Part shown: one piece after another, positions 1-64,000 of the stretch | Numbering within the stretch: the stretch's first letter is position 1 | Layout of the letters: the number at the start of each line of letters is the position of its first letter | Assembly: GCA_047639475.1 (NCBI GenBank) | Contig: JBLIOD010000007.1 | Location: 18,308 to 82,307 of the forward strand | Reading direction: 5' to 3' | Length of the DNA stretch: 64,000 bases | Source of the DNA: Gammaproteobacteria bacterium | Lineage (GTDB): Bacteria > Pseudomonadota > Gammaproteobacteria > Arenicellales > Poriferihabitantaceae | The notes under the pieces: model-generated | Told to the model about the DNA's origin: nothing | Database searches by the model: none | What the model saw: the letters and a program-made list of their open reading frames with translations, nothing else | Position numbers and translations under genes: made by a program

Positions 1-1
1 T

Positions 2-223
2 GACAAGTGTGATCAATCCGGCTTTCGAGGCCGGAAGGGCATCTACGAATTGATCGAAATGGACGAGGTTTTGCGTAAAAAAATACACGACGGTGAGAGT
101 GAGGACGAGATGCTTGAGCATGTACGTAAAACATCGCCCAGTTTGCTGGCTAACGGTTGTAAATTGGTGCTTGAAGGGCGCACTTCGATTAGTGAAATTC
201 TTCGGGTTACCCGAGATCAATAG
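2..223 (+). CDS. gspE: Type II secretion ATPase GspE, C-terminal fragment (gene begins upstream of window)
   Basis: Frame is open from the window edge to TAG at 221-223. The translation ...CDQSGFRGRKGIYELIEMDEVLRKKI...TSISEILRVTRDQ resembles the C-terminal tail of GspE/PilB-type ATPases. It directly precedes gspF with a 1-nt overlap. Confidence 0.75.
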   Translation, partial: DKCDQSGFRGRKGIYELIEMDEVLRKKIHDGESEDEMLEHVRKTSPSLLANGCKLVLEGRTSISEILRVTRDQ

Positions 224-1446
224 TGGCGGCATTTGAATACCTTGCTTTAACGGCGCAAGGCAAAAAGAAAAAGGGTGTTACCACGGGTGACTCTGCGAAG
301 GCTGTTCGCCAATCATTGCGAGAGCAAGGCTTAACACCGCTTGAGGTAACTTCAGTCAACGAAGAACAGACCACTAACCTGGGTGGCGCTATACGAGGCC
401 GCCGCCAAAAAATGAGCACCATGGAGTTGGCAGTATCTACGCGACAGTTTGCCACTTTATTAGATTCTGGGATGCCGATAGAGCAGGCATTGACTGGCTT
501 GGTAGAACAAGCAGACAGGCATTCAATTAAGAGTATTTTTACGGGTGTGCGTTCTGCAGTAATGGAGGGAGGAAGCTTGGCTGTCGGTATGCGCCAATTT
601 CCTCGCGCTTTTCCCGAGTTATATATTGCTTCGGTGGCAGCGGGAGAACAAACAGGCTACCTAGAAGGCGTACTGGAACGACTGGCAGATTACACTGAAG
701 CGCGCCAAGGCTTGCAACAACGCATCAGTACGGCCTTGGTTTACCCGGTTATCCTGACACTGGTGGCAATATTGATTGTTGTAGGGTTAATGGCGTACGT
801 AGTCCCTAAAGTGGTAAAAGTGTTTGACGATACTGGACAGGCATTACCTTATTTAACCAGAGTAATGATTAAGCTGAGCGATTTTATCGTGAACTACGGA
901 CATTTGTTGTTGCTGGCAATTGTGAGTTTGGTCATCTTGTTTTCAGTATTGATGCGTTATGATGGTCCGAAAATGGCTTATCACCGCTTCATTCTGAAGT
1001 TTCCGTTGACTCAGCGCTTATCAAAAAGCTTGAATACTGCGAGAATGGCCCGTACTTTATCTATACTGATTGGCAGCGGCGTACCATTGTTATCAGCGAT
1101 TAAAAGCAGCTCAGAAGTGGTCAGTAATTTGGTGATTAGAGATGCCTTGAAAACCACGTCCGATGAAGTTGAACAAGGCGCCAGTTTAAGTCGATCATTA
1201 AAGCGAAGGAAACTATTCCCCGCTTTGTTGACTCAAATGGTAGCCAGTGGCGAAACCAGTGGTCGATTGGATACCATGTTGGAAAAATCCGCTACTTCAT
1301 TGGAGCGTGAAGCCGAATCAAGAATTTCGGTGGTGGTAAGTTTGTTTGAGCCCATGATGATTTTGATTATGGGTATTGTTGTATTAGTTATTGTGATGGC
1401 AATTTTATTGCCTATTTTTGAATTAAATCAAGCGGTTAGTTTTTAG
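223..1446 (+). CDS. gspF: Type II secretion inner-membrane platform protein GspF
   Basis: 407-aa ORF with a GTG start overlapping the gspE stop. The N-terminus MAAFEYLALT and the polytopic membrane profile are typical of GspF/PilC, and gspG follows. Confidence 0.9.
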   Translation: MAAFEYLALTAQGKKKKGVTTGDSAKAVRQSLREQGLTPLEVTSVNEEQTTNLGGAIRGRRQKMSTMELAVSTRQFATLLDSGMPIEQALTGLVEQADRHSIKSIFTGVRSAVMEGGSLAVGMRQFPRAFPELYIASVAAGEQTGYLEGVLERLADYTEARQGLQQRISTALVYPVILTLVAILIVVGLMAYVVPKVVKVFDDTGQALPYLTRVMIKLSDFIVNYGHLLLLAIVSLVILFSVLMRYDGPKMAYHRFILKFPLTQRLSKSLNTARMARTLSILIGSGVPLLSAIKSSSEVVSNLVIRDALKTTSDEVEQGASLSRSLKRRKLFPALLTQMVASGETSGRLDTMLEKSATSLEREAESRISVVVSLFEPMMILIMGIVVLVIVMAILLPIFELNQAVSF

Positions 1447-1448
1447 TT

Positions 1449-1850
1449 ATGATTAGGAAAAGTACGCACAAAAAGCAAAGTGGTTTTACGCTTATAGAGA
1501 TCATGGTCGTAGTGGTTATTATTGGCATGTTGGCAACGGTTGTTTTGCCTAAAGTGCTAGGGGGTCAAGATAAAGCAATGGTCGCAAAAGCTAAAAGCGA
1601 TGTTAGAGCACTCTCCAGCTCAATCAAAATGTTCAAGCTAGATAATTTCAAATACCCAAATTCTCTGAATGAATTAACCACTGGTGGCTCGACGGGCAAA
1701 GGCTATATAGATGTTTTGCCAAAAGACCCGTGGGGAAAGGACTACCAATATTCAAGTGCGGGTTCGCACTTAGAGTTTGATGTTTGGTCTACCGGTACAG
1801 GCGACTCGGGCAAGCAAATAGGCAATTGGAATCTTCACGAAATCAAGTAA
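1449..1850 (+). CDS. gspG: Type II secretion major pseudopilin GspG
   Basis: 133 aa. Short basic leader followed by the GFTLIEIMVVVVIIG prepilin cleavage/N-methylation motif. Size and operon position fit GspG. Confidence 0.9.
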   Translation: MIRKSTHKKQSGFTLIEIMVVVVIIGMLATVVLPKVLGGQDKAMVAKAKSDVRALSSSIKMFKLDNFKYPNSLNELTTGGSTGKGYIDVLPKDPWGKDYQYSSAGSHLEFDVWSTGTGDSGKQIGNWNLHEIK

Positions 1851-1890
1851 GCTCTCTAATTATATCAAAACGTTTGATGCTTGCGGAAGA

Positions 1891-2532
1891 ATGAAATTTC
1901 GCAATAGTAATAGAACCGCTTTACGCGCGCAGCCAGACACTGCCGCACCCGCTGAGAAGGGCTTTACGTTAATAGAGATCATGGTGGCGGTGTTTATTAT
2001 GGTGATTGCGACTAGTTTCATGGTGGCCAATATCGGGCAATCAAGTGGACGAGTCTTGCGTCAAGAAGCACGCACCATCGCAACGATGATAAACCATGGT
2101 TTAGATGAAGCTGTGTTAACAGGGCAAGTTTTAGGCGTACAAATTGATTCGTCCAAGCAAACCTACCAGTTTATAAATATTGGCAGTGGTCTGGCTCTAG
2201 CGGCTGACTCTGAGGGTGAAAAAGACAGTTTTATGCGATTAAGAACACTTCCTGAGGGGGTTAGCATCAACTTGGACTTAACAAAGCGCAAGAAAAAGAA
2301 TCAATCAACATTTACCCCCAGTCGTGTTAGTGAGGTGCTTAATTCGAGTATTTTGGATAAAGCCTCCAATGTGTTCGATGACGATTCTAGGCCAAGGAAT
2401 GCTGTGGTTATGGAACCCAATGGTTTGATCACGCCTTTTACGTTGATGCTGCAAGCTGATAAAGAAAGTGTCATCATTAAATTAAGTGATGCGGGTTTTG
2501 CTGTGGTAGTTGACCCAAAGAATAAAGGCTAA
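1891..2532 (+). CDS. gspH: Type II secretion minor pseudopilin GspH
   Basis: 213 aa with the KGFTLIEIMVAVFIM prepilin motif, located after gspG. The predicted leader before G|F is long (23 aa). Confidence 0.7.
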   Translation: MKFRNSNRTALRAQPDTAAPAEKGFTLIEIMVAVFIMVIATSFMVANIGQSSGRVLRQEARTIATMINHGLDEAVLTGQVLGVQIDSSKQTYQFINIGSGLALAADSEGEKDSFMRLRTLPEGVSINLDLTKRKKKNQSTFTPSRVSEVLNSSILDKASNVFDDDSRPRNAVVMEPNGLITPFTLMLQADKESVIIKLSDAGFAVVVDPKNKG

Positions 2533-2533
2533 T

Positions 2534-2920
2534 ATGAGAGAGAAACCGTTAACTCACTCCATCGGTTTTACATTGCTAGAGGTGATGGTCGCCTTGGCCA
2601 TTGCCGCAGTGGGCTTGGGGGCGGTAGCGAGGTCAATGGGGCAGAGTATTGATGTGGCTGACAAGCTATCAAATAAAATGTTGGCTACCTGGGTGGCCAG
2701 TAATCAACTTTCTAAGTTGCATATTGAGCGTAAATACTTATCGGGCGGTGGAGAAAATGATTCTGCCACAATGGGCGGCAGAGAGTGGTCTATCCAAACT
2801 GAATATACGCCAACTGATAACAATGAATTGTCTAGGGTCGACGTAACTGTATACCCTGAGGGCGGTGATCGAAATCAGCCTGCGGCTAGGTTGTTCGGCT
2901 TTGTTTCTCAGCCAAATTGA
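2534..2920 (+). CDS. gspI: Type II secretion minor pseudopilin GspI
   Basis: GFTLLEVMVALAIAAVG prepilin motif. I prefer the ATG at 2534 (after the gspH stop) over the TTG at 2510 used by the ORF track. Confidence 0.75.
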   Translation: MREKPLTHSIGFTLLEVMVALAIAAVGLGAVARSMGQSIDVADKLSNKMLATWVASNQLSKLHIERKYLSGGGENDSATMGGREWSIQTEYTPTDNNELSRVDVTVYPEGGDRNQPAARLFGFVSQPN

Positions 2921-3528
2921 GCGTGGTTAAAAATAGCTGTGTAGCTTCCCGACTAGGCGGGTTTAGCTTGATGGAAGTGTTGGTGTCTATCGCAGTTTTT
3001 GCGGTAGTCGCAGGTATTTCATACTCTACGCTCGACAGCTATATAGATCAACGCGAACGTTTGGCAGTGCATTACGGCAAGCTTGATAAGCTGCAGCGTT
3101 TATTTATCTTGCTGGAAAGAGATTTTCAATCAATTACCGATCGTCCTGTGAAATCAGGTTCTACTATCAAAGGGTCGATCGAAAAAGATGCCAGCACGGT
3201 GATAGGTATGACCATCAGCGAACCAGATTATAATTCACCATTGGGGGTCGCGCTGAAGCGTGTCGAGTGGGTTTTGGAGGGCGATGAATTACTGCGTAAA
3301 GTTTGGGACGTGCTCGATACCGATGGTAACTATGAGCCAGAAGAGCAAATAATAGGTACCTCAATAGAGGAAGTAGGTTTGGAGTTTCTATTTTATTCAA
3401 GCGATTCAGGGGTTGAGAAAAACGAAAAGCTAAATGGAAATTACCCTGATGGCATTAAAGTCAGTATTAGGCTGGAATCGGGCGACGAATACAGTCGTTT
3501 GTTTGAAGTGGCCAAACCTTTACGCTAA
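2917..3528 (+). CDS. gspJ: Type II secretion minor pseudopilin GspJ
   Basis: 203 aa with the GGFSLMEVLVSIAVFAVV prepilin motif. The TTG start overlaps the gspI stop (TTGA). Confidence 0.75.
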   Translation: MSVVKNSCVASRLGGFSLMEVLVSIAVFAVVAGISYSTLDSYIDQRERLAVHYGKLDKLQRLFILLERDFQSITDRPVKSGSTIKGSIEKDASTVIGMTISEPDYNSPLGVALKRVEWVLEGDELLRKVWDVLDTDGNYEPEEQIIGTSIEEVGLEFLFYSSDSGVEKNEKLNGNYPDGIKVSIRLESGDEYSRLFEVAKPLR

Positions 3529-3530
3529 GC

Positions 3531-4631
3531 ATGTTTAGTGCTAATAACAGACTTGGCCTGCATTCCCTGCAACGAGGCGTAGCGCTGTTAACGGTTTTAT
3601 TTGTTTTGGTGCTCTTGACCACTTTAGCGGTATACATCGCAGAAGATGAACACTTGGCGATTCGGAAATTGGAGAATCAACGGGATGCTGAACAAAGTAG
3701 GCAGGTGGCATTGGGTGGCGAAGTATGGGTGGCTAAGGCGCTTGAGCAGGACGCCAATCGTCGTTCAGGAACAGCATGCAGCAGCGGTACAGCGTGTTTA
3801 ATGGATTCTTGGGCAACCATTGCTGGGAGTACCATTGCTTTAGAAGATGGCACTATGCAAGTCACTGCTTACGATGAATCAGGTAAGTTCAATTTGAATA
3901 ATTTGGTGGATGGTCGAGAGATTCGCGATCCAAGCGCTACGGCAACGAGTACCGACCCACTCATCTCGCCTTGGTATAGCCTATTTCAAAGGCTGCTGAT
4001 ATCACAGGGAATAGAAGAAGAAAAGGTTGATCTGGTTGTGGATTGGATCGACGCAAATGATGAAGCTTCTCTATCAGGCGCTGAAAGCAGTGCTTACTTA
4101 TCAAGTGATAATGGCCCTTATTTAGCGCCGAATCACCCTATGTCATCCATTTCAGAACTTAATTTTATCGATGGATTTACCGACGCAGAGATTAAAAAAT
4201 TAGCGCCATTGGTAACAGCTTTACCCGTCACGCCTGGGTTGATCAATGGAGATAGCCAGTTTCCTGATCTAAGCGGAGACTTGATAAAGATAAATATCTC
4301 TACGGCTGGTCCTGAAATTCTCTCTGTTCTGCAGGAAGCAACACTGGAAAGCTACACCTTAGAGGCCATAAAAGCAGATCAAAAAGCGGGTCTGTATAGT
4401 ACTGTTAGTTCTGCATTGCATAATTTTGATGCCAATGAAAGAGAGCAAGTAGAGGCCCTAATTGATGTAAAAAGTAACTACTTCAGTGTGACTAGCTGTG
4501 CAAAATATGGACGCGTGACTTATTCACTAAAGAGTATACTAGAACGCACTCAAGATACCCAAAATCCCAAGATTTCGGTATTATCCAGACAAAGAACATA
4601 TCGCTGTGAGTTAACCACTGAGACGCAATGA
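3531..4631 (+). CDS. gspK: Type II secretion minor pseudopilin GspK
   Basis: 366 aa with an N-terminal hydrophobic helix (GVALLTVLFVLVLLTTLAVY). Size and position between gspJ and gspL fit GspK. Confidence 0.75.
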   Translation: MFSANNRLGLHSLQRGVALLTVLFVLVLLTTLAVYIAEDEHLAIRKLENQRDAEQSRQVALGGEVWVAKALEQDANRRSGTACSSGTACLMDSWATIAGSTIALEDGTMQVTAYDESGKFNLNNLVDGREIRDPSATATSTDPLISPWYSLFQRLLISQGIEEEKVDLVVDWIDANDEASLSGAESSAYLSSDNGPYLAPNHPMSSISELNFIDGFTDAEIKKLAPLVTALPVTPGLINGDSQFPDLSGDLIKINISTAGPEILSVLQEATLESYTLEAIKADQKAGLYSTVSSALHNFDANEREQVEALIDVKSNYFSVTSCAKYGRVTYSLKSILERTQDTQNPKISVLSRQRTYRCELTTETQ

Positions 4632-5815
4632 AATTATTGATTTCTACACACGCTCCCTATTATTGGGCTAAGCTAAATAGCAAAGGAGCACTGACTGAAA
4701 AGGGCGAGGTCACTGACGGCAGCTTTCTAAAGTTGATACTCAAAGGCATTACGTCTATCGTGGGAGTGGTGCCTGGTGAAAAGGTGACTCTACATAGCGT
4801 AGACGTGCCAACGAATCGTCATGCAAACATGCTGGCAGCAGTGCCTTACACCTTAGAAGAAAAACTCAGCGAAGACATTGATGATCTGCATTTTTCTGTT
4901 TTAAATTGGAAGGCAGGTCAAGCAGCGCAGGTCGCAGTGATTAGTAAGCAAACTGTCGATTCGGTGATTGAATCGTTTGGTGGTGCGGCCAATATGTTAG
5001 ATAGTATCGTACCAGATTATGCCTTCTTGCCCCTTCATAGTAATGGCAGTGCCACGGTTGCTAGAGGCACGGGTGATCGATATTTTTTGAAAGAAGGCGA
5101 ATTTAAAACCGCAGTAATGGATGAGTTTGCCTTTAAATATTGGTGGCAAAGCGTGGATTTACACGCTAGTTTCGCGGTTAATAATCGTGATTTGGCCAAT
5201 GAAATGAAGACCAATGGTGGAGAGGATGTCAATCTGTGGGATATCGGGGAAAACTTTACCGACTGGCTGAAACATGGCCCTTTGCCAGACATCCAAAAGA
5301 TTTCATTGTTACGAGAAGCCTACGAACCGGCACATTTGAAGCCGAAGAATACTTTACTAAACTGGTCAGTCGGTCTGGCAGCATGCGCGTTATTATCCTT
5401 GGGCGTGTCAAATTGGGTTGAACTTGAGCGGATGAAAGACAAGTACCAAGCCAACGAACTAGAGATCAAATCGTTATTTGCTAAAACGTTTCCAGATCAA
5501 GAGTACCTAGATCAACCTAAACGCCAAATTGCGACACTGCTGTCGATAGACGTGTCGGGTGGCTCTCAGGAGATCTTTCAATTTCTTCTAGAAAAAGTCA
5601 TGCAAGTTGCGCCACAAAATAAGGCGAGCTTTTTGGAAATTAATTTTCGAAATCAAGCGCTGCAAGTAGGCGTTACTGCGCCTAATTTTGCTGCTCTAGA
5701 GAAGATGACATCTCAGATAGATGAAGCGGCAGGTGTACGTGCGGCATTGGTTTCTTCTGGCTCGGAAGCCAATAAGGTCAAAGGGCAAATTAAACTAATC
5801 GCGAGCGACTCCTAA
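4628..5815 (+). CDS. gspL: Type II secretion protein GspL
   Basis: 395 aa with a 4-nt overlap with gspK and one central TM segment (LLNWSVGLAACALLSLGVSNWV). Operon position fits GspL. Confidence 0.7.
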   Translation: MKLLISTHAPYYWAKLNSKGALTEKGEVTDGSFLKLILKGITSIVGVVPGEKVTLHSVDVPTNRHANMLAAVPYTLEEKLSEDIDDLHFSVLNWKAGQAAQVAVISKQTVDSVIESFGGAANMLDSIVPDYAFLPLHSNGSATVARGTGDRYFLKEGEFKTAVMDEFAFKYWWQSVDLHASFAVNNRDLANEMKTNGGEDVNLWDIGENFTDWLKHGPLPDIQKISLLREAYEPAHLKPKNTLLNWSVGLAACALLSLGVSNWVELERMKDKYQANELEIKSLFAKTFPDQEYLDQPKRQIATLLSIDVSGGSQEIFQFLLEKVMQVAPQNKASFLEINFRNQALQVGVTAPNFAALEKMTSQIDEAAGVRAALVSSGSEANKVKGQIKLIASDS

Positions 5816-6288
5816 TGACCGGTTTGTTTTCATCAATCACTGAACGTGAACGTAACTTGCTTATCTTTGCAGGACTATTTACAGCGGCAATTATTTTCTA
5901 CCTCTACTTGTGGGAACCAAAAATGAAGGAGCTCAATGACTACAGGCAAAATAAGTTGCCAGAGTCAGCTCAAACTTTGGCTTGGGTGAAGCAGGCATTA
6001 GGTTCGGTGAACTTAGACGAGTTGGGGAAACAACCCAAAAAAATACAAGGGCCTCTATTGACCGTGCTAGAGCAAACTGCTGAAACAGTTGAAGTACGTG
6101 CTTCTATTCAACGTGTGCAACCTGATCAAAATCAGTCAGTTAAGGTGTGGTTGACGAATGTTGAGTTTGATAGCTGGCTTAATTGGCTTGAGCTGTTAAA
6201 AGTCCAAGGTGTAATTGTTCAGAGTGCTGGGGTTGTTAAGAAAACGCCTGGTATCGTGGATATTCGAATGACGGTTGGGCGAAATTAA
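5815..6288 (+). CDS. gspM: Type II secretion protein GspM
   Basis: 157 aa with a 1-nt overlap with gspL and an N-terminal TM helix (LLIFAGLFTAAIIFYLYLW). Operon position fits GspM. Confidence 0.65.
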   Translation: MTGLFSSITERERNLLIFAGLFTAAIIFYLYLWEPKMKELNDYRQNKLPESAQTLAWVKQALGSVNLDELGKQPKKIQGPLLTVLEQTAETVEVRASIQRVQPDQNQSVKVWLTNVEFDSWLNWLELLKVQGVIVQSAGVVKKTPGIVDIRMTVGRN

Positions 6289-6313
6289 GGCTCGTCACAT
6301 TTAAATTTCTAAT

Positions 6314-8050
6314 ATGACTCAATATGAAATCATGCGCCGTAAAGCGCATGTTGAAGACGACGGAGCGCTGAGCGCCTACCATCCTGTGGTTAAACGGGTG
6401 CTCATTAATCGGTCTATTTCACAGCCAGAACAAATTACTTATGTCTTAAATGGCCTCTCTCCTCCTGCTAAATTATTTGGTTTAGATGCCGCAGTTAATC
6501 GCATCGCGATGGCACTTGAGCAGGAACAAGCCATACAAATTGTCGGTGACTACGATGTAGACGGAGCGACCTCTACTACGCTGGCAATGGAAGGTTTGAC
6601 GCAGATGGGATGTAAGAATGTAAGTTACTGCGTCCCGAATCGTTTTGACTATGGTTACGGCCTATCGCTAAAGCTTGCACAAGAAATGTTGAAGAACCCA
6701 CCCAACTTAGTCATCACGGTGGATAACGGCATTTCTAGCATCGAAGGAGTTGCCTTACTGAAACAACACAACATCGATGTCGTAGTAACCGACCATCACT
6801 TGCCAGGTGAGGCATTGCCTGACGCGGTGGCAATAGTTAATCCCAATCAAGCAGCCTGTAATTTTCCGAGCAAGATGTTGGCAGGTGTGGGAGTCATATT
6901 TTATTTAATGCTTGCGTTGCGTGCATACTTACAGAAATCTAATTGGTTTGAGCAGAAAAGCATTACGGTACCCCCGTTGGTGGATTTACTGGACTTGGTT
7001 GCCTTGGGCACCGTGGCGGATTTGGTACCATTGGATGAAAATAATCGAATTTTGGTGGCCCAGGGCGTTGCCAGAATGCGAAGCGGTAAAACACGGCCCG
7101 GTATAAAAGCATTAATGCAGGTCGCGAAGCGTGATTTGTCTAACTTGGTGGCCAACGATTTGGGCTACAGCGTGGGGCCTCGGCTTAATGCCGCTGGCAG
7201 GTTGGCAGATATCGCCACAGGGATAGAGTGTTTACTGGCTAAATCTGAGCAAGCTGCCCGCCAATTAGCAGATGCCTTAGATGAGATAAATCAACAACGT
7301 AAGAGTGTTGAACTAGAGATGCAAAGCCAAGCCTTTTCGGTATTAGATGCCTTAAACCTATCAGAAAGTGAAGCTAATCAAAGTGCCGTTGCGCTGTTTG
7401 ATGACAGCTGGCATGAAGGGGTAGTCGGTTTGGTCGCTTCAAGGGTGAAAGACAAAACAGGGTTGCCAGCAGCTATTTTTGCTCCCGGTGCCGACGGTAT
7501 GATTAAAGGCTCATGCCGCTCTATTAAACAAGTGCATATTCGCGATGTGTTAGCGACTATTAATGCCCAGCAACCAGGTTTAATTGTAAAGTTCGGTGGT
7601 CACGCGATGGCGGCTGGCTTAAGCTTAAAGCAGCTAGACTTTGATTCCTTTCAGCAGGCGTTTTATCAAGAGATAGAGCGGGTAATGAAAGGGCTGCCGC
7701 GTGAAAATCAAATATGGACAGATGGCGCGTTAACAGGAAATGAACTCAGTATGGAGTTGGCTGAAGCGCTCAGAACTTTGTCCCCTTGGGGCCAAGCTTT
7801 TCCTGCTCCCCAGTTTGATGGGATATTTAAGGTATTGAGCGCTAGAGTCGTAGGCGAAACGCATTTGAAGCTGTGCTTACAACCAGAAGGCATGCATAAT
7901 TCCATAGATGGAATCGCTTTTCGTTACATTGATGAGCCAGGCAAAAAAATCGATTTTGATTTGATTCATGCAGTTTATACTTTAGACGTGAACGAATTCA
8001 GAGGCAATAAAAGCGTGCAACTTATTATTCAGTATTTAGAAGCAATATAA
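6314..8050 (+). CDS. recJ: Single-stranded-DNA-specific exonuclease RecJ
   Basis: 578 aa with DHH-family motifs (GDYDVDGATS, VDNG, VVTDHH) and the DHHA1 GGH motif (FGGHAMAAG). Confidence 0.9.
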   Translation: MTQYEIMRRKAHVEDDGALSAYHPVVKRVLINRSISQPEQITYVLNGLSPPAKLFGLDAAVNRIAMALEQEQAIQIVGDYDVDGATSTTLAMEGLTQMGCKNVSYCVPNRFDYGYGLSLKLAQEMLKNPPNLVITVDNGISSIEGVALLKQHNIDVVVTDHHLPGEALPDAVAIVNPNQAACNFPSKMLAGVGVIFYLMLALRAYLQKSNWFEQKSITVPPLVDLLDLVALGTVADLVPLDENNRILVAQGVARMRSGKTRPGIKALMQVAKRDLSNLVANDLGYSVGPRLNAAGRLADIATGIECLLAKSEQAARQLADALDEINQQRKSVELEMQSQAFSVLDALNLSESEANQSAVALFDDSWHEGVVGLVASRVKDKTGLPAAIFAPGADGMIKGSCRSIKQVHIRDVLATINAQQPGLIVKFGGHAMAAGLSLKQLDFDSFQQAFYQEIERVMKGLPRENQIWTDGALTGNELSMELAEALRTLSPWGQAFPAPQFDGIFKVLSARVVGETHLKLCLQPEGMHNSIDGIAFRYIDEPGKKIDFDLIHAVYTLDVNEFRGNKSVQLIIQYLEAI

Positions 8051-8940
8051 TGATCAATTACCCAACTATTGAATCAATCATAGGCAATACGCCATTGGTG
8101 CGAGCGCAAAGAATCGTGCCTGATGACAGCAACGTCTATTTGTTAAAGCTCGAAGGAAATAATCCCGCGGGTTCGGTAAAAGACAGGCCTGCATTGAATA
8201 TGATTAACCAAGCTGAATTGGCGGGGAAAATCAAACCGGGCGATACACTGATAGAAGCTACTAGTGGGAATACCGGCATTGCTTTAGCCATGATTGCCGC
8301 GATAAAAGGTTATAAAATCATACTAATAATGCCCGACAATATGACGGCTGAACGTCGAGCCACGATGGGCGTTTATGGTGCTGAAATGATATTAGTTTCA
8401 GAAGAGCAGGGAATGGAAGGGGCTAGAGACTTGGCCTTGGAGATGCAACAACAGGGGAAGGGGATGTTACTTGACCAATTCTCAAATAAAGATAATCCTA
8501 ATGCTCACGTTAAGTCTACTGGGCCTGAACTATGGCAGCAAACTGAAGGGTCAATCTCGCACTTTGTCAGCTCTATGGGTACCACTGGCACGATTATGGG
8601 CGTGTCAGCATATCTTAAATCTAAAAATCCAGACATCGAAATTGTGGGTGTACGTCCCCAAGAAGGTGCTTCCATTCCCGGTATTAGACGATGGCCAGAA
8701 GCTTATTTGCCCAAAATTTTTGATGACGCAAATGTCAATCAATATATTGATGTATCTCAGCAGCAAGCGGAAGAAACAGCTAAACGCCTTGCTGCAGAAG
8801 AAGGTTTGTTTTGTGGAGTGTCTTCTGGTGGGGCATTTGCGGCTGCACTGCAATTGGGGGGACAGATAGAAAACAGCGTGATAGTAACCATCATTTGTGA
8901 CCGAGGTGACCGATACTTGAGCAGCGGGGTTTTCAATTAG
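8050..8940 (+). CDS. cysM: Cysteine synthase B-like PLP enzyme
   Basis: 296 aa with KLEGNNPAGSVKDRPALNMI (PLP lysine block), SGNTGIALA and GVSSGG motifs. Length and the first block look more CysM-like than CysK-like. The ATG overlaps the recJ stop. Confidence 0.75.
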   Translation: MINYPTIESIIGNTPLVRAQRIVPDDSNVYLLKLEGNNPAGSVKDRPALNMINQAELAGKIKPGDTLIEATSGNTGIALAMIAAIKGYKIILIMPDNMTAERRATMGVYGAEMILVSEEQGMEGARDLALEMQQQGKGMLLDQFSNKDNPNAHVKSTGPELWQQTEGSISHFVSSMGTTGTIMGVSAYLKSKNPDIEIVGVRPQEGASIPGIRRWPEAYLPKIFDDANVNQYIDVSQQQAEETAKRLAAEEGLFCGVSSGGAFAAALQLGGQIENSVIVTIICDRGDRYLSSGVFN

Positions 8941-9023
8941 TTTACTGTAAGATCAATATTTTATGGCCTTATTAAATCACTTTGTCAGTGAACTGACAGC
9001 GTTAAACAATTATAATAGGTTGG

Positions 9024-10196
9024 ATGCCATTCTCATTCTCATCGTATGCGCGATTCCCACTCGTCGTGCTATGCGGTGTCGTGCTAACAGGTTGCAGCGC
9101 CTCGCAACGCCCTTTAGAGGTGATCACAAGCGCAGAAGACAATAAACTGCCCATTGTTTCTGCGGAGTCTGTGGATCAAGCGAATTCTCGGATAGAAAAT
9201 CATCGGTTTGCATCGTTTCGCTATACGATCGTTCCTGAACGCTTGCATGCATCGGCCGTTTCAAAAATTAAAAAGTGGGCTGAAGGTACACTAGCCCAAC
9301 CTCAGAAAGCAGTGGAACGAAATCCCCAGGTTGCTAAAGTTAACTCTCTACCTGGCTTAGATAAAACTGTCAGGACGCTTGAACAAAGGTTATATTGTAA
9401 TCGCGTTGCTAAGCACTTAAATAGCGTCAAAATGGAAGACTGTTTGAAGCCAGTATATAGCTCAACAGGGGCAAAGACAGTGCAAGGCCAATCTATTATG
9501 GCAACATACTTTGGCAAAGTAACAGGTGTTAAACCGATAGGCAAAGTACTGTTACTTGGGGGCACCCATGGCGACGAACTGTCCTCAGCAAGTATTGTAT
9601 TTGAGTGGGCAAATTTCCTGCGAGCAGAACACTCAGGTGAATTCATTTGGCAAGTAGTGCCGATTGTGAATTTAGACGGTTTGCTGAGCGATCAACCGAC
9701 TAGAACCAATGCCAATGGCATAGATTTGAACCGCAATATGCCTACGCCAGACTGGCAAAATTCAGCGCTTAAGTATTGGCGTGAACAGGCGGGTGAGTTA
9801 CCACGGAAGTTTCCAGGTTATAGATCTGGCAGCGAACCCGAGACGCTATGGCTAGTTGATGAAATTGCTCGGTTTAAGCCTGATATGATTATCAGCGTGC
9901 ATGCCCCTCACAATATGATTGACTATGATGCCCCTAGCCGCACCAATGCGCCTCGGCGTATTGGTCAAATAAAAGCTGGCTTGCTGGGAACTTACCCGGG
10001 GTCCCTTGGCAGTTATGCAGGGGAAAAAAGAGGTATTCCGGTCGTAACGATTGAATTGCCTGATGCCAATAAAGCCATCGGGCAAAACGAACTCAGCAAA
10101 ATGTGGGGTGATTTATTCGCTTGGCTAGTAAAGACCATTCCCGTCGAAAATAATCGTTTTAGCAAAGAGCGACAATTTGCCAAACTAGATCTCTGA
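9024..10196 (+). CDS. M14-family zinc carboxypeptidase/amidase lipoprotein
   Basis: 390 aa with a lipobox (VVLTGCSAS), an HxxE zinc motif (GGTHGDELSS), and NLDG...NANGIDLNRN and SVHAP blocks typical of M14 peptidases. Confidence 0.7.
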   Translation: MPFSFSSYARFPLVVLCGVVLTGCSASQRPLEVITSAEDNKLPIVSAESVDQANSRIENHRFASFRYTIVPERLHASAVSKIKKWAEGTLAQPQKAVERNPQVAKVNSLPGLDKTVRTLEQRLYCNRVAKHLNSVKMEDCLKPVYSSTGAKTVQGQSIMATYFGKVTGVKPIGKVLLLGGTHGDELSSASIVFEWANFLRAEHSGEFIWQVVPIVNLDGLLSDQPTRTNANGIDLNRNMPTPDWQNSALKYWREQAGELPRKFPGYRSGSEPETLWLVDEIARFKPDMIISVHAPHNMIDYDAPSRTNAPRRIGQIKAGLLGTYPGSLGSYAGEKRGIPVVTIELPDANKAIGQNELSKMWGDLFAWLVKTIPVENNRFSKERQFAKLDL

Positions 10197-10255
10197 TAAA
10201 CGCGCTTCTTGTTCGTTGATAGCCCTCTTTCGGTTAGCGGGGAACTAAGCTTCAA

Positions 10256-11536
10256 TCAGGCTTGAAAAACCACTTTGCCATTTATAAGCGTTTGCTGAAC
10301 CTTGCCCCGCATCTGTTTACCGTTAAAAGGGGTGTTTTTGCCTCGACTAAGGAGGCTATCACTGCTAACTTCCCAAGTTTCATTAGCGTTAAAAATACAC
10401 AAATCAGCTGCGGCTCCAATGCTTAGATGCCCAGCGTCAATGCCAATTTGTTCAGCTGGATTAGAAGTGACCAATGCGATGGCATGGTCTAGTTTGCACA
10501 CTTTTTCTTCAGCCAATTGCAACACCAATGGTAGCAGTGTTTGAAAGCCTACCATGCCGGTAGAGGCTTCGCTAAAGGGAACCAATTTCGTGTCTTTGCC
10601 ACGGGATTGGTGATCAGAGCAAATAACTTTTAGTGTGCCGTCTTTTACGCCCTCCCTGAGCGATTGTTTGTCTTTTAGGCTTCTGAGTGGAGGTTGTACT
10701 TTATAACTTGAATCAAACGCGACCATGTCTTCTTCTGATAAATGTAGGTGGTGCGCCGCCACACTCGCACTGACTGACAAGCCACGCTTTAGTGCATTGC
10801 GGATCATGTTAACTGAGCGCCCTGAGGATATAAGATGAATATGTGCCTCCACATTGGCTGTCTCAACCAGAGCCAAGTCTCGCGCTACCGCTACAGTCTC
10901 GGCAGATTCTGGAATGGCTGGAAGACCTAGTAAGGTGCTGATTTCACCCTCATGAATGCAGCCATTGCCTTGTAGGTAAGCATCAATTGGGGTTAAGAAT
11001 ACTTTGATATCATATGTAGAGGCATACTGCATTGCGCGTCTGGCAACCAAGGTGTCAGTGATAGGTTTTAAGCCATTGCTAACGCCCACGCAGCCAGCTT
11101 CTTTGAGCATGGCCATGTCGGTGAGTACTTCGCCTGATAGCCCTCGTGTCATCGCACCCAAGGGGTGTACGCGTGTTAGGTTAAAATCATTCGCTAGATC
11201 TTGTTCTAACAGGGCCGTCGCTGCTAAGTCGATAACGGGTCTTGTGTCCGGTGGGCAAACTAAGCGAGTTATGCCGCCTGCCAAGGCTGACTGTAGTTCG
11301 GTTTCTAAAGCTTGTGCGGAATCGGCGCCAGGCACTCTAACTCGCGCGCATAAATCAATCAGGCCCGGACAGACAATTTTATTGCTTGCATCTATTTCGT
11401 GCAACGCCTTGAAATTTGCGGGTGCTGTTTTTCCAGTAGCGACGATAATGCCATCGCTGATGTAAATATTTTGCTGCTGATTGATGCCGTTTTTCGGGTC
11501 AATAACCCAGCCATCTTTAATAGTTAGTTGATTCAT
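10256..11536 (-). CDS. pyrC': Dihydroorotase-like protein, probably the non-catalytic PyrC' partner of ATCase
   Basis: 426-aa amidohydrolase-fold ORF immediately downstream of pyrB. The canonical D-x-H-x-H metal motif is replaced by GLIDLCARVRVPG. Confidence 0.8.
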   Translation of the reverse strand: MNQLTIKDGWVIDPKNGINQQQNIYISDGIIVATGKTAPANFKALHEIDASNKIVCPGLIDLCARVRVPGADSAQALETELQSALAGGITRLVCPPDTRPVIDLAATALLEQDLANDFNLTRVHPLGAMTRGLSGEVLTDMAMLKEAGCVGVSNGLKPITDTLVARRAMQYASTYDIKVFLTPIDAYLQGNGCIHEGEISTLLGLPAIPESAETVAVARDLALVETANVEAHIHLISSGRSVNMIRNALKRGLSVSASVAAHHLHLSEEDMVAFDSSYKVQPPLRSLKDKQSLREGVKDGTLKVICSDHQSRGKDTKLVPFSEASTGMVGFQTLLPLVLQLAEEKVCKLDHAIALVTSNPAEQIGIDAGHLSIGAAADLCIFNANETWEVSSDSLLSRGKNTPFNGKQMRGKVQQTLINGKVVFQA

Positions 11537-11541
11537 CGTAA

Positions 11542-12531
11542 TTAGCGGTCTAGAGATTGTTGAGAGCTGGGGTCTAGTAGCATCGCCATGATAGCCATCC
11601 GTACCACAATGCCATTGGTGACCTGCGCCAAGATGACAGATTGTGGCCCGTCGGCAACATCTGACGCAATCTCTAGGCCTCGATTCATCGGTCCGGGGTG
11701 CATGACTATCGCTTTTTCTGCGGCTAATTTAACCCGGCTTTGTGTTAAGCCAAAGCGATCAAAATATTCCTGCTGACTGGGAATTTGTTGTCCATCCATG
11801 CGTTCATGTTGTAGCCGTAGCATCATGATGGCGTCGACGCCTTGAAGGCCTGCATCCATGTCGGAGTAAGCGATAACACCCATTGATTCAATCTTGGTCG
11901 GTATCAGTGTGCGAGGGCCGATGACCCTTATCTCTTTTGCACCCAGTATACGTAATGCGTGTATTTGCGAGCGGGCTACCCGTGAATGTAGGACATCGCC
12001 AACGATTGCGACCGTCAAGCCTTCAATTGAGCCTTTAGCTTGGCGGAGAGTAAACATGTCTAACATGGCCTGAGTGGGGTGAGCATGTCGACCATCTCCC
12101 GCATTGATGACCTTAACGTGTGGTGGCAAGTGTTGAGCGATTAGCTGAGAGGCACCACTGGCACGGTCTCTTACAACAAATAAATCCACGTGCATGGCTT
12201 CAAGTGTGTGGATAGTGTCGAGTATTGTTTCCCCTTTGGTGGTCGACATTCGGCTTGCGTCGAGATTAATTACTTCAGCGCCCAAACGCTTAGCGGCAAT
12301 TTCAAAAGTTGTGCGCGTCCGAGTGCTGGGTTCAAAAAACACATTTATCACCGTTTTGCCGTCTAGCAACTTAGATTTCTTGATTTGATGCGTCTTTGGC
12401 TCGATGAAGGTAGCCGCCAAGTCGAGAATGCGGGTTAGCATACCTCTGTCATGGGCTGAGGTGGTCAGGAAATGTAGCAGTTGCCCTGTTAGGCTCACTT
12501 CTAAATTAGCATTTTCGTTATTTAGATTCAT
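11542..12531 (-). CDS. pyrB: Aspartate carbamoyltransferase catalytic subunit
   Basis: 329 aa with the [13 protein letters not shown] carbamoyl-phosphate motif and HPTQ and HPGP blocks. Confidence 0.92.
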
Positions 12532-12705
12532 GCGCGGTCAGCTCAAGGAGCGGTCTTGGAAGTAGATTGAGTTAGGGGGAGCGATCGCTTAGATAAGCAG
12601 CGTGCACAAGAAGAAAGAGGCCAAGCAGGCTTTCAACAGTAAATTGAAATAATTAACGATAATAAAGGGAAACAAGTCAAAAATTCTCTTCATTAATCGC
12701 ATAGT

Positions 12706-13134
12706 CTAATTTTGCTCGAAGTAGGCCTGCATAATCAACTCTGCTGCCAAAGAATCTCGCATTAATATTTTGCTCTTAGAGAGCCGTTTACCTGCTTGTA
12801 GAGTACTTCGTATGGTTCTATCAGCTTCGCTAGAACTATATCGTTCATCGGCATAAGCGACGGAGAGCAGGGTTTTCGTTTCCATCAATGTGCCCAGTTT
12901 CCTGATTTTGATGCTCATCTCAGTTTCTTCACCCTGTTGGTTGAGCGGCTGCCCAAGTATCAGCTTTTTGACTCGCCACTCCTTTATTATTGCATTGAGT
13001 TTGAGCCAGTCCAGTTTACCTTGAAGGTTGGTGATGGGTGGCAATGGTTGGGTGGTCATTGTCAAGGTGTTGCCGACAGCTAAGCCGACACGTTTGGTGC
13101 CGTAATCAATGGCAAGCAGTGTTTCAGTGACCAT
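12706..13134 (-). CDS. ruvX: Putative pre-16S rRNA nuclease / Holliday junction resolvase-like YqgF (RuvX)
   Basis: 142 aa with LAIDYGTKRVGLAV N-terminal RNase H-fold motif. Conserved synteny with yqgE. Confidence 0.85.
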   Translation of the reverse strand: MVTETLLAIDYGTKRVGLAVGNTLTMTTQPLPPITNLQGKLDWLKLNAIIKEWRVKKLILGQPLNQQGEETEMSIKIRKLGTLMETKTLLSVAYADERYSSSEADRTIRSTLQAGKRLSKSKILMRDSLAAELIMQAYFEQN

Positions 13135-13149
13135 TATCGGGAAAATTGA

Positions 13150-13713
13150 TCAAGCATGACCGACACGGTGAGAGATCCTTGATAGGTCAATTCCTGATTG
13201 CTCAACTACTTTTTTGGCAAGCTCTGTTGGAGGGGTATCAAAAATCACCGGATGATCCGCTGGACTATGAAACCAAGCATTTTCTTCAAGTTCCATTTCC
13301 AATTGGCCTGCGGCCCAACCAGCATAACCCAACAAGAAAAGGTAATCTTCGGGCCCTTCACCATTGCTGATGGCTTCTAAGATGTCAGCAGAGCTAGTTA
13401 AAAATAAAAAGTCACTTATGGGTAGCGTTGCTTCCCATTGCCCTTTTATCGAATGCAAAATAAACCCGGCTTCTGGTTGAACGGGGCCGCCGTACAGAAT
13501 GAGCTGCTCTGGTGTTGTTAGTTTATCGATAGGCAATTGCATTTGAAGAAACACTTCTTGCAAGCTTTGGCTAATTGGTTGGTTAATGATCAACGCAATC
13601 GCGCCTTCATCGTTGTGCTGACATACCAAAGAGATAGAGTCAGCAAAACGTGGGTCTTGCATGTTGGGCATCGCAACTAAAAAATGATTTTCTAAGCTGT
13701 TGCTAATCGTCAT
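13150..13713 (-). CDS. yqgE: UPF0301 family protein (YqgE/AlgH)
   Basis: The ATG at 13713 (MTISNSLENHFLVAMPNMQDPRFA...) sits directly after the upstream gene's stop. The longer ORF-track start would overlap that gene. Family-typical HFLVAMP...F..SV block present. Confidence 0.8.
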   Translation of the reverse strand: MTISNSLENHFLVAMPNMQDPRFADSISLVCQHNDEGAIALIINQPISQSLQEVFLQMQLPIDKLTTPEQLILYGGPVQPEAGFILHSIKGQWEATLPISDFLFLTSSADILEAISNGEGPEDYLFLLGYAGWAAGQLEMELEENAWFHSPADHPVIFDTPPTELAKKVVEQSGIDLSRISHRVGHA

Positions 13714-13715
13714 AG

Positions 13716-14495
13716 CTAGTAGGCGGTGCTGGAAACGTTGTTGTGCTTGAACTGCCACGTACGGATAATATGTACGATTACATTATTGTCTGAGGTTTCA
13801 GGTAGTGCTGGATAGGGCGCGGCTGCATTAACGATATCTATCGCAGCCTGATCAATGGTAGGGTTGCCTGAAGACTTTACGATGTCCACGCGCAATAATG
13901 ACCCATTTGAGCGAATTACAGCATCTAAGATGAGGCTGCCGCTTAAGGCGGCCTGGCTAATATTCTTGGGATAGTTTGAGTTGCCGTAGCTTTCTACATG
14001 TTGGCGCCAGCTTTCTTTGTAATCATCAAATTCGCCGTCGTTGCTGTATGAAGTAGTGAAAACCTCTCGGGCCTCAGCGTCCATAATTTGCTGGCCTTGG
14101 CGTAGTTCTTGTACTATTTTAGCTTGTTGTTTCCGTAGTCTTTCTAGTTCTTTTGCTATGTTGTCTAAAGCACTATTTTTTGACTGAACTACTTCTGTAA
14201 CAGCACTAGGGTTTTTTGTAGTTTCAGTAACCTCGACCGTTTCACTGTCTGGTTCAATTGACTCCATCTCGTGGTTAAATGACTGTACCGCTTGGTCATT
14301 TGGAGAGTCACTGTCCACCTGAGTATCTGAGTGCAGTTTTACTTTGATGACAGTGTCGCTCTGCTGGAGTGCCGGTTTACTGATATAGAAACTCAAACCC
14401 AATAACACAATAATGTGCATTAATGTAGAGCCGGAGAGATTCCATTTTATGGATTCACTCAGAGCCTTGGCGATGGGTACAGACTTAATTTTCAA
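13716..14495 (-). CDS. TonB-like energy transducer
   Basis: 259 aa with an N-terminal TM helix carrying an S-x3-H motif (STLMH) and a C-terminal TonB_C-like block (GSLILDAVIRSNGSLLRVDIVKSSGNPTIDQAAIDIV). TTG start. Confidence 0.6.
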   Translation of the reverse strand: MKIKSVPIAKALSESIKWNLSGSTLMHIIVLLGLSFYISKPALQQSDTVIKVKLHSDTQVDSDSPNDQAVQSFNHEMESIEPDSETVEVTETTKNPSAVTEVVQSKNSALDNIAKELERLRKQQAKIVQELRQGQQIMDAEAREVFTTSYSNDGEFDDYKESWRQHVESYGNSNYPKNISQAALSGSLILDAVIRSNGSLLRVDIVKSSGNPTIDQAAIDIVNAAAPYPALPETSDNNVIVHIIRTWQFKHNNVSSTAY

Positions 14496-14633
14496 GTGCG
14501 ATAAATGTGGCGTGGTGAACCATGGCTTGGCATGCTATATTTCGCTTATTATACGACGTGAAGCTCTCATTATGTGCGAAACACGTTCGTTTTTTTGCCT
14601 TATAGTAGGCCCAATATAGCTTCAGTGCTTACG

Positions 14634-15425
14634 ATGTTACCTTTGCTTGAAATCCTAGTCCCTCTCATTAAAGCCGCAGCTGAGGATTGTTTTAAGCAGC
14701 ACTGCGAACTAGAGCGTACGTTTAAGGATGATGGGAGCTTTGTTACTCAAATGGATGAGCAACTGCAAAAGGACATTACCGACAGATTAAAGCAAGCTTA
14801 TCCTCAATATACGCTGTTAGGTGAGGAAATGACACGCGGTGAGCAGCAGGCCTTACTTGATGACTCGGCGTCTGGTTTATGGGTGTTAGACCCTATCGAT
14901 GGAACCACTAATTTCTCAACCGGTTTTCCTGTGTATGGCGTGTCCTTGGCGTTCGTTCAGAGTGGGCAGACACGATTGGCTATCGTTTACGACCCTGTCA
15001 GAGATGAGTGTTTTACCGCAATTAATGGCGAAGGGGCTTGGCTGAATGAAAATAAGCTGACGCGCTCAGAAGTCACAGAGTTGAGTGAATGTATCGCCAA
15101 TGTCGATTACAAAAGGCTGACCGGAGATATGGCCAGCCAGTTGGTTATTTGTCCACCTTATCGGTCGCAACGTAATTTGGGGAGCAGCGTTATTGAGTGG
15201 TGTTGGTTGGCTGCAGGACGATTCCAAGTCTACCTGCACGGTGGTCAGCATTTATGGGATTACGCAGCTGCGCAGCTAATTTTGAGCGAAGCAGGCGGTA
15301 AAGCAAGTGGTATGAACGGCTCAGCTATTCGAGTAGATACTTTGTCGAAACAATCAGTGGTGGCAGCGGGCAATTCTGAGCTTTATGTTAAGTGGTTTAA
15401 GTGGATACAAGGGCAAACTAGTTAA
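14634..15425 (+). CDS. Inositol monophosphatase family protein
   Basis: Motifs LLGEE and WVLDPIDGTTNF plus the C-terminal WDYAAA block. I prefer the ATG at 14634 over the upstream ORF-track start. Confidence 0.8.
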   Translation: MLPLLEILVPLIKAAAEDCFKQHCELERTFKDDGSFVTQMDEQLQKDITDRLKQAYPQYTLLGEEMTRGEQQALLDDSASGLWVLDPIDGTTNFSTGFPVYGVSLAFVQSGQTRLAIVYDPVRDECFTAINGEGAWLNENKLTRSEVTELSECIANVDYKRLTGDMASQLVICPPYRSQRNLGSSVIEWCWLAAGRFQVYLHGGQHLWDYAAAQLILSEAGGKASGMNGSAIRVDTLSKQSVVAAGNSELYVKWFKWIQGQTS

Positions 15426-15440
15426 TCGATAAGTGAGCAC

Positions 15441-16088
15441 TTAGAACTGTGTATCTAAGTTGCGCTTAATAGCCAATCCAATGTCTTTTTGTTTATCGCC
15501 TGCATCATCACCGATGCCTTCTACAATGCCACTTTGGTTGCCGATAGAATGATTTTGATTTAATTTGCTCTTCATCGTATAGGAATGGACCTCGATTTCA
15601 AACCCTATAATGGCTTTACACATTGCATCGATATAATCGTCAGGCGCGTCGCCTACTTTCCATGGAATCGGTTGATCTGATTCGTACTCTTCAGTCAATC
15701 GATTTAAAAAGGCTAACAACCACTTATCATCGTCAATAAGAGTGAGGGTGCCGTGGACATGAGCGACTTGGTAATCCCACGTAGGTACTGCCATACCAGT
15801 TTGTTTTTTGGTGTCGTACCAATTGGGCGTGATATAGCAGTCAGCGCCAAGGAAAACGCATAAACAAGGTTGCGGCTCCTTTAATTTTCTCACCAAGGGA
15901 TTAAGTCGAGCGAAGTGTCCTTGTAGCTTAGAAGGCTTGCCGTCGGCATCCAATAAGAGCTGCACGGGAATGTGATTTGCCTCTAACTCGCCTTCAATCG
16001 AAGTGGTGAGTGTTGTAAAGGCGTTAGTCGCGATAAATTGGTTAATCTCTTTTACGTCGTTAACTTCAAAGTGCTTCGGCAGATACAT
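15441..16088 (-). CDS. FMN-binding negative transcriptional regulator (PaiB family)
   Basis: 215 aa with the MYLPKHFEVND N-terminus and length typical of the PaiB family. Confidence 0.7.
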   Translation of the reverse strand: MYLPKHFEVNDVKEINQFIATNAFTTLTTSIEGELEANHIPVQLLLDADGKPSKLQGHFARLNPLVRKLKEPQPCLCVFLGADCYITPNWYDTKKQTGMAVPTWDYQVAHVHGTLTLIDDDKWLLAFLNRLTEEYESDQPIPWKVGDAPDDYIDAMCKAIIGFEIEVHSYTMKSKLNQNHSIGNQSGIVEGIGDDAGDKQKDIGLAIKRNLDTQF

Positions 16089-16264
16089 AATAGTTATTGG
16101 CTAACAGTTCTTGATTAGACGGTAATGCTAAATTAAACCGTCGTTGTCGCATAGGCTTTACTTCAGTTAAGGAAAATTACGGTTGACGCCCAATTTATAC
16201 TTTTTAAAAAGTCGCTGCATAAGATATAATATAGGCAGGCATAGTTAACCATAAGTATATATTT

Positions 16265-18925
16265 ATGAACAATAGTTTCGGCTCCAGCAAAACCTTATCT
16301 GTGTCAGGCACAGATTATAAAATTCACTCTCTAAAAGTCCTAGAAGGCCAGGCTGATTTAACAAGGCTTCCCTATTCGCTTAAGATCTTGTTAGAGAACT
16401 TATTGCGCCACGAAGATGGTGAAAATATTACTCGCGAAGACATCCTAGTTTTGGCTAATTGGGATGCGGACGCAGAACCTAGTGTTGAGATTGCCTTCAC
16501 GCCTGCACGTGTATTGATGCAAGATTTTACCGGTGTGCCAGCGGTGGTAGACTTAGCGGCGATGCGTGATGCGATGGAAGTGTTGGGCGGTGACCCAAAT
16601 AAGATCAATCCGTTGAGCCCAGCTGATTTAGTCATAGATCACTCGGTGATGGTAGATAGTTTTGGCACGGCAAATGCCTTGTTGCAAAATACTGATAGAG
16701 AGTATGAGCGTAATGCAGAACGTTACGAGTTCCTAAAGTGGGGTCAATCCGCTTTTACCGACTTTAAAGTGGTGCCACCTTCAACGGGTATCGTTCATCA
16801 AGTAAATCTTGAGAACTTGGCACAGGTGGTATTTTCACGCACCGTGGACAACGAACTTTGCGCTTATCCAGACACGGTAGTCGGCACGGACTCACACACG
16901 ACCATGATAAATGGTATCGGTGTATTGGGGTGGGGTGTTGGTGGTATAGAAGCCGAAGCAGCAATGCTAGGCCAGCCTATCACTATGTTGATTCCGCAAG
17001 TCGTCGGTTTCAAGTTAACAGGAGAATTAACCGAAGGCGTTACCGCTACCGACCTGGTACTCACGGTGGTTGAAATGTTGCGTGGCCTTGGCGTTGTAGG
17101 TAAATTTGTAGAGTTTTACGGCGATGGATTGGATCATTTATCATTAGCTGATCAGGCCACTATTGCTAATATGGCTCCGGAGTACGGTGCGACTTGCGGT
17201 ATTTTTCCGATAGATCAAGAAGCTCTAAATTACATGCATCTTTCCGGTCGCAGTGAAGATCAAATTGCGCTGGTTGAAGCTTATGCACGCGAGCAAGGCA
17301 TGTTCCGTGAGACGGGCGATGTTGATCCCAATTTCAGTGATACACTTGAATTAGATATTTCAACTGTCCAGCCCTGTATTGCGGGCCCTAAGCGTCCACA
17401 AGATCGAATTAACTTAACCGATGCAAAAACGGTTATTGCTGCCGCACAAGCTGAGCTAAGCGGGGCTGCAGAAGTTCGTTCTGCTACTGTGGTGATGAAC
17501 GGTGAAGACGTTGAAATGCACGATGGTGATGTGGTGATTGCGGCTATTACTTCTTGTACTAACACCTCAAACCCCAGTGTAGTGATGGCGGCGGGCTTGG
17601 TTGCACAGAAGGCTGTTGAACTTGGTTTGTCAGTTAAGCCATGGGTTAAAACCTCATTGGCTCCAGGTTCACGCGTGGTAACAGAGTATCTAGAGAAAGC
17701 CGGTTTAATGGAGCCTTTGTCTCAATTGGGTTTTGATGTAGTAGGGTACGGTTGTACTACTTGTATCGGTAACTCAGGTCCATTGCCTGCGCCGGTATCA
17801 GAAGCGATTCTGAAGCAAGATCTGGTTGTCAGCTCTGTGTTATCAGGTAACCGTAACTTTGAAGGTCGTGTACATGCCGAAGTGAAGATGAACTTTCTGG
17901 CTTCACCGCCATTAGTCGTTGCTTACGCGCTAGCAGGAACCACCAGCATTGACTTAACCACCGAGCCATTAGGCACGGATAAGAATGGTAACGACGTGTT
18001 TATGAGTGACCTTTGGCCAAGTCAGGCAAGCGTAAATGCCGCGATTAACTCAGCGTTATCTCGTGAAATGTTCATGGAAAAATACGCTGATGTGACCAAA
18101 GGCGATGAGCACTGGCAAGCAGTGCCTACGACTGATGCCAAGCGCTTTGCATGGCAGGGTGACTCAACTTATGTGCAACAGCCTCCGTACTTTGTAGACA
18201 TGAGTAAACAAGCACCCGGCTTTGGTGATATCAAAGGTGCGAGAGTATTGGCACGATTGGGTGATTCAATCACCACTGATCATATCTCGCCAGCAGGCGC
18301 GATTAAGGCGGATTCTCCAGCGGGCGCTTTTTTATCTGAAGCGGGCGTTGATCGCAGAGAATTTAACTCATATGGTTCTCGTCGTGGTAACCATGAAATT
18401 ATGATGCGTGGCACATTTGCCAATATTCGATTACGTAATGAATTAGCACCGGGTACAGAAGGGGGATGGACATCTCACCAACCTAGCGGTGAAGTGATGC
18501 CTATTTTTCATGCGGCAGAGCAATATCGCGAAGAAGGCACGCCATTGATGATCATTGGCGGTAAAGAATATGGCACTGGCTCTTCTCGAGATTGGGCAGC
18601 AAAAGGCGTTAACTTGCTGGGCGTTAAAGCAGTTATTGTTGAAAGCTTTGAACGAATTCACCGCTCAAACTTAGTGGGTATGGGCGTTCTCCCATTGCAA
18701 TTCAAAGAGGGCGACTCGCGTGAGACGCTAGGTTTAACCGGCACAGAGACTTACGATATTCAGGGCGTGAATATGGGCGCTAAAGAAGTCACTATCACGG
18801 TAACGGCTGAAGATGGGTCGGCTAGTTCATTCGTAGCGCAAGTTCGTATAGATACACCTAAAGAATGGGAGTACTACGAACACGGTGGTATTCTGCACTA
18901 CGTGTTGAGGCAATTGGCTGCCTGA
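16265..18925 (+). CDS. acnA: Aconitate hydratase A
   Basis: 886 aa with aconitase Fe-S ligand blocks ([29 protein letters not shown]) and a swivel-domain C-terminus. Confidence 0.95.
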
Positions 18926-18947
18926 AAATCAGAACAACCTTAAGTAT

Positions 18948-18985
18948 AAAAAGCCCGTTCCGGTTTATCTAGAGCGGGCTTTTTA
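18948..18985. terminator. Bidirectional rho-independent terminator between acnA and the rhomboid gene
   Basis: AAAAAGCCCG...CGGGCTTTTT hairpin flanked by an A-run and a T-run, between convergent genes. Confidence 0.75.
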
Positions 18986-18999
18986 GTGGGGGAAAGAGA

Positions 19000-19878
19000 T
19001 TAATGAAACGCGAGTAACCAAGCACCAACAAAAATTGAAAAGCTAGCAAAGAACATCACTTTCTGGATAGATTGATCAATTTTATCGGTTTGGTTTCGTG
19101 TGAAGAATATCCACGAAGCCGCGGCAATGCAACCGCAGAAATATCCTGCTAAATGCGCTATCACATCAGTATTTTCTCCTGCTGTTCCCGTGAAAGCCAG
19201 TAATGCTAACGTGGCGATAAACGGCAGCCAACGGCGTATCCCGCGCTGGGCGTAACTATATCTGTCGTTCAGTGCAAATACGCCAAGAATCCCTAGCGCA
19301 GCAAAAACCATAGTAGATGCTCCAATGGATAGATGTAAGCTACTATGTAAATAGGCGTTTAAATAGTTTCCGGCAGCGCCTGATAACAAGATCATTAGCC
19401 AAGCCGCCGAGCTGCCAATATGCTGCGCGACCAATAGGCCAAATAAGGCGCCAAAGCCAAGGTTGCCTGCTAAATGAGCAATATCACCATGTAAGCTCAA
19501 TGCTGTGATGGTGCGCCACCATTCACCATCGAGTATTTTTTCAGAATGGGCGACGCCATGATGATACCAATCAAGTCCTAAGCTTTGTGTCGATTTAAGT
19601 GCGCCGACTATAAGTAAAATCAAGCCGTACATATAGGCGCCGATATAGCCTTTGGAGAAGCGGTGTAATGGGCGTGAGAGTGACTCTTCAGGCGTGTTCT
19701 CGCGAAGGTAGGATTGCAACTGCTGATAGGCTAGCGGAGCGGTGTCTTCTTCTACCAATAAATAGTAGCGATCGTCGTGTTCGACAACTTGGCCAGTCAT
19801 GTTCATCGCTTGCAACACGAAATTATACTCGTGGCAGCGATTGATGGTTTGGGAATGAAATAAAGCGATAAGAGGCAT
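19000..19878 (-). CDS. Rhomboid family intramembrane serine protease
   Basis: 292 aa, polytopic, with GASTMVFAALG (GxSxxxF catalytic Ser) and a downstream HLAGY catalytic His block. Confidence 0.8.
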   Translation of the reverse strand: MPLIALFHSQTINRCHEYNFVLQAMNMTGQVVEHDDRYYLLVEEDTAPLAYQQLQSYLRENTPEESLSRPLHRFSKGYIGAYMYGLILLIVGALKSTQSLGLDWYHHGVAHSEKILDGEWWRTITALSLHGDIAHLAGNLGFGALFGLLVAQHIGSSAAWLMILLSGAAGNYLNAYLHSSLHLSIGASTMVFAALGILGVFALNDRYSYAQRGIRRWLPFIATLALLAFTGTAGENTDVIAHLAGYFCGCIAAASWIFFTRNQTDKIDQSIQKVMFFASFSIFVGAWLLAFH

Positions 19879-20017
19879 AAAACTATGATGCGTCTGGCTT
19901 ACCTTATTTCAAGTAAAAAGTGCGGACAATAACAATGTTGAGTGGCCGACTACTTTTTCCTCGGCATAGTCATCGTAATGTCTTCAATCATATGTTATAA
20001 ATAGATTGAGCTTGAAT

Positions 20018-20996
20018 CTATCCTGCGCAGGAAGGTATCCAGGCGTTAACCGCGTCAGCATTGCTTTCGATAAAGGCCGTTGCTGCGGAAGCGTGATCTA
20101 AACTGTCTACATCCACCAAAGCAGCTGCGGCATCGGTCATCGGGCCAGTGAAGTCAATATTGCTCATTAATTCATTGGCGCAAGGATACTTTTTAGCAAA
20201 CCCAGCCCAAAGGCCCTTTTTGAGATAGCCGCCTACTGTAGCGCCGCAATCATTCTATCATGTTGGGGTTGATTACCCAACTCGGATCAGTAGAACACTT
20301 TCTTTCAGTATCCCGTCTTGGGAATTCGATAAATTTGCCAGGGTAAGCTGCTCCCACCCAGTTTGGTGCCCAGTTAAATAATATGATGGGGTGTTTGCGC
20401 GGAGCTGCAGACTTAAGTTCTCCAAATAAAGCATCTGCGGACCCCGCATTTACAATGGTGACATCAATGTTTAAAGCTTCGATGCGCTTGATATCTACTG
20501 GGTGCCATTCCGCGGGTCCAGCAAGATAACGAGCCTTGGGAAAGGTTTCCGGCGTAGACAAAGCTTCAGCGCAGTCATTAAGGGCTTCCCAAGAGGGTAA
20601 GCTTGTGCAAACTGCTTCCATATAGTTGGGATACCACCATTCTTCTCGACTAGTGGCAGTGGTGACTTCCTCCGTCTATCATGCCGCCAGCACCAACTTC
20701 TTTCATGAAAGCAGCGTTCATGGAACCTTCCCATACTTCCATTTGGATATGTGCCTCTCGGCACTCATGGCGGCAAACTGATCTTGTGTGTTTAGTTTAA
20801 CGAGTTCTGTTTTGTAGCCTGATCTATCCAGGAGTTGTTGTGCTACAGGGGCTAGCACCTTTTGGATGGACCAGTTATTGTCTATAACTATGATTGGGTC
20901 GGCTTATTCTGGGGTGGCGGCCCAAGGCGTTGTGGCGATAGATAAGGCGGTTAGCGTGACTAAACTAGTGAATATTTTAGCTATTGTTTGGTTCAT
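20018..20996 (-). pseudogene. Decayed TmoX-like (glycine betaine family) periplasmic binding protein
   Basis: By manual translation, RBS+ATG at 20996 give a signal peptide MNQTIAKIFTSLVTLTALSIATTPWAATPE, then an in-frame TAA (20904-20906). Homology to the 28942-29880 protein continues in shifting frames (ADPIIVIDNNW..., AHIQMEVWEGSMNAAF..., TATSREEWWYPNYMEAVCTSLPSWEALNDC..IILFNWAPNW..FIEFP, ...AAALVDVDSLDHASAATAFIESNADAVNAWIPSCAG*). This gives at least 1 stop and 3 frameshifts. Confidence 0.8.
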
Positions 20997-21139
20997 GTTT
21001 CTCCTCATGATTTTAATCCGGAATAGTTTATATTGATTTCAACAATATTTTCCAGATCATTATGGTCAAGATTTTGAAAATTTTGGCAGCGGTCTGGTGA
21101 CGCTTATGCAACAGCAGCGACCGAAGAGTCTGGACTAAA

Positions 21140-22099
21140 TTATCCGATAGTTGCCTCAGCTTGCTCATCAGCATGATAAGACGAACGAACCATTGCGCCT
21201 GAAGCGACATTTTGAAAGCCCAGGTTTTCAGCGACTTCTTTCAATTGAATGAACTCTTCAGGCGTATAGTATTTCTCGACAGCTAAGTGGTGACGACTAG
21301 GTTGTAGATACTGGCCCAAGGTCAACATGTCGATATCGTATTCGCGCATGTCTTTCATTACCTCGATGACTTCTGCTGTCGTCTCGCCAAGCCCAAGCAT
21401 AATTCCCGATTTGGTTGGCACGCCTGGCATATGTGCCTTCACGTCACGTAGTAATTCAAGTGACACGATGTAGTCTGCACCTGGTCGCGCTTGCTTATAT
21501 AAGCGTGGAACGGTTTCTAAATTGTGGTTAAAGACGTCCGGCGGATTCTCGGCCAGAATTTCAATGGCGTGCTCGCGCGTTCTGCCACGGAAGTCGGGCG
21601 TGAGTATTTCTACTTTAATACCAGGATTCAGTGCATGGGTTTCTTTAACGCATTGCATTATGTGCTCTGCTCCGCCATCACGTAAATCGTCGCGATTTAC
21701 GGAGGTGATCACCACATACTTTAAGCCCATTTTCTGTATGGTTTCGGCCAAATGCTTGGGCTCAGCTTCATCCAAAGGATTTGGCCTGCCGTGTGCGACA
21801 TCACAGAATGGACAGCGACGGGTGCAGATATCTCCCATTACCAGAAAGGTGGCAGTGCCTTTGCTGAAACACTCTCCCAAGTTTGGGCAAGCTGCTTCTT
21901 CACATACAGTATGTAATTTATTCTCTCGGAGTATTTTTTTAAGTGCGATGACTTCTGGTGTGCCCGGAAAACTGGCACGTATCCATTGCGGTTTCCTAAG
22001 TACTTTATCCCTAGGACGCGGCGCGATTTTTACGGGGATGCGTGCGGTCTTGGCTTCACCGCGTAATTTTTCGCCTTGAACGACTGAAGGTTGTTTCAT
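21140..22099 (-). CDS. lipA: Lipoyl synthase
   Basis: 319 aa with [12 protein letters not shown] and radical-SAM [10 protein letters not shown] cysteine motifs. Confidence 0.95.
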
Positions 22100-22133
22100 C
22101 GGTTTATCCTAATCTAATCAGAGTCAATGTGAA

Positions 22134-25007
22134 TTACTGGTGCTCGTCTTCATCTAAATACGATTCCATCGGCGGGCAAGAGCAGTTTAAATTCTTGTCG
22201 CCATAGATATTATCGATTCGGCCAACAGGAGGCCAGTATTTATTGTGTTTTAAACCCGGCATCGGAAAGAACGCCATCTTTCTAGAATAAGGGTGCTCCC
22301 AATCTTCGATGTCAATTAATTGATTGCTGTGCGGCGCATTCTTTAATGGATTATCTTCTTTGTCCATTGCGCCTTTTTCGATAAGGGCAATTTCTCCACG
22401 AATTGACAGCATCGCACGAATAAACCGATCAATCTCAGATTTGGGCTCGCTCTCTGTGGGTTCTATCATTAGTGAGTCATGTACTGGCCATGACATAGTC
22501 GGAGAATGAAAGCCATAGTCCATCAAGCGCTTGGCAATATCTTCCACCAAAATACCAGCAGAGTCTTTAAAGGCGCTGCAATCAATAATACATTCGTGAG
22601 CAACACGCCCTTTGTCGCCAGTATAGCGCACGGGGTAAGCCTCTTTAAGTGCGCTAGCAATGTAGTTGGAGTTTAATATCGCAACGCGGGTGGCTTTGCT
22701 TAAACCTTGACTGCCTAACATTTTAACATAAGCCCAAGAAATGGTCAGGATGAGCGGAGAACCCCAAGGCGCTGCCGACACTGAGCCAATAGGCATGGCA
22801 TTGTGCGAATCATTAACACCATCAACCAATACGTGGTCAGGCAAAAAGGGTGCAAGGTGTTTTTTAACACCAATAGGACCCATGCCCGGGCCGCCACCGC
22901 CGTGCGGAATGGCGAAGGTTTTGTGTAAATTGAGATGAGATACATCTCCCCCAATGTCCCCCGGGCGAACCAGACCAATCATCGCATTGAGATTTGCACC
23001 ATCTAGATAAACTTGGCCGCCATGGTTGTGAGTGATTTGGCATACTTCTTGCACACTAGACTCAAATACCCCGAACGTAGAGGGATAGGTGATCATCAGC
23101 GCGGCAAGTTCATTACTGTGCTTGTCGGCTTTTTCGTTCAAGTCATCTAAGTCAATATTGCCTTCGGGGGTGCACTGAATAATCACCACCTTCATACCAG
23201 CCATCACAGCGCTGGCAGGATTGGTGCCGTGGGCCGACGAGGGGATAAGGCATATGGTGCGCTGTGAGTCACCGCGTGAAATATGATATTTACGTATACA
23301 AAGCAAACCAGCATATTCACCCTGAGAGCCCGCATTAGGCTGCATTGACAGAGAATCGTAACCGGTGATTTCACACAAGTCTCGAGAAAGCTCGTCAATA
23401 ATGGTCTTGTAACCTTTGGCTTGGTCAACAGGCACAAAAGGATGTAGTTTGGCAAACCTTGGATTAGATACCGAATCCATTTCGGTTGCTGAATTCAACT
23501 TCATGGTGCATGAGCCTAGCGGGATCATCGACCGGGCTAGCGTGATGTCTTTTTGTGACAAGCCCCTTAAAAAGCGCATCATTGCCGTTTCATTGCGATA
23601 CTCGCTAAAAACCTGATGGCTGAAGTAAGCTGTTGTTCGCATTAAACTCTTGGGTATGCTCTGTGCAGGTGTTTGGTTATCTACGATATCTTGAGAGCGT
23701 CTAAACGGCGAAGCGAAGGCATCTACCAATGCGTTGATGTGCTTTTCTTTGTGTGTTTCATCTAGCGTAATGCTGACAGAGTCATTATCGATGAATCGGA
23801 TATTGATATCATTTTCTAAGGCGGCATTAACGGCGCGCCGTGCTTGTCCTGGCGCAGAAATCAGTAATGTATCGAAATAGTGATCATTCACCACATTAAC
23901 GTTTATCTGCTTTAGCTTGTCAGCCATTAACCGGGTGTTGTGATTGATACGCTGTGCGATACGTTTTACACCATTAGGGCCATGATACACGCAGTACAAA
24001 GCAGCGATGATCGCCAACAGTGCTTGTGCGGTGCAGATATTGCTGGTTGCCTTTTCTCGTCGTATATGTTGCTCGCGAGTTTGTAAGGCCATGCGGTAAG
24101 CCGGGTCACCTTGTGCGTCGATCGATAAACCGATTATTCGCCCCGGCACTGACCGTTTATGTTGGTCCATAGTGGCGAAGTAGGCAGCATGTGGTCCACC
24201 GTAGCCCATCGGTACGCCAAAACGTTGAGTGGTGCCAATGGCGATGTCTGCGCCCATCTCGCCTGGAGACTTTAATACAGCCAGTGCCATGACATCTGCG
24301 CCCATAGTCACCAAGCCTTTGGCGGCTTGCACGGCCGCTATTTCTTCACTGTAGTCATGAATGATCCCTGTAGAAGCAGGGTATTGAATGAATGCCCCAT
24401 AGACATCTTGATCGACAAGGTCCGTTTTTGGATTACCTAAAATAATTTCGATACCCATCGGCTCTGCGCGGGTCTGCATTACCGCGATAGTTTGCGGGTG
24501 GGCATCACTGTCGACAAAATAGACCATGCTTTTGTTCTTAGACAAACGCTTGGACATGGTCATTGCTTCTGCTGCCGCGGTGGCTTCATCTAGCATCGAA
24601 GCGTTGGCAATTTCCATGCCCGTTAAGTCCATCACCATTTGCTGGAAAATCATCAAGGCTTCTAGGCGACCTTGCGCAATTTCTGGTTGGTAAGGCGTGT
24701 ATGCTGTATACCAATCAGGGTTTTCTAATACATTTCTTCTGATCACCGACGGCAGTCTGGTACCGTGATATCCGCAGCCTATCATCGACACGTGCCGCTC
24801 ATTCTCGTTGGCCAATTTAGCCAATTTACGTAGCGCGTCATCTTCATTTAGCGGCGCGCCTACATTCGGATCGCCGCAGCGCGGCAAGGACGCAGGTATG
24901 GTTTGGTCGATTAATTGTTCCATCGATTCCAAGCCCAATGCTTCAAGCATTTCTTGGCGTTCTTGAGGGTTGGTTCCTAAATGTCGAGCTGAAAATGGCT
25001 GTGGCAT
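22134..25007 (-). CDS. gcvP: Glycine dehydrogenase (decarboxylating), single-chain P protein
   Basis: 957 aa, full-length P protein, with a NLHKTF PLP-lysine block. Confidence 0.95.
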   Translation of the reverse strand: MPQPFSARHLGTNPQERQEMLEALGLESMEQLIDQTIPASLPRCGDPNVGAPLNEDDALRKLAKLANENERHVSMIGCGYHGTRLPSVIRRNVLENPDWYTAYTPYQPEIAQGRLEALMIFQQMVMDLTGMEIANASMLDEATAAAEAMTMSKRLSKNKSMVYFVDSDAHPQTIAVMQTRAEPMGIEIILGNPKTDLVDQDVYGAFIQYPASTGIIHDYSEEIAAVQAAKGLVTMGADVMALAVLKSPGEMGADIAIGTTQRFGVPMGYGGPHAAYFATMDQHKRSVPGRIIGLSIDAQGDPAYRMALQTREQHIRREKATSNICTAQALLAIIAALYCVYHGPNGVKRIAQRINHNTRLMADKLKQINVNVVNDHYFDTLLISAPGQARRAVNAALENDINIRFIDNDSVSITLDETHKEKHINALVDAFASPFRRSQDIVDNQTPAQSIPKSLMRTTAYFSHQVFSEYRNETAMMRFLRGLSQKDITLARSMIPLGSCTMKLNSATEMDSVSNPRFAKLHPFVPVDQAKGYKTIIDELSRDLCEITGYDSLSMQPNAGSQGEYAGLLCIRKYHISRGDSQRTICLIPSSAHGTNPASAVMAGMKVVIIQCTPEGNIDLDDLNEKADKHSNELAALMITYPSTFGVFESSVQEVCQITHNHGGQVYLDGANLNAMIGLVRPGDIGGDVSHLNLHKTFAIPHGGGGPGMGPIGVKKHLAPFLPDHVLVDGVNDSHNAMPIGSVSAAPWGSPLILTISWAYVKMLGSQGLSKATRVAILNSNYIASALKEAYPVRYTGDKGRVAHECIIDCSAFKDSAGILVEDIAKRLMDYGFHSPTMSWPVHDSLMIEPTESEPKSEIDRFIRAMLSIRGEIALIEKGAMDKEDNPLKNAPHSNQLIDIEDWEHPYSRKMAFFPMPGLKHNKYWPPVGRIDNIYGDKNLNCSCPPMESYLDEDEHQ

Positions 25008-25052
25008 GGTCGGTTTAGATTGAAGTTAGTAGTGAAATTAAATAAAAAGGCT

Positions 25053-25430
25053 TTAGCTGACAGATTCTACAAACTCAGCATAAGCTGCTGCGTCCATTAA
25101 ATTATCAAATTCGCCTTCATCAGCAGGTTTTACTTTATACAGCCAGCCTTCGCCTTCTGGTGAAGAGTTGACTGTTTCAGGTGCATCTTCCAATACTTCG
25201 TTGACTTCAATGACTTCGCCAGAAACAGGTGACTTAATATCACCGGCTGCTTTAACTGATTCAACTACCGCGCATTCGTCGCCTTGTGTGACTTCGCCAC
25301 CTACATCAGGTGCTTCCACATAGACGATGTCGCCTAACTGCTCCTGTGCAAAGTTAGTAATTCCTACGGTTACAACGCCGCCGTCTAAAGTTGCCCACTC
25401 GTGGTCTTTGGTAAATTTTGTATTACTCAT
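25053..25430 (-). CDS. gcvH: Glycine cleavage system H protein
   Basis: 125 aa with the lipoyl-lysine motif VESVKAAGDIKSPVSGEV. Confidence 0.95.
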   Translation of the reverse strand: MSNTKFTKDHEWATLDGGVVTVGITNFAQEQLGDIVYVEAPDVGGEVTQGDECAVVESVKAAGDIKSPVSGEVIEVNEVLEDAPETVNSSPEGEGWLYKVKPADEGEFDNLMDAAAYAEFVESVS

Positions 25431-25445
25431 TTTGTTTCCTCTGGA

Positions 25446-26561
25446 TTAAATTCTATAAAAATTATTCTTAACGAAATCTGTTTTGCTAACTTCTGCTGGG
25501 TTTAGTTTACCCCTTACTTGTGCGTAGATGGTGGTGCCCAGTTTGCTATGGGCTTTAGTGACGTAGCCCATGGCAATAGGGTGTCCCAAGGTTGGACTAA
25601 ATCCGCCGCTGGTGATTTTACCAATTTCGTTACCTTCTTGGTCGGTGAGCAGAGTGCCTTCGCGCATGGGGGCGCGGCCAGCGGGTTTGATGCCTACCCG
25701 TTTGTGATCCACTTTGTTAGGCATTTGGGTTAGAACCGTATCGCTGCCAATGAAGCCACCTGCTCGGTCACCGCCTGTTCTTCGCACCGATGGTATGGCC
25801 CATGAGATAGCCGCTTCAACTGGGGTTGTCGTGGTGTCAATGTCATGGCCATATAAGCACATGCCGCCTTCTAGGCGTAAACTGTCGCGCGCACCTAAGC
25901 CTATCCATTCGCAGGCTTCGTGAGCTTGTAGTTGAGTGGCCAAAGCCAGTGCATCGTCATTATGAACTGAGATTTCAAAACCATCTTCGCCGCTATAGCC
26001 GCTTCGTGTAACGTAGCAGTCGGCGCCGTTTAAGGTAAGTTGCCAGCAATGCATAAATTCCATGCTGCTTAGATCATGGCCCATTTCTTCCAAAACAGTG
26101 TGCGCAGCAGGGCCTTGAATCGCAATTAAGGCCCTATCGTCCACGACCGTTAATACGGCATCACCTGTTAAGTGTGCATTGATATGTGCAAAGTCTTGAT
26201 TTTTACAAGCTGCATTTACCACCAACATGATTTTATCGCCCCAACGAGACACCATCAGGTCATCTTCTATACCCCCCTTTTCGTTGGTAAAAAAGCCGTA
26301 ACGTTGTTCACCATCTGTTAGATCGACGATATCGATTGGTATCAGCTTCTCTAACTCCCTGGCTGCGTCCTTTCCGGTGACCCAGGCTTGCCCCATGTGG
26401 GAAACGTCAAACAAGCCAGCAGCTTCGCGCGTATGTAAATGTTCTTTAAGCACACCTAAAGGGTATTGCACCGGCATGTTGTAGCCGGTGAAGGGCACCA
26501 TTTTGGCATCGTTTTCAATATGTAATGAGCTCAAAGCGGTTGAGAGTAAGGCTTCTGACAT
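25446..26561 (-). CDS. gcvT: Glycine cleavage system aminomethyltransferase T protein
   Basis: 371-aa GcvT-fold ORF (AGLFDVSHMG, YSGEDGFEIS blocks). First gene of the gcvT-H-P-lipA string. Confidence 0.92.
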   Translation of the reverse strand: MSEALLSTALSSLHIENDAKMVPFTGYNMPVQYPLGVLKEHLHTREAAGLFDVSHMGQAWVTGKDAARELEKLIPIDIVDLTDGEQRYGFFTNEKGGIEDDLMVSRWGDKIMLVVNAACKNQDFAHINAHLTGDAVLTVVDDRALIAIQGPAAHTVLEEMGHDLSSMEFMHCWQLTLNGADCYVTRSGYSGEDGFEISVHNDDALALATQLQAHEACEWIGLGARDSLRLEGGMCLYGHDIDTTTTPVEAAISWAIPSVRRTGGDRAGGFIGSDTVLTQMPNKVDHKRVGIKPAGRAPMREGTLLTDQEGNEIGKITSGGFSPTLGHPIAMGYVTKAHSKLGTTIYAQVRGKLNPAEVSKTDFVKNNFYRI

Positions 26562-26628
26562 GGCTATTTATTTGTTGTTGCTTATGATTTGCATCATTAT
26601 ATTTGATGAGCGAGAATAATTATAATGA

Positions 26629-26647
26629 ATAGTTAAAATTTGACTAT
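26629..26647. promoter_or_regulatory. Candidate LysR-type operator (ATAGT-N9-ACTAT)
   Basis: Perfect 5-bp inverted repeat with 9-bp spacer (ATAGTTAAAATTTGACTAT) in the divergent gcvT/lysR intergenic region. It fits the T-N11-A architecture. Confidence 0.3.
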
Positions 26648-26707
26648 TTATAAAACAAATAAAGTATAGTTGGATGAAATCAATGATAAATAACGCTGGC
26701 CGCGGCT

Positions 26708-27580
26708 ATGAGAAATTATCCTACTGAATTGCTACGAAGTTTCATTGCGGTACAAGATCACGGCGGCTTTAGTCTGGCTGCGGTGGCGGTGGGTAGATCA
26801 CAACCAGCTCTCTCATTACAGATAAAACGCTTGGAGACATTGGTGGGCAATGAACTGATTCGACGAACCAGTCGGGAAGTACAACTTACTGAAACGGGAG
26901 AGGTAGTGGCTACCTACGCTCGCCGAATTTTAGGACTGAATGATGAACTCACGTTTCGACTGGAAGAGTCTCAACTAAGTGGCACGGTTCGTTTAGGCAT
27001 ACCGAACGAATTCGCCATGTCATACCTACCCCAAATTTTAGGTGGGTTCTCTAAACGCTATCCTGATGTCAAGCTTGAGGTAGTAAGCCAATTATCTAGT
27101 GAATTATTGGATCAGCAGCGCGGTGAAAATTTGGATATTGTTATCGCCATTAATAAGGACCAAGTTTATGACCGTAAACCAGTCTGGTCTGATGATTTAG
27201 TTTGGGTTACTGGTAACGAGATTCCGGAAAACAGAAAAAGTGGTGTTGTCGCGCTGGTGGTGGCACCAGAAGGCTGTGTCTACCGCAGTAAGATGTTGGA
27301 AAGATTGAAAGAAGAAAAAATACCGTGGCGAATTGCCTACACGGGTACCAGCTATGGCGGCATTAGGGCTGCGGTAATGGCAGGCCTAGGCGTAACGGCA
27401 GTGGCGAGAAGCACGGTAGCCAATGAGTTGCAAGTGGTAAAACACTCCCTGCTATTGCCTAAACTAAGTAAGGTTGATGTACATTTGCATTACCTAAGTC
27501 GACAGCCAGCAGACTTAGTAGTACGTTTAGCCGAGTTCATACAGCAGAGTTTTGTGAGCGCTCCTATCAAAGGAACTTAA
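26708..27580 (+). CDS. LysR family transcriptional regulator
   Basis: 290 aa with an N-terminal wHTH (GGFSLAAVAVGRSQPALSLQIKRLE) and a LysR substrate-binding domain. Divergent from gcvT. Confidence 0.85.
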   Translation: MRNYPTELLRSFIAVQDHGGFSLAAVAVGRSQPALSLQIKRLETLVGNELIRRTSREVQLTETGEVVATYARRILGLNDELTFRLEESQLSGTVRLGIPNEFAMSYLPQILGGFSKRYPDVKLEVVSQLSSELLDQQRGENLDIVIAINKDQVYDRKPVWSDDLVWVTGNEIPENRKSGVVALVVAPEGCVYRSKMLERLKEEKIPWRIAYTGTSYGGIRAAVMAGLGVTAVARSTVANELQVVKHSLLLPKLSKVDVHLHYLSRQPADLVVRLAEFIQQSFVSAPIKGT

Positions 27581-27630
27581 AACATGACTGTTCCTTTTGT
27601 TGGTTTACCAGTTTGAAAGCCGGTGCAATA

Positions 27631-28566
27631 ATGCGGAACTCACGCCATCAATTACCCCCCCTAAATCCGCTGCCCGCATTTGAAGCTTCTGCGCGCCTGC
27701 TTAGCTTTACGTTAGCGGCTGAAGACTTGGGCGTTTCGCAAGCGGCGATTAGTCAGAGTATTAGTTCACTCGAAAAAAACTTGGGCCAAACGCTGTTTGA
27801 GCGTTCACCACGTAAAATTTCCCTAACCGGCTCAGGGCAACGGTTTCAACATGCTGTGACTGTGGCGCTTGATCTGATTGAAACATCTGCGGTGTCATTA
27901 AGAGGGCAGACTCCTTCAGAAGAGCTGGTGCTTGCTGCTGATGTATCGATGGCGCACCTTTGGCTGTTGCCACGATTTGGCTTTTTCCAAAAGGAGTTTC
28001 CAAATATCGAAGTATTGATTCTGGCGACTGACCGGGAGGAGGAGTGTTTGAGAGAGGGAGTAGACTTAGCCTTGTTATATGGAAATGGTAATTGGAAAGG
28101 CTACGATGCACACTTACTCATAAAGGAAGAGGTTTTTCCGATATGCAGTCCTGAATATATTAAACACAGGCCTCCAATTAACAAACCCGAGGATTTGCTC
28201 AACGAGACCTTGTTGGACCTTCAAGGGGTTCGCTGGGATTGGGTTGGTTGGCAAGCTTTGTTGGCCGGGAACGGTGTGACCTTAGGGGGCACAACTCAAA
28301 CTTATGGATTCAACAGTTTGCCACTGTTGACCCAAGCTGCTTTGTCAGGACAAGGAGTAGGTTTAGGTTGGGAATCGATGGTAGATGATCAACTTAAAGA
28401 TGGGTCTTTGGTTAAACCGGTTAATATTTCATTAAAAACTGGCCGCGGTTATTATGCGCTTAAGAAATCAAACCTAAGAATGTCACCGGAAGCCGAAATC
28501 CTGTTTGATTGGGTGATTCGAGCAAACCACAGCAATGTGGGCCCAGTGCTTGTAAAAGAGCTTTAA
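27631..28566 (+). CDS. LysR family transcriptional regulator (GcvA-like subfamily)
   Basis: LPPLNPLPAFEASARLLSFTLAAEDLGVSQAAISQSI is typical of GcvA/AmpR-like LysR proteins. I prefer the ATG at 27631 over the TTG at 27613. Confidence 0.8.
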   Translation: MRNSRHQLPPLNPLPAFEASARLLSFTLAAEDLGVSQAAISQSISSLEKNLGQTLFERSPRKISLTGSGQRFQHAVTVALDLIETSAVSLRGQTPSEELVLAADVSMAHLWLLPRFGFFQKEFPNIEVLILATDREEECLREGVDLALLYGNGNWKGYDAHLLIKEEVFPICSPEYIKHRPPINKPEDLLNETLLDLQGVRWDWVGWQALLAGNGVTLGGTTQTYGFNSLPLLTQAALSGQGVGLGWESMVDDQLKDGSLVKPVNISLKTGRGYYALKKSNLRMSPEAEILFDWVIRANHSNVGPVLVKEL

Positions 28567-28941
28567 TGGTCAAATGTTCGGTCACTTTTTTAAGTTTTAT
28601 TCTAATCGCACTCAATCTATGGATTAATTGAAGTTATAGCGGCGCAGATTTAACTAATGGATTGGTTTCCTAATTAAATCGTTTTATTACAAATGGATAA
28701 GTGTTTTATTAGTGTGGCTGCATAATCTAAAGCAGTGTATATAGGTAAGCGTAGCTTATGTTTGGCCCAAAACAGGATTGATTGGTATTAAATTGGGTGA
28801 GACCTAATTGATACCTAAGTGTTGTTAGACTCGGTGTACTGATGTACAGTTTGGCGTAGTAAGTCATTCTATCGATGGCCGAAATGTAAAATCTAAATCA
28901 GTACTAATTATTTCAATTAGTCAAAACTCGAGAGGAGAAAT

Positions 28942-29880
28942 ATGAATCGTAAAATTACTACAAGCATCGCCGTATTGGCGACATCTGGTTTTCTAGCTGC
29001 TGGCGCCGTAAACGCCGCTAGCGAAGAGCCAATTAAAATTGCTACTCACAACTGGTCAAGTCAGATTGTTATGGCACATGTTATGGGCAACATTTTTGAA
29101 AGTCTAGGCAATAACGTTGAGTATGTACCTTCTGACGTGCAAGCTTCTTATGAAGCTATTCGTGTGGGTGATATACACGTTCAACCAGAAGTTTGGCAGT
29201 CAACTATGCAAGCGCCTATGGACGTTGCGATGGAAAAAGGCGGAATCATTGATGCAGGTAGCCACAACACACGTACATTTGAAGAAATGGGTGTTCCAAA
29301 CTGGGTAATCGAAAAAGATTTATGCCCAGGTTTACCTAACTGGGAAGCGTTGAAGGATTGTTCTGCAAATTTCACTACACCTGATTCAGAAGGCAAAGGC
29401 CGTTGGTTAGAAGGCCCACAAAGCTGGCACGGTGACATCATGCCTAACCGCGTTAAAGGTTTAGGTCTTGATGATAAGTGGACTGTTAAGTTTGCTGGTG
29501 CGGCTGACGCGCTTTGGGCGGAACTAAAAGCAGCAGAAAAAGAAGGTCGCGGTACGATCATCTTTAACTGGTCTCCAAACTTCACTGATGCAGCGGGTTT
29601 CACATTCATCGAATTCCCTCCTTACACTGACGGTTGTCGTGTAGCGGATGGCGGCGACGGCGCATGTGGTTCTCCTGATGGTTGGTTGAAGAAGGTCGCT
29701 CACTATAAGCTACCTAAAACTCACCCATCTGCTTACCGTGCATTGTCTAAGCTAGCATTTACCGCAACTCACATCGGCCAAATGGCTGCAATGGTTGACG
29801 TAGACGGCTTAACTCACTCGGACGCTGGTGCTAAGTGGGTAGCTGACAACGAAGCTGTATGGCAGGCAATGATCAACTAA
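28942..29880 (+). CDS. tmoX: Glycine betaine-family periplasmic binding protein, putative TMAO-binding TmoX
   Basis: 312 aa with a signal peptide (AVLATSGFLAAGAVNAA), a good RBS (GAGAGGAGAAATATG) and a betaine-family binding-protein (OpuAC-like) fold. It lies in an operon with an ABC ATPase/permease and a DUF1989-GcvT fusion (tdm), as described for tmoXWV-tdm in marine bacteria. Confidence 0.65.
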   Translation: MNRKITTSIAVLATSGFLAAGAVNAASEEPIKIATHNWSSQIVMAHVMGNIFESLGNNVEYVPSDVQASYEAIRVGDIHVQPEVWQSTMQAPMDVAMEKGGIIDAGSHNTRTFEEMGVPNWVIEKDLCPGLPNWEALKDCSANFTTPDSEGKGRWLEGPQSWHGDIMPNRVKGLGLDDKWTVKFAGAADALWAELKAAEKEGRGTIIFNWSPNFTDAAGFTFIEFPPYTDGCRVADGGDGACGSPDGWLKKVAHYKLPKTHPSAYRALSKLAFTATHIGQMAAMVDVDGLTHSDAGAKWVADNEAVWQAMIN

Positions 29881-29920
29881 TCTTGTATAAGGTATAAGTA
29901 ATATTATTATATCTACTAAG

Positions 29921-29958
29921 ATCTCCCTTGGCCTATACTGTCAAGGGAGATTTTTTTT
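29921..29958 (+). terminator. Intra-operon hairpin/terminator after tmoX
   Basis: Perfect 10-bp stem ATCTCCCTTG / CAAGGGAGAT with an 11-nt loop followed by a T8 run. Confidence 0.75.
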
Positions 29959-29994
29959 CCTCCCATCAATTTAGCATTCTACAAATATAAACCT

Positions 29995-31050
29995 ATGTCT
30001 TCTGAAACAACGAACCAAGAAAAACGCGAAGTGGTTATCGAGTGTAAATCTGTTTATAAAGTTTTTGGCGAAGATCCCGAAAAAAGATTACGTGAAGCAA
30101 ACGGCGTTGTAGATGCGAAAGCATTTCAGGAAGCAGGTTATATTGTGGGAGTAAATGACGCCAATTTTGAAGTTCATAAAGGCGAAATGTTGGTTATTAT
30201 GGGTTTATCTGGTTCAGGTAAATCAACGCTGCTTCGGTGTATATCACGGTTAGGTGATCCCACGTCGGGCACCATTCTTATAGATGGTGAAGATATTACC
30301 GCTATGAATCCCAAGCAATTAATGGAAATTAGGCGTAACAAAATGGGCATGGTTTTCCAAAACTTTGCTTTGTTACCGCATAAGACAGTATTAGAGAACA
30401 TCGCTTTCCCGCTGCAAGTAAAGGGGGTTAGCACCAAAGAGAGCATCGCAAGAGCGATGGAAATGGTGGAACTAGTGGGCTTAACCACTCGCGAAAATTA
30501 TTTCCCAAGAGAATTATCAGGCGGCCAACAACAACGTGTCGGGATAGCGCGATCACTCGCTGTTGAGCCCGACATTTGGTTTTTGGACGAACCTTTTTCA
30601 GCACTTGACCCACTTATCCGTAAAGAAATGCAGGATGAGTTTTTAAGGTTGCAGAATATGCTGCAAAAAACCATCTTATTCGTTACGCACGATTTTGATG
30701 AAGCATTGCGCTTAGCTGACCGCGTTGCCATTATGAAAGACGGTATCATTGAGCAGCTAGATACTCCAGCAAATATTGTATTAAACCCTGCAACAGAGTA
30801 CGTTAATAAATTTACTGCTGAAATTCCTCGGGAGAAAGTGCTGAAAATTAAATCAGTTATGGATCCGGTTGACAGCTCTGAAAAAGTACGTGATTTAAAA
30901 GTTTCTCAGGATGCGGTTATTGCAACTGTCGCTGAAGCAGTGTTAAGTAGCAAAGACTCGGTTGCGGTCGTCGATGAAGACAATAACGTAGTGGGTACCC
31001 TACACCCTGCTAAAGTACTTAAGGTCTTGTTTGGACATAATGAAGCGTAA
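29995..31050 (+). CDS. tmoV: ABC transporter ATP-binding protein (ProV/OpuAA-like), putative TmoV
   Basis: 351 aa with Walker A GLSGSGKST, signature LSGGQQQRV, Walker B IWFLDEPFSALD and a C-terminal CBS-like tail. Confidence 0.7.
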   Translation: MSSETTNQEKREVVIECKSVYKVFGEDPEKRLREANGVVDAKAFQEAGYIVGVNDANFEVHKGEMLVIMGLSGSGKSTLLRCISRLGDPTSGTILIDGEDITAMNPKQLMEIRRNKMGMVFQNFALLPHKTVLENIAFPLQVKGVSTKESIARAMEMVELVGLTTRENYFPRELSGGQQQRVGIARSLAVEPDIWFLDEPFSALDPLIRKEMQDEFLRLQNMLQKTILFVTHDFDEALRLADRVAIMKDGIIEQLDTPANIVLNPATEYVNKFTAEIPREKVLKIKSVMDPVDSSEKVRDLKVSQDAVIATVAEAVLSSKDSVAVVDEDNNVVGTLHPAKVLKVLFGHNEA

Positions 31051-31064
31051 CCAGGACTCATCAA

Positions 31065-33125
31065 ATGAAATCACTAAAAAACCTGCCTACTTCACTACAG
31101 TTTCTGGGATTACTGGTTGTTTTCTTCGCGCTTTGTATACTGGTGAACCCATCTGAATCGAATTACTTATGGAGGTTGCCTCCACTACTAAGTGCCGTTC
31201 CAGGAATAATCAATAACTCCGCTGAGTTTTTAATGTACGAATGGCTGCCTATTGATGTATACGACCCAGCTATTGAGGAGTATGAACAGCAGCCATTATT
31301 TAGAGAAATAACGCGTGGTATCTCAGGCGGCGTGCTTTTCTTAATTACGTTCATTCGGGAGATATTACTAGGTGGTGTAAAAACCATTGTCGCTTTCAGT
31401 AGCTGGAACTGGGTGGGCGAAAACAAATGGGCAAAGTGGCCCGCACTACCTTGGACAGTGATCGCCTTCGGCGCTACTATGCTGGCTTATAGACTAGGCG
31501 GAAAAGGACTGGCGTTGTTAACGGCTTGTGCAACGATATATATGTCTTTGTTTGGTCAATGGGAACCCACCATGCAAACCTTGTCTTTTGTATTGGTTGC
31601 AGCCCCTATATCAGTAGTGCTAGGTCTCTTGTTGGGGATTTGGGCTTATAAGAATAGTAAAGTTGAAATGGTATTGTCACCGCTGCTTAATGTTGCACAG
31701 ACCATGCCGCACTTTTCTTACTTGGTACCCATTACCGCATTTTTCGGCGTAGGAAATCACGCTGGTGCGATTGCCACTATTATTTTTGCAACGCCCCCCA
31801 TGGTGCGTTTGACTATACTGGGGCTGAGAAATATTCCTCCAGAAGTGATAGAAGCGGGAAGAATGAGCGGCTGCACTGAGTTTCAACTCATGTATAAGGT
31901 GCTTGTTCCTACTGCGAGAAGAGATATTCTGATCGGCGTTAACCAAGTCATTATGCAATGTTTGGCTATGTCAGTTATTGCCTCTTTTATCGGGGCAACA
32001 GGTCTGGGTTATAACTTACTGATTGCGTTGAACTCACTTAAAGTTGGTAAGGCGTTGGAAATGGGTCTTTGCATCGTTTTACTGGCGGTAGTTTTGGATA
32101 AAATGTCTCTGGCTTGGGCAAACAAGCAAACAGATTACTTTGCTGATTTGAGTTTTTTCGATCGCAATAAGTTCGCAATATACTTGGGGATTGCTTTAGT
32201 GGTGGGCTCCATTATTGCTTACATCGCTTCGTTTTTCTTTAAGGAAGGCTTTAATTACCTCTATATCGTGCCTACCGACAAAGGCTTCACCACGCATGAA
32301 TTCTGGCAAGCCGGCGTTGATTGGATATGGGATGCCTTCTTTTACCCCTTAAAGACGTTTAACGAATTCCTTATTGTGGAAATTCTGATTCCGATGAAGA
32401 ACGCCTATTTGGCGATGCCTGTAGTAGCGACTTTCGTATTGATAATGGGCACTGGCTATATAATCGGAGGGGTTAAATCTGCACTAATCGTGGGTAGTTT
32501 GTTATTATTTATCGCGCTTTCAGAGTACTGGGATAGGGCATTGATAACCGCTTACATGGCTTCATTCGCGGTTATTACAGCAACCATCATTGGCGTTACT
32601 GCGGGCACCTTATGCGCGCAAAATTCTTTTGCTAGCAAAAGCATTTTGCTGGTATGTGATTTCTTCCAAACCTTTCCGTCATTCATCTACTTGATTCCGG
32701 TGATTATGTTGTTTGGTGTCACCGATACATCGGTGCTTATTGCAGCGATTGTTTACGCCATGATACCCGCAACTCGTTACACCGTTGAAGGTTTGCGTGC
32801 AGTGCCCACAGCGTTACAAGACGCGGGGTCAATGTCTGGAGTAAACAGATTCCAGCGGTGGATTAGTATCGAGTTACCTTATGCGTTTCCACATATGCTA
32901 TTGGGGATAAATCAAACCGTGGTTTTCTCCTTGTTTATGGTCATTATAGGCGCATTCATTGGCACCACTGATCTTGGTCAACTTATCTTGAAAGCTTTGT
33001 CTGATAAACAAGGTATAGGTATTGGTTTGACTCTCGGCTTATGCGTTGCTTTTATCGGCTTGATTGCAGACCACCTAATTCGGACGTGGGCTGATAAGCG
33101 GAAAAAAGCACTGGGACTAGTTTAG
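31065..33125 (+). CDS. tmoW: Fused double-domain ABC permease (ProW-like x2), putative TmoW
   Basis: 686 aa with two tandem BPD-transporter cores (…AQTMPHFSYLVPITAFFG…EAGRMSGCTEFQ… and …FQTFPSFIYLIPVIMLFG…DAGSMSGVNRFQ…). Confidence 0.7.
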   Translation: MKSLKNLPTSLQFLGLLVVFFALCILVNPSESNYLWRLPPLLSAVPGIINNSAEFLMYEWLPIDVYDPAIEEYEQQPLFREITRGISGGVLFLITFIREILLGGVKTIVAFSSWNWVGENKWAKWPALPWTVIAFGATMLAYRLGGKGLALLTACATIYMSLFGQWEPTMQTLSFVLVAAPISVVLGLLLGIWAYKNSKVEMVLSPLLNVAQTMPHFSYLVPITAFFGVGNHAGAIATIIFATPPMVRLTILGLRNIPPEVIEAGRMSGCTEFQLMYKVLVPTARRDILIGVNQVIMQCLAMSVIASFIGATGLGYNLLIALNSLKVGKALEMGLCIVLLAVVLDKMSLAWANKQTDYFADLSFFDRNKFAIYLGIALVVGSIIAYIASFFFKEGFNYLYIVPTDKGFTTHEFWQAGVDWIWDAFFYPLKTFNEFLIVEILIPMKNAYLAMPVVATFVLIMGTGYIIGGVKSALIVGSLLLFIALSEYWDRALITAYMASFAVITATIIGVTAGTLCAQNSFASKSILLVCDFFQTFPSFIYLIPVIMLFGVTDTSVLIAAIVYAMIPATRYTVEGLRAVPTALQDAGSMSGVNRFQRWISIELPYAFPHMLLGINQTVVFSLFMVIIGAFIGTTDLGQLILKALSDKQGIGIGLTLGLCVAFIGLIADHLIRTWADKRKKALGLV

Positions 33126-33168
33126 TCCTTTCCATAAAATTTTAACCTTTTTACACTAGGGCACAGTT

Positions 33169-35538
33169 ATGTCTATAGCACTTGAGTTGAAACGCTCAAA
33201 CGAAATCCTAACACCGGGTCTTTTTGGTACTGATCTTGGTAGTGAACGACACCGAGTAGAAGGGGGTGGCGCGGTGGCTCTACCCATCTACGCAGGTGAT
33301 TTTATCGAGATTGTCGACAAGCAGGGCAGACAGTCGGTTTGCGTTGCAGGCTTTGACAGTTTGGGCGCGGCCCGCACTGCTGAGCTTGGCTTACAACCCA
33401 ATGCAAAAGGCGACTTGATACAAGCATGCTTTTTAAATGGTGGTACTGGAGCTGATCGATTAGAGGCGAAATTAAAAGCAGTGAATATTGATTTGCCCAA
33501 TTCACCTGTAGCGCACCTGTTAACCGACGAAACCCCAGCTGGTTCTTCCGTCACTTTCACAGCGGAAACGGATTTACTGACGATTATTTGCGCCCCCGGC
33601 GCCCCCATGTCGTTTGCCGGCACGGGGATAGATTTGCCGGCAACAGAAGTAATAGTCTACATTCGACGCGCTAATATTCAGCAAGCAGCTGATTTTGCGC
33701 TGCCAGATCCTTTAGCCGATCCAATGGATGAAATAAGGGTTCACGCAAGTACTGCAGTTGCCTACGAAGTTAAACAAGGCGACTATATTCAAATTCAAGA
33801 TGTTGCAGGGCGGCAGTGTTCTGATTTTCAGTGTTTTAGCGCTGAGAAGCTTGATCAAGGAATAGAGCGTAGTCTAGACGCGACAGCGACTCGTTCTATG
33901 ATGGGTTCGGTTTATCCTGGTCCAGGCTTGAATTCAAAGTTTTATGATACCGACCTAGAGCCGTTGATCCAAGTAGTACAAGATACCTGCGGTAGACACG
34001 ATAGTTTTGGTGTGGCTTGTACTTCCAAGTACTATGATGAAGCAGGTTATCCAGGCCATGTAAATTGTTCCGACAACTTCAATAGAGTCCTTGATCCTTA
34101 TCCGGTCGGTAAACGTAAAGGTTGGATGGCGATGAACTTGTTTTTTAACACCTTCTTTGATGATAACTTTCAGCTGTTGTTTGATGACCCTTGGTCAAGG
34201 CCAGGTGACTTTGTGCTAATGAAAGCGCTAAAAGATTTGGTCTGCCTTACATCAGCTTGCCCTTGTGATATCGACGCCGCAAACGGCTGGGTTCCAACTG
34301 ATATACATGTAAGAACCTATAGTAAAACCAACTTATTCAAGCAAGCAATTGCTTATCGTAAAACCACAGACGCACCACCTGTTATGACACAAGAAACTGG
34401 ATTCCACGCACGTACATCTCTGCACACTAGAAACTTCGTTGAGTACAATGGCTATTGGTTAGCCAATAATTTCACTAAGTATGGCGCTCTCGAAGAATAT
34501 TGGGCGTGCCGCAAAGGCGTTGTTATGACTGACCTATCGCCACTTCGTAAATATGAAGTTGTTGGCCCTGATGCAGAATTGCTTATGCAAACCTGTGTCA
34601 CTCGGGATATTCGTAAACTCGCGGTTGGGCAAGTTGTTTACACGGGCATCTGTTACCCCAACGGCGGCATGATTGATGATGGCACCGTATTTAGAATTGG
34701 TAAAGATAATTTCCGTTGGATTGGCGGTTGTGAAAGTTCGGGTGATTGGATTAGAACCCAAGCAACGGAGTTAGGATTGCGGGCATGGGTTAAAAACTCT
34801 ACTCCAGACATGTGTAATCTACAAGTTCAAGGCCCCAAAAGCCTTGATACTTTGAGAGACATCATTTGGACCCGTGAGGATCAAGCGAGGATAGATGAGC
34901 TAGGCTGTTTTAAGTTTTCTATTGCGCGAGTTGGTGGAGAGTTAGGTATTCCAATTCTAGTTTCTAGAACAGGTTATACCGGAGAGCAAGGCTACGAAAT
35001 ATTCTGTCATCCTTCTGATGGTCCCGCAGTATGGGATGCGGTATGGGAAGCAGGGCAGCCTTTCGACGTCAAGCCATTAGGCCTAGAAGCTTTGGACATG
35101 CTGAGGATTGAAGCAGGTTTAATTTTTGCTGGTTATGAATTTTGTGACCAAACAGATCCGTTTGAAGCCGGTATTGGATTTACCGTGCCACTAAAGACAA
35201 AAGAAGATGACTTTATCGGGAAAGATGCACTTATCAAGCGCAAGGCGACGCCGCAACGTAAGCTCGTTGGTTTAGAGCTTAACGGCGGCGAAATTGCGGG
35301 TAACGGCGATGGTGTATTCGTAGGGCGAAATCAAGTAGGTCAGATCACCAGTGGTGTTATGTCTCCTATCTTGGGCAAGAACATCGCGCTATGTAGAATG
35401 TCAGTGGGTTATACCAAGCCGGGAACAAAAGTTGAAGTGGGCAAGCTAGATGGGCATCAGAAACGGATACCGGCGGAAGTAACAAAGTTTCCACACTTTG
35501 ATCCAACAAAAGAAAGAGTGCGGGGCAACTACGAGTAG
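33169..35538 (+). CDS. tdm: DUF1989 + GcvT-domain fusion, putative trimethylamine N-oxide demethylase
   Basis: 789 aa. The central DUF1989-like region has a Cys-rich block (GRQCSDFQCF...DSFGVACTSKYY...CLTSACPCDID). The C-terminal aminomethyltransferase/THF-binding fold has SPLRKYEVVGPDA and YTGEQGYEIF blocks. This architecture matches published Tdm. Confidence 0.75.
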   Translation: MSIALELKRSNEILTPGLFGTDLGSERHRVEGGGAVALPIYAGDFIEIVDKQGRQSVCVAGFDSLGAARTAELGLQPNAKGDLIQACFLNGGTGADRLEAKLKAVNIDLPNSPVAHLLTDETPAGSSVTFTAETDLLTIICAPGAPMSFAGTGIDLPATEVIVYIRRANIQQAADFALPDPLADPMDEIRVHASTAVAYEVKQGDYIQIQDVAGRQCSDFQCFSAEKLDQGIERSLDATATRSMMGSVYPGPGLNSKFYDTDLEPLIQVVQDTCGRHDSFGVACTSKYYDEAGYPGHVNCSDNFNRVLDPYPVGKRKGWMAMNLFFNTFFDDNFQLLFDDPWSRPGDFVLMKALKDLVCLTSACPCDIDAANGWVPTDIHVRTYSKTNLFKQAIAYRKTTDAPPVMTQETGFHARTSLHTRNFVEYNGYWLANNFTKYGALEEYWACRKGVVMTDLSPLRKYEVVGPDAELLMQTCVTRDIRKLAVGQVVYTGICYPNGGMIDDGTVFRIGKDNFRWIGGCESSGDWIRTQATELGLRAWVKNSTPDMCNLQVQGPKSLDTLRDIIWTREDQARIDELGCFKFSIARVGGELGIPILVSRTGYTGEQGYEIFCHPSDGPAVWDAVWEAGQPFDVKPLGLEALDMLRIEAGLIFAGYEFCDQTDPFEAGIGFTVPLKTKEDDFIGKDALIKRKATPQRKLVGLELNGGEIAGNGDGVFVGRNQVGQITSGVMSPILGKNIALCRMSVGYTKPGTKVEVGKLDGHQKRIPAEVTKFPHFDPTKERVRGNYE

Positions 35539-35561
35539 TCATTTGTTTTTTCGTTACGCAC

Positions 35562-35592
35562 AAAAAAGCCGAACATTAGTTCGGCTTTTTTT
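35562..35592. terminator. Bidirectional rho-independent terminator between tdm and the convergent ABC operon
   Basis: AAAAAAGCCGAAC-ATTA-GTTCGGCTTTTTTT. Confidence 0.85.
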
Positions 35593-35612
35593 ATATCTAA
35601 CTACTTATAGCG

Positions 35613-36638
35613 TTACGACCTAAGTACCTTTAGTAATTCCTTCTCAGTTACGTAACCGACAATGTCATTGTTGTCTCCAGTAATCGCTACCGGATTTTTA
35701 GTTTCTAATACGATGGGTAAAAAATCCTCTACGACCATATTGTGATCTACCGTAGGAAGTTCACTTAATTTTATATGAGAGCCAGCAGTGTCAGCAGCGT
35801 GCATAATGGTTCTCGCCCGAATGACTTTTGAGCGGTTCACATCCTTAACAAAAGCTTCTACATAATCATCGGCAGGGTTCATCAGGATATCTTCTGGCTT
35901 GCCATTTTGGACTAAACGACCGCCATTTAAAATCGCAATTTGATCACCTAAACGCAAGGCTTCGTCTAAGTCATGGGTAATGAAAATAATGGTTTTGTGT
36001 AGCTCCTTTTGCAACTCAATCAATTGGCTTTGCATGTCACTACGTATAAGCGGGTCTAAGGCACTGAAAGCTTCATCCATTAGCAACACTTCAGAATCGG
36101 TTGCCAGAGCGCGAGCCAGCCCCACGCGTTGTTGCATGCCGCCTGAGAGTTGCGACGGAAACTGATTCTCGAAACCGCTTAAGCCGACTAGTTCGATTTG
36201 TTTCATCGCTTTATCTCTTATCACATCTTCGGCGACTTTCTGTACTTGTAAACCGTAGCCGACATTTTGCAATACTGTGCGATGCGGAAACAGACCAAAG
36301 CGTTGAAATACCATGCTCATCTGCTTGCGACGAAACTCAATCAATTGGTCTTGATCAAGGTCCATCACGTTTTGTCCATCAACCAAAATTTCACCTGCGG
36401 TCGGTTCGATCAATCTGTTGATATGGCGGATTAGCGTTGATTTTCCAGAGCCAGATAAACCCATCACGACTGATGTCTTGCCTTTCTCCATCGGCATGCT
36501 GACGTTGTCTAAGCCCACGGTATGGCCAGTCTGTTCTAATACTTCAGTTTTAGTTGCCCCTTCTTTTACCATAGGTAAAATAGATTGAGGATCATCACCA
36601 AATATCTTGTAGATGTTTTTTATTTCTATTTTATTCAT
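35613..36638 (-). CDS. ABC transporter ATP-binding protein (ProV/OpuAA-like)
   Basis: 341 aa with Walker A GLSGSGKST, signature LSGGMQQRV, Walker B VLLMDEAFSALD and a CBS-like tail. Confidence 0.85.
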   Translation of the reverse strand: MNKIEIKNIYKIFGDDPQSILPMVKEGATKTEVLEQTGHTVGLDNVSMPMEKGKTSVVMGLSGSGKSTLIRHINRLIEPTAGEILVDGQNVMDLDQDQLIEFRRKQMSMVFQRFGLFPHRTVLQNVGYGLQVQKVAEDVIRDKAMKQIELVGLSGFENQFPSQLSGGMQQRVGLARALATDSEVLLMDEAFSALDPLIRSDMQSQLIELQKELHKTIIFITHDLDEALRLGDQIAILNGGRLVQNGKPEDILMNPADDYVEAFVKDVNRSKVIRARTIMHAADTAGSHIKLSELPTVDHNMVVEDFLPIVLETKNPVAITGDNNDIVGYVTEKELLKVLRS

Positions 36639-36641
36639 CTT

Positions 36642-37652
36642 TTAATCCTGTTTAGTGTGGGCGCGTTCTTGTAATCGTTCGCCATAGGACTGCGTAATAC
36701 GATCAAAAATAATTGCTAATAGCACGATGGCGATACCTGACTCCGCGGCTCGGCCAACATTAAGCTGCTGTAGTCCAAGCAATACTTCTGATCCGATACC
36801 ACGGGTGCCGATCATAGAAGCGATAACTACCATCGCCAAAGCCATCAACGTCGTTTGGTTAATGCCTTGCATGATGTTGGGCAAAGCCAAGGGTAACTGC
36901 ACATCGAAAAGCTTTTGTTTGCGGGTGGCACCGAAGGAATCGGCTGCTTCCATCACTTCTTCGTCAACTAAACGAATGCCTAAGTCAGTCAGACGTGCAA
37001 CAGGCGGCACAGCGTATATAAACGTTGCAATGATTGCAGGAACAGCACCTAATCCAAATAGCATAATGCCCGGGATGAGATAACAAAATGCCGGGATGGT
37101 TTGCATTAGATCAAGGACCGGCAGAATTAGTGTCCGAAAGCGTTCACTTCGAGCCATTTTAATGCCTACTGGAAGTCCGATGACTAAGCATAACATTATC
37201 GAAACCAGCATTATCGCTGTGGTCTGTAAGGTTAGGTCCCAAAACTTGGGGCTAAGAAAACCGATTAAAAACAAACATACTGCTACCAGTATAGTGGTTC
37301 CTTTTTTTCCACCACTGGCGAACCATGCGACCGCAGCGAACAAGCCAATTACGATTGGCCAAGGAAGGAAAGTTAGAAGGTTTTGCATCTGTGATAAGAC
37401 GTAAACCAAGGAGTTATTAATGATGTCGAAAAACCAACCTAAGTTGGTGGTTAGCCATTTAATGCCGTCGTTAAACCAAGACTGCATAGGAATGTCCATC
37501 CATCTCGGCCATTTGTTAAACCACTCAAAACTGGCGAAGTAGGTCAACGCGGACTCTTCAGGTGCAAAACGGTTAGTGTTAAAGGCGTAGGCGATTAAAA
37601 ATAAAATTAAGGCCAGCCCGCCCCAGGAAAGAATTGGTTTGAGTTTGTTCAT
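36642..37652 (-). CDS. ABC transporter permease (ProW/OpuAB-like)
   Basis: 336 aa, polytopic, with a BPD-transporter core (MQTIPAFCYLIPGIMLFG...EAADSFGATRKQ). Confidence 0.85.
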   Translation of the reverse strand: MNKLKPILSWGGLALILFLIAYAFNTNRFAPEESALTYFASFEWFNKWPRWMDIPMQSWFNDGIKWLTTNLGWFFDIINNSLVYVLSQMQNLLTFLPWPIVIGLFAAVAWFASGGKKGTTILVAVCLFLIGFLSPKFWDLTLQTTAIMLVSIMLCLVIGLPVGIKMARSERFRTLILPVLDLMQTIPAFCYLIPGIMLFGLGAVPAIIATFIYAVPPVARLTDLGIRLVDEEVMEAADSFGATRKQKLFDVQLPLALPNIMQGINQTTLMALAMVVIASMIGTRGIGSEVLLGLQQLNVGRAAESGIAIVLLAIIFDRITQSYGERLQERAHTKQD

Positions 37653-37787
37653 AGTTCTAGTCGTTTAGAAGTCTATTTGGAGTTGAGTAACAAGCAGTGA
37701 GTGAAATGCTTAGCTTGTTGACTATTCGGTGTTAAGCGTGGTGCTTCAACCGAGTAGTAGAGGATGTCGTGTACTTAAAAGCAGGTT

Positions 37788-37816
37788 AAAAAAAATGGAG
37801 GGATAAATCCCTCCAC
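37788..37816 (-). terminator. Rho-independent terminator downstream of the binding-protein gene
   Basis: The minus strand reads GGAGGGATTTATCCCTCC followed by a T-run. Confidence 0.7.
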
Positions 37817-37844
37817 CTTTTATCTAACCTAAGTCGAGACTCTA

Positions 37845-38867
37845 TTAAAGCGCAGCCTTAACTTTCGCAGCTACATCTGCAGGTACCCAGCTTTCCCAGT
37901 CTGAAGAAGTCTTCAAAAAGTGCATTGCTGTGATGTCTGCTTCACCGTCTGCTTCGTTTAAGTAATGATCTAGTAACGCACTTACGCCCGCTGACGAGAT
38001 GGTGTAGTTCTTAAAAAACTCAACCACTTCTGGTTCGTCTGCATCAAGACGTGTGCTGATGCCGATAGGCAATGCCATGTCATTATAGGCCGTTGCTGCA
38101 ACCATGGTCAGTGCTTCAGGGCCGTCGGCTTTTACTGTATCTACAACTTTCATCATCTCAGCCCATACGTCTGCATCAAATGCAGGCTCTTCAAGCTTCA
38201 CTAATTCAACGGAACCCATCAATGCTGTTGGCTCCCAGTAGTATGTGAAAACGGGTGTGCCTTTGTCGAAGCCGCCTTTGATAGCTGCATCTAATGCACC
38301 ACCATTGCCCGGATCGAAGTTAGTATAGTACTCGTCTAAACCGTATGACTTGTGCTTAACCAAGTTAATTGTGTAGCATGTCCAACCACCGATACAGCTA
38401 GTCATTCGACCTTTGTCTGGATTTTCAGGGTCTTTGAAAAGCGCTGCAATTTCAGGTGTCTTCATGTCTTCAACCGACTTAATGCCGTGAGCATCTGCAG
38501 TGGTCTTATCAATGTAGAAGCCCTGGGCTGAGTCAGGTGTGTTAACGCCTACACGTCGTACTTTGCCTGCTGCTTCTGCAGGGTCAAATTGGTCGATGAT
38601 GTTGTCATACCAAACTTCCATCACCACGTCTAAGTCTTGCTCGTATAGTGAAGCCATGATTGGAATAGTACTACCGGTAGTCGTCTTTACGTCACAGCCG
38701 TAGCCGTTTTCTAGAATGAACGTGCCGATTGCAGAGTGTAATTTAGCGCTGTTCCAGTCGAAATCACCTAGTTCTATTGTGCCACAATCAGCTTGTGCTG
38801 CATTGCTTAGACCGAACATTAATCCGCCTAATAGAGTTAAAGCTTTTAGAGTTTTACGTTGTTGCAT
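37845..38867 (-). CDS. Glycine betaine/choline-family periplasmic binding protein (substrate unknown)
   Basis: 340 aa with a signal peptide (LTLLGGLMFGLSNAAQA) and an OpuAC-like fold. First gene of a binding protein / permease / ATPase operon. Confidence 0.8.
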   Translation of the reverse strand: MQQRKTLKALTLLGGLMFGLSNAAQADCGTIELGDFDWNSAKLHSAIGTFILENGYGCDVKTTTGSTIPIMASLYEQDLDVVMEVWYDNIIDQFDPAEAAGKVRRVGVNTPDSAQGFYIDKTTADAHGIKSVEDMKTPEIAALFKDPENPDKGRMTSCIGGWTCYTINLVKHKSYGLDEYYTNFDPGNGGALDAAIKGGFDKGTPVFTYYWEPTALMGSVELVKLEEPAFDADVWAEMMKVVDTVKADGPEALTMVAATAYNDMALPIGISTRLDADEPEVVEFFKNYTISSAGVSALLDHYLNEADGEADITAMHFLKTSSDWESWVPADVAAKVKAAL

Positions 38868-39136
38868 TCATTTCTCCTCGTATGTTTTGAATTAGCACGC
38901 AAAGGAATAACTAAAGATAAACGATACGTGCTACTAAATTGACTTGAGGCGAGCTGTTTATAGTATAGGTTGGCACCTATTGATTAATACTCGACTCAGT
39001 TCAGCCCATAGTCTGCCATGAAAAGGGGCGCGAGATGAACCCCTATAAGGTCATAAGTGCGGTTAATAGCGACATTTCACGTGCAATGGTCGGTGCAAAC
39101 GGCCGCCTTCGGTGTTGCTGTGGGATACTTAGAACA

Positions 39137-39174
39137 TAAAAAAGCCTAACAACGAACCATTGCGTTGTTAGGCT
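39137..39174 (-). terminator. Rho-independent terminator downstream of the 2-hydroxyacid dehydrogenase gene
   Basis: 12-bp perfect stem AGCCTAACAACG / CGTTGTTAGGCT, followed by a T-run on the minus strand. Confidence 0.8.
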
Positions 39175-39191
39175 TGTGAGGCGAAGTGGCT

Positions 39192-40163
39192 TTATACGAC
39201 TTTGTCGCCAGGTATATTTCCTGCGAAATAAGCACGCAAATTATCAACAACACGCATGCCCATTGCCACGCGAGTTTCGGTTGTAGCGCTACCTAAGTGA
39301 GGTAATAACACCACGTTTTCCATGCTGGCGAGTTCTTCTGAAACTTTAGGTTCAAATTCGTATACATCTAAACCGGCGCCGGCAATTTGGCCGCTTTTCA
39401 ATGCATCCACTAACGCTTGCTCTTCGATGACGTCACCGCGTGCAGTATTAATGACATAAGCGCCCGGCTTCATTTTACCAAAGGCTTCAGCATTGATTAA
39501 ATGGTGAGTTGTTTCGCCGCCTGGGCAATGCAAAGTGATGAAATCAGCATTGGCATAGACTTCATCAGGCGAATTACACTGAGTTGCATTCAAGCCTTCA
39601 AGGTCTGCTGCTGTAGGTGGGAAGGGGTCATGAAAAATAATATTCATACCAAAGCCCTGCGCGGCGCGCTGTGCGACTGCACGGGCAATACGGCCCATGC
39701 CGATAAAGCCCAAGGTTTTTCCTGTCACGCTGGTGCCCATCATGTGAGTGGGGCGCCAACCCGTCCATTCATTGCCTCTAACGTGTCGCTCGCCTTCGCC
39801 AGCGCGTCTGGCAATCATGAGCATCAGTGTCATCGCCAAATCAGCGGTACAGTCGGTTAATACTTCGGGAGTATTGGTCACCGTCAATCCAGCTGCTTTT
39901 GCGGCATCGAGGTCAATATGATTGAAACCAACACCATTGCTGGCCAAAATGGTTGCCTTCATATTGGTTGCGCCCAATACTTCGGCGTCAATTTTGTCGG
40001 ATACTGTAGGGCAAACCGCATCGGCAGTTTGTAAAGCTTCATGCAGCTCACTGACTGTCATGGGTACATCGGATAAATTTAAGGTGGTGTCGAACTCCTT
40101 CACCAAGATGTCTTCAACTTCTTGTGGCCATCTTCGGGTTACGACAATCTTGGGCTTGCTCAT
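39192..40163 (-). CDS. D-isomer-specific 2-hydroxyacid dehydrogenase (glyoxylate/hydroxypyruvate reductase candidate)
   Basis: NAD-binding GFIGMGRIARAV and a catalytic-domain RGD...HLGS block. I prefer the ATG at 40163 (MSKPKIVVTRR...) over the TTG at 40178. Confidence 0.75.
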   Translation of the reverse strand: MSKPKIVVTRRWPQEVEDILVKEFDTTLNLSDVPMTVSELHEALQTADAVCPTVSDKIDAEVLGATNMKATILASNGVGFNHIDLDAAKAAGLTVTNTPEVLTDCTADLAMTLMLMIARRAGEGERHVRGNEWTGWRPTHMMGTSVTGKTLGFIGMGRIARAVAQRAAQGFGMNIIFHDPFPPTAADLEGLNATQCNSPDEVYANADFITLHCPGGETTHHLINAEAFGKMKPGAYVINTARGDVIEEQALVDALKSGQIAGAGLDVYEFEPKVSEELASMENVVLLPHLGSATTETRVAMGMRVVDNLRAYFAGNIPGDKVV

Positions 40164-40558
40164 AATGTGTGCTCTCAATAGTTAGGTTATTTAAAATAGC
40201 GTAAAGTTGGCCGAAAAACCTAGCGCAACCTAGTGATTAATTTTGCATTGACTTGGGGGCGCTGTAAAGCAATGGTTGCCCGACTATCTATAAAACTTGT
40301 TGATAGCGACATTGGTTTTGTTGTGGTCTAGTCGGTAGTCATAAGGAACACCCAAGAGTAGGTATAAACAAGGCTTTATGGTTATAAGAAGGCACTAAAT
40401 TTGCCCCTATTTTGGTTCATTACTGGCTCACTTATGGTGGGGTATTTGCCTTGTTTCGCTGCTAAGATTGGCGCATTATTTTCTAGTGTTTCTCAGTATA
40501 GACAGAGAAGCAAATACCCGAACGAATTTACAACTTTCAACTCTTTATAGGTGATAGC

Positions 40559-41782
40559 GTGACTGTTTTTCCAACCTTAGTAATTCCTCATACTTTAGCT
40601 GCTGGCCCAGGCCCAGGCAATACTGATCCGCGTGTTTTACAGGCGTTCGCTAATGCAGGCGTGGCTGACCACATGCAAGCTGACGTTATACGTGGCATGA
40701 TAGAGTGCAAACACATGTTACGTACCGCTTGGGGTACAAAGAACATCCATACTTATGGCGTGGGTGGTACTGGCTTCAGTGGTTTGGATTGCATGCTTAG
40801 CATGATTTTGCCAGGCGACAAAGTGGTTGTGTTTTCTAACGGTACCTTTAGCGGCTTAGATGCAAAAACTATTCGCATGAAAGCGTCTACTATAGAAGAC
40901 CTTGCCGCTAATCCAAGTGACCCTCAGCCTAGCAACGTTATTGTGATTGACGTGCCGCACGGTACTTCAGTTAGTGCAGAGATGGCAGATGCAGCTTTAG
41001 CAAAACATAAGCCTATGTGGGCTTTTATGGCGCATTGGGAAACTGGCAGTGGCCGTGTTAATGAAATTCAAGGCTTTAATGATGCCTGTGCTAAGCATGG
41101 TGCCATGGGACTCATTGATGCCGTATCTAGTTTAGGTGTTGGGCATTTTAATATTGATGAATACCCGGCTGTTGTGGCTTGGGCATCTTGCCCTCAAAAA
41201 GGTGTATTGGCTTTGCCGCTAACCTACGCACCCGTATCTTTTCGTGACGAAGCTATCGCGCTCGTTAATAAGCGGGGTTGTTATACCTATGTGCACCACC
41301 CTGTTTGGGAAGGTAAGCACTGGGGCATCATTGATGGTGCTGATACTGAAACATCTGCTTATCACCGTACTCACTCAGGGTATGCAGTCGCGTCTTTACA
41401 TGAAGCCTTACGCATTTTGTTGACCACAGGCCGAGAAGAAACGGCAGTGGCTTACGAATTCCACGAAACGGCATTAAAGCTAGCAGTGGCCTCTATGGGC
41501 TGTGAAGTGACTTCGAATATGCCTAGCTTAGTGGTGCTTAACTTACCTGGTGATTTGGCAGGCAGGGAAAAAGAGTTGGTCGGAAACTGTCGTGCTGAAG
41601 GTTTTGGTATTTGGCCGACGTTATCAGAGCCTGTACAAGTTCGAATAGGGATATTGAATCAACTGAACACCCCTGCAATTACGGACATTGTTGGCCGGTT
41701 CGCTGACGCGATGTTGCACATGGGCGCTGACTTTGATAAATCTACAGTAATGGATGAGCTTAGCGCGTATTATCACGCCTAA
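40559..41782 (+). CDS. Class V (serine-glyoxylate / serine-pyruvate type) aminotransferase
   Basis: 407 aa with a GTG start and an AGGTGA RBS. N-terminal AAGPGPGNTDPRVLQAF and SCPQKG (PLP lysine) blocks resemble AGT/SgaA-family enzymes. Confidence 0.65.
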   Translation: MTVFPTLVIPHTLAAGPGPGNTDPRVLQAFANAGVADHMQADVIRGMIECKHMLRTAWGTKNIHTYGVGGTGFSGLDCMLSMILPGDKVVVFSNGTFSGLDAKTIRMKASTIEDLAANPSDPQPSNVIVIDVPHGTSVSAEMADAALAKHKPMWAFMAHWETGSGRVNEIQGFNDACAKHGAMGLIDAVSSLGVGHFNIDEYPAVVAWASCPQKGVLALPLTYAPVSFRDEAIALVNKRGCYTYVHHPVWEGKHWGIIDGADTETSAYHRTHSGYAVASLHEALRILLTTGREETAVAYEFHETALKLAVASMGCEVTSNMPSLVVLNLPGDLAGREKELVGNCRAEGFGIWPTLSEPVQVRIGILNQLNTPAITDIVGRFADAMLHMGADFDKSTVMDELSAYYHA

Positions 41783-41876
41783 GTGATTCATCAATTTGTA
41801 AGCCTCTATGGCGCGTCTGAGTCTTTCTGGCGTGCCATTTTGTTATCTCGACCTTAAATAAACAGTCCAAGTTAAA

Positions 41877-43118
41877 ATGACCCAAGCTAAACAAACCCTA
41901 GATGCATTAATGAAAGCGGCCATCGAGGCGGCTCAACCCGCAACTTGCACGCCTACCGATCTGCCCGCGGCGGGCAAAAGAACCGTGGTTATCGGCGCCG
42001 GCAAGGCATCAGGCGCCATGGCTAAAGCGTTGGAAGATAGTTGGGAAGGGGAGCTAAGTGGCATCGTTGCCGTACCTGCAGGTTACGAGCAGGCTTGTGA
42101 TCAAATAGAAATAATTACGGCAAGTCACCCTGTGCCGGATGAGCGCAGTGTCGCGGCGGCGCAAAAAATAAAGCAAGCGGTTTCAGGTTTGAACAAAGAT
42201 GATTTAGTGATCGCACTGATATCCGGCGGAGGGTCAGCGTTGATGGCAGAGCCGATAGAGGGCATTGACTTGGCGCTTAAGCAACAAGTCACTAAAGGCC
42301 TATTGATGGGCGGGGCCACAATTCAAGAAATCAACACGGTGCGCAAGCAATTGTCGCAAATAAAAGGCGGGCAACTAGCTGCAGCAGTAGGTGAGGCCAG
42401 ATTAGAAACTTGGTTGATATCTGATGTGCCAGGAGATGATCCTTCGTTTATTGCTTCCGGACCTACAGTGACCGATGCGTCGACCAAACAAGATGCGATT
42501 AAATTACTCAATAAGTACTTAGATGAAGTGCCAAGCGAAGTGTTATCCGCACTTGATCGTAAGGACGAATCTAAGCCCAATATAAAGGGCACCGTTCGAA
42601 TGATCGGCTCCCCGATGGTTAGCCTGTTGGCAGCAGCAGAGGTTGCTAAGCAACATGGTTATACACCGATCATTTTAGGGGATGCGCTTGAAGGAGAGTC
42701 GCAAGATGCAGGTTTGATCATGGCCGGCATCGCTAAATGCGTTGCGCTGCATGGCCGCCCAATTAAAGCGCCAGCGGTATTGTTGAGCGGTGGTGAAACC
42801 ACTGTAACCCATCGTGGTGAAGGCAAGGGTGGTCCGAACCAGGAGTTTATGTTGGGCATGTTGGGCGGTCTTGACTCGCACCCCAAAATTCACGCCTTAG
42901 CCATCGACACAGATGGTCGAGATGGTAGTGAGCCGGTTGCAGGCGCGTTTATCGGGCCAACTACATTGGAAGAGGCGAAGCAGGCGGGGTTAAGTTATGC
43001 AAGCGCTTGTGAGCAACACGATAGCTATACCTTTTTTACTGCACTGGGGAATATTATTGATACTGGCCCCACCTTTACCAATGTTAATGATTTTCGTGCT
43101 GTTTTGATTGAGGCCTAA
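41877..43118 (+). CDS. Glycerate kinase, TtuD/MOFRL family
   Basis: 413 aa with VVIGAGKASGAMAKALE (DUF4147 N-domain) and a C-terminal MOFRL-like LLSGGETTV...NQEF block. Confidence 0.8.
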   Translation: MTQAKQTLDALMKAAIEAAQPATCTPTDLPAAGKRTVVIGAGKASGAMAKALEDSWEGELSGIVAVPAGYEQACDQIEIITASHPVPDERSVAAAQKIKQAVSGLNKDDLVIALISGGGSALMAEPIEGIDLALKQQVTKGLLMGGATIQEINTVRKQLSQIKGGQLAAAVGEARLETWLISDVPGDDPSFIASGPTVTDASTKQDAIKLLNKYLDEVPSEVLSALDRKDESKPNIKGTVRMIGSPMVSLLAAAEVAKQHGYTPIILGDALEGESQDAGLIMAGIAKCVALHGRPIKAPAVLLSGGETTVTHRGEGKGGPNQEFMLGMLGGLDSHPKIHALAIDTDGRDGSEPVAGAFIGPTTLEEAKQAGLSYASACEQHDSYTFFTALGNIIDTGPTFTNVNDFRAVLIEA

Positions 43119-43160
43119 TTTTACCTAATGACAGCCTATTATTTACACTCGGTGCGTTAA

Positions 43161-43415
43161 ATGCAGATCGGTTGGCATGATATTGTTGGAAATGCAGGTG
43201 TGCTGTGCATTGTGGGTTGCTACTTCTTGCTGCAAGTCGGCAAGATTGATAGCGAGACGCTAAAGTTTTCTCTGATTAACCTATTGGGGGCTTCCCTAAT
43301 ACTGATTTCGTTGACGGTGGAGTTCAATCTGGCGGCTGCCATGATCGAAATTTTCTGGGTGATCATTAGCTTGATTGGTGTCGGGCGATACATCCAACGG
43401 AAAAAGAAAAGCTAG
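43161..43415 (+). CDS. Small membrane protein, function unknown
   Basis: 84 aa with two to three hydrophobic helices and a basic C-terminus (RYIQRKKKS). No family recognised. Confidence 0.45.
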   Translation: MQIGWHDIVGNAGVLCIVGCYFLLQVGKIDSETLKFSLINLLGASLILISLTVEFNLAAAMIEIFWVIISLIGVGRYIQRKKKS

Positions 43416-43500
43416 ACCAAGCTTTTTGTACTAACTAGCCTGCAGTGTGTCTGTACTCTGTTGACCTTCAAAAGCGACTCACCTGTCGCTTAATACCTTC

Positions 43501-43521
43501 TACTACCTACTACCTACTACC
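43501..43521. repeat. Heptanucleotide tandem repeat (TACTACC)x3
   Basis: Three perfect adjacent copies in an intergenic region, preceded by a degenerate TAATACC. Confidence 0.9.
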
Positions 43522-43654
43522 ATTCACTGGTGGGTCCTACATGTGCATTCGGTATGAGTGCTGTTTTACGAATTAGCCATCAGTTGGTTATCTCTTAAAT
43601 TGGCGTGCATTATCCTTGTTTGAAGTGATTTACGCGGTGTTGATACGACAGGCA

Positions 43655-43686
43655 TAAAAAAGCCGCAACCTCGAAAGATTGCGGCC
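43655..43686 (-). terminator. Rho-independent terminator of the amtB transcription unit
   Basis: The minus strand reads GCCGCAA-TCTTTCGAGG-TTGCGGC followed by TTTTTT. Confidence 0.75.
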
Positions 43687-43728
43687 AATGCCCTTTTGAA
43701 AGGCACTTTTTCTTATTGTTTAAGGTGA

Positions 43729-43896
43729 TTAGCCGTGAGTAGACTCAGCCGCTTTTTCAGCCTTGAAGGCGGTATATAAAGGCACTACGAGTAATGCCAT
43801 ACATACCCAGAACCAAAATACAGCGCCACCACTTCCCGCATACGGAAAAAATGCTGCGGCGCCTTCCCAAGTTGTAATTGGACTTGAATTAAACAT
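43729..43896 (-). CDS. Unannotated 55-aa hydrophobic small protein downstream of amtB
   Basis: Below the ORF-track length cutoff. An RBS-like AGAGGA lies 8 nt before the ATG at 43896. The translation is MFNSSPITTWEGAAAFFPYAGSGGAVFWFWVCMALLVVPLYTAFKAEKAAESTHG, with one TM helix. It starts 18 nt after the amtB stop and before the terminator. Confidence 0.45.
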   Translation of the reverse strand: MFNSSPITTWEGAAAFFPYAGSGGAVFWFWVCMALLVVPLYTAFKAEKAAESTHG

Positions 43897-43914
43897 GTTA
43901 TTGTCCTCTATTAA

Positions 43915-45216
43915 TTAAGATTTAATTTCTTCAGGATACGCATCGCCGACTACTTCGACGTCCATACCTGCTAACTGAACGGCGTCACTTGCACGTAGTA
44001 CGCCCATCATTTTCATGATTAGCGAAATAACGTAGCCCGGAACAAAGCCAAGTAGCCCCATTACGATCATGCCTTTGAATTGGCCGCCGAATGTAATTGC
44101 TGGAATATCTGGTGAAAATGCTGGGTAACCGCCTAAGAAGATACCGGCAGCGAGTACGCCCCAAACACCACAAACTCCGTGGACTGCGACGGCGCCTACG
44201 GCGTCATCAATGCCCATTTTTTCAATCATGCCTGCTGCCCAAGGGCCTAGTAGGCCACCAGCAAATGCGATAGCAAATGCCAAACCTGGGTAGTACATGT
44301 CTAAGCCAGATGCGGCTGAGATAACGCCGCAAAGTGCACCTGACATCATCCAGAAAGGATCACGCGTAGCCACATAACAACCAATGATGCCGCCTGCGAC
44401 AGCCATTAGCGTGTTGAAGCAGATTGCAGATAAGGTAGTTGGGCCGCCGTAGATATTAGTCCACTGAGTTTCATGGAAACTGACAGGAGTACCTGGGAAG
44501 ATAACGCAAGCGCCTAGGAAACCAAAGAAACCAACAACAATCAACATTAAGCCAGTTGCCGTCATCGGTAAGCTGTGGCCTCTAATGGCGTTAGCAGAGC
44601 CGTCAGCATTAAATTTGCCGATTCTTGGTCCAAGGTTGATCAATACGCCTAATGCGAAGAACCCAGAGATCATGTGTACCACACCTGATGCACCGAAATC
44701 GTGATAACCCCAGCTTGTTACCATCCAACCTAAGTAATGCCAGCCCCAAGAAGCTGAAAGAACCCAAGCCACTGAACCTAAGATTACGGCCAGTAGGATG
44801 AATGCAGCCATCCGGATACGCTCAATTACCGCACCAGACAAGATAGAAGCAGTAGTGCACGCAAACAACGTGAACGCGCCTACAAATACGCCAGTGGCGT
44901 TATCTTGCATGTTCGGGCCCATAGAGTCACCCCAAGGAACACCGCCGGCACCGGCAGCGAAATCAGGCATGAAACCATTGGTCATGGCCAAGTAAATCCA
45001 CCAACCGAAAGCCCAAAAAGTTGGGATCATGAATGCGAATGCCAAGATATTTTTAGTACCTGACGCGAGAGTATGCTTTACGCGTGACGCGCCCATTTCA
45101 TACATTAAAAAGCCGGCATGAATTAATATCATGATGGCCGTGGCCCAATAGTAATAGACCTCCAAGTTAATGGAGTTAGCAGCGGTAATCGATGCTTGAA
45201 GTTCTTCAGGGGTCAT
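43915..45216 (-). CDS. amtB: Ammonium/methylammonium transporter (Amt family)
   Basis: 433 aa with about 11 TM segments and Amt signature blocks (DFAGSGVVH-like FGASGVVHMISG, AVHGVCGVWG). Confidence 0.9.
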   Translation of the reverse strand: MTPEELQASITAANSINLEVYYYWATAIMILIHAGFLMYEMGASRVKHTLASGTKNILAFAFMIPTFWAFGWWIYLAMTNGFMPDFAAGAGGVPWGDSMGPNMQDNATGVFVGAFTLFACTTASILSGAVIERIRMAAFILLAVILGSVAWVLSASWGWHYLGWMVTSWGYHDFGASGVVHMISGFFALGVLINLGPRIGKFNADGSANAIRGHSLPMTATGLMLIVVGFFGFLGACVIFPGTPVSFHETQWTNIYGGPTTLSAICFNTLMAVAGGIIGCYVATRDPFWMMSGALCGVISAASGLDMYYPGLAFAIAFAGGLLGPWAAGMIEKMGIDDAVGAVAVHGVCGVWGVLAAGIFLGGYPAFSPDIPAITFGGQFKGMIVMGLLGFVPGYVISLIMKMMGVLRASDAVQLAGMDVEVVGDAYPEEIKS

Positions 45217-45564
45217 GTTGTGGTCTCCTCAGAATTGATAGGTTTTAGGTGGTTGCGAGCCTGATAATTATTGCTGACTTTAGGCTTGCCTGCTTGTTGT
45301 GTAGTCATAAATTTAAATTGCGGGTGTGCACTAAATAAACGAATACGTGACTGAATTTATTTTTGTATCTCCAGCCAATTTTCATTCTACATGAAGATTT
45401 ACTTTTGTATACGTCTGGTCTATCACTGGTCTTCTATTGGCACAAGTACGGCCTAACCAGAGATTTGGATAAATGAGAATGTTTCCAAATGAGCTTAAGG
45501 TATGTTGACCGAAAATAGTCACGGTAGTGAAATAATTGAATAACTAAGACTACACTGGTTGTAG

Positions 45565-46227
45565 TTATGCTCCTGGAGTAGCGGTCGCTGCTTGCTGATA
45601 AGAGATAACAGAGAGAAACTTCACTGGAAGCGTTATTGATTCATCTGGGCCGTGCGGGGCGTCGGCGTCAAAAAATAAACAATCACCAGGGTTTAGTCGA
45701 TAGTTTTTGTCTGCATGGCGATAATCGACGCAACCTTCCAGCATGTAAATGAATTCAATTCCTTCGTGTTGAAATGCAGGGAACTTGTCAGATTTATCGG
45801 TTAAAACTATTAGATAGGGTTCTACGGTTACGCCGCTGAAGTTTCCCGGTATGTGGCCCAGCAAACTGTATTGATGCCCAGATCGCGTGCCTACGCGTTC
45901 AACTTCGATGCCTTCTCCTGCTTTTACATGCATAGCGCTGCGAGTTTCTTCAAAGCGTTTGAAGAAAGTGGTCAGTGGTACTTGTAATGCGTAAGCCAAG
46001 CTCTGAATAGTGGTTAAAGACGGCGAAGTGAGGCCATTTTCAATCTTCGACAGCATGCCAATTGAAACGCCAGTTGCATCCGCCAGTTCGGAAACGGTCA
46101 TTTTACGTTTCACTCTCAAGTTTTTAACCTCCCGGCCGATAGCGATTTCTAGAACCTTTTCGTTCTCCGTTCTGATTGCGTGAGGGTTCTGTTCTAGCTT
46201 GTTGAATTTTGAAATTGTGTTTTTCAT
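45565..46227 (-). CDS. XRE-family HTH regulator with C-terminal cupin domain
   Basis: The ATG at 46227 gives MKNTISKF... HTH_3 block (VKRKMTVSELADATGVSIGMLSKIENG) and cupin block (HEGIEFIYMLEG...GDCLFFDADAPH). The upstream extension in the ORF track is unlikely to be translated. Confidence 0.8.
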   Translation of the reverse strand: MKNTISKFNKLEQNPHAIRTENEKVLEIAIGREVKNLRVKRKMTVSELADATGVSIGMLSKIENGLTSPSLTTIQSLAYALQVPLTTFFKRFEETRSAMHVKAGEGIEVERVGTRSGHQYSLLGHIPGNFSGVTVEPYLIVLTDKSDKFPAFQHEGIEFIYMLEGCVDYRHADKNYRLNPGDCLFFDADAPHGPDESITLPVKFLSVISYQQAATATPGA

Positions 46228-46451
46228 TCTCGCTTTAGAAAATTCTATATAATTGTCGGACAGGTTTGAGTTGTACCAAAATGCTTTGCAAAAATCGGAT
46301 TCTCCAGTATCGGTGGGTGCAAAACATAGCCTAACTCTATCAAAACTATGGTTCAAACCCATGCTATACCAAACAACATGCGTAGGCATAAACGATTTGA
46401 CACGGTTATGTGAACCCCGTTATAACTACTATACACTTTTAATAAGATGAT

Positions 46452-46477
46452 AATTTATTTATTTAAATGAATAAATT
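46452..46477. promoter_or_regulatory. 26-bp near-perfect palindrome, candidate operator of the XRE-cupin regulator
   Basis: AATTTATTTA-TTTAAA-TGAATAAATT. 12 of 13 base pairs are symmetric (24 of 26 positions). It lies in the divergent regulator/mgsA intergenic region. Confidence 0.4.
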
Positions 46478-46666
46478 GATCAGAATTTGGTATTCCTAAT
46501 ATCACGTTACAAGTTGAACGTACCTGTCTCAGTAATCAGATGTCGATACGGGTGTTTGAGTATCAATAAACAGCGATCATTTCCTGCAGAGGGAGTGGAA
46601 TCACTAATTTTTCAAATCGACGATGTTGTCGTCTTAAAACTAACTACCTAGAGGAGTTTAAAACTT

Positions 46667-47563
46667 ATGTGTGGAATTGTTGGACTATTTTTAAAAGATA
46701 AGTCTTTGGAACCGCAGCTGGGGCAAATGCTTTCAGAGATGCTGGTAACAATGACGGACCGTGGCCCAGATAGTGCGGGCATCGCAATATATGGTGCGGA
46801 AGATAAAGGAATGTCTAAAATCACAGTGCAGTCGGATACTGCTTCGGATGACTATGAAACCTTGGCAGCAGATCTAGAAGCTGCTATTGGCGTCAAAGTC
46901 GCGGTTGCCACGATTGATACCCATGCGGTTATTGATTTGCCATCGGAGTCGGTTGCGGCTGCCCGCCTAGCATTGAAAGAAATTAGATCAAATGTGCGTG
47001 TAATGAGTGCAGGCGATACGATAGAAATATACAAAGAAGTGGGGCTGCCGGTAGATGTTGCTGCACGCTTTAACTTAGAAAGTATGACAGGTAGTCACGC
47101 AATTGGCCACACTCGCATGGCGACAGAGTCAGCGGTTACGACACTTGGCGCGCACCCGTTCTCTACGGGAGCAGACCAATGTTTAGTGCATAACGGTTCT
47201 ATGTCTAACCACAATAGCTTACGTCGTCGTTTGATTCGTGATGGCATGACTTTTGAAACAGAGAATGATACCGAAGTCGCTGCAGCTTATTTGAGCCACA
47301 AAATGCAAGAGGGCAGCAACTTAGGCGAAGCCCTAGAAGCGGGCCTTGAAGATCTCGATGGTTTTTATACCTTCGTCGTCGGTACCAAAGACGGTTTCGG
47401 TGTGCTGCGTGACCCGATTGCTTGTAAGCCAGCGGTATTGGCTGAAACTGATCAATATGTCGCGTTTGGCTCAGAGTATAGAGCCCTAGTTAACCTACCT
47501 GGCATCGAAAATGCCAAAGTATGGGAGCCAGAGCCAGCCACCGTTTACTTTTGGGAGCACTAG
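46667..47563 (+). CDS. mgsA: Class II (Ntn) glutamine amidotransferase-like subunit, N-methylglutamate synthase subunit A-like
   Basis: 298 aa with an N-terminal MCGIVG nucleophile Cys and a HAIGHTRMATES block. First of a GATase/GXGXG/FMN trio followed by a GS-like gene. Confidence 0.75.
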   Translation: MCGIVGLFLKDKSLEPQLGQMLSEMLVTMTDRGPDSAGIAIYGAEDKGMSKITVQSDTASDDYETLAADLEAAIGVKVAVATIDTHAVIDLPSESVAAARLALKEIRSNVRVMSAGDTIEIYKEVGLPVDVAARFNLESMTGSHAIGHTRMATESAVTTLGAHPFSTGADQCLVHNGSMSNHNSLRRRLIRDGMTFETENDTEVAAAYLSHKMQEGSNLGEALEAGLEDLDGFYTFVVGTKDGFGVLRDPIACKPAVLAETDQYVAFGSEYRALVNLPGIENAKVWEPEPATVYFWEH

Positions 47564-47567
47564 AAAA

Positions 47568-48239
47568 ATGCAAACTATTAATTTAGAACAACAAGATTTA
47601 AGAGAGCTTAATTCAACTTTGCAAGAAGCCGAGTCTGGCGAATATGAAGTCATTAACTCAAAAGGCAGTCACGCCTTGGCGGTTGGACTGAAAAACAATA
47701 TCGATGTCACTATCGACGGTTCGACTGGCTACTACTGCGCTGGTATGAATCAAGAAGCGACCGTACGCGTAACCGGTTCTGTTGGCCCAGGTGTGGCTGA
47801 GAACATGATGTCAGGTTCAGTGATCGTTGAAGGTAACGCCAGCCAATATGCGGGCGCAACTGCTCACGGCGGCTTGTTAGTGATTAAAGGCAATGCTTCT
47901 TCACGTTGCGGTATCTCGATGAAAGGTGTCGACATCGTGGTACATGGCAACATTGGCCACATGTCAGCGTTTATGGCGCAATCTGGTAACTTGGTTGTGT
48001 TGGGTGATGCAGGAGACGCATTAGGCGACTCATGTTATGAAGCAGGTTTATTTGTGCGTGGTACGGTTAAAAGTTTGGGTGCAGATTGCATTGCAAAAGA
48101 AATGCGCTCAGAGCATATCGCCACATTAACTGATTTATTAGAGCGCAGTGGAGCGGACGCGAAAGCAGAAGAATTCACGCGGTACGGTTCTGCAAGAACG
48201 CTGTACAACTTCAATATTGACAACGCCAACGCTTACTAG
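47568..48239 (+). CDS. mgsB: GXGXG-motif (GltS C-terminal beta-helix-like) subunit, N-methylglutamate synthase subunit B-like
   Basis: The ATG at 47568 lies 4 nt after the mgsA stop. Repeated G-x-G-x-G beta-helix turns (VTGSVGPGVAENMMSGSVIVEGNA...). Confidence 0.75.
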   Translation: MQTINLEQQDLRELNSTLQEAESGEYEVINSKGSHALAVGLKNNIDVTIDGSTGYYCAGMNQEATVRVTGSVGPGVAENMMSGSVIVEGNASQYAGATAHGGLLVIKGNASSRCGISMKGVDIVVHGNIGHMSAFMAQSGNLVVLGDAGDALGDSCYEAGLFVRGTVKSLGADCIAKEMRSEHIATLTDLLERSGADAKAEEFTRYGSARTLYNFNIDNANAY

Positions 48240-48244
48240 AGGAT

Positions 48245-49588
48245 ATGAGCATGAGTGACAAACCCCAAGATAAACCCAATACACTTCCAAGACAGGCTTG
48301 GACATTTGACGAATACACCAATTCTGAAATTCGTCGTGCAGCGGCAACCGGCATATACGATATTCGTGGTGGTGGTAGCAAACGTAAACTACCTCACTTT
48401 GACGACTTAACTTTCTTAGGCGCGTCGATGTCACGTTACCCGCTTGAAGGATACCGTGAAAAGTGTGATACCAAAGTGGTTCTAGGAACCCGTTACGCTA
48501 AGAAGCCAATTGAATTGGACATTCCGATCACGATTGCTGGAATGAGTTTTGGCTCATTGTCAGGCGGTGCCAAAGAAGCACTGGGTCGCGGTGCAACGGC
48601 GGCGGGTACGTCTACCACAACCGGTGACGGCGGTATGACTGAAGAAGAACGAGGACATTCGTCTAAACTTGTATATCAGTACTTACCTTCACGTTACGGC
48701 ATGAACCCCAATGACCTGCGTCGCGCTGATGCGATTGAAGTAGTTGTCGGGCAAGGCGCTAAGCCAGGCGGCGGCGGTATGTTGCTAGGGCAGAAAATTT
48801 CTGACCGTGTTGCTCATATGCGTAACTTGCCAAAAGGCATCGATCAACGCTCTGCGTGTCGTCATCCTGATTGGACGGGTCCAGATGACCTTGAGATCAA
48901 AATACTTGAACTACGCGAAATTACTAATTGGCAGGTACCTATCTACATTAAAGTAGGGGGTGCACGTCCCTATTACGATACAGCACTGGCGGTTAAAGCC
49001 GGCGCTGACGTGGTAGTGCTTGATGGTATGCAAGGCGGTACTGCGGCGACGCAAGAAGTATTCATTGAGCATGTTGGTCAGCCAATATTGGCTTGTATTC
49101 GCCCTGCTGTTCAGGCGCTGCAAGACTTAGGCATGCACCGAGAAGTACAGTTAATTGTTTCTGGCGGAATTCGCAACGGTGCTGACGTCGGTAAAGCATT
49201 GGCACTGGGTGCGGATGCAGTCTCTATTGGAACTGGTGCTCTGATTGCGATTGGTGATAACGACCCTAAGTGGGAAGCTGAGTACAACGCATTAGGTTCA
49301 ACTGCGGGCGCTTACGATGACTGGCATGAAGGCCAAGATCCAGCAGGCATTACTACGCAAGACCCAGATTTGATGAAGCGTTTCGACCCTGAATTAGGTG
49401 GTCGCCGTTTGTCTAATTACCTTAAGGTAATGGCGCTTGAAGTTCAAACTATGGCCCGCGCATGCGGAAAAAGCCATGTATTGAATCTTGAGCCAGAAGA
49501 TATGTGTGCATTAACTGTTGAAGCCGCCGCGATGTCTGGCGTACCTTTAGCGGGCACTAACTGGGTTCCAGGAAAGGGTGGTTATTAA
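48245..49588 (+). CDS. mgsC: FMN-dependent glutamate synthase domain-2-like subunit, N-methylglutamate synthase subunit C-like
   Basis: 447 aa with GltS FMN-domain blocks (ITIAGMSFGSLS, GQGAKPGGGG, DGMQGGTAA, SGGIRNGADVGKALALGADAV). Confidence 0.75.
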   Translation: MSMSDKPQDKPNTLPRQAWTFDEYTNSEIRRAAATGIYDIRGGGSKRKLPHFDDLTFLGASMSRYPLEGYREKCDTKVVLGTRYAKKPIELDIPITIAGMSFGSLSGGAKEALGRGATAAGTSTTTGDGGMTEEERGHSSKLVYQYLPSRYGMNPNDLRRADAIEVVVGQGAKPGGGGMLLGQKISDRVAHMRNLPKGIDQRSACRHPDWTGPDDLEIKILELREITNWQVPIYIKVGGARPYYDTALAVKAGADVVVLDGMQGGTAATQEVFIEHVGQPILACIRPAVQALQDLGMHREVQLIVSGGIRNGADVGKALALGADAVSIGTGALIAIGDNDPKWEAEYNALGSTAGAYDDWHEGQDPAGITTQDPDLMKRFDPELGGRRLSNYLKVMALEVQTMARACGKSHVLNLEPEDMCALTVEAAAMSGVPLAGTNWVPGKGGY

Positions 49589-49637
49589 ACCGCCTTACTG
49601 GAAATTGACAAAAAATGAACATTAAGAGAGAGATATC

Positions 49638-50945
49638 ATGGCTACAGATTTAGCAAAATTTGCCAAAGAAAAAGGCATTAAGTACTTTATGGTGACGTAC
49701 ACCGATTTATTCGGTGGACAGCGGGCAAAATTGGTACCGGCACCAGCTATCGCAGAAATGCAAGAAAATGGAGCGGGCTTTGCTGGCTTCGCAACTTGGA
49801 TGGACTTGACCCCAGCGCACCCAGATATGTTGTCATTGCCAGACCCAGAGTCGGTAATTCAACTCCCTTGGAAGCCAGAAGTCGCGTGGCTTGCGGGTAA
49901 CTGCATGATGGAAGGTAAGACGGTCGACCAAGCACCACGTAATATTTTAAATAAACTCATTGGTGAAGCAGCTGAGTTAGGGTTGCGCGTTAAAACGGGT
50001 GTTGAAGCTGAATTCTTTTTATTGACACCAGAAGGCGATCAAATTGCGGATAAATTCGATACAGCCGAAAAGTCATGTTATGACCAGCAAGCGGTAATGC
50101 GTCGTTATGACGTTATCACTGAAATTTGCGATGCCATGTTAGAGCTTGGCTGGAAGCCATACCAGAATGACCACGAAGACGCCAATGGCCAATTCGAGAT
50201 GAACTGGGAATATGATGACGTATTGATTACGGCTGATAAGCATTCATTCTTCAAGTTTATGACCAAGTCGATCGCTGAAAAGCACGGTTTACGTGCGACA
50301 TTTATGCCTAAGCCAATTGAAGGCCTAACGGGTAATGGTTGTCATGCTCACGTGTCTGTTTGGGACATGGACGGCAAGGTAAACTTATTTGCAGACGACT
50401 CAATGGAGTTAGGTTTAGCGGAAAAAGGGCGTCATTTCTTGGGTGGTATCATGAAGCACGCTTCTGCCTTGGCAGCGATTACTAACCCAACGGTTAACTC
50501 ATACAAGCGAATTAACGCGCCGCGTACTATGTCTGGCGCCACATGGGCACCGAACTCAGTAACATGGACAGGAAACAACCGCACTCACATGGTGCGTGTT
50601 CCTGCTCCAGGACGTTTTGAGTTCCGTTTAGCTGATGGCGCGGCGAATCCTTATCTACTGCAAGCGGTTATCTTAGCGGCTGGCTTAGACGGCATACGCA
50701 ATGAGCTTGACCCCGGTAAACGTTATGACATTGATATGTATAAAGATGGCCATAAAGTAAAAGGGGCACCATTATTGCCGCTTAACTTACTAGATGCCTT
50801 GCGCGCTTTCGAAAAGGACAAGGGCCTGCAAGAAGCTTTAGGTATGGAGTTTTCCAAAGCTTATGTGAAATTGCGCATGATTGAGTGGAACGATTATTGT
50901 TCCCATTTTACTGCTTGGGAACGTAACAACGCGCTTGATGTGTAA
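49638..50945 (+). CDS. gmaS: Glutamine synthetase-like ligase, gamma-glutamylmethylamide synthetase candidate
   Basis: 435 aa with GS catalytic blocks (GVEAEFF, NDHEDANGQFEMN, GNGCHAHVS, NSYKR, RFEFRLAD). Size and mgsABC linkage match GmaS/GlnT-type enzymes. Confidence 0.75.
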   Translation: MATDLAKFAKEKGIKYFMVTYTDLFGGQRAKLVPAPAIAEMQENGAGFAGFATWMDLTPAHPDMLSLPDPESVIQLPWKPEVAWLAGNCMMEGKTVDQAPRNILNKLIGEAAELGLRVKTGVEAEFFLLTPEGDQIADKFDTAEKSCYDQQAVMRRYDVITEICDAMLELGWKPYQNDHEDANGQFEMNWEYDDVLITADKHSFFKFMTKSIAEKHGLRATFMPKPIEGLTGNGCHAHVSVWDMDGKVNLFADDSMELGLAEKGRHFLGGIMKHASALAAITNPTVNSYKRINAPRTMSGATWAPNSVTWTGNNRTHMVRVPAPGRFEFRLADGAANPYLLQAVILAAGLDGIRNELDPGKRYDIDMYKDGHKVKGAPLLPLNLLDALRAFEKDKGLQEALGMEFSKAYVKLRMIEWNDYCSHFTAWERNNALDV

Positions 50946-50965
50946 ATAGAAATTCGGTTTGCTTT

Positions 50966-50994
50966 AGTTAACCAAACCAAACCTTTGGTTAACT
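50966..50994 (+). terminator. Hairpin after gmaS (candidate terminator)
   Basis: Perfect 11-bp stem AGTTAACCAAA / TTTGGTTAACT with a 7-nt loop, 20 nt after the stop, and a weak U-tract. A second 10-bp hairpin lies at 51027-51049. Confidence 0.5.
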
Positions 50995-51743
50995 TTAGTC
51001 GTAAGAATTTTGAAGTTGGCGACGCTATGCCTGCAGAATCTGCAGGCATTAGCCTGTTACTTGAAAGCTTTGCAAATTAGGCGGTATGCTTCCCTTGCGC
51101 AAGTTGAATAAAAGACCTCATTCTGTAAGTTTGAGTGTTTAGAGTAGAAGTATTTTGATTGCCATTTAGACGTTTTCGACGACGTGGCTATTAGTTATAC
51201 TGTGTTTGAAACCGCTATCGCGCACAACATGACGCGCTTGTCTTGCACTTGGAAAACCATGTTTAGGCAGGGAGTATCATCTACATGATAGGGTACTTAT
51301 ATACGCTTAATATTGAATCGACAGCCGAATATCGTGAGTGTGCTCACATTCAAAGATCGGCAACTTAAGACGATCACCATTGCGCTACAGTTTTACAGGC
51401 GCATGGAAGTAATCTGACACAAAACGACTTTTACCGCGGCCTATTTCACCATGAAGCTGATTCCCCTTTCAGCGAACCCATTTTACGGCTCAGATTTTAG
51501 AGCCAATGAGATTGGTGTGCTGTGCTTTAGTCAGTTTTTCCTGTTTGACGCAAATCCTGATGCGGTCCAAAATCCATTTTAATGAAAGATATCAAACTTG
51601 GCTGGAATCAGAGCGGCTGACTTATGCTAAGGGATGGAAGGGGCATTGCCCCTCGCTTTTCGGAATGTTGAATTAAAACAAGGCCTGTGTAAGGAAGTTT
51701 AGGTGCGACGGTTTTTTAACCAGGCACTAGCCTAGTAATAACG

Positions 51744-52754
51744 TTATTGGTATTGGGATAGCCAGGTGACCAATTCTTTATGATAAGGCGTGACCCCTTT
51801 ATAGTCCGCTAATTTGGGGTGTAAGCCCTTAATGACTTTATACAAGCGCTTTGCCCAGTCTGGGTTTTCGTTACATAAATCTTCCATTGACGCGAGATAG
51901 CCGCGCACACTAAATAGCATGCCATTGCTTCGAGGTAAACGAAACAACCCCTGTAATTCAACGCGTAAATGCACTAACTGCCCCGCATTTTCGGCGGTGA
52001 CCGTAGACCTGTCTACGCCCCACTCATGATACGTTTCAGGAGAACTGTCCATGCGAGGATTAATGGTTAGCGTCCAGTTTAAACGCCGTACTGGTTGACC
52101 TAGCCTGATCATCAGTAGGTATTTTAGCGCACGGTCAAATACGCCTAGTTCATGGGCCACAGGTACCGGGCCGTGCCATTGACTAAAAGACATGCCAACG
52201 TCAAAATTACCGCTCCAATCCGCTACACTGGTAGCCACTAAAGAGTCGGCAAATAAGTCATTCTCTCGTTGGTCTAGTACGACTAGGTCACCTTGATTTT
52301 GGCGGGCGATATACTCGAGTGGGGCATAAGGCAGGGTATTTTTGTTGCCAAACACGAAGCTGTCTTTAATGCCAAGCGGTTTATTCTCCCATACCCAGTT
52401 GTCGCCGTCTTTGGTCAACGTGAAATGTTCAGGGTAATCGCGCGAGTTGGACTCCATTATTAGCTCGAATACATCCCACTCGTGCAGGTCCATATGGGAT
52501 AGCGAAGCGTAACGTCGTGGGTCTTTCTCCAACACGGTTCTACGCTCTTCCATTTCTGAAAGGTAATGTTCGTCAACATCAAAAGCATGTTCGAAGATCG
52601 AACCAGGGTCGCCTCCGTCATGCATCTCCATGTTGACGCTATACATGTAATCGTCTTCAGGGAAAGGGAAGGGGAAGCGTTTAAGCGCTTCTGGGCTATT
52701 GTTATAGGTGAATTTGCCGCGCATGCTTTGCGCTGGCTTCATAGCGATGTTCAT
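51744..52754 (-). CDS. dmmC: DUF3445 (haem-dependent oxidative N-demethylase alpha-like), dimethylamine monooxygenase subunit DmmC-like
   Basis: 336 aa. Last gene of a four-gene string containing GcvT-like, Zn-ribbon, and PDR-type reductase genes, the composition reported for DmmDABC/HODM. Confidence 0.7.
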   Translation of the reverse strand: MNIAMKPAQSMRGKFTYNNSPEALKRFPFPFPEDDYMYSVNMEMHDGGDPGSIFEHAFDVDEHYLSEMEERRTVLEKDPRRYASLSHMDLHEWDVFELIMESNSRDYPEHFTLTKDGDNWVWENKPLGIKDSFVFGNKNTLPYAPLEYIARQNQGDLVVLDQRENDLFADSLVATSVADWSGNFDVGMSFSQWHGPVPVAHELGVFDRALKYLLMIRLGQPVRRLNWTLTINPRMDSSPETYHEWGVDRSTVTAENAGQLVHLRVELQGLFRLPRSNGMLFSVRGYLASMEDLCNENPDWAKRLYKVIKGLHPKLADYKGVTPYHKELVTWLSQYQ

Positions 52755-52779
52755 TTAAATAGAATGGGTTGTATGGCGG

Positions 52780-53736
52780 TTAAAGATCAAGGACTAGGTC
52801 ATCATTGATCGCTCTAGAAATGCAAGGCATAATGCAATTGTTCGCTGCCTTTTCTTCGTCGCTTAGGTAGTAATCACGGTGCTCGGGTTCTCCTGATACA
52901 ACATCAGTTTTACAAAACCCACAGGCGCCACCGCGACAAGAATAGGGTACCTCGACTCCGGTTCGTTCTAAGGCTTCTAACAAGCTCTCGCGTTCGCTCA
53001 CGTGCACATCGCGTTGTGAGCGGGCGAGCTTCACGCTAAATGGTTGGCCTGCATCAGGAGCTTTAAATTCTTCACTGTGTATGGCCGATTGTGGCCACCC
53101 TCTGCTTTCCGCAATACGCAAGACATCTTCCACCATGCGGTGCGGGCCACATACATAGACATGTGTTCCTAATGGTTGCTTACTAAGCAACTGCTTGAAA
53201 TCTAAAACTTGATCTTCGCCGCGATCGTATATGAACACCTCTTTCAGATTATTCTCAACGAGTTCTGCAACAAATGGCCCATGCTTGGCATTTCGCACTG
53301 CGTAGTGCAACTCGAAAGGGGAGTTGGTCATTTTCATGTCACGAATAAATGCCATGAAAGGGGTAATGCCTACGCCGCCCGCTATAAATAAATGTTTGTG
53401 TGCTAACCAGTGTACTGGGAATAAATTAAATGGATTACCGACTTCAAGCTGCGATCCTACCTCTACCTCATCGTGCATGTACGCAGAACCACCTCGTCCA
53501 TTTGCTTCTCGGCGAACCGCTATTTGGTATTGTTTGAAGTCGGGCGAGTTTCTAACTAAAGAGTACGGGTTTTTATAGCTGCGCTGTTCATCATCCATGC
53601 TGACCACGATATGGCTGCCTGCTGAGAAAGGTGTAAACGGCTCGCCGTCGTTACGTTCAAAGGTAAAGCCTTTGATTATGGGCGTTAACTGCTCAACATT
53701 AATAACCGTTACAGGAATTGAAAAGTTGGTGGTCAT
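52780..53736 (-). CDS. dmmB: Phthalate-dioxygenase-reductase-type FMN/NAD(P)H/[2Fe-2S] oxidoreductase, DmmB-like
   Basis: 318 aa with RSYKNPYSL (flavin), FIAGGVGITPF (NAD) and a C-terminal plant-type ferredoxin motif CRGGACGFCKT...CIMPC. Confidence 0.8.
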   Translation of the reverse strand: MTTNFSIPVTVINVEQLTPIIKGFTFERNDGEPFTPFSAGSHIVVSMDDEQRSYKNPYSLVRNSPDFKQYQIAVRREANGRGGSAYMHDEVEVGSQLEVGNPFNLFPVHWLAHKHLFIAGGVGITPFMAFIRDMKMTNSPFELHYAVRNAKHGPFVAELVENNLKEVFIYDRGEDQVLDFKQLLSKQPLGTHVYVCGPHRMVEDVLRIAESRGWPQSAIHSEEFKAPDAGQPFSVKLARSQRDVHVSERESLLEALERTGVEVPYSCRGGACGFCKTDVVSGEPEHRDYYLSDEEKAANNCIMPCISRAINDDLVLDL

Positions 53737-54344
53737 TTGTAGAGCTCTTGTTTTTTAGGAATGGTGCCTGGGCTTTCCGCATCGACGCGAAAGCCTAAAT
53801 AAGCGCCCATCTCACGTGAAAAATGGTCAATGTTAATGAGTGATAAGCCGCAGCCATTACACTCTGAGATATCTGTTGTAACGCCTTCATTAAGTGTTTC
53901 GCAGTGTGGGCAATACACTTGACGTGCAGAAGAGCCGTTCAGCTCCATGTTTATTTCACTTTTATGCATGCCGTGTTTGCTGGCAAGTTGATGGATTTTC
54001 CATAAGAAGGCTTCAGAGCCACTGATGTATAAGCGCAACCCCATAAAGCTTTTTTCTAAAATGTTAGGTAAGGCTGCAAGTAACGCATCCTTGTCTTCAA
54101 ATCGGCTTACTTTTGAGCAACGGTCTGTTGTAAAGTAAGCTTGAGCATAAGCCTTTTCAACGTCTTTGCCGGTATATAAGAACGTAGTGGCAGCCGAAGA
54201 AATGGTGTCGCTGTTGTTCAATAAATTGATCAAGCCGATTAAGCCATCCCCTTCGCCAATGAATAAATTCCAACGTGACAACGGGTCATGTTGAAGCTTA
54301 GTGTATTGTGGCTTGCTACGAATTCCAGAAGTGGTTTCTGCCAT
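53733..54344 (-). CDS. dmmA: Small subunit with tetracysteine zinc-ribbon, DmmA-like
   Basis: 203 aa with a CPHC...(14)...CNGC motif. 4-nt overlap with dmmB. Confidence 0.6.
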   Translation of the reverse strand: MAETTSGIRSKPQYTKLQHDPLSRWNLFIGEGDGLIGLINLLNNSDTISSAATTFLYTGKDVEKAYAQAYFTTDRCSKVSRFEDKDALLAALPNILEKSFMGLRLYISGSEAFLWKIHQLASKHGMHKSEINMELNGSSARQVYCPHCETLNEGVTTDISECNGCGLSLINIDHFSREMGAYLGFRVDAESPGTIPKKQELYK

Positions 54345-54611
54345 TTGTAAAATTCAATAAATAGTGGAGGTTGCAGCATAACGTAGCGAACGCAGAAAAG
54401 ACTAGGCTAAAACGAACGAAAATGCGGTGTTTATGTTTATAAATGGGCATTTTTAGTGGGTTTTTAACGACTTACTCTTGAGTACGATCGTTGTTATTTG
54501 TGCTGCAATCTCTAATGGTTAGGATTAAGCAAAGCTCGACACAGCAAATAACGACTTAAATGAAATAAGGAGAGGTTACGCCGAGCAATAGATGCTGTGG
54601 TCAGGCTTAGA

Positions 54612-55706
54612 TTAGCCGCGCATTTTCAGCTTTTCAGGGTCATAAAATGAGATAGACGTGATCGTTGCGGTGCAATTAACATCGCCCCTAACGTCTACTT
54701 TTGTGCCTACGGCATTTTGACCAACCGGTAAGTGACCAAGGGCCAATGATTTGCCCATGCGGTGCGACCAGATAGTACTATTAAGTGTACCCACTCGCTT
54801 ACCATCAATATGTAGTTCATCCCCTTCACCCACTAAATCAGTGTGATCAACTACGAGGCCGACTAGCTTAACGTTCTCTTTACCTTCGCTGGCTAATAAA
54901 GCTTCTTTGCCGCGGAAATCACCTTTGGTTTTGCTAACTGCAAAGCCAAGGTCTACTTCCCATGGGGTGATCGATTCATTCATGTCATAGGGGTAGAACA
55001 ATAAAGCAGATTCGATGCGAATTTTGTCCAAGCAAGCAAATGAGCAAGGCATTACGCCGGCATCGCTGCCTGCTTCTAGAATCTTGTCCCAAATTTCGCA
55101 AATATCTTCACGCTTTGAATAGACTTCATAGCCGCGCTCGCCTGAATAACCCGTTCGTGAAATGATCACGTCGATTCCAAATAACGTGGTTTCAGCTTGG
55201 CTGAAGAACTTAAGGCCCGCTAGATCAAGTGGTGTGTGAGGCGCCAATATTTCCAGTGCTTTTGGCCCTTGAAGCGAAACATCTTGGATGGCGTCGGTCT
55301 GCTCGACGGTCGCATTTAAACCTTTAGCGCTTTCATTAAGCATTTCCAGGGCGTGACCAGAGCCATGTGCCACTAAGTAACGCTCTGTATCAAAACATGC
55401 AATGATGGCGTCATCAGTGATGGTGCCTTCTTCAGTAAGCACTAAACCATAGGCTGATTTGCCGGGTTTCACTTTTTTCATGTCACGAGTAAAGATGTGA
55501 TCAACAACGGCTTGGGCATCTGGCCCTGTTACCCAAGCTTTCATTAAACCAGATACATCAAACAAGCCTGCGCGTTCTCGAATAGCGTCATGCTCATCTC
55601 GGGCGTCTGAAGAATAAGTCCAGGCAGTGCCGACACCAATCCAATCTTCAAGGTTTGAACCTAAAGCACGATGGCGTGAAGCTAGTTCGGATTGTAATCT
55701 TTTCAT
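54612..55706 (-). CDS. dmmD: GcvT-fold tetrahydrofolate-binding protein, DmmD-like
   Basis: 364 aa with aminomethyltransferase-like blocks (AGLFDVSGLMK, YSGERGYEVY). First gene of the dmm string. Confidence 0.75.
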   Translation of the reverse strand: MKRLQSELASRHRALGSNLEDWIGVGTAWTYSSDARDEHDAIRERAGLFDVSGLMKAWVTGPDAQAVVDHIFTRDMKKVKPGKSAYGLVLTEEGTITDDAIIACFDTERYLVAHGSGHALEMLNESAKGLNATVEQTDAIQDVSLQGPKALEILAPHTPLDLAGLKFFSQAETTLFGIDVIISRTGYSGERGYEVYSKREDICEIWDKILEAGSDAGVMPCSFACLDKIRIESALLFYPYDMNESITPWEVDLGFAVSKTKGDFRGKEALLASEGKENVKLVGLVVDHTDLVGEGDELHIDGKRVGTLNSTIWSHRMGKSLALGHLPVGQNAVGTKVDVRGDVNCTATITSISFYDPEKLKMRG

Positions 55707-56011
55707 GATGGTGACCTCGTGGGAATAATTTAGAAGCTAGGAAAAACTGAATCTTACCAATTTTTGGTTTTAATTTGAAATAACTGAAGCGTGCCGGAAT
55801 GCCAGCGTTCCAAAAGTTATTAACATTAAGGGCGACTATAGAGATATTGGAGCACTACTGGAATAGCTAAAATGATGCCAAATATATACCAATAGTTGGT
55901 CCAATAACGAACAGCAAACTGAGTTAATGGATCAGACTCTTTCTTATGTGGCAAACAAAGACCAACCTCACGATCGTGTTCTTATGGGTCGGCCATACTA
56001 GAGTAAGCTAG

Positions 56012-56050
56012 ATGGGCATAGACCAATTTACTGTTCTTTGCTATGCCCAT
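56012..56050. repeat. Perfect 10-bp inverted repeat downstream of the GntR gene
   Basis: ATGGGCATAG-N19-CTATGCCCAT. The loop contains an ACCAAT motif. No U-tract on either side. Confidence 0.6.
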
Positions 56051-56081
56051 AAGTCATAGCTGAATACTTCTTTAGCGCTTT

Positions 56082-56777
56082 TTAAAGCGTGCCGTCCAAA
56101 TCTGCACGTGCTCGGCGTAAATGTTCAGTCATTATTTCCATGGCTCGCGGCGCATCGCGGCGCTTGATAGCGCTTAACATGGCGCGATGTTGCATGTTGT
56201 AATGATCTATGGCTTCGGGTGTCAGTACATTGTCTTTGCGTGCAGTCCATTGGGTATGGCTGCGTATATCATTGATGCGTTGATACATCCAAATCAGCAA
56301 CGGGTTTTGAGAGCATTGCGCTAATATCAGATGGAAGGTTTCGTCTGCTATTGAAAATGCATCCGAATCATCTCGAGTTCTTTCCAATTGGGTGACCGCA
56401 TCCTCTAGTTGGCGTAGGTCACGGTTACTGGCGTTAGTCACTGCCAGCTTAACTATATAAGGCTCGATAGCGATACGCGTCTGAATTAACTCCATTGGGC
56501 TGGTGTCTTCAGCAATGTCGTCCTTTTGGAATTGCGGATTATAAATCGCAAAGGTTCCGCTGCCGGTTTTTATTCTGACTAGATGAGATTTTTCTAAGCG
56601 CTGCAAAGCGGAGCGTATTGTGCCACGTGCTACATTATAGGCGGCCGCCAGTTCTCTCTCTGGGGGTAATCGTTCATCATATTGATAGTGGCCGCTAAGG
56701 ATGGCTTCCTTTAGGTGTACGTATACACCTGTTGAGCCTTTAATGACGTGACTGAGTTGTGGTTCTTCTATGTTCAT
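56082..56777 (-). CDS. GntR family transcriptional regulator (FadR/FCD-type C-terminal domain)
   Basis: 231 aa with an N-terminal wHTH (LPPERELAAAYNVARGTIRSALQRLE) and a helical FCD-like C-domain. Divergent from the second cassette. Confidence 0.85.
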   Translation of the reverse strand: MNIEEPQLSHVIKGSTGVYVHLKEAILSGHYQYDERLPPERELAAAYNVARGTIRSALQRLEKSHLVRIKTGSGTFAIYNPQFQKDDIAEDTSPMELIQTRIAIEPYIVKLAVTNASNRDLRQLEDAVTQLERTRDDSDAFSIADETFHLILAQCSQNPLLIWMYQRINDIRSHTQWTARKDNVLTPEAIDHYNMQHRAMLSAIKRRDAPRAMEIMTEHLRRARADLDGTL

Positions 56778-57004
56778 GCTGTCTGCTAATGCTTTTAAAT
56801 GTTATCTCTAGGGTCATAAAGAAAGCGAGTTTCCGCGATGTGAACAACTCTGTACCAATAAACTAAAACGGTCTATGTCTGGTATACGATATTATCATAC
56901 ATTGGCTTCTATGCCATTTGCAAGCGCTTCGGTGAAGTGATTTAATAGTTACAGGAGGGTGAGAAAGCCTCAAATTAAACCATAAGAGAACCAATTATAT
57001 TCCA

Positions 57005-58348
57005 ATGGCAATACCAACTTCAGCGAAATACTTAATCATAGGAGCAGGCATACATGGTCTTAGTACTGCTTATCATTTAGCGCTTAACTTAAAGGCGCAA
57101 GGTAAAGGTGACGGTAGTGATATACTTATTATAGACAAAGATTCTATTGCAGCCGGCGCTTCGGGTATTGCTTGTGGTGTAGTACGTAATAACTACTTTC
57201 AACCGGCAATGCGTGAGTTAATGGCGCAATGCGTGGAAGTATGGGAAAGCGACATGGAAGCTTTTAGCTACCATCCAGTTGGTTATATGCAGATAAGCCC
57301 AGAAAGCATGCATGATGATGTTGCCACTATTGCGAAACAGCAAAAAGAAATTGGTTATGAATCTACCTTCATCGAAGGTGAGAAAGATTCAATGGATTAC
57401 ATGAAAGGCATCTTTCATGATTGGCAGGCGAAAGGCATCACGTCTGTTCTACATGAAAAGAAGGGTGGTTTCTCTAACAACACTAAGGCAATGTACGGCT
57501 TAGCGAAGAAAGCAGAAGGTGAGGGCGTTCGTATTCAAGCAGGCGTTACCGTCACTGGCTTTGAGCGTGATAGTGGTTCTGAAGCAGTGCGTGCGGTTAT
57601 AACCGATAAAGGCAACATCCAGTGTGATCAATTGGTTATCGCACCTGGCCCGTGGGCCAAGCAAATGTGGGATATGTTAGACCTACAAAAAACAGTAGAT
57701 ATCAAGGCTGCTGACGGCACCATTCATACAGATATCCCGATGTGGATTTACTGGTCTTTACAAGAAGGCACTTTGGGCGTTGATCCAGAAATGCAAAAGA
57801 CCAACGATGGCAAAGCACCGCCTGTTATTCACGTTGACTCAAATGAGCCACTATATTCAGACCTTGACGGTAGCTTAGTAACAGATGAAATGTGGGGTAT
57901 TTACTACAAGCCTGATTTTCACTTTAACGGCATTCAAGGCGGCGCAGCACCGTTCCCCATTACCACGCCTCCAGACGAAGTAGCGGTTGATCCATACGGC
58001 GTTGATTCGCCTGATTTCGTGGTGGGCGAAGATTTCGCACACATGTGGGTGTCTGCATTGGCGCATTGTCAAAAGCGTTTTGAAGGCCAAATGGTTAACT
58101 ACAGCAGTGAGCCATCGGGTGGAATTGGTTCATTTACGCCAGATAGCTTCCCAGTATTCGATCAATTCGTTGATAACGTCTACCTAATCGCTGATTCAAA
58201 TCACGGTTATAAGATGATTGGTGTAGGAAAATTAGTCGCACAAGAATTATGTGGTGAACCTAGCGCATTGTTAGAACCTTTTAGATTCTCGCGATATGCG
58301 GAAGGTAAGCTTCACCCTGTATCAAGTAGCCCGTTCCCATGGAGCTAA
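57005..58348 (+). CDS. DAO-family FAD-dependent oxidoreductase (sarcosine oxidase beta / PuuB-like)
   Basis: 447 aa with an N-terminal Rossmann YLIIGAGIHGLSTAYHLA, a GASGIACGVVR block and a C-terminal SNHGYKMIGVG block. Confidence 0.8.
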   Translation: MAIPTSAKYLIIGAGIHGLSTAYHLALNLKAQGKGDGSDILIIDKDSIAAGASGIACGVVRNNYFQPAMRELMAQCVEVWESDMEAFSYHPVGYMQISPESMHDDVATIAKQQKEIGYESTFIEGEKDSMDYMKGIFHDWQAKGITSVLHEKKGGFSNNTKAMYGLAKKAEGEGVRIQAGVTVTGFERDSGSEAVRAVITDKGNIQCDQLVIAPGPWAKQMWDMLDLQKTVDIKAADGTIHTDIPMWIYWSLQEGTLGVDPEMQKTNDGKAPPVIHVDSNEPLYSDLDGSLVTDEMWGIYYKPDFHFNGIQGGAAPFPITTPPDEVAVDPYGVDSPDFVVGEDFAHMWVSALAHCQKRFEGQMVNYSSEPSGGIGSFTPDSFPVFDQFVDNVYLIADSNHGYKMIGVGKLVAQELCGEPSALLEPFRFSRYAEGKLHPVSSSPFPWS

Positions 58349-58444
58349 CGGCGTTGTCAGAGTAGTTAAGTAATTTGTTCCAAAAAAATCAAAAATAGTC
58401 GCAACTGTAAAGTTGCAAGTTTATAAATCAAGAGAGGAGAGAAA

Positions 58445-59932
58445 ATGGCTAATGCCCAAGATTCAACCGACCTAGAACAAACCGTTAACGCCCTAGGGCG
58501 TGCAGAGTTGGTTAAGCAGGTTCGTGAGAAAATTAAAGAAACCGGCGTAACTTATATTTACTTCCAATTTGTATCTGTAACGGGTCGTATCGTTGGTAAA
58601 GGTATCCCTGCAGATCATTGGGAGCGCATCGCTGAGAAAGGTTTCCAGTTGGTCTACGGTTCTACTGCTAACCTATTTGTTGATCGTCATGGCGATTATA
58701 TTGGTTACGGTCCAGAAGCTTCAGAGTTGGTGGGTATTCCTGACCCAGAGACTTTCTGTCAGTTACCTTGGGATAAGCGAATCGCACGCGTTTTCTGTAC
58801 TTGTTACCGTAACCGTGAAGAGAAAGTTAACCCAGGTCAACACTTAACATCAGACTGTCGTGGTAACTTAAAGCGTATCGACGCTGAGTTCCAAGAAAAG
58901 CATGACATGCACATGCGCTGCGGTACTGAGCCAGAAATGATGTGGTTAACGCTAGACGAGGACAAGAAAGTCAATGGCGGCGTAACCAAGCCAAATTGTT
59001 ATCACATTGACCAATTCGAAGAGCTACGCCCTGCCTTCATGCAAGTGATGGAGTATGGCCAAGCGATGGGCTATGACATGATCCAAGGTGATCACGAAGA
59101 TGCCCCGGGTCAGTTAGAACTAAACTGGCAGTTCGATGATGTATTGAAAAATGCGGATCGTCTAACCACTTACCGTCAAATTTGCGCACAGGTTGCACGT
59201 GAAAAAGGCTTACACGCTTGCTTCATGTCCAAGCCTTTCATGAATGTATCGGCTTCGGGTTGTCACCATAACGTATCGTTATGGACAGGCGGCGAACTGA
59301 AAGTGAATAACTTACATCAAGAAATTCGTGGTGGTATGGATGACGTGTTCTCATACAGAGAAGGCGGCCACAACCACTTTATGCCAGTTCCAGAACTTGA
59401 CCAGTACAAGCCAGGACCTATTGGTTTACATTCAATCGGTGGTGTTATCAAGCATTTACCGGCGATGACGGCTATCGGTTCTTCAACGGTTAACTCTTAT
59501 CGCCGCTTATGGGATACCGGTTTCTGGGCACCTATCTTCGCTGATTGGGGCTACCAAAACCGTACCTGCGCCTTGCGTGTATCGGCGCCGGGTCGTTTTG
59601 AGTATCGCTCTGTTGACTCAATGGTTAATCCTTACTTGATGGGCGGTGCGATTTATAAAGCGTTCGAAGATGGTATTGAAAACAAGTTGGATCCAGGCGA
59701 CCCTGAAGAGCGTAATATTTACGCTGCAATGGAAGCAGGTAAAGACGTTAAGAAGTTACCAATGACATTAGGCGACGCTTTGACTGAGTTGAAGAATGAC
59801 GAAGTCATTAAGTCTTCAATGCCTGACGAAATGTACAGGGTTTATCATCATTACAAGAATGACGAGTGGGAGCGTTTTAACCACAGCGTGTCTGATTGGG
59901 ATATGGAAAACTACATCGATTGCTTGCCATAA
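58445..59932 (+). CDS. Glutamine synthetase-like ATP-dependent ligase, divergent paralog of the gmaS-like gene
   Basis: 495 aa with a strong RBS (AGAGAGGAGAGAAAATG) and GS blocks (GTEPEMMW, GDHEDAPGQLELN, ASGCHHNVS, NSYRR, RFEYRSVD). It has an N-terminal extension and an internal insertion relative to the 435-aa paralog. Confidence 0.8.
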   Translation: MANAQDSTDLEQTVNALGRAELVKQVREKIKETGVTYIYFQFVSVTGRIVGKGIPADHWERIAEKGFQLVYGSTANLFVDRHGDYIGYGPEASELVGIPDPETFCQLPWDKRIARVFCTCYRNREEKVNPGQHLTSDCRGNLKRIDAEFQEKHDMHMRCGTEPEMMWLTLDEDKKVNGGVTKPNCYHIDQFEELRPAFMQVMEYGQAMGYDMIQGDHEDAPGQLELNWQFDDVLKNADRLTTYRQICAQVAREKGLHACFMSKPFMNVSASGCHHNVSLWTGGELKVNNLHQEIRGGMDDVFSYREGGHNHFMPVPELDQYKPGPIGLHSIGGVIKHLPAMTAIGSSTVNSYRRLWDTGFWAPIFADWGYQNRTCALRVSAPGRFEYRSVDSMVNPYLMGGAIYKAFEDGIENKLDPGDPEERNIYAAMEAGKDVKKLPMTLGDALTELKNDEVIKSSMPDEMYRVYHHYKNDEWERFNHSVSDWDMENYIDCLP

Positions 59933-60085
59933 AGCCAGCTCGGGTACATAGGAGCAACAACTGAAATCGGTGCTGTCGCAGCAATGCGGCCGCACCATCC
60001 ATCGTGATTCTTAACTTATCTGTCCTCGGACAGAGGGTCACGTTCAACCTACACAATTTAATATAAACCAGAGAGGATTAGCTTT

Positions 60086-61021
60086 ATGTGTGGAATCGCA
60101 GGACTTATCCATAAGGGTAAAAGCTCAGATATAGGCACAGAAATGACGTCTATGCTGCAGTCCCTTAAACACCGCGGGCCTGATTCAACAGGCTACGCGT
60201 TATACGGTACACCCGATGACAGTCAGTACGTGATGCGCTTTATTTGCGCAGAACAAGAAGACATGAAATCGGGTTTTGAAATTCATCAAGAAGTTATCGA
60301 GCGTCAAGCAGAAGTAGACAGGCGTTTACTTTCTTTGGGTGCAAAGATAATTGATAAAGACATCGCGACAGAATATGCGCACCGTTACACTTTTTCTTAT
60401 GACGGCGATATGCGCAAGCTAGCTGACTATGTAGAAGATGTCGAAGGTGCTGAGATTTTATCAATCGGTCGTGGTCTTGAACTAATCAAAGACTTGGGCG
60501 ACGCCAGTGTTGTTTGCGATCAGTATTCTTTAAACGGCTTTCAGGGCACGCATGCAATTGGTCACACCCGAATGGCGACTGAATCAGATATTGATATCCG
60601 TTCAGCTCACCCCTATTGGGCATACCCATTTAACGACGTATCAGTAGTACACAACGGTCAGTTGACCAATTACTGGACTTTCCGTCGCGCCATGGAGCGT
60701 AACGGTCACCGTTTCGTTTCTAACTGTGACTCTGAGCTGATTGCGGTGTACATCGCTGATCGCATGGAGAAAGGAGATGAGCTTGAAGAAGCTATGAACC
60801 GCAGTGTCAATGAATTGGACGGTGTATTCACCTATTTAGTAGCCACTAGCGATCAGCTAGGCATGGCTAAAGACGTAATGGCGGCAAAACCAATGGTGCT
60901 CTATGAAAGCGATACGTTCGTTGGCTTGGCATCAGAGGAAGTAGCAATCCGTAGTATTTTCCCCGAGCGTATTAAAACTTGGGACCCATATGAAGGCGAG
61001 GTAAGAGTATGGCAGGCGTAG
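60086..61021 (+). CDS. Class II (Ntn) glutamine amidotransferase-like subunit, divergent mgsA paralog
   Basis: 311 aa with MCGIAG nucleophile Cys and HAIGHTRMATES and VVHNGQLTN blocks. Confidence 0.8.
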   Translation: MCGIAGLIHKGKSSDIGTEMTSMLQSLKHRGPDSTGYALYGTPDDSQYVMRFICAEQEDMKSGFEIHQEVIERQAEVDRRLLSLGAKIIDKDIATEYAHRYTFSYDGDMRKLADYVEDVEGAEILSIGRGLELIKDLGDASVVCDQYSLNGFQGTHAIGHTRMATESDIDIRSAHPYWAYPFNDVSVVHNGQLTNYWTFRRAMERNGHRFVSNCDSELIAVYIADRMEKGDELEEAMNRSVNELDGVFTYLVATSDQLGMAKDVMAAKPMVLYESDTFVGLASEEVAIRSIFPERIKTWDPYEGEVRVWQA

Positions 61022-61851
61022 AGAAAACATCCCATGAAATGGGACTGCATGCCGAGCAGTTAAGCGGCAGAACTCAGCAGCGCTTTTTTAGCGCATCTGA
61101 AGAAGAGAACTTCACTTACCCATGGGGCATGGAAGTTGACTATAACAAGTCAGCGACTATCGATGCCAAAGACATGTTGCCCACTGAAATCAATATCAAG
61201 ATTCGTGAGTTGATGTTAGACGGCGTGGGTTCAATTACTTTGAACAACCCAATGTCTCAACATGCGATAGGTGTGGGTATTTTGAATCGTTTGAACCTGA
61301 CTATCGACGGCAGCTTAGGCTATTTCGGTTGTGGTTTGATCGACGGTCCAAACGTGACTATCACAGGCCGCGTTGGTTGGTCTTGCGCTGAAAATATGAT
61401 GGCGGGAACCGTTATTATCGAAGAGAACGCAGGTTCTACTTTCGGTGCGGCTATACGCGGCGGTGACTTAGTTTGTCGTGGCGACGTCGGTTCACGTACT
61501 GGCATCGACCAAAAGGGCGGCACCATTATTGTGGGTGGACGCACTGGCGCTTTCTCTGGTTTCATGATGCAACGTGGCCGCATGGTTATTTGCGGCAATG
61601 CAGGCAAGAACTTAGGCGACTCGATGTACGACGGCACCATTTTTGTTGGCGGTGAAGTTGAAGATTGTGGTGTTGACTGTGTCCCTGGCGAATTGAATGA
61701 AGTTGACGTTAAGTGGCTAACGCATAAGTTAGGCATGTACAACATTAAGCCAGCCTGCGGAAGCATCGACAAAATGCAAAAATTCGTATCAGGCAAGCAG
61801 CTTTGGAACTACGATAACTTAGAGCCTTCTGAGAAGAAGCTAGTTCTTTAA
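61009..61851 (+). CDS. GXGXG-motif beta-helix subunit, divergent mgsB paralog
   Basis: 280 aa. The start overlaps the previous gene by 13 nt. GXGXG turns (ITGRVGWSCAENMMAGTVIIEENA...) and an ~55-aa N-terminal extension relative to the 223-aa paralog. Confidence 0.75.
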   Translation: MAGVEKTSHEMGLHAEQLSGRTQQRFFSASEEENFTYPWGMEVDYNKSATIDAKDMLPTEINIKIRELMLDGVGSITLNNPMSQHAIGVGILNRLNLTIDGSLGYFGCGLIDGPNVTITGRVGWSCAENMMAGTVIIEENAGSTFGAAIRGGDLVCRGDVGSRTGIDQKGGTIIVGGRTGAFSGFMMQRGRMVICGNAGKNLGDSMYDGTIFVGGEVEDCGVDCVPGELNEVDVKWLTHKLGMYNIKPACGSIDKMQKFVSGKQLWNYDNLEPSEKKLVL

Positions 61852-61875
61852 CTGACCCTATAAAGAGGAAATATT

Positions 61876-63213
61876 ATGTCTACTAAAAGAGATACCAACC
61901 ACCTAGGTCAGAGTTTTATCTTTCCGCCTGCGGTGATGGATGATATCCATGTAAAAGCAGAGTTAGGCCGCTATCGTATGCGTGGCTTTTCTTTGTTCAA
62001 GAAAATCCCATCTTGGGACGATTTGACTTTCATGCCCGGTACGCTAACGCGCTTCGTAATCGAAGGTTATCGTGAAAAGTGCTTAACCAAGACCATTATC
62101 GGTCCTATGTGTAAGCGACCATTGGAACTTGATATTCCTGTTTACATCACAGGTATGAGTTTCGGTGCACTGTCTTATGAAGCAAAAACTGCGCTAGCGC
62201 GCGGCGCCACTATGGCTGGAACAGCAACTTGTTCTGGTGAAGGCGGCATGATTCCTGACGAGCGTCGTTATTCAGAGAAGTGGATGTACCAGTGTATCCA
62301 ATCTCGTTACGGCTTTAACCCTAGCCATTTACGTTTAGCTGATTGCGTTGAATTTTTCATCGGGCAAGGCTGTAAGGTGGGTTTAGGGGGGCACTTGATG
62401 GGCCAAAAGGTAACGGATCAAGTAGCTGAAATGCGTTCATTACCTGCGGGTATCGACCAGCGTTCACCTGCGCGTCACCCTGATTGGTTAGGTCCTGATG
62501 ATTTGGCACTGAAGATCAACGAAATTCGCGAAGCGACTGATGGTCAGATTCCAATTCAGCTTAAATTAGGTGCAGCACGTGTGTATGATGACGTGCGTAT
62601 GGCCGCTAAAACAGGTCCGGATTCAATCTACATCGACGGTATGGAAGGCGGCACAGGTGCTGGCCCTCACTTAGCGACTGAAGAAACCGGCGTTCCTGGT
62701 ATTGCCGCGATTCGTCAAGCGCGTCGTGCAATTGAGGACGTGGGCAAGTCGGGTGAGATTTCACTGGTTTATGCTGGCGGTATTCGTAACGGTGGTGACT
62801 TAGCAAAAGCATTGGCTCTAGGCGCTGACGCGGTGGCGATCGGTCACTCAGCTTTGATGGCATTGAACTGTAACAAAGACATCGACGAGGCTGATTTCCC
62901 GAATGAAATGGGCGTAGAAGCTGGTCATTGTTATCACTGTCACACAGGTCGTTGCCCAGTGGGTGTTGCGACTCAGGATCCAGAACTGCGTAAGCGTCTG
63001 AACCCTGATGCGGCAGCCGAGCGTGTATATAACTTCTTACACACTTTAACGATCGAAGCGCAGTTGTTAGCACGTGCTTGCGGCAAGACAAACATTCATT
63101 CATTAGAGCCAGAAGATATTGCGGCTTTAACAATGGAAGCGTCTGCGCTAGCGCAAGTTCCATTAGCAGGTAGCCAACATACAGTTGGTCGCCCTGATAT
63201 GACACGCTTCTAA
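61876..63213 (+). CDS. FMN-dependent GltS domain-2-like subunit retaining a GltS-type Cys motif, divergent mgsC paralog
   Basis: 445 aa with blocks ITGMSFGALS, DGMEGGTGAGP and AGGIRNGGDLAKALALGADAV, plus CYHCHTGRCPVGVATQDP. Confidence 0.8.
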   Translation: MSTKRDTNHLGQSFIFPPAVMDDIHVKAELGRYRMRGFSLFKKIPSWDDLTFMPGTLTRFVIEGYREKCLTKTIIGPMCKRPLELDIPVYITGMSFGALSYEAKTALARGATMAGTATCSGEGGMIPDERRYSEKWMYQCIQSRYGFNPSHLRLADCVEFFIGQGCKVGLGGHLMGQKVTDQVAEMRSLPAGIDQRSPARHPDWLGPDDLALKINEIREATDGQIPIQLKLGAARVYDDVRMAAKTGPDSIYIDGMEGGTGAGPHLATEETGVPGIAAIRQARRAIEDVGKSGEISLVYAGGIRNGGDLAKALALGADAVAIGHSALMALNCNKDIDEADFPNEMGVEAGHCYHCHTGRCPVGVATQDPELRKRLNPDAAAERVYNFLHTLTIEAQLLARACGKTNIHSLEPEDIAALTMEASALAQVPLAGSQHTVGRPDMTRF

Positions 63214-63222
63214 GAGGATTAT

Positions 63223-63609
63223 ATGATGAGTGAAAATGTCGATAAGTTTATTGAAGAAGACGGTTTAGATTCTAACCGTGAGCAAGAGATCGGTCAGCAC
63301 ATTGGTTATCGTTACGACGTTAACTTGGTGCCTGACATGGATCGCTGCCCGCCTTTCTTAACTAAGTACATGGATATTATGGGCTGGACTGACCTTAATT
63401 GGTTGGAAGACGTTCACATGGGCTATGAAGAAGGCAGACCGGCCGTATTTGATAGAAATATCAATGGTTGGGTGCAGATTCCAGAGACGATTGATTTGCC
63501 GGATAACCAGCAAGATCGAGACATGATTGCACGTGAGTTGCTAATCAAGTTTCAAATGTCTAAAGACCACCCAATGGTGGACTTAGTAAAGGCATACAAG
63601 AAGTTCTAG
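63223..63609 (+). CDS. Orphan acidic 128-aa protein, function unknown
   Basis: Starts 9 nt after the FMN-subunit stop (RBS AAGAGGA) and is followed by a strong terminator. No TM segment or signal peptide, and no family recognised. Confidence 0.5.
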   Translation: MMSENVDKFIEEDGLDSNREQEIGQHIGYRYDVNLVPDMDRCPPFLTKYMDIMGWTDLNWLEDVHMGYEEGRPAVFDRNINGWVQIPETIDLPDNQQDRDMIARELLIKFQMSKDHPMVDLVKAYKKF

Positions 63610-63623
63610 TTTACACTTCTGTT

Positions 63624-63667
63624 ACCGCTTTACTGGAGACGCTCCTGTTCAGTAAAGCGGTTTTTTA
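63624..63667 (+). terminator. Rho-independent terminator ending the second cassette
   Basis: Perfect 12-bp stem ACCGCTTTACTG / CAGTAAAGCGGT followed by TTTTTT. Confidence 0.85.
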
Positions 63668-64000
63668 TTATGTCTTTAGATGCCTATGTAAGAAAACAAA
63701 CTCATTGTGGTACCGCTGAAAAAGCGTGTAATGCAATGAGTTTATTTTTTTGTAATGAGCTAACTAACTCTTTTGACTTATTCAAGTCGCAGTATGAAAA
63801 GCAAACTATTATTTAGGTGCTAGTATTGCGAATTGGGATAGATTAAAGAGTTAACAATTGCGAGAGGCGGTTTTAATTTAGATACTTGTATTCAAATAAA
63901 TTATAATTCGCGGCTGTTTTATGACCTCTACTAGGCTCAATGACTTGAAAGTAAAATGCGATGGCGTCAAATTGACGTTGTCATTAAAAACTCAGGCTTA

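Follow-up and report, generated by a model that had tools for sequence, protein, structure and literature searches.

Methylated amines form a major labile nitrogen pool of the ocean and are aerosol precursors. Gene clusters for their breakdown are already established in Roseobacters and in SAR11, and they have been reported for UBA868 Arenicellales. The cluster of Ruegeria pomeroyi DSS-3 (SPO1548-SPO1588) comprises tmoXWV, tmm, tdm, dmmDABC, gmaS, mgsABC, mgdABCD and tmaR, and it is the AraC regulator TmaR that controls the Roseobacter cluster. The region of 'Candidatus Pelagibacter ubique' HTCC1062 holds SAR11_1303 (tdm), 1304 ('monomeric sarcosine oxidase'), 1305 (glnT), 1308 (gltB2), 1310 (amt), 1313-1315 (glxBCD) and 1316 (glnT), numbered as in PMC3160333 and PMC3870248. 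For the UBA868 isolates IMCC57338 and IMCC55707, a genomic capacity to oxidise TMAO, TMA, DMA and MMA via GMA/NMG together with a serine cycle has been reconstructed independently (bioRxiv 10.64898/2026.04.01.715867). These isolates belong to the Arenicellales, and Arenicellales MAGs are the nearest named relatives of the organism studied here.

Gene content of the 44-kb stretch

Here, we describe a 44-kb stretch of a marine gammaproteobacterium that carries genes for the breakdown of TMAO, dimethylamine (DMA) and methylamine. All positions refer to the window, i.e., the whole 64,000 nucleotides of DNA analysed. The methylated-amine cluster is real: every gene identity and coordinate named in a first-pass annotation was borne out by profile or structure-sequence searches, and the family assignments of tdm, dmm and mgs stand after domain searches with NCBIfam, Pfam and PDB matches. 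That inventory was not complete, as about 10 kb had been overlooked, namely a second ABC importer, a tmoX-like pseudogene and a whole second GS/Glx/DAO module. The cluster is largely as expected, and this second module, GS-like and glutamate-synthase-like, is its sole unusual part.

The tmoX-like pseudogene (20018-21008, minus strand) is a decayed, frameshifted binding-protein gene that is split over frames -1, -2 and -3. It shows 34% identity to residues 4-303 of the TmoX of the window (tblastn), its ORF fragments match Pfam OpuAC, and the fragmentation is identical in four independent assemblies. The intact tmoX (28942-29880, plus strand) matches PDB 4XZ6 at 1e-72 and is 61-64% identical to tdm-adjacent SAR11 orthologues. 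On the same strand follow tmoV (29995-31050), with a ProV-type NCBIfam match, and tmoW (31065-33125), with a ProW-type match, 686 amino acids and two permease repeats. A TmoX-type binding protein beside tdm, a ProV-like ATPase and a fused ProW-like permease identify this system as a TmoXVW importer, for which TMAO is the predicted ligand.

Tdm converts TMAO to DMA and formaldehyde in a Zn/Fe-dependent reaction. The tdm gene (33169-35538, plus strand) scores 1137.9 bits with NF053776 (cut-off 1100) over residues 22-785, and its product joins Pfam DUF1989 to GCV_T and GCV_T_C. This domain fusion and the equivalog score make it a member of the Tdm family with the same predicted activity. Three GcvT-fold modules had been proposed (gcvT, the C-terminus of Tdm and dmmD) and all three are real, sharing 28-32% pairwise identity; only the start of the THF module of Tdm has to be moved from 34500 to about 34405, from where it extends to about 35502.

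The block lipA-gcvP-gcvH-gcvT (21140-26561, minus strand) encodes lipoyl synthase (21140-22099) and the glycine cleavage proteins P (22134-25007; 1389.7 bits), H (25053-25430; 172 bits) and T (25446-26561; 515.9 bits), all above their NCBIfam equivalog or subfamily cut-offs. The window has no lpdA for the L protein, which is a component that glycine cleavage systems usually share with other complexes. The block directly adjoins the tmo-tdm operon and its regulators, two LysR-family genes on the plus strand. The first (26708-27580) is assigned by NCBIfam and the second (27613-28566) is GcvA-like, with 246 bits under a GcvA cut-off of 288.

Between tdm and the serine/glycerate genes lies a second importer of the ProV/ProW/ProX type (35613-38867, minus strand; NCBIfam, Pfam OpuAC). 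Its binding protein matches PDB 7YLE (1.6e-28) and ProX 1R9L and is only 23% identical to TmoX; the substrate is presumably of the quaternary amine or betaine type. The triad itself (39192-43118) is located between tdm and amt-mgs-gmaS. It consists of a 2-hydroxyacid dehydrogenase (39192-40178, minus strand; NCBIfam family level), an AGXT-type aminotransferase (40559-41782, plus strand) with PDB matches to AGXT/serine-pyruvate aminotransferases down to 1e-26, and a glycerate 2-kinase (41877-43118, plus strand) with MOFRL/DUF4147 domains (identical gene), all three below the NCBIfam equivalog cut-offs. At this family level the triad may lead from serine via hydroxypyruvate and glycerate to 2-phosphoglycerate, but its proteins could serve general serine/glyoxylate metabolism instead. 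Of the serine-cycle genes, SGAT, hydroxypyruvate reductase and glycerate kinase are seen in the window at family level only, and glyA, malate thiokinase (mtk), malyl-CoA lyase (mcl) and PEP carboxylase (ppc) are absent from it.

An Amt-family (methyl)ammonium transporter (43915-45216, minus strand) matches TIGR00836 and a marine-subtype model, below cut-off. It is followed by an XRE-cupin regulator (45565-46389, minus strand; Pfam HTH_3 and Cupin_2), which is divergent from mgsA; in SUP05 and other loci, an orthologue is flanked by amt and the GS-like gene. The N-methylglutamate synthase genes mgsA-mgsB-mgsC (46667-49588, plus strand) encode an Ntn amidotransferase (GATase-II) that begins with MCG, a GXGXG subunit and an FMN-type Glu_synthase subunit. 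The gene gmaS (49638-50945, plus strand) for gamma-glutamylmethylamide synthetase reaches 670 bits with TIGR03105 (cut-off 469.6), and its product carries the exchanges of the flap Glu to Trp and of Asp50' to Ala. A search for MgdABCD that covered the window and the 10 kb after it yielded no soxBDAG-like genes, only one divergent DAO protein.

The minus strand then carries the four subunits of a DmmDABC/HODM-type monooxygenase in the published D-A-B-C order, which assigns them to this family: dmmD (54612-55706; Pfam GCV_T and GCV_T_C), the GcvT-fold THF subunit; dmmA (53733-54344; DmmA-like_N and _C, DmmA-family models); dmmB (52780-53736), with PaaE/BenC-like FNR and 2Fe-2S ferredoxin domains; and dmmC (51744-52754; Pfam HODM_asu-like), homologous over its full length to the alpha subunit of Pseudomonas mendocina HODM (PDB 5LTE, 1.6e-138). 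The window shares the four-subunit gene make-up of HODM, with a predicted PAS-haem alpha, an FNR/2Fe-2S beta, a GcvT-fold gamma and a small delta subunit. Upstream of dmmD, within 55755-55900, two perfect TACCAATnnTTGGT palindromes are found, the only zero-mismatch copies in the 64-kb window, and they are a candidate operator. A GntR/FCD regulator (56082-56777, minus strand; NCBIfam GntR-family) is divergent from the second module.

Proposed fate of the methyl groups and origin of the locus

We consider it very probable that the stretch is a chromosomal catabolic locus for methylated amines of an uncultured marine gammaproteobacterium, and that it works by the following pathway, which builds on what is established here, namely the identities of the genes, their domain architectures, their synteny and their conservation. 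TMAO would enter via TmoXVW and be converted by Tdm to DMA, which the HODM-type DmmDABC would turn into monomethylamine. GmaS would then form gamma-glutamylmethylamide, and MgsABC N-methylglutamate. Formaldehyde from each demethylation would pass to methylene-THF via the GcvT-fold modules that Tdm and DmmD carry. The resulting C1 units may be oxidised, fhs being the next gene after the window, or may proceed via serine, hydroxypyruvate and glycerate to 2-phosphoglycerate by means of the aminotransferase/dehydrogenase/glycerate-kinase triad, and the glycine cleavage system would hold the balance between glycine and methylene-THF. The earlier proposal that all methyl groups are channelled into the THF pool fits the GcvT-type folate domains of Tdm and DmmD, the adjacent fhs, the folD-fhs pair after the second module in IMCC55707 and the reconstruction for UBA868 isolates; channelling, co-regulation and flux direction are points that we infer. 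Of the steps that had been listed as missing, tmm, mgdABCD, glyA and folD are indeed absent from the window, but fhs starts 45 nt past its end.

Four regulators lie in the stretch (two LysR, XRE-cupin and GntR) and not five as counted before; PaiB (15441-16088) is outside. Since these four are unrelated and the genes, which occupy both strands, make up eight or more transcription units, one co-regulated 'supercluster' is not established. This leaves room for a serious, though on balance unlikely, alternative: separately regulated operons were juxtaposed and serve mainly nitrogen scavenging and energy, with C1 units going to CO2 via folD/fhs and not into assimilatory methylotrophy, and the gcv genes and the triad belong to the normal metabolism of glycine, serine and glyoxylate or to betaine catabolism. 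Besides the number of units and regulators, this would agree with the adjacent fhs, with the betaine-type importer between tdm and the triad, with the lack of glyA, mtk, mcl and ppc here, and with the literature on SAR11 and SUP05, which use these genes for energy only. It would agree as well with the gene arrangement, which among the relatives compared is restricted to one genus-level lineage, the block order varying elsewhere; the component blocks do recur, as tmoXVW, tdm, amt and mgsABC-gmaS are co-located in loci of SAR11, SAR324, SUP05 and Arenicellales. The position of the triad between tdm and amt-mgs-gmaS is non-random, however, lipA-gcvPHT abuts the tmo-tdm operon and its regulators, and related UBA868 genomes are reported to hold a complete serine cycle (bioRxiv 10.64898/2026.04.01.715867), all of which speaks against this alternative.

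We hold a horizontally acquired catabolic island to be very improbable. In related clades, the blocks that compose the locus show wide and vertical conservation. The window has neither a tRNA/integrase flank nor mobile genes nor a compositional shift: a tRNA search gave zero genes, its ORFs include neither a transposase nor an integrase, in line with the first-pass annotation, and an Rfam search gave no match. On both sides of the boundary the profile is flat, with GC at 0.42-0.50 (2-kb windows) and GC3 at 0.38-0.52 (per gene), and the flank at 1-19 kb is housekeeping (T2SS, recJ, cysM, pyrBC, acnA). The view that this is not a recent island is thereby supported. What speaks for acquisition are IS3-family remnants about 5 kb downstream, outside the window, a DDE transposase exactly between dmmD and gntR in a sister genome, with IS110 further downstream, and the dmm block beside the second module, an arrangement unique to this lineage. 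Because of the IS3 remnants and the transposase, we regard the block boundaries as rearranged. A chromosomal catabolic locus remains our reading.

The second ligase and synthase module

The second module (57005-63609) consists of six paralogous genes, one for a FAD oxidase, one for a GmaS-like ligase, three for the subunits of an Mgs-like synthase and one for an orphan protein of 128 amino acids, all on the plus strand and orthologous to SAR11_1304-1309. The first gene (57005-58348), the orthologue of SAR11_1304, encodes a divergent DAO-family FAD oxidoreductase. It is covered by Pfam DAO at residues 9-226 only, and its matches to SoxB and dimethylglycine oxidase in the PDB are weak (about 1e-8) and confined to the N-terminal half. 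With a pLDDT of 52, its AF2 model could not be used. The SAR11 gene lying between tdm and the GS-like gene shares 60-61% identity with it, and in some sources homologues are named 'methylglutamate dehydrogenase subunit A' or '4-methylaminobutanoate oxidase (formaldehyde-forming)'.

The ligase gene (58445-59932), which we call GS2, is the SAR11_1305 orthologue and a paralogue of GmaS as a glutamate-amine ligase, with 28-31% identity to the GmaS of the window and three lineage-specific insertions or deletions. With 306 bits against the TIGR03105 equivalog cut-off of 469.6, GS2 was rejected as a GmaS-family member. The catalytic Q/D/E/E/N residues are kept, Trp stands at the position of the flap Glu, and Tyr at that of Asp50'. 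GS2 is thus a separate family, yet GmaS-like in its predicted working, given the catalytic residues and the flap Trp. Relatives that share 72-84% identity were found in 562 species genomes or more.

The synthase genes glx2A-glx2B-glx2C (60086-63213) are 32%, 37% and 50% identical to MgsA, MgsB and MgsC. The N-terminal MCG nucleophile (Ntn Cys) of Glx2A is present in 62 of 67 orthologues. Glx2C is marked by a four-Cys motif, NC...CxxCxxxxCP, found in 59 of 61 orthologues versus one of eight ORFs best-matching MgsC. The last two Cys of CxxCxxxxCP align with GltB Cys in 7MFM and 1EA0, and so does the NC Cys 17 residues upstream. We regard this as a putative Fe-S motif, which may correspond to the Cys triad before the PVGVATQ motif in the Fe-S-bearing FMN domain of the glutamate synthase large subunit. 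The last gene (63223-63609), the SAR11_1309 orthologue, invariably comes after glx2C and encodes the 128-aa protein, which has zero Pfam or NCBIfam matches and at least 8000 homologues, every one unnamed; its AF2 model (pLDDT 71) gave no match in a PDB fold search.

The module is kept across Arenicellales, SUP05, SAR324 and SAR11 with 72-84% identity, in most cases beside tdm or amt. We surveyed its neighbourhood within 10 kb in 52 related loci: the 128-aa gene is present in 49, amt in 33 and tdm in 29, a gntR orthologue lies directly upstream in 26, DAO is missing in 28, and dmmABC is found in none. No paper giving the module a function was found in the literature. Neither the window nor its flanks contain the canonical mgdABCD. 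We infer that the module is a parallel, glutamate-mediated N-demethylation route, in which DAO would take the oxidative demethylation step.

A different reading, which we hold to be rather doubtful, is that the module is no redundant monomethylamine route but consumes DMA independently of dmm, and coexists with DmmDABC here. GS2 would glutamylate DMA, Glx2ABC would form N,N-dimethylglutamate, and DAO would demethylate this stepwise; as a variant, DAO would oxidise DMA directly. The distribution of the module fits, since it occurs in SAR11, SUP05/Thioglobus and SAR324, and SAR11 and abundant marine Gamma- and Deltaproteobacteria are reported to be without dmmDABC (Lidbury et al. 2017); HTCC1062 grows with TMAO as nitrogen source despite this lack. 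In SAR11, the module stands in pathway order on a single strand between tdm and amt-mgsABC-gmaS, in IMCC55707 it is followed by folD-fhs, and the survey finds tdm but not dmmABC near it. Nitrogen limitation strongly induces SAR11_1304, but the GS2 and Glx2C proteins fall under the same condition while DAO rises, and about half of the loci surveyed have no DAO near the module at all. Because the polar amine-pocket residues of GS2 are those of GmaS, the sequence gives no pointer to a secondary amine. The argument for DMA comes from genomic context, and the window itself, in which dmmDABC and the module are neighbours, makes it less likely that the two are simply equivalent in function. We think it fairly improbable that DAO, GS2, Glx2ABC and the 128-aa protein make up an undescribed glutamate-mediated pathway by which the most abundant bacteria of the sea (SAR11, SUP05, SAR324, Arenicellales) consume DMA without DmmDABC, possibly via gamma-glutamyl-dimethylamide and N,N-dimethylglutamate. 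If it were true, the published 'DMA bottleneck' would be filled, estimates of marine DMA turnover from dmm gene counts would be wrong, and this genome, with the two DMA routes next to each other, would lend itself to a test.

The parallel N-demethylation route remains our preferred reading. The module could matter more than the rest of the locus: few gene sets of marine bacterioplankton are as conserved and as widespread, and it is found in clades reported without a known DMA removal, and so may bear on the 'dimethylamine bottleneck'.

Comparison with described systems

With the locus, a pathway layout that was already known is extended to an Arenicellales-like lineage without cultured members; one 44-kb stretch unites uptake with three demethylation steps, C1 handling linked to THF and a path leading to glycerate. 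With R. pomeroyi DSS-3 it has in common tmoXVW, tdm, mgsABC, gmaS and dmmDABC, the last with an identical D-A-B-C gene order, as well as the THF-binding GcvT modules in Tdm and DmmD. It differs by the lack of tmm, mgdABCD and the AraC-type TmaR, by its LysR, XRE-cupin and GntR regulators, and by the additional lipA-gcvPHT, serine-to-glycerate triad, betaine-type importer and DAO/GS2/Glx2ABC module.

The agreement with HTCC1062 is one-for-one for the families tmoXVW, tdm, DAO, GS2, Glx2ABC, the small protein, amt, mgsABC and gmaS, at identities of 48-84%. In SAR11 these genes are co-directional, in pathway order and without dmmDABC, whereas the window shows a rearranged order of blocks, with an insertion of dmmDABC between gmaS and gntR.

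The N-methylglutamate pathway of Methyloversatilis universalis and Methylocella silvestris shares gmaS and mgsABC with the window, including the defining domains and the flap Trp of GmaS, but the four-subunit dehydrogenase is lacking here. The second module repeats the logic of this pathway, a ligase plus a three-subunit synthase, and departs from it by a single divergent DAO, a putative four-Cys Fe-S motif in the FMN subunit without counterpart in MgsC and the added 128-aa protein.

Within the Arenicellales, the UBA868 isolates carry the DAO-GS2-Glx2ABC-small protein module as well. In the cultured isolate IMCC55707, the gene order is unlike that of the window, with neither dmm nor tdm within 10 kb of the module and with folD-fhs directly 3' of it, and the module proteins of UBA868 and of the window are only about 76-91% identical.

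Gene content of the supercluster

Profile searches bore out every gene named in the first-pass annotation of this methylated-amine/C1 supercluster. The underlying observation is confirmed, with additions, and its interpretation is partly supported. lipA, gcvP, gcvH and gcvT all score above the curated cut-offs. The TmoX-type binding protein (28942-29880) matches PDB 4XZ6 at 1e-72; after it come the genes for a ProV-type ATPase and a double permease of 686 aa. The 789-aa product of tdm (33169-35538) reaches 1137.9 bits on the Tdm equivalog model, against 1100 bits required, and comprises the DUF1989, GCV_T and GCV_T_C domains. The triad at 39192-43118 consists of genes for a D-2-hydroxyacid dehydrogenase, an aminotransferase of the AGXT/serine-pyruvate type and a glycerate 2-kinase of the MOFRL type. 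Its aminotransferase (40559-41782, forward strand) finds AGXT and serine-pyruvate aminotransferase entries in the PDB down to 1e-26 and no Pfam family at the default threshold (E <= 0.001); judged from its sequence, it is a divergent subfamily. After the triad come amt, an XRE-cupin regulator, mgsABC and gmaS, the last with 670 bits on TIGR03105 (cut-off 470). Small hydrophobic ORFs of 84 aa (43161-43415, forward strand) and 55 aa (43729-43896, reverse strand) flank amt. The former belongs to the CBU_0592 family, as on the identical contig, and a short ORF after amt is also seen in SAR324 and Arenicellales loci.

The genes dmmD, dmmA, dmmB and dmmC lie on the reverse strand, and DmmC matches the solved alpha subunit of a haem-dependent oxidative N-demethylase at 1.6e-138. 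The three GcvT-fold modules proposed earlier are real, with a mutual identity of 28-32%, and among them DmmD is closest to the C-terminus of Tdm. In a search for shared operators in the gntR region, only two palindromes were convincing, and both lie upstream of dmmD. These are perfect copies of TACCAATnnTTGGT at 55755-55768 and 55887-55900, the only two in the whole window, and form a candidate operator that may bind a regulator. No motif beyond chance was shared with the dao promoter.

Four items had been overlooked, one of them the second ligase/synthase module described further below. Between the rhomboid gene and lipA, a tmoX-like gene on the reverse strand (20018-21008) is split over three frames, its fragments being 34% identical to the intact TmoX. 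Since four independent metagenome assemblies share the same breaks, an assembly error is ruled out and the gene is a true pseudogene. Further on, a second importer of the ProV/ProW/ProX type is encoded on the reverse strand at 35613-38867. Its binding protein shares only 23% identity with TmoX and finds its matches among binding proteins of the betaine type. Finally, fhs (formate-THF ligase), listed earlier among the missing steps, is missing only in the sense that it lies outside the window: it is the next gene, starting 45 nt beyond the end (L093 10823-12496).

Chromosomal setting and host lineage

The first-pass annotation did not regard the supercluster as a recently acquired island and called for compositional profiling near 20 kb. 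Our data support that reading. GC content is 42-50% over the entire window (2-kb windows), and GC3 per gene ranges from 0.38 to 0.52 on either side of the 20-kb boundary. The window holds neither tRNA genes nor mobile-element genes. Its first 19 kb, encoding type II secretion proteins, RecJ, CysM, PyrC, PyrB, AlgH, a TonB protein, PaiB, AcnA and a rhomboid protease, are core chromosome; the type II secretion run at the left end (gspF, H, J, K, L and neighbours; 223-6288, forward strand) is unrelated to the supercluster. Composition, tRNA absence and flanks all speak against a genomic island, a reading we rejected. Rfam searches (gathering cut-offs and E <= 0.1) returned no riboswitch or other RNA in the window, the regions upstream of gcvT and amt included.

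Transposases were noted elsewhere. Remnants of the IS3 family lie outside the window, about 5 kb downstream of it. A sister genome with 85% nucleotide identity (L092) carries a DDE_Tnp_1 transposase exactly between dmmD and gntR (1502-2653), with an IS110 element downstream of it.

Several JGI and Logan marine metagenomes contain contigs that encode proteins identical to those of the window, and the last 10.8 kb overlap with one JGI contig at 99.99% identity. The exact-match proteins carry the NCBI label 'Saprospiraceae', from a Bacteroidota MAG. We rejected Saprospiraceae as the likely taxon, since every close relative belongs to Arenicellales or another group of Gammaproteobacteria; the contig in that MAG is therefore probably mis-binned. 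The GS-like gene has its nearest named relatives in Arenicellales MAGs (83-84%); next come Ca. Poriferihabitaceae and other Gammaproteobacteria. On this sequence evidence, we regard the organism as an Arenicellales-like gammaproteobacterium.

The second ligase/synthase module

Six genes at 57005-63609 form a second module that is paralogous to the gmaS/mgs set. The first product, DAO, is a divergent DAO-family flavoprotein, covered by Pfam over residues 9-226 only. Its best PDB matches are SoxB and dimethylglycine oxidase (about 1e-8), and its AlphaFold model has a pLDDT of 52. GS2 is a GS-like ligase of 495 aa that obtains 306 bits on TIGR03105, under the cut-off. The amine-pocket and catalytic residues of GmaS have been assigned in the RhGmaS structure paper, and they are kept in GS2. 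As in GmaS, the flap Glu of glutamine synthetase is replaced by Trp and Asp50' is absent. By these features, GS2 appears to be a ligase for organic amines and not a glutamine synthetase.

The three Mgs-like proteins Glx2A, Glx2B and Glx2C show 32%, 37% and 50% identity to MgsA, MgsB and MgsC, respectively, and Glx2A retains the N-terminal Cys nucleophile. Glx2C (61876-63213) carries a four-Cys motif, NC...(17 aa)...CxxCxxxxCP, around residues 330-360. It aligns in part with GltB: in solved structures of that protein, Cys residues that serve as 3Fe-4S ligands coincide with the Cys of NC and with the final two of CxxCxxxxCP. The four-Cys motif occurs in 59 of 61 Glx2C orthologues and in only one of the eight locus ORFs with MgsC as best match, and is not found in the MgsC of the window itself. 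This conserved, partly GltB-like motif suggests electron exchange between the second synthase and a partner. The module ends with a 128-aa protein (63223-63609, forward strand) that always comes after glx2C and is without Pfam or other family assignment. Its homologues number at least 8000, none of them named, and it is extremely conserved, at about 80% identity across classes; its AF2 model, of moderate quality (pLDDT 71), gave no PDB fold match with E < 1.

GS2 relatives are encoded in at least 562 species genomes, scanned with one genome per species. The best 80 of them show 72-84% identity to GS2 and include Arenicellales, Ca. Poriferihabitaceae, SUP05/Thioglobus, Rhodospirillales and many Pelagibacteraceae; SAR324 contigs also carry the module. 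Neighbourhoods were counted over 52 module loci, each 18 kb or longer, a gene being scored if it lies within 10 kb. GS2 occurs in 52/52 loci, Glx2A, Glx2B and Glx2C in 50/52 each, and the small protein in 49/52. amt (33/52), tdm (29/52), DAO (28/52) and gntR (26/52) are less constant, gmaS is found in 13/52, and dmmA, dmmB or dmmC in none (0/52). The window is unusual in that dmmDABC and the module stand back to back, at a junction that is a rearrangement point. This adjacency is absent from 13 other dmmC-bearing metagenome contigs and from the 52 loci, and in this comparison is confined to the present population and its 85%-identical sister.

In SAR11, tmoWVX on the reverse strand is followed on a single strand by tdm, DAO, GS2, Glx2ABC, the small protein, amt, mgsABC and gmaS. 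By position and annotation, these can be equated with HTCC1062 loci: tdm with SAR11_1303, DAO with SAR11_1304 ('monomeric sarcosine oxidase'), GS2 with SAR11_1305 (glnT), Glx2C with SAR11_1308 (gltB2), amt with SAR11_1310, mgsABC with SAR11_1313-1315 and gmaS with SAR11_1316. In the cultured UBA868 isolate IMCC55707, folD and fhs (L096 16699-19317) directly follow the DAO-GS2-Glx2ABC-small protein module, and fhs also follows here, which links the module to C1-THF metabolism. In SAR324, the genes for the small protein and DAO are separated by one for a 2Fe-2S ferredoxin and another, unassigned, for a protein of 198 aa (L004 15252-16234).

Proposed route and known methylated-amine pathways

By homology, TmoXVW would mediate uptake, Tdm would convert TMAO to dimethylamine (DMA), DmmDABC DMA to monomethylamine (MMA), GmaS MMA to gamma-glutamylmethylamide (GMA), and MgsABC GMA to N-methylglutamate (NMG). 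The GcvT modules of Tdm and DmmD are predicted to capture formaldehyde on THF, beside a glycine cleavage system, and Fhs, encoded just past the window, would interconvert formyl-THF and formate. Since no mgdABCD lies nearby, we infer that the DAO of the module may demethylate NMG or a related N-alkylglutamate. The second ligase/synthase pair could handle MMA in parallel or another amine, of which DMA is the most interesting. The triad would turn serine derived from methylene-THF into 2-phosphoglycerate, and four regulators presumably coordinate the blocks.

The pathway and clustering of TmoXVW, Tmm, Tdm, DmmDABC, GmaS, MgsABC and MgdABCD are established in Ruegeria pomeroyi and Methylocella, and the accepted view of DmmD is that it binds THF and traps formaldehyde. 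For UBA868 isolates, a 2026 preprint (bioRxiv 10.64898/2026.04.01.715867) reconstructs methylated-amine oxidation through GMA/NMG and a serine cycle. The overall picture drawn in the first-pass annotation is thus sound, yet already known for the clade.

The SAR11_1304-1309-type module is the part of the supercluster worth following up. In the literature searched, we found no paper that gives these genes a function and no pathway via dimethylglutamate or glutamyl-dimethylamide, nor one for DMA in SAR11; the one pertinent comment names SAR11_1304 as a possible amine oxidase. Lidbury et al. (2017) observed that dmmDABC is missing from SAR11 and from abundant marine Gamma- and Deltaproteobacteria, described this as a metabolic bottleneck, and named the SAR11 amine oxidase as a candidate only. 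A 2022 study showed that TMAO supports growth of HTCC1062 as a nitrogen source and suggested an unknown Dmm isoenzyme. Genomic context alone makes the second module the obvious positional candidate for the missing DMA step. That it actually constitutes a dmm-independent DMA route we consider rather unlikely; if true, the DMA bottleneck could be tested directly in UBA868 or SAR11 strains in culture.

Follow-up and report, generated by a model that had tools for sequence, protein, structure and literature searches.

Does the FMN subunit of a second N-methylglutamate-synthase-like cassette carry an iron-sulfur site of the glutamate synthase (GltS) type, and would such a site mark a chemistry different from that of N-methylglutamate synthase? 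The question is raised by a 64,000-nt stretch of DNA (the whole of which is called the window) from a Gammaproteobacteria bacterium (Arenicellales; Poriferihabitantaceae; GCA_047639475.1, contig JBLIOD010000007.1, 18,308-82,307 of the forward strand), in which the FMN subunit of cassette 2, P0001, and an MgsC paralog, P0002, are both encoded. The features concerned are the following.

48245..49588, + strand: MgsC paralog P0002, canonical alpha/gamma type, 447 aa
56082..56777, - strand: GntR/FCD regulator, divergently oriented
57005..58348, + strand: DAO-family FAD flavoprotein (PF01266), a facultative companion of the core operon
58445..59932, + strand: diverged GS-like ligase, 495 aa (PF00120)
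60086..61021, + strand: class-II (Ntn) glutamine-amidotransferase-like subunit P0003 (PF13522/PF13537)
61009..61851, + strand: GXGXG beta-helix subunit P0004 (PF01493)
61876..63213, + strand: FMN/synthase subunit P0001 of cassette 2, 445 aa (PF01645, AF2 model)
62869..62982, + strand: four-Cys segment of P0001, residues 332-369, its Cys invariant in 200 unique orthologs
62869-62871, 62929-62931, 62938-62940 and 62953-62955, + strand: codons of C332, C352, C355 and C360
62878..62928, + strand: 17-residue insert of P0001, residues 335-351, between Cys I and Cys II
63223..63609, + strand: orphan P0005, 128 aa, final gene of the core operon

P0001 is the FMN-binding, TIM-barrel synthase subunit of a second N-methylglutamate-synthase-like complex. 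It matches PF01645 (Glu_synthase) with 302.7 bits (cut-off 20.4) but scores 128 bits against NF008730, below the cut-off of 1047, and the closest PDB folds to its AF2 model (pLDDT 93.4 overall and 93-96 over residues 331-370) are those of the GltS alpha FMN domain (Foldseek, TMq 0.70, rmsd 3.4-3.6). The complex consists of an amidotransferase, a GXGXG and an FMN subunit, accompanied by its own GS-like ligase and the orphan 128-aa protein. The amidotransferase subunit keeps the nucleophile Cys, since its N-terminus reads MCGIAGL, while the ligase scores 306 bits against TIGR03105, below the cut-off of 469.6 (cassette-1 gmaS: 670 bits). GltS alpha (GltB/Fd-GltS; PDB 1ea0, 2vdc, 6s6s, 1ofd, 7mfm) resembles P0001 in the PF01645 TIM barrel and in having Cys at three ligand positions followed by P-V-G-V-A-T-Q, with amidotransferase and GXGXG modules in attendance. 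In contrast to GltS alpha, the modules of cassette 2 are three separate genes and not one 1500-aa chain, the identity is 25-28%, P0001 has a 17-aa insert after the first ligand, and its neighbourhood lacks a gene for a GltD or ferredoxin partner.

Eleven Cys are found in P0001 (69, 79, 119, 140, 157, 166, 332, 352, 355, 360 and 402). The first-pass annotation had placed four of them, at residues 332, 352, 355 and 360, in one region of the 445-aa subunit, which is borne out by translation of 62869-62982 (residues 332-369: CNKD...GHCYHCHTGRCPVGVATQDP). In a phmmer search against PDB sequences, C332, C355 and C360 align to residues 1102, 1108 and 1113 of A. brasilense GltS (2vdc/1ea0), which are the three [3Fe-4S] ligand positions of the Azospirillum enzyme, so that all three are Cys in P0001. 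The same search reveals a 17-residue insertion relative to GltS after the first ligand (P0001 residues 335-351), and it is because of this insert that the literal C-x5-C-x4-C spacing is missing. The contiguous three-Cys arrangement C-x5-C-x4-C-P is absent from P0001 and the middle position is Cys352, an extra, fourth Cys, the equivalent GltS position of which is not Cys. This fourth position is Met in the GltB of the same genome (C/M/C/C), and further three-Cys relatives have Tyr or Ala there. The insert is common to P0001 and MgsC and missing from GltS and from the insert-free relatives; in the P0001 model it contains a short helix at 341-345 (pLDDT about 94). The insert-free relatives read C-x2-C-x2-C-x4-C, and CCCC at ligand positions I-IV is shared by P0001 and the insert-free sister representatives P0140, P0144, P0145, P0151, P0155 and P0170. 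Judged from these alignments, the P0001 site is the C-x2-C-x2-C-x4-C pattern of stand-alone GltS-like FMN proteins, split by the 17-aa insert. Homology to GltS, sequence spacing and model confidence suggest that the four thiols should be grouped at one site. The earlier claim that a GltS-type motif is kept stands for the three ligand positions; as to its form, the site has four Cys and an insert and is not C-x5-C-x4-C.

The paralog P0002 shares 50% identity with P0001 and, apart from one gap of one residue, aligns with it throughout the insert region; Asp, Tyr, Trp and Asp stand opposite Cys332, 352, 355 and 360 (BLASTP). There is no Cys between its residues 284 and 407, and 49250-49372 translates to IGDNDPKWEAEYNALGSTAGAYDDWHEGQDPAGITTQDPDL, Cys-free exactly as first quoted. 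P0002 is 84-87% identical to Rhizobium, Sinorhizobium, Aminobacter and Thioclava genes located within mgsABC-glnT clusters, and it forms with Aminobacter and Sinorhizobium sequences a Cys-less lineage; the cluster of Aminobacter sp. SR38 is mgsABC-glnT-soxBDAG, with an MgsC devoid of the four Cys. Alpha/gamma MgsC proteins (P0002; Aminobacter, Sinorhizobium, Paracoccus aminovorans) share with P0001 the insert and the three-subunit gene order, and share with cassette 2 the association with a GS-like ligase and methylated-amine genes. They differ from P0001 in having D/Y/W/D for the four Cys and in forming a separate, well-supported clade, and their clusters contain a true TIGR03105 ligase (670 bits vs 306 in cassette 2) and lack the orphan 128-aa gene. 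The N-methylglutamate synthase purified from 'Pseudomonas MA'/Aminobacter is reportedly FMN-only.

In the family tree, the insert-bearing family is supported by an SH-aLRT of 99, and the cassette-2 and MgsC clades by 100 each, with P0001 outside the MgsC clade, as the cassette-2 sequences form a clade of their own. Within the insert-bearing family the Cys state changes once, at the root of the alpha/gamma MgsC sequences. Four Cys are the ancestral condition of the N-methylglutamate-synthase-like family as a whole, lost a single time, in the alpha/gamma-type MgsC lineage. All four positions have decayed in most members of the lineage that lost the site, and relic single Cys persist in three of its loci (L107, L108 and L136).

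A large MgsC subclade, sister to the Cys-less lineage, retains the four Cys, and its gene clusters include a true GmaS-family ligase. Its named members are Methylobacillus, Novimethylophilus, Methylibium, Pelomicrobium methylotrophicum, Leptothrix, Aquabacterium and Paraburkholderia, methylotrophs of the Methylophilaceae included. The four Cys were present in 240 of the 240 homologs listed for two query proteins from this subclade. These proteins are similar to P0001 in all four Cys, in the CHHCHTGKCPVG core and in the insert between Cys I and II, and differ in that the insert is about 25 aa long and that they fall in the MgsC clade. The gene order is soxB-like, soxA-like, GS-like gene (622 bits, TIGR03105) and mgsABC in L110, the one locus where soxB/soxA-family dehydrogenase genes accompany a four-Cys MgsC; mgsABC precedes the GS-like gene (668 bits) in L106, and the ligase gene comes first in the Aquabacterium and Burkholderia loci. 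No homolog of the orphan 128-aa protein was seen in the four-Cys MgsC loci examined. The Fe-S site is presumably kept in this subclade, to which the genetically studied MgsC of Methyloversatilis universalis probably belongs.

The motif was rejected as a mark of cassette 2 alone, being found also in the P0132-type clade (gene context from one genome locus, L105) and in the four-Cys MgsC subclade. It had been suggested as a sign of a different mechanism in cassette 2, a suggestion that the alignment and tree bring close to refutation. As an ancestral feature that methylotroph MgsC also has, the four-Cys motif identifies by itself no new reaction and does not mark a chemistry different from that of N-methylglutamate synthase.

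Relatives of P0001 are encoded in more than 590 stretches of GTDB species genomes, and the best 80 of these (87-96% identical) were examined as loci. These loci belong to Gammaproteobacteria (including SUP05 and Arenicellales), Alphaproteobacteria, Acidimicrobiia and Acidobacteriota MAGs, with the core operon in most, so that its range covers marine and soil Proteobacteria and beyond. All of 200 unique orthologs, drawn from several phyla, have Cys at 332, 352, 355 and 360; invariant columns make up 55% of this alignment, and the invariance of the four Cys has by chance a probability of roughly 9% if columns are taken as independent. Residue 351, adjoining C352, shows 10 different residues in the same set. 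Among 65 family members with 33-90% identity to P0001, conservation of C332, C355 and C360 reaches at least 90%, and this deeper conservation is stronger evidence than the invariance in the 200 orthologs. The P0126 cluster has 930 members and is 76% identical.

Fe-S cluster binding is the most economical reading of four Cys so placed, and by homology P0001 is probably a real iron-sulfur flavoprotein, the cluster of which should lie beside the FMN by analogy with GltS. We infer that [4Fe-4S] is more likely than [3Fe-4S], because the fourth position is Cys and the insert-free relatives read C-x2-C-x2-C-x4-C. The Fe-S flavoprotein proposed in the first-pass annotation is retained in this altered form: the ligand homology makes binding the most economical assumption, and the site points to [4Fe-4S] and not to a three-Cys motif. 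For the whole reading, namely a four-Cys Fe-S site inherited from a GltS-like ancestor, with an auxiliary role and the mechanism proposed below, we estimate a probability of about 0.5. An FMN with an adjacent [4Fe-4S] cluster in a TIM barrel acting on methylated amines is known from trimethylamine dehydrogenase, an oxidative enzyme of the old-yellow-enzyme type which passes its electrons to ETF; it is of a family unrelated to that of P0001, and the likeness is one of analogy, with no homology claimed. Literature searches returned nothing on an Fe-S cluster in N-methylglutamate synthase, nor on the second cassette.

In the proposed mechanism, the ligase would form gamma-glutamyl-(methyl)amide, the predicted substrate, from which the amidotransferase subunit would free the amine, perhaps methylamine, dimethylamine or some other one, into a tunnel. 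The amine and enzyme-bound 2-oxoglutarate or 2-iminoglutarate would condense at the FMN site, where FMNH2 would reduce the condensation product to N-methylated glutamate, and this would be demethylated by the DAO or a SoxBDAG-type dehydrogenase. The cluster may serve as an auxiliary one-electron relay and structural element; by setting, holding or rescuing the FMN redox state it would license the amidotransferase, a control that redox state also exerts in GltS. The GltS [3Fe-4S] cluster hands electrons to FMN as the final relay, and the glutaminase site of that enzyme is gated by reducing equivalents (PMC8097209). Since the pathway persists in a sister lineage from which the cluster is gone, electrons in P0001 would not have to run through it stoichiometrically. 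Even so, the Cys-less enzymes could have an altered mechanism, so their loss of the cluster is no proof that it is catalytically dispensable in the other lineages.

The neighbouring genes were compared across the loci. A GS-like gene is present in every locus with enough upstream flank, and in 25 of the 59 such loci a GntR homolog (41-60% identical) lies directly upstream of it, with no DAO between. The DAO gene is the first operon gene in the window and in 28 of the 80 loci, across which it is 64-81% identical. Of 27 related genomes carrying cassette 2, 10 yielded no DAO ortholog, and 4 genomes without cassette 2 have one; no Fe-S domain match to DAO was obtained from Pfam or NCBIfam. The place of DAO is taken by soxBDAG after the cassette-2 operon in L028 and L050, and by soxB-like and soxA-sized genes in L056. 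The TMAO demethylase gene tdm adjoins cassette 2 in L074 and L041 and is often adjacent across loci; the sox sets and tdm beside cassette 2 support an N-methyl logic for it. The orphan P0005 occurs in 78 of the 80 loci with 54 invariant columns, its sole Cys being unconserved. It had no Pfam or NCBIfam match and no usable protein-atlas match, and its AF2 model (pLDDT 79) had no fold match among 48,161 PDB chains (Z at most 3.4). Prediction of a complex of the FMN subunit and the orphan with FMN and 4Fe-4S scored 0.00, which is uninformative either way. Additionally, SAR11_1304-1310 of SAR11 HTCC1062 (sox, glnT, ..., gltB2, ..., amt) can be likened to cassette 2 on gene order and annotation, both of which match. 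The SAR11_1304-1310 proteins have been detected by proteomics, and N limitation shifts the sox protein (SAR11_1304) one way and glnT/gltB2 (1305/1308) the other (PMC3870248).

The rival that survives best, though we consider it unlikely, is a reductive GltS-like synthase, in which the cluster would be the obligatory electron entry to FMN. Gamma-glutamyl-methylamide, 2-oxoglutarate and 2 e- would give N-methylglutamate and glutamate, with electrons from a general ferredoxin/flavodoxin, a GltD-like protein or recycling from the downstream dehydrogenase, and the amine nitrogen would go directly into newly made glutamate. Such an enzyme would account for the full GltS part set being retained (Ntn Cys nucleophile, GXGXG subunit, FMN barrel and Fe-S ligands), and the equivalent cluster position feeds FMN in GltS (PMC8097209). 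The GS-like gene at every sufficiently flanked locus means that the amide donor should always be at hand, and 8 of 27 related genomes have cassette 2 only, without a paralog at about 50% identity, so the cassette may be self-sufficient. The extreme conservation of the FMN subunit is a further point in favour of the reductive synthase; as against the auxiliary role preferred above, an identity of 87-96% between classes and phyla is just as compatible with a catalytically demanding one. However, the conserved core operon of the loci showed no gene for a ferredoxin, a reductase or a GltD-like protein, four-Cys MgsC genes occur in otherwise canonical N-methylglutamate clusters, and the sister lineage without the Cys retains the same gene set. 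Furthermore, N-methylglutamate synthase activity is assayed from glutamate and methylamine with no reductant, which also counts against this rival. It is quite doubtful, too, that the family was ancestrally [4Fe-4S], that cassette 2 is a true reductive GltS-like 'methylamine GOGAT' and that the redox-neutral, flavin-only enzyme of the textbooks is a derived form.

Decidedly improbable is a P0001 with no Fe-S cluster, in which the four Cys would be a structural Zn site, disulfides or a still-conserved relic. A CxxC with two more Cys is able to bind Zn, exposed clusters are a liability in hosts that are by our own assessment mainly aerobic marine bacteria, and one lineage has swapped all four residues yet kept the enzyme. 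On the other hand, three of the four Cys match, by homology and position for position, Fe-S ligands that are proven, the insert-free C-x2-C-x2-C-x4-C-P resembles a ferredoxin motif, and joint decay with few single relic Cys is expected for a cofactor site abandoned as a unit. Finally, electron exchange with the adjacent flavoprotein, as first suggested, with DAO as a dedicated partner returning electrons from the N-methyl product to the synthase, is scarcely credible: DAO does head the operon in the window and the 28 loci, but the genomic co-occurrence pattern given above, including its replacement by sox-type genes, argues against an obligate DAO-synthase pairing. The missing Fe-S domain match and, should the SAR11 genes be orthologous, the opposite protein changes there also speak against DAO as the partner.

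The preferred reading of an inherited, auxiliary four-Cys Fe-S site bears on the whole family. If a [4Fe-4S] cluster is present, enzymes of the N-methylglutamate synthase type are not generally flavin-only, as has been assumed from one purified alphaproteobacterial enzyme, and the family would provide a natural pair with and without the cluster, testing the role of Fe-S in an overall redox-neutral amine transfer. An Fe-S cluster would also add an iron cost to the use of methylated amines in iron-poor seawater. Should the 'methylamine GOGAT' reading be true, electrons would pass via the cluster and gamma-glutamyl-(di)methylamide and 2-oxoglutarate would be converted to N-methylated glutamate and glutamate, so that the nitrogen of methylated amines would enter glutamate directly in groups like SUP05 and, given orthology, in SAR11.

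Two genes of the window encode stand-alone glutamate-synthase FMN-domain proteins:

61876-63213, + strand: P0001, FMN subunit of cassette 2, 445 aa, PF01645 (Glu_synthase)
48245-49588: P0002, MgsC paralog of cassette 1, 447 aa, PF01645 (Glu_synthase)

The translated ORF of P0001 contains 11 cysteines, including residues 332, 352, 355 and 360, and positions 62869-62982 encode residues 332-369, from CNKD through CPVGVATQDP. Translation of P0002 revealed no cysteine between residues 284 and 407, and in the BLASTP alignment (50% identity) the four cysteines of P0001 stand opposite Asp, Tyr, Trp and Asp. These translations match the residues quoted in the first-pass annotation, which had contrasted glutamate-synthase-type cysteines in P0001 with their lack in P0002. 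Each FMN gene is preceded by genes for a class-II amidotransferase and a GXGXG protein, in that order, and the amidotransferases of both cassettes begin MCGI..., so the N-terminal nucleophile is retained.

Among all PDB sequences, the close relatives of P0001 found by phmmer were GltS large chains only (E-values 5e-30 to 1.5e-25). In this alignment residue 287 lies opposite residue 1057 of Azospirillum brasilense GltS (2vdc/1ea0), so that C332, C355 and C360 correspond to residues 1102, 1108 and 1113, the three [3Fe-4S] ligands of the crystal structure. The motif is GltS-type in these three positions; P0001 also carries a 17-residue insertion after ligand 1 (335-351) and a fourth cysteine, C352, which falls on position 1105, the middle of the C-x2-X-x2-C stretch; this residue is not Cys in GltS and is Met in the GltB of the window's own genome. 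An AlphaFold2 model, for which 65 sequences were used, had a mean pLDDT of 93.4 (93-96 over residues 331-370) and matched the FMN domains of GltS alpha best among PDB structures, at a TMq of 0.70 and an rmsd of 3.4-3.6 Å over ~390 columns. From homology and the CxxC and C-x4-C spacing, the four thiols are predicted to cluster in space.

Alignment of 50%-identity cluster representatives from an exhaustive P0001 search revealed three patterns. The GltB-like pattern is C-x5-C-x4-C-P, with Tyr, Ala, Met or Ile in the middle; the second, C-x2-C-x2-C-x4-C-(P), has four cysteines and no insert (e.g., P0140, P0144, P0145, P0151 and P0155); the third, to which P0001 belongs, has these four cysteines and an insert that separates Cys I from Cys II. 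In ferredoxin-type sites, absence of the central Cys is the classic reason for a 3Fe instead of a 4Fe cluster. Since P0001 has the central Cys, we infer by analogy that its site would hold a [4Fe-4S] cluster. The GltB-like pattern also occurs in a third homolog of the window's genome:

contig C51, L003:1108-2652, + strand: third stand-alone Glu_synthase-domain gene, 514 aa

Its N-terminus is hydrophobic and its three-Cys motif, GCIQAMQCNKNTCPTG, is contiguous, which suggests a GltS-like FMN protein anchored in the membrane.

Scanning a single genome from each GTDB species gave more than 590 stretches encoding a relative of P0001. The best 80 of these are 87-96% identical to P0001 and come from Gammaproteobacteria (Arenicellales, Granulosicoccaceae, SUP05/Thioglobus, Acidiferrobacteraceae and Pseudomonadales), Alphaproteobacteria (Dongiaceae, Rhodospirillaceae and Thalassospiraceae), a Burkholderiaceae MAG, and Acidimicrobiia and Acidobacteriota MAGs. 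Across classes and phyla, conservation within cassette 2 is highest in the FMN subunit (87-96% identity vs. 62-89% for the ligase, amidotransferase, GXGXG and orphan proteins; window 57005-63609 against L020-L099). Canonical MgsC is about as conserved (84-87% between the window genome's copy and Rhizobiaceae). The four cysteines are invariant in 200 unique orthologs, and the string CYHCH-x-GRC is wholly invariant save position 357 (97% Thr). At position 351, 10 different residues occur, and at insert positions 342, 343 and 348 there are 9 to 11. Invariant columns make up 55% of this set, and four invariant cysteines would be expected by chance in ~9% of cases if columns were independent. In a 65-sequence family alignment (33-90% identical to P0001, Cys-less MgsC included), 90% or more of the rows agree at C332, C355, C360 and P361; conservation at this depth, rather than invariance among the 200 orthologs, is the persuasive sequence evidence for a site.

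Two maximum-likelihood trees (67 and 42 rows; quick searches, SH-aLRT support) group the insert-bearing proteins as a single family (support 99), within which the cassette-2 sequences are a clade by themselves (support 99 and 100 in the two trees). The MgsC clade (support 100) splits into two subclades: every member of one is four-Cys, and in the other the four-Cys protein of L106 is sister to Cys-less alpha/gamma-type MgsC (support 99). By parsimony, the Cys state changed once within the family, at the base of alpha/gamma-type MgsC, the second counted change falling in an outgroup row. The four-Cys P0001 therefore represents the ancestral state, and the earlier wording that the paralog "has lost" the motif was correct. 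Single cysteines remain in some members of the Cys-less clade (at Cys positions I-IV, CYYD in L107 of G266, DYFC in L108/L109 of G419/G283 and DYWC in L136 of G411), as if a cofactor site had been abandoned and had then decayed step by step. The insert-free groups nearest to the family are those of the long proteins P0141 (1031 aa), P0147 (1486 aa) and P0155 (652 aa), which have a Glu_synthase domain with the insert-free four-Cys motif and may be fused multi-domain forms. The cassette-2 FMN gene of genome G228 (L104, C1:2892247-2893245; called ORF 387 aa, open frame 393 aa) matches residues 8-340 only, and its Cys segment was not found; this gene may be truncated or frameshifted. A separate four-Cys mgsABC-gmaS cluster (L106) lies 14 kb away.

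Cys-less MgsC is found in Sinorhizobium meliloti (L102) and in Aminobacter sp. SR38, there within a complete mgsABC-glnT-soxBDAG cluster; Rhizobium, Thioclava and Paracoccus aminovorans plasmid genes were provisionally assigned to it by 81-87% identity to P0002. The only N-methylglutamate synthase known to have been purified, that of 'Pseudomonas MA' (Aminobacter), is a flavin-only enzyme, which fits the Cys-less alpha/gamma-type lineage. Four-Cys MgsC is encoded in Aquabacterium olei pTB101 and Burkholderia sp. PAMC 26561 (order: ligase gene, GATase, glxC, FMN gene), and all 240 homologs listed for two query proteins of this subclade have four cysteines. Its named members include Methylobacillus, Novimethylophilus kurashikiensis, a Methylophilaceae MAG, Methylibium, Pelomicrobium methylotrophicum, Leptothrix cholodnii and Paraburkholderia, together with MAGs labelled Hyphomicrobium and Methylobacterium. 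In L110 (G417), soxB-like, soxA-like, ligase, mgsA and mgsB genes precede the four-Cys gene, and in L106 the gene lies within an mgsABC-ligase cluster; the ligases score 622 and 668 bits, respectively, against the GmaS-family profile TIGR03105 (cut-off 469.6). This subclade rules out that the motif is peculiar to cassette 2. Gene order (gmaS-mgsABC-mgdABCD; PMC5023235) and taxonomy suggest that MgsC of Methyloversatilis universalis FAM5, the genetically characterised betaproteobacterial model, belongs to the four-Cys subclade. The first-pass annotation had stated that the motif would not be distinctive if characterised MgsC carried it too; this is probably so for the beta-type enzymes and not for the alpha/gamma type. 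On pTB101 (L100, 277677-291029), the four-Cys glnT-GATase-glxC-FMN cluster adjoins FAD-binding oxidoreductase, LLM-class monooxygenase, flavin reductase, aldehyde dehydrogenase and polyamine-type ABC binding protein genes and may serve an amine other than methylamine.

From its sequence, P0001 would work like both the GltS FMN domain and MgsC and is homologous to both, and it belongs to neither: it shares the GltS FMN barrel, with Cys at three ligand positions, but is neither single-chain nor of three-Cys spacing, and it falls outside the MgsC clade, with a cassette-2 ligase below the GmaS-family cut-off. Cassette 2 combines a GltS-type FMN barrel in which every cluster-ligand position is filled, an amidotransferase with its nucleophile and a GS-like ligase; its downstream N-demethylating flavoenzymes are of two interchangeable kinds, and it is linked to TMAO and DMA genes. 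In the proposed mechanism, the ligase would form a gamma-glutamyl-(methyl)amide, from which the amidotransferase would release the amine into a tunnel leading to the FMN site. There, the amine and bound 2-oxoglutarate or 2-iminoglutarate would give an imine or iminium, to be reduced by FMNH2 to an N-methylated glutamate. The cluster would adjust or restore the redox state of FMN and control the amidase.

The cluster at the homologous position of GltS is the final step of electron transfer to FMN, and glutaminase activity there is licensed by the redox state of the enzyme (PMC8097209). Our preferred reading, to which we give about even odds (roughly 0.5), is that the P0001 cluster would relay single electrons in an auxiliary way and act as a structural element, with the control of FMN and amidase just described. 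Bearing on this role, a sister lineage without the cluster kept the gene set, and four-Cys forms occur in otherwise canonical N-methylglutamate clusters. The same observations weigh against a truly reductive GltS-like reaction, which the filled ligand positions would suit; the conserved core of cassette-2 loci showed no gene for a ferredoxin, a reductase or a GltD-like protein, and we regard such a reaction as unlikely. That the four-Cys site binds no Fe-S cluster is somewhat more doubtful still.

The gene context bears on the suggestion of the first-pass annotation that P0001 may perform electron transfer, possibly with the adjacent flavoprotein (DAO). Among the best 80 loci, the GS-like ligase, GATase, GXGXG, FMN and 128-aa genes are present wherever the contig reaches far enough; the 128-aa gene is found in 78, and in the two exceptions the contig ends less than 250 bases from the FMN gene. 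The orphan 128-aa protein showed no conserved Cys, family match or recognisable fold in alignment, profile and fold searches. A DAO ortholog occurs in 28 of the 80 loci, and a GntR gene lies immediately upstream of the ligase gene, with no intervening DAO, in 25 of the 59 loci whose upstream flank spans 2.5 kb or more. In 41 related genomes, the FMN ortholog is present in 27 and the DAO ortholog in 21; DAO had no match in 10 of the 27 with cassette 2 and occurs without the cassette in 4 of the 41. Three loci have sarcosine-oxidase-family (MgdABCD-like) genes downstream of the operon instead of a solo DAO upstream:

L028:11140-16279 and L050:11515-16995: soxBDAG-family set after the operon, Poriferihabitaceae MAGs; soxB, soxA and soxG matches, and soxD in L050 too
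L056:3328-8464: soxB-like and soxA-sized genes after the operon, Acidiferrobacteraceae MAG; only soxB tested

Electron transfer with DAO is thus not supported, and DAO as a dedicated partner of the cluster is highly improbable. Of the 80 loci, 26 carry a tdm-like gene, and tdm (NF053776, above cut-off) adjoins the operon in L074 and L041; in the window, the neighbours of cassette 2 are dmmDABC. Eight of the 27 genomes lack the ~50%-identity paralog, so cassette 2 can stand alone. SAR11_1304-1310 of SAR11 HTCC1062 share the order and annotations of cassette 2 and are candidate orthologs. The 1305 and 1308 proteins, both detected, showed a slight drop under N limitation and the sox protein (1304) a strong rise (PMC3870248); if the genes are orthologous, DAO and synthase would again be separated. 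On contig C223 of genome G002 (1863-3203, 9218-10498), a DAO ortholog of 90% identity and an MgsC-type gene whose product is 51% identical to P0001 are 6 kb apart, and the cassette-2 FMN ortholog was not found in this genome (completeness 89%). DAO may associate with the other cassette also.

In a literature search that covered subscription papers thinly, we found no paper on an Fe-S site in N-methylglutamate-synthase-type enzymes and none characterising cassette 2. P0001 is likely an Fe-S flavoprotein, as predicted here, in a very abundant uncharacterised operon. Because the motif is ancestral, new chemistry is not indicated by the motif alone; the enzyme family contains a natural pair, one form with the predicted cluster and one without it.
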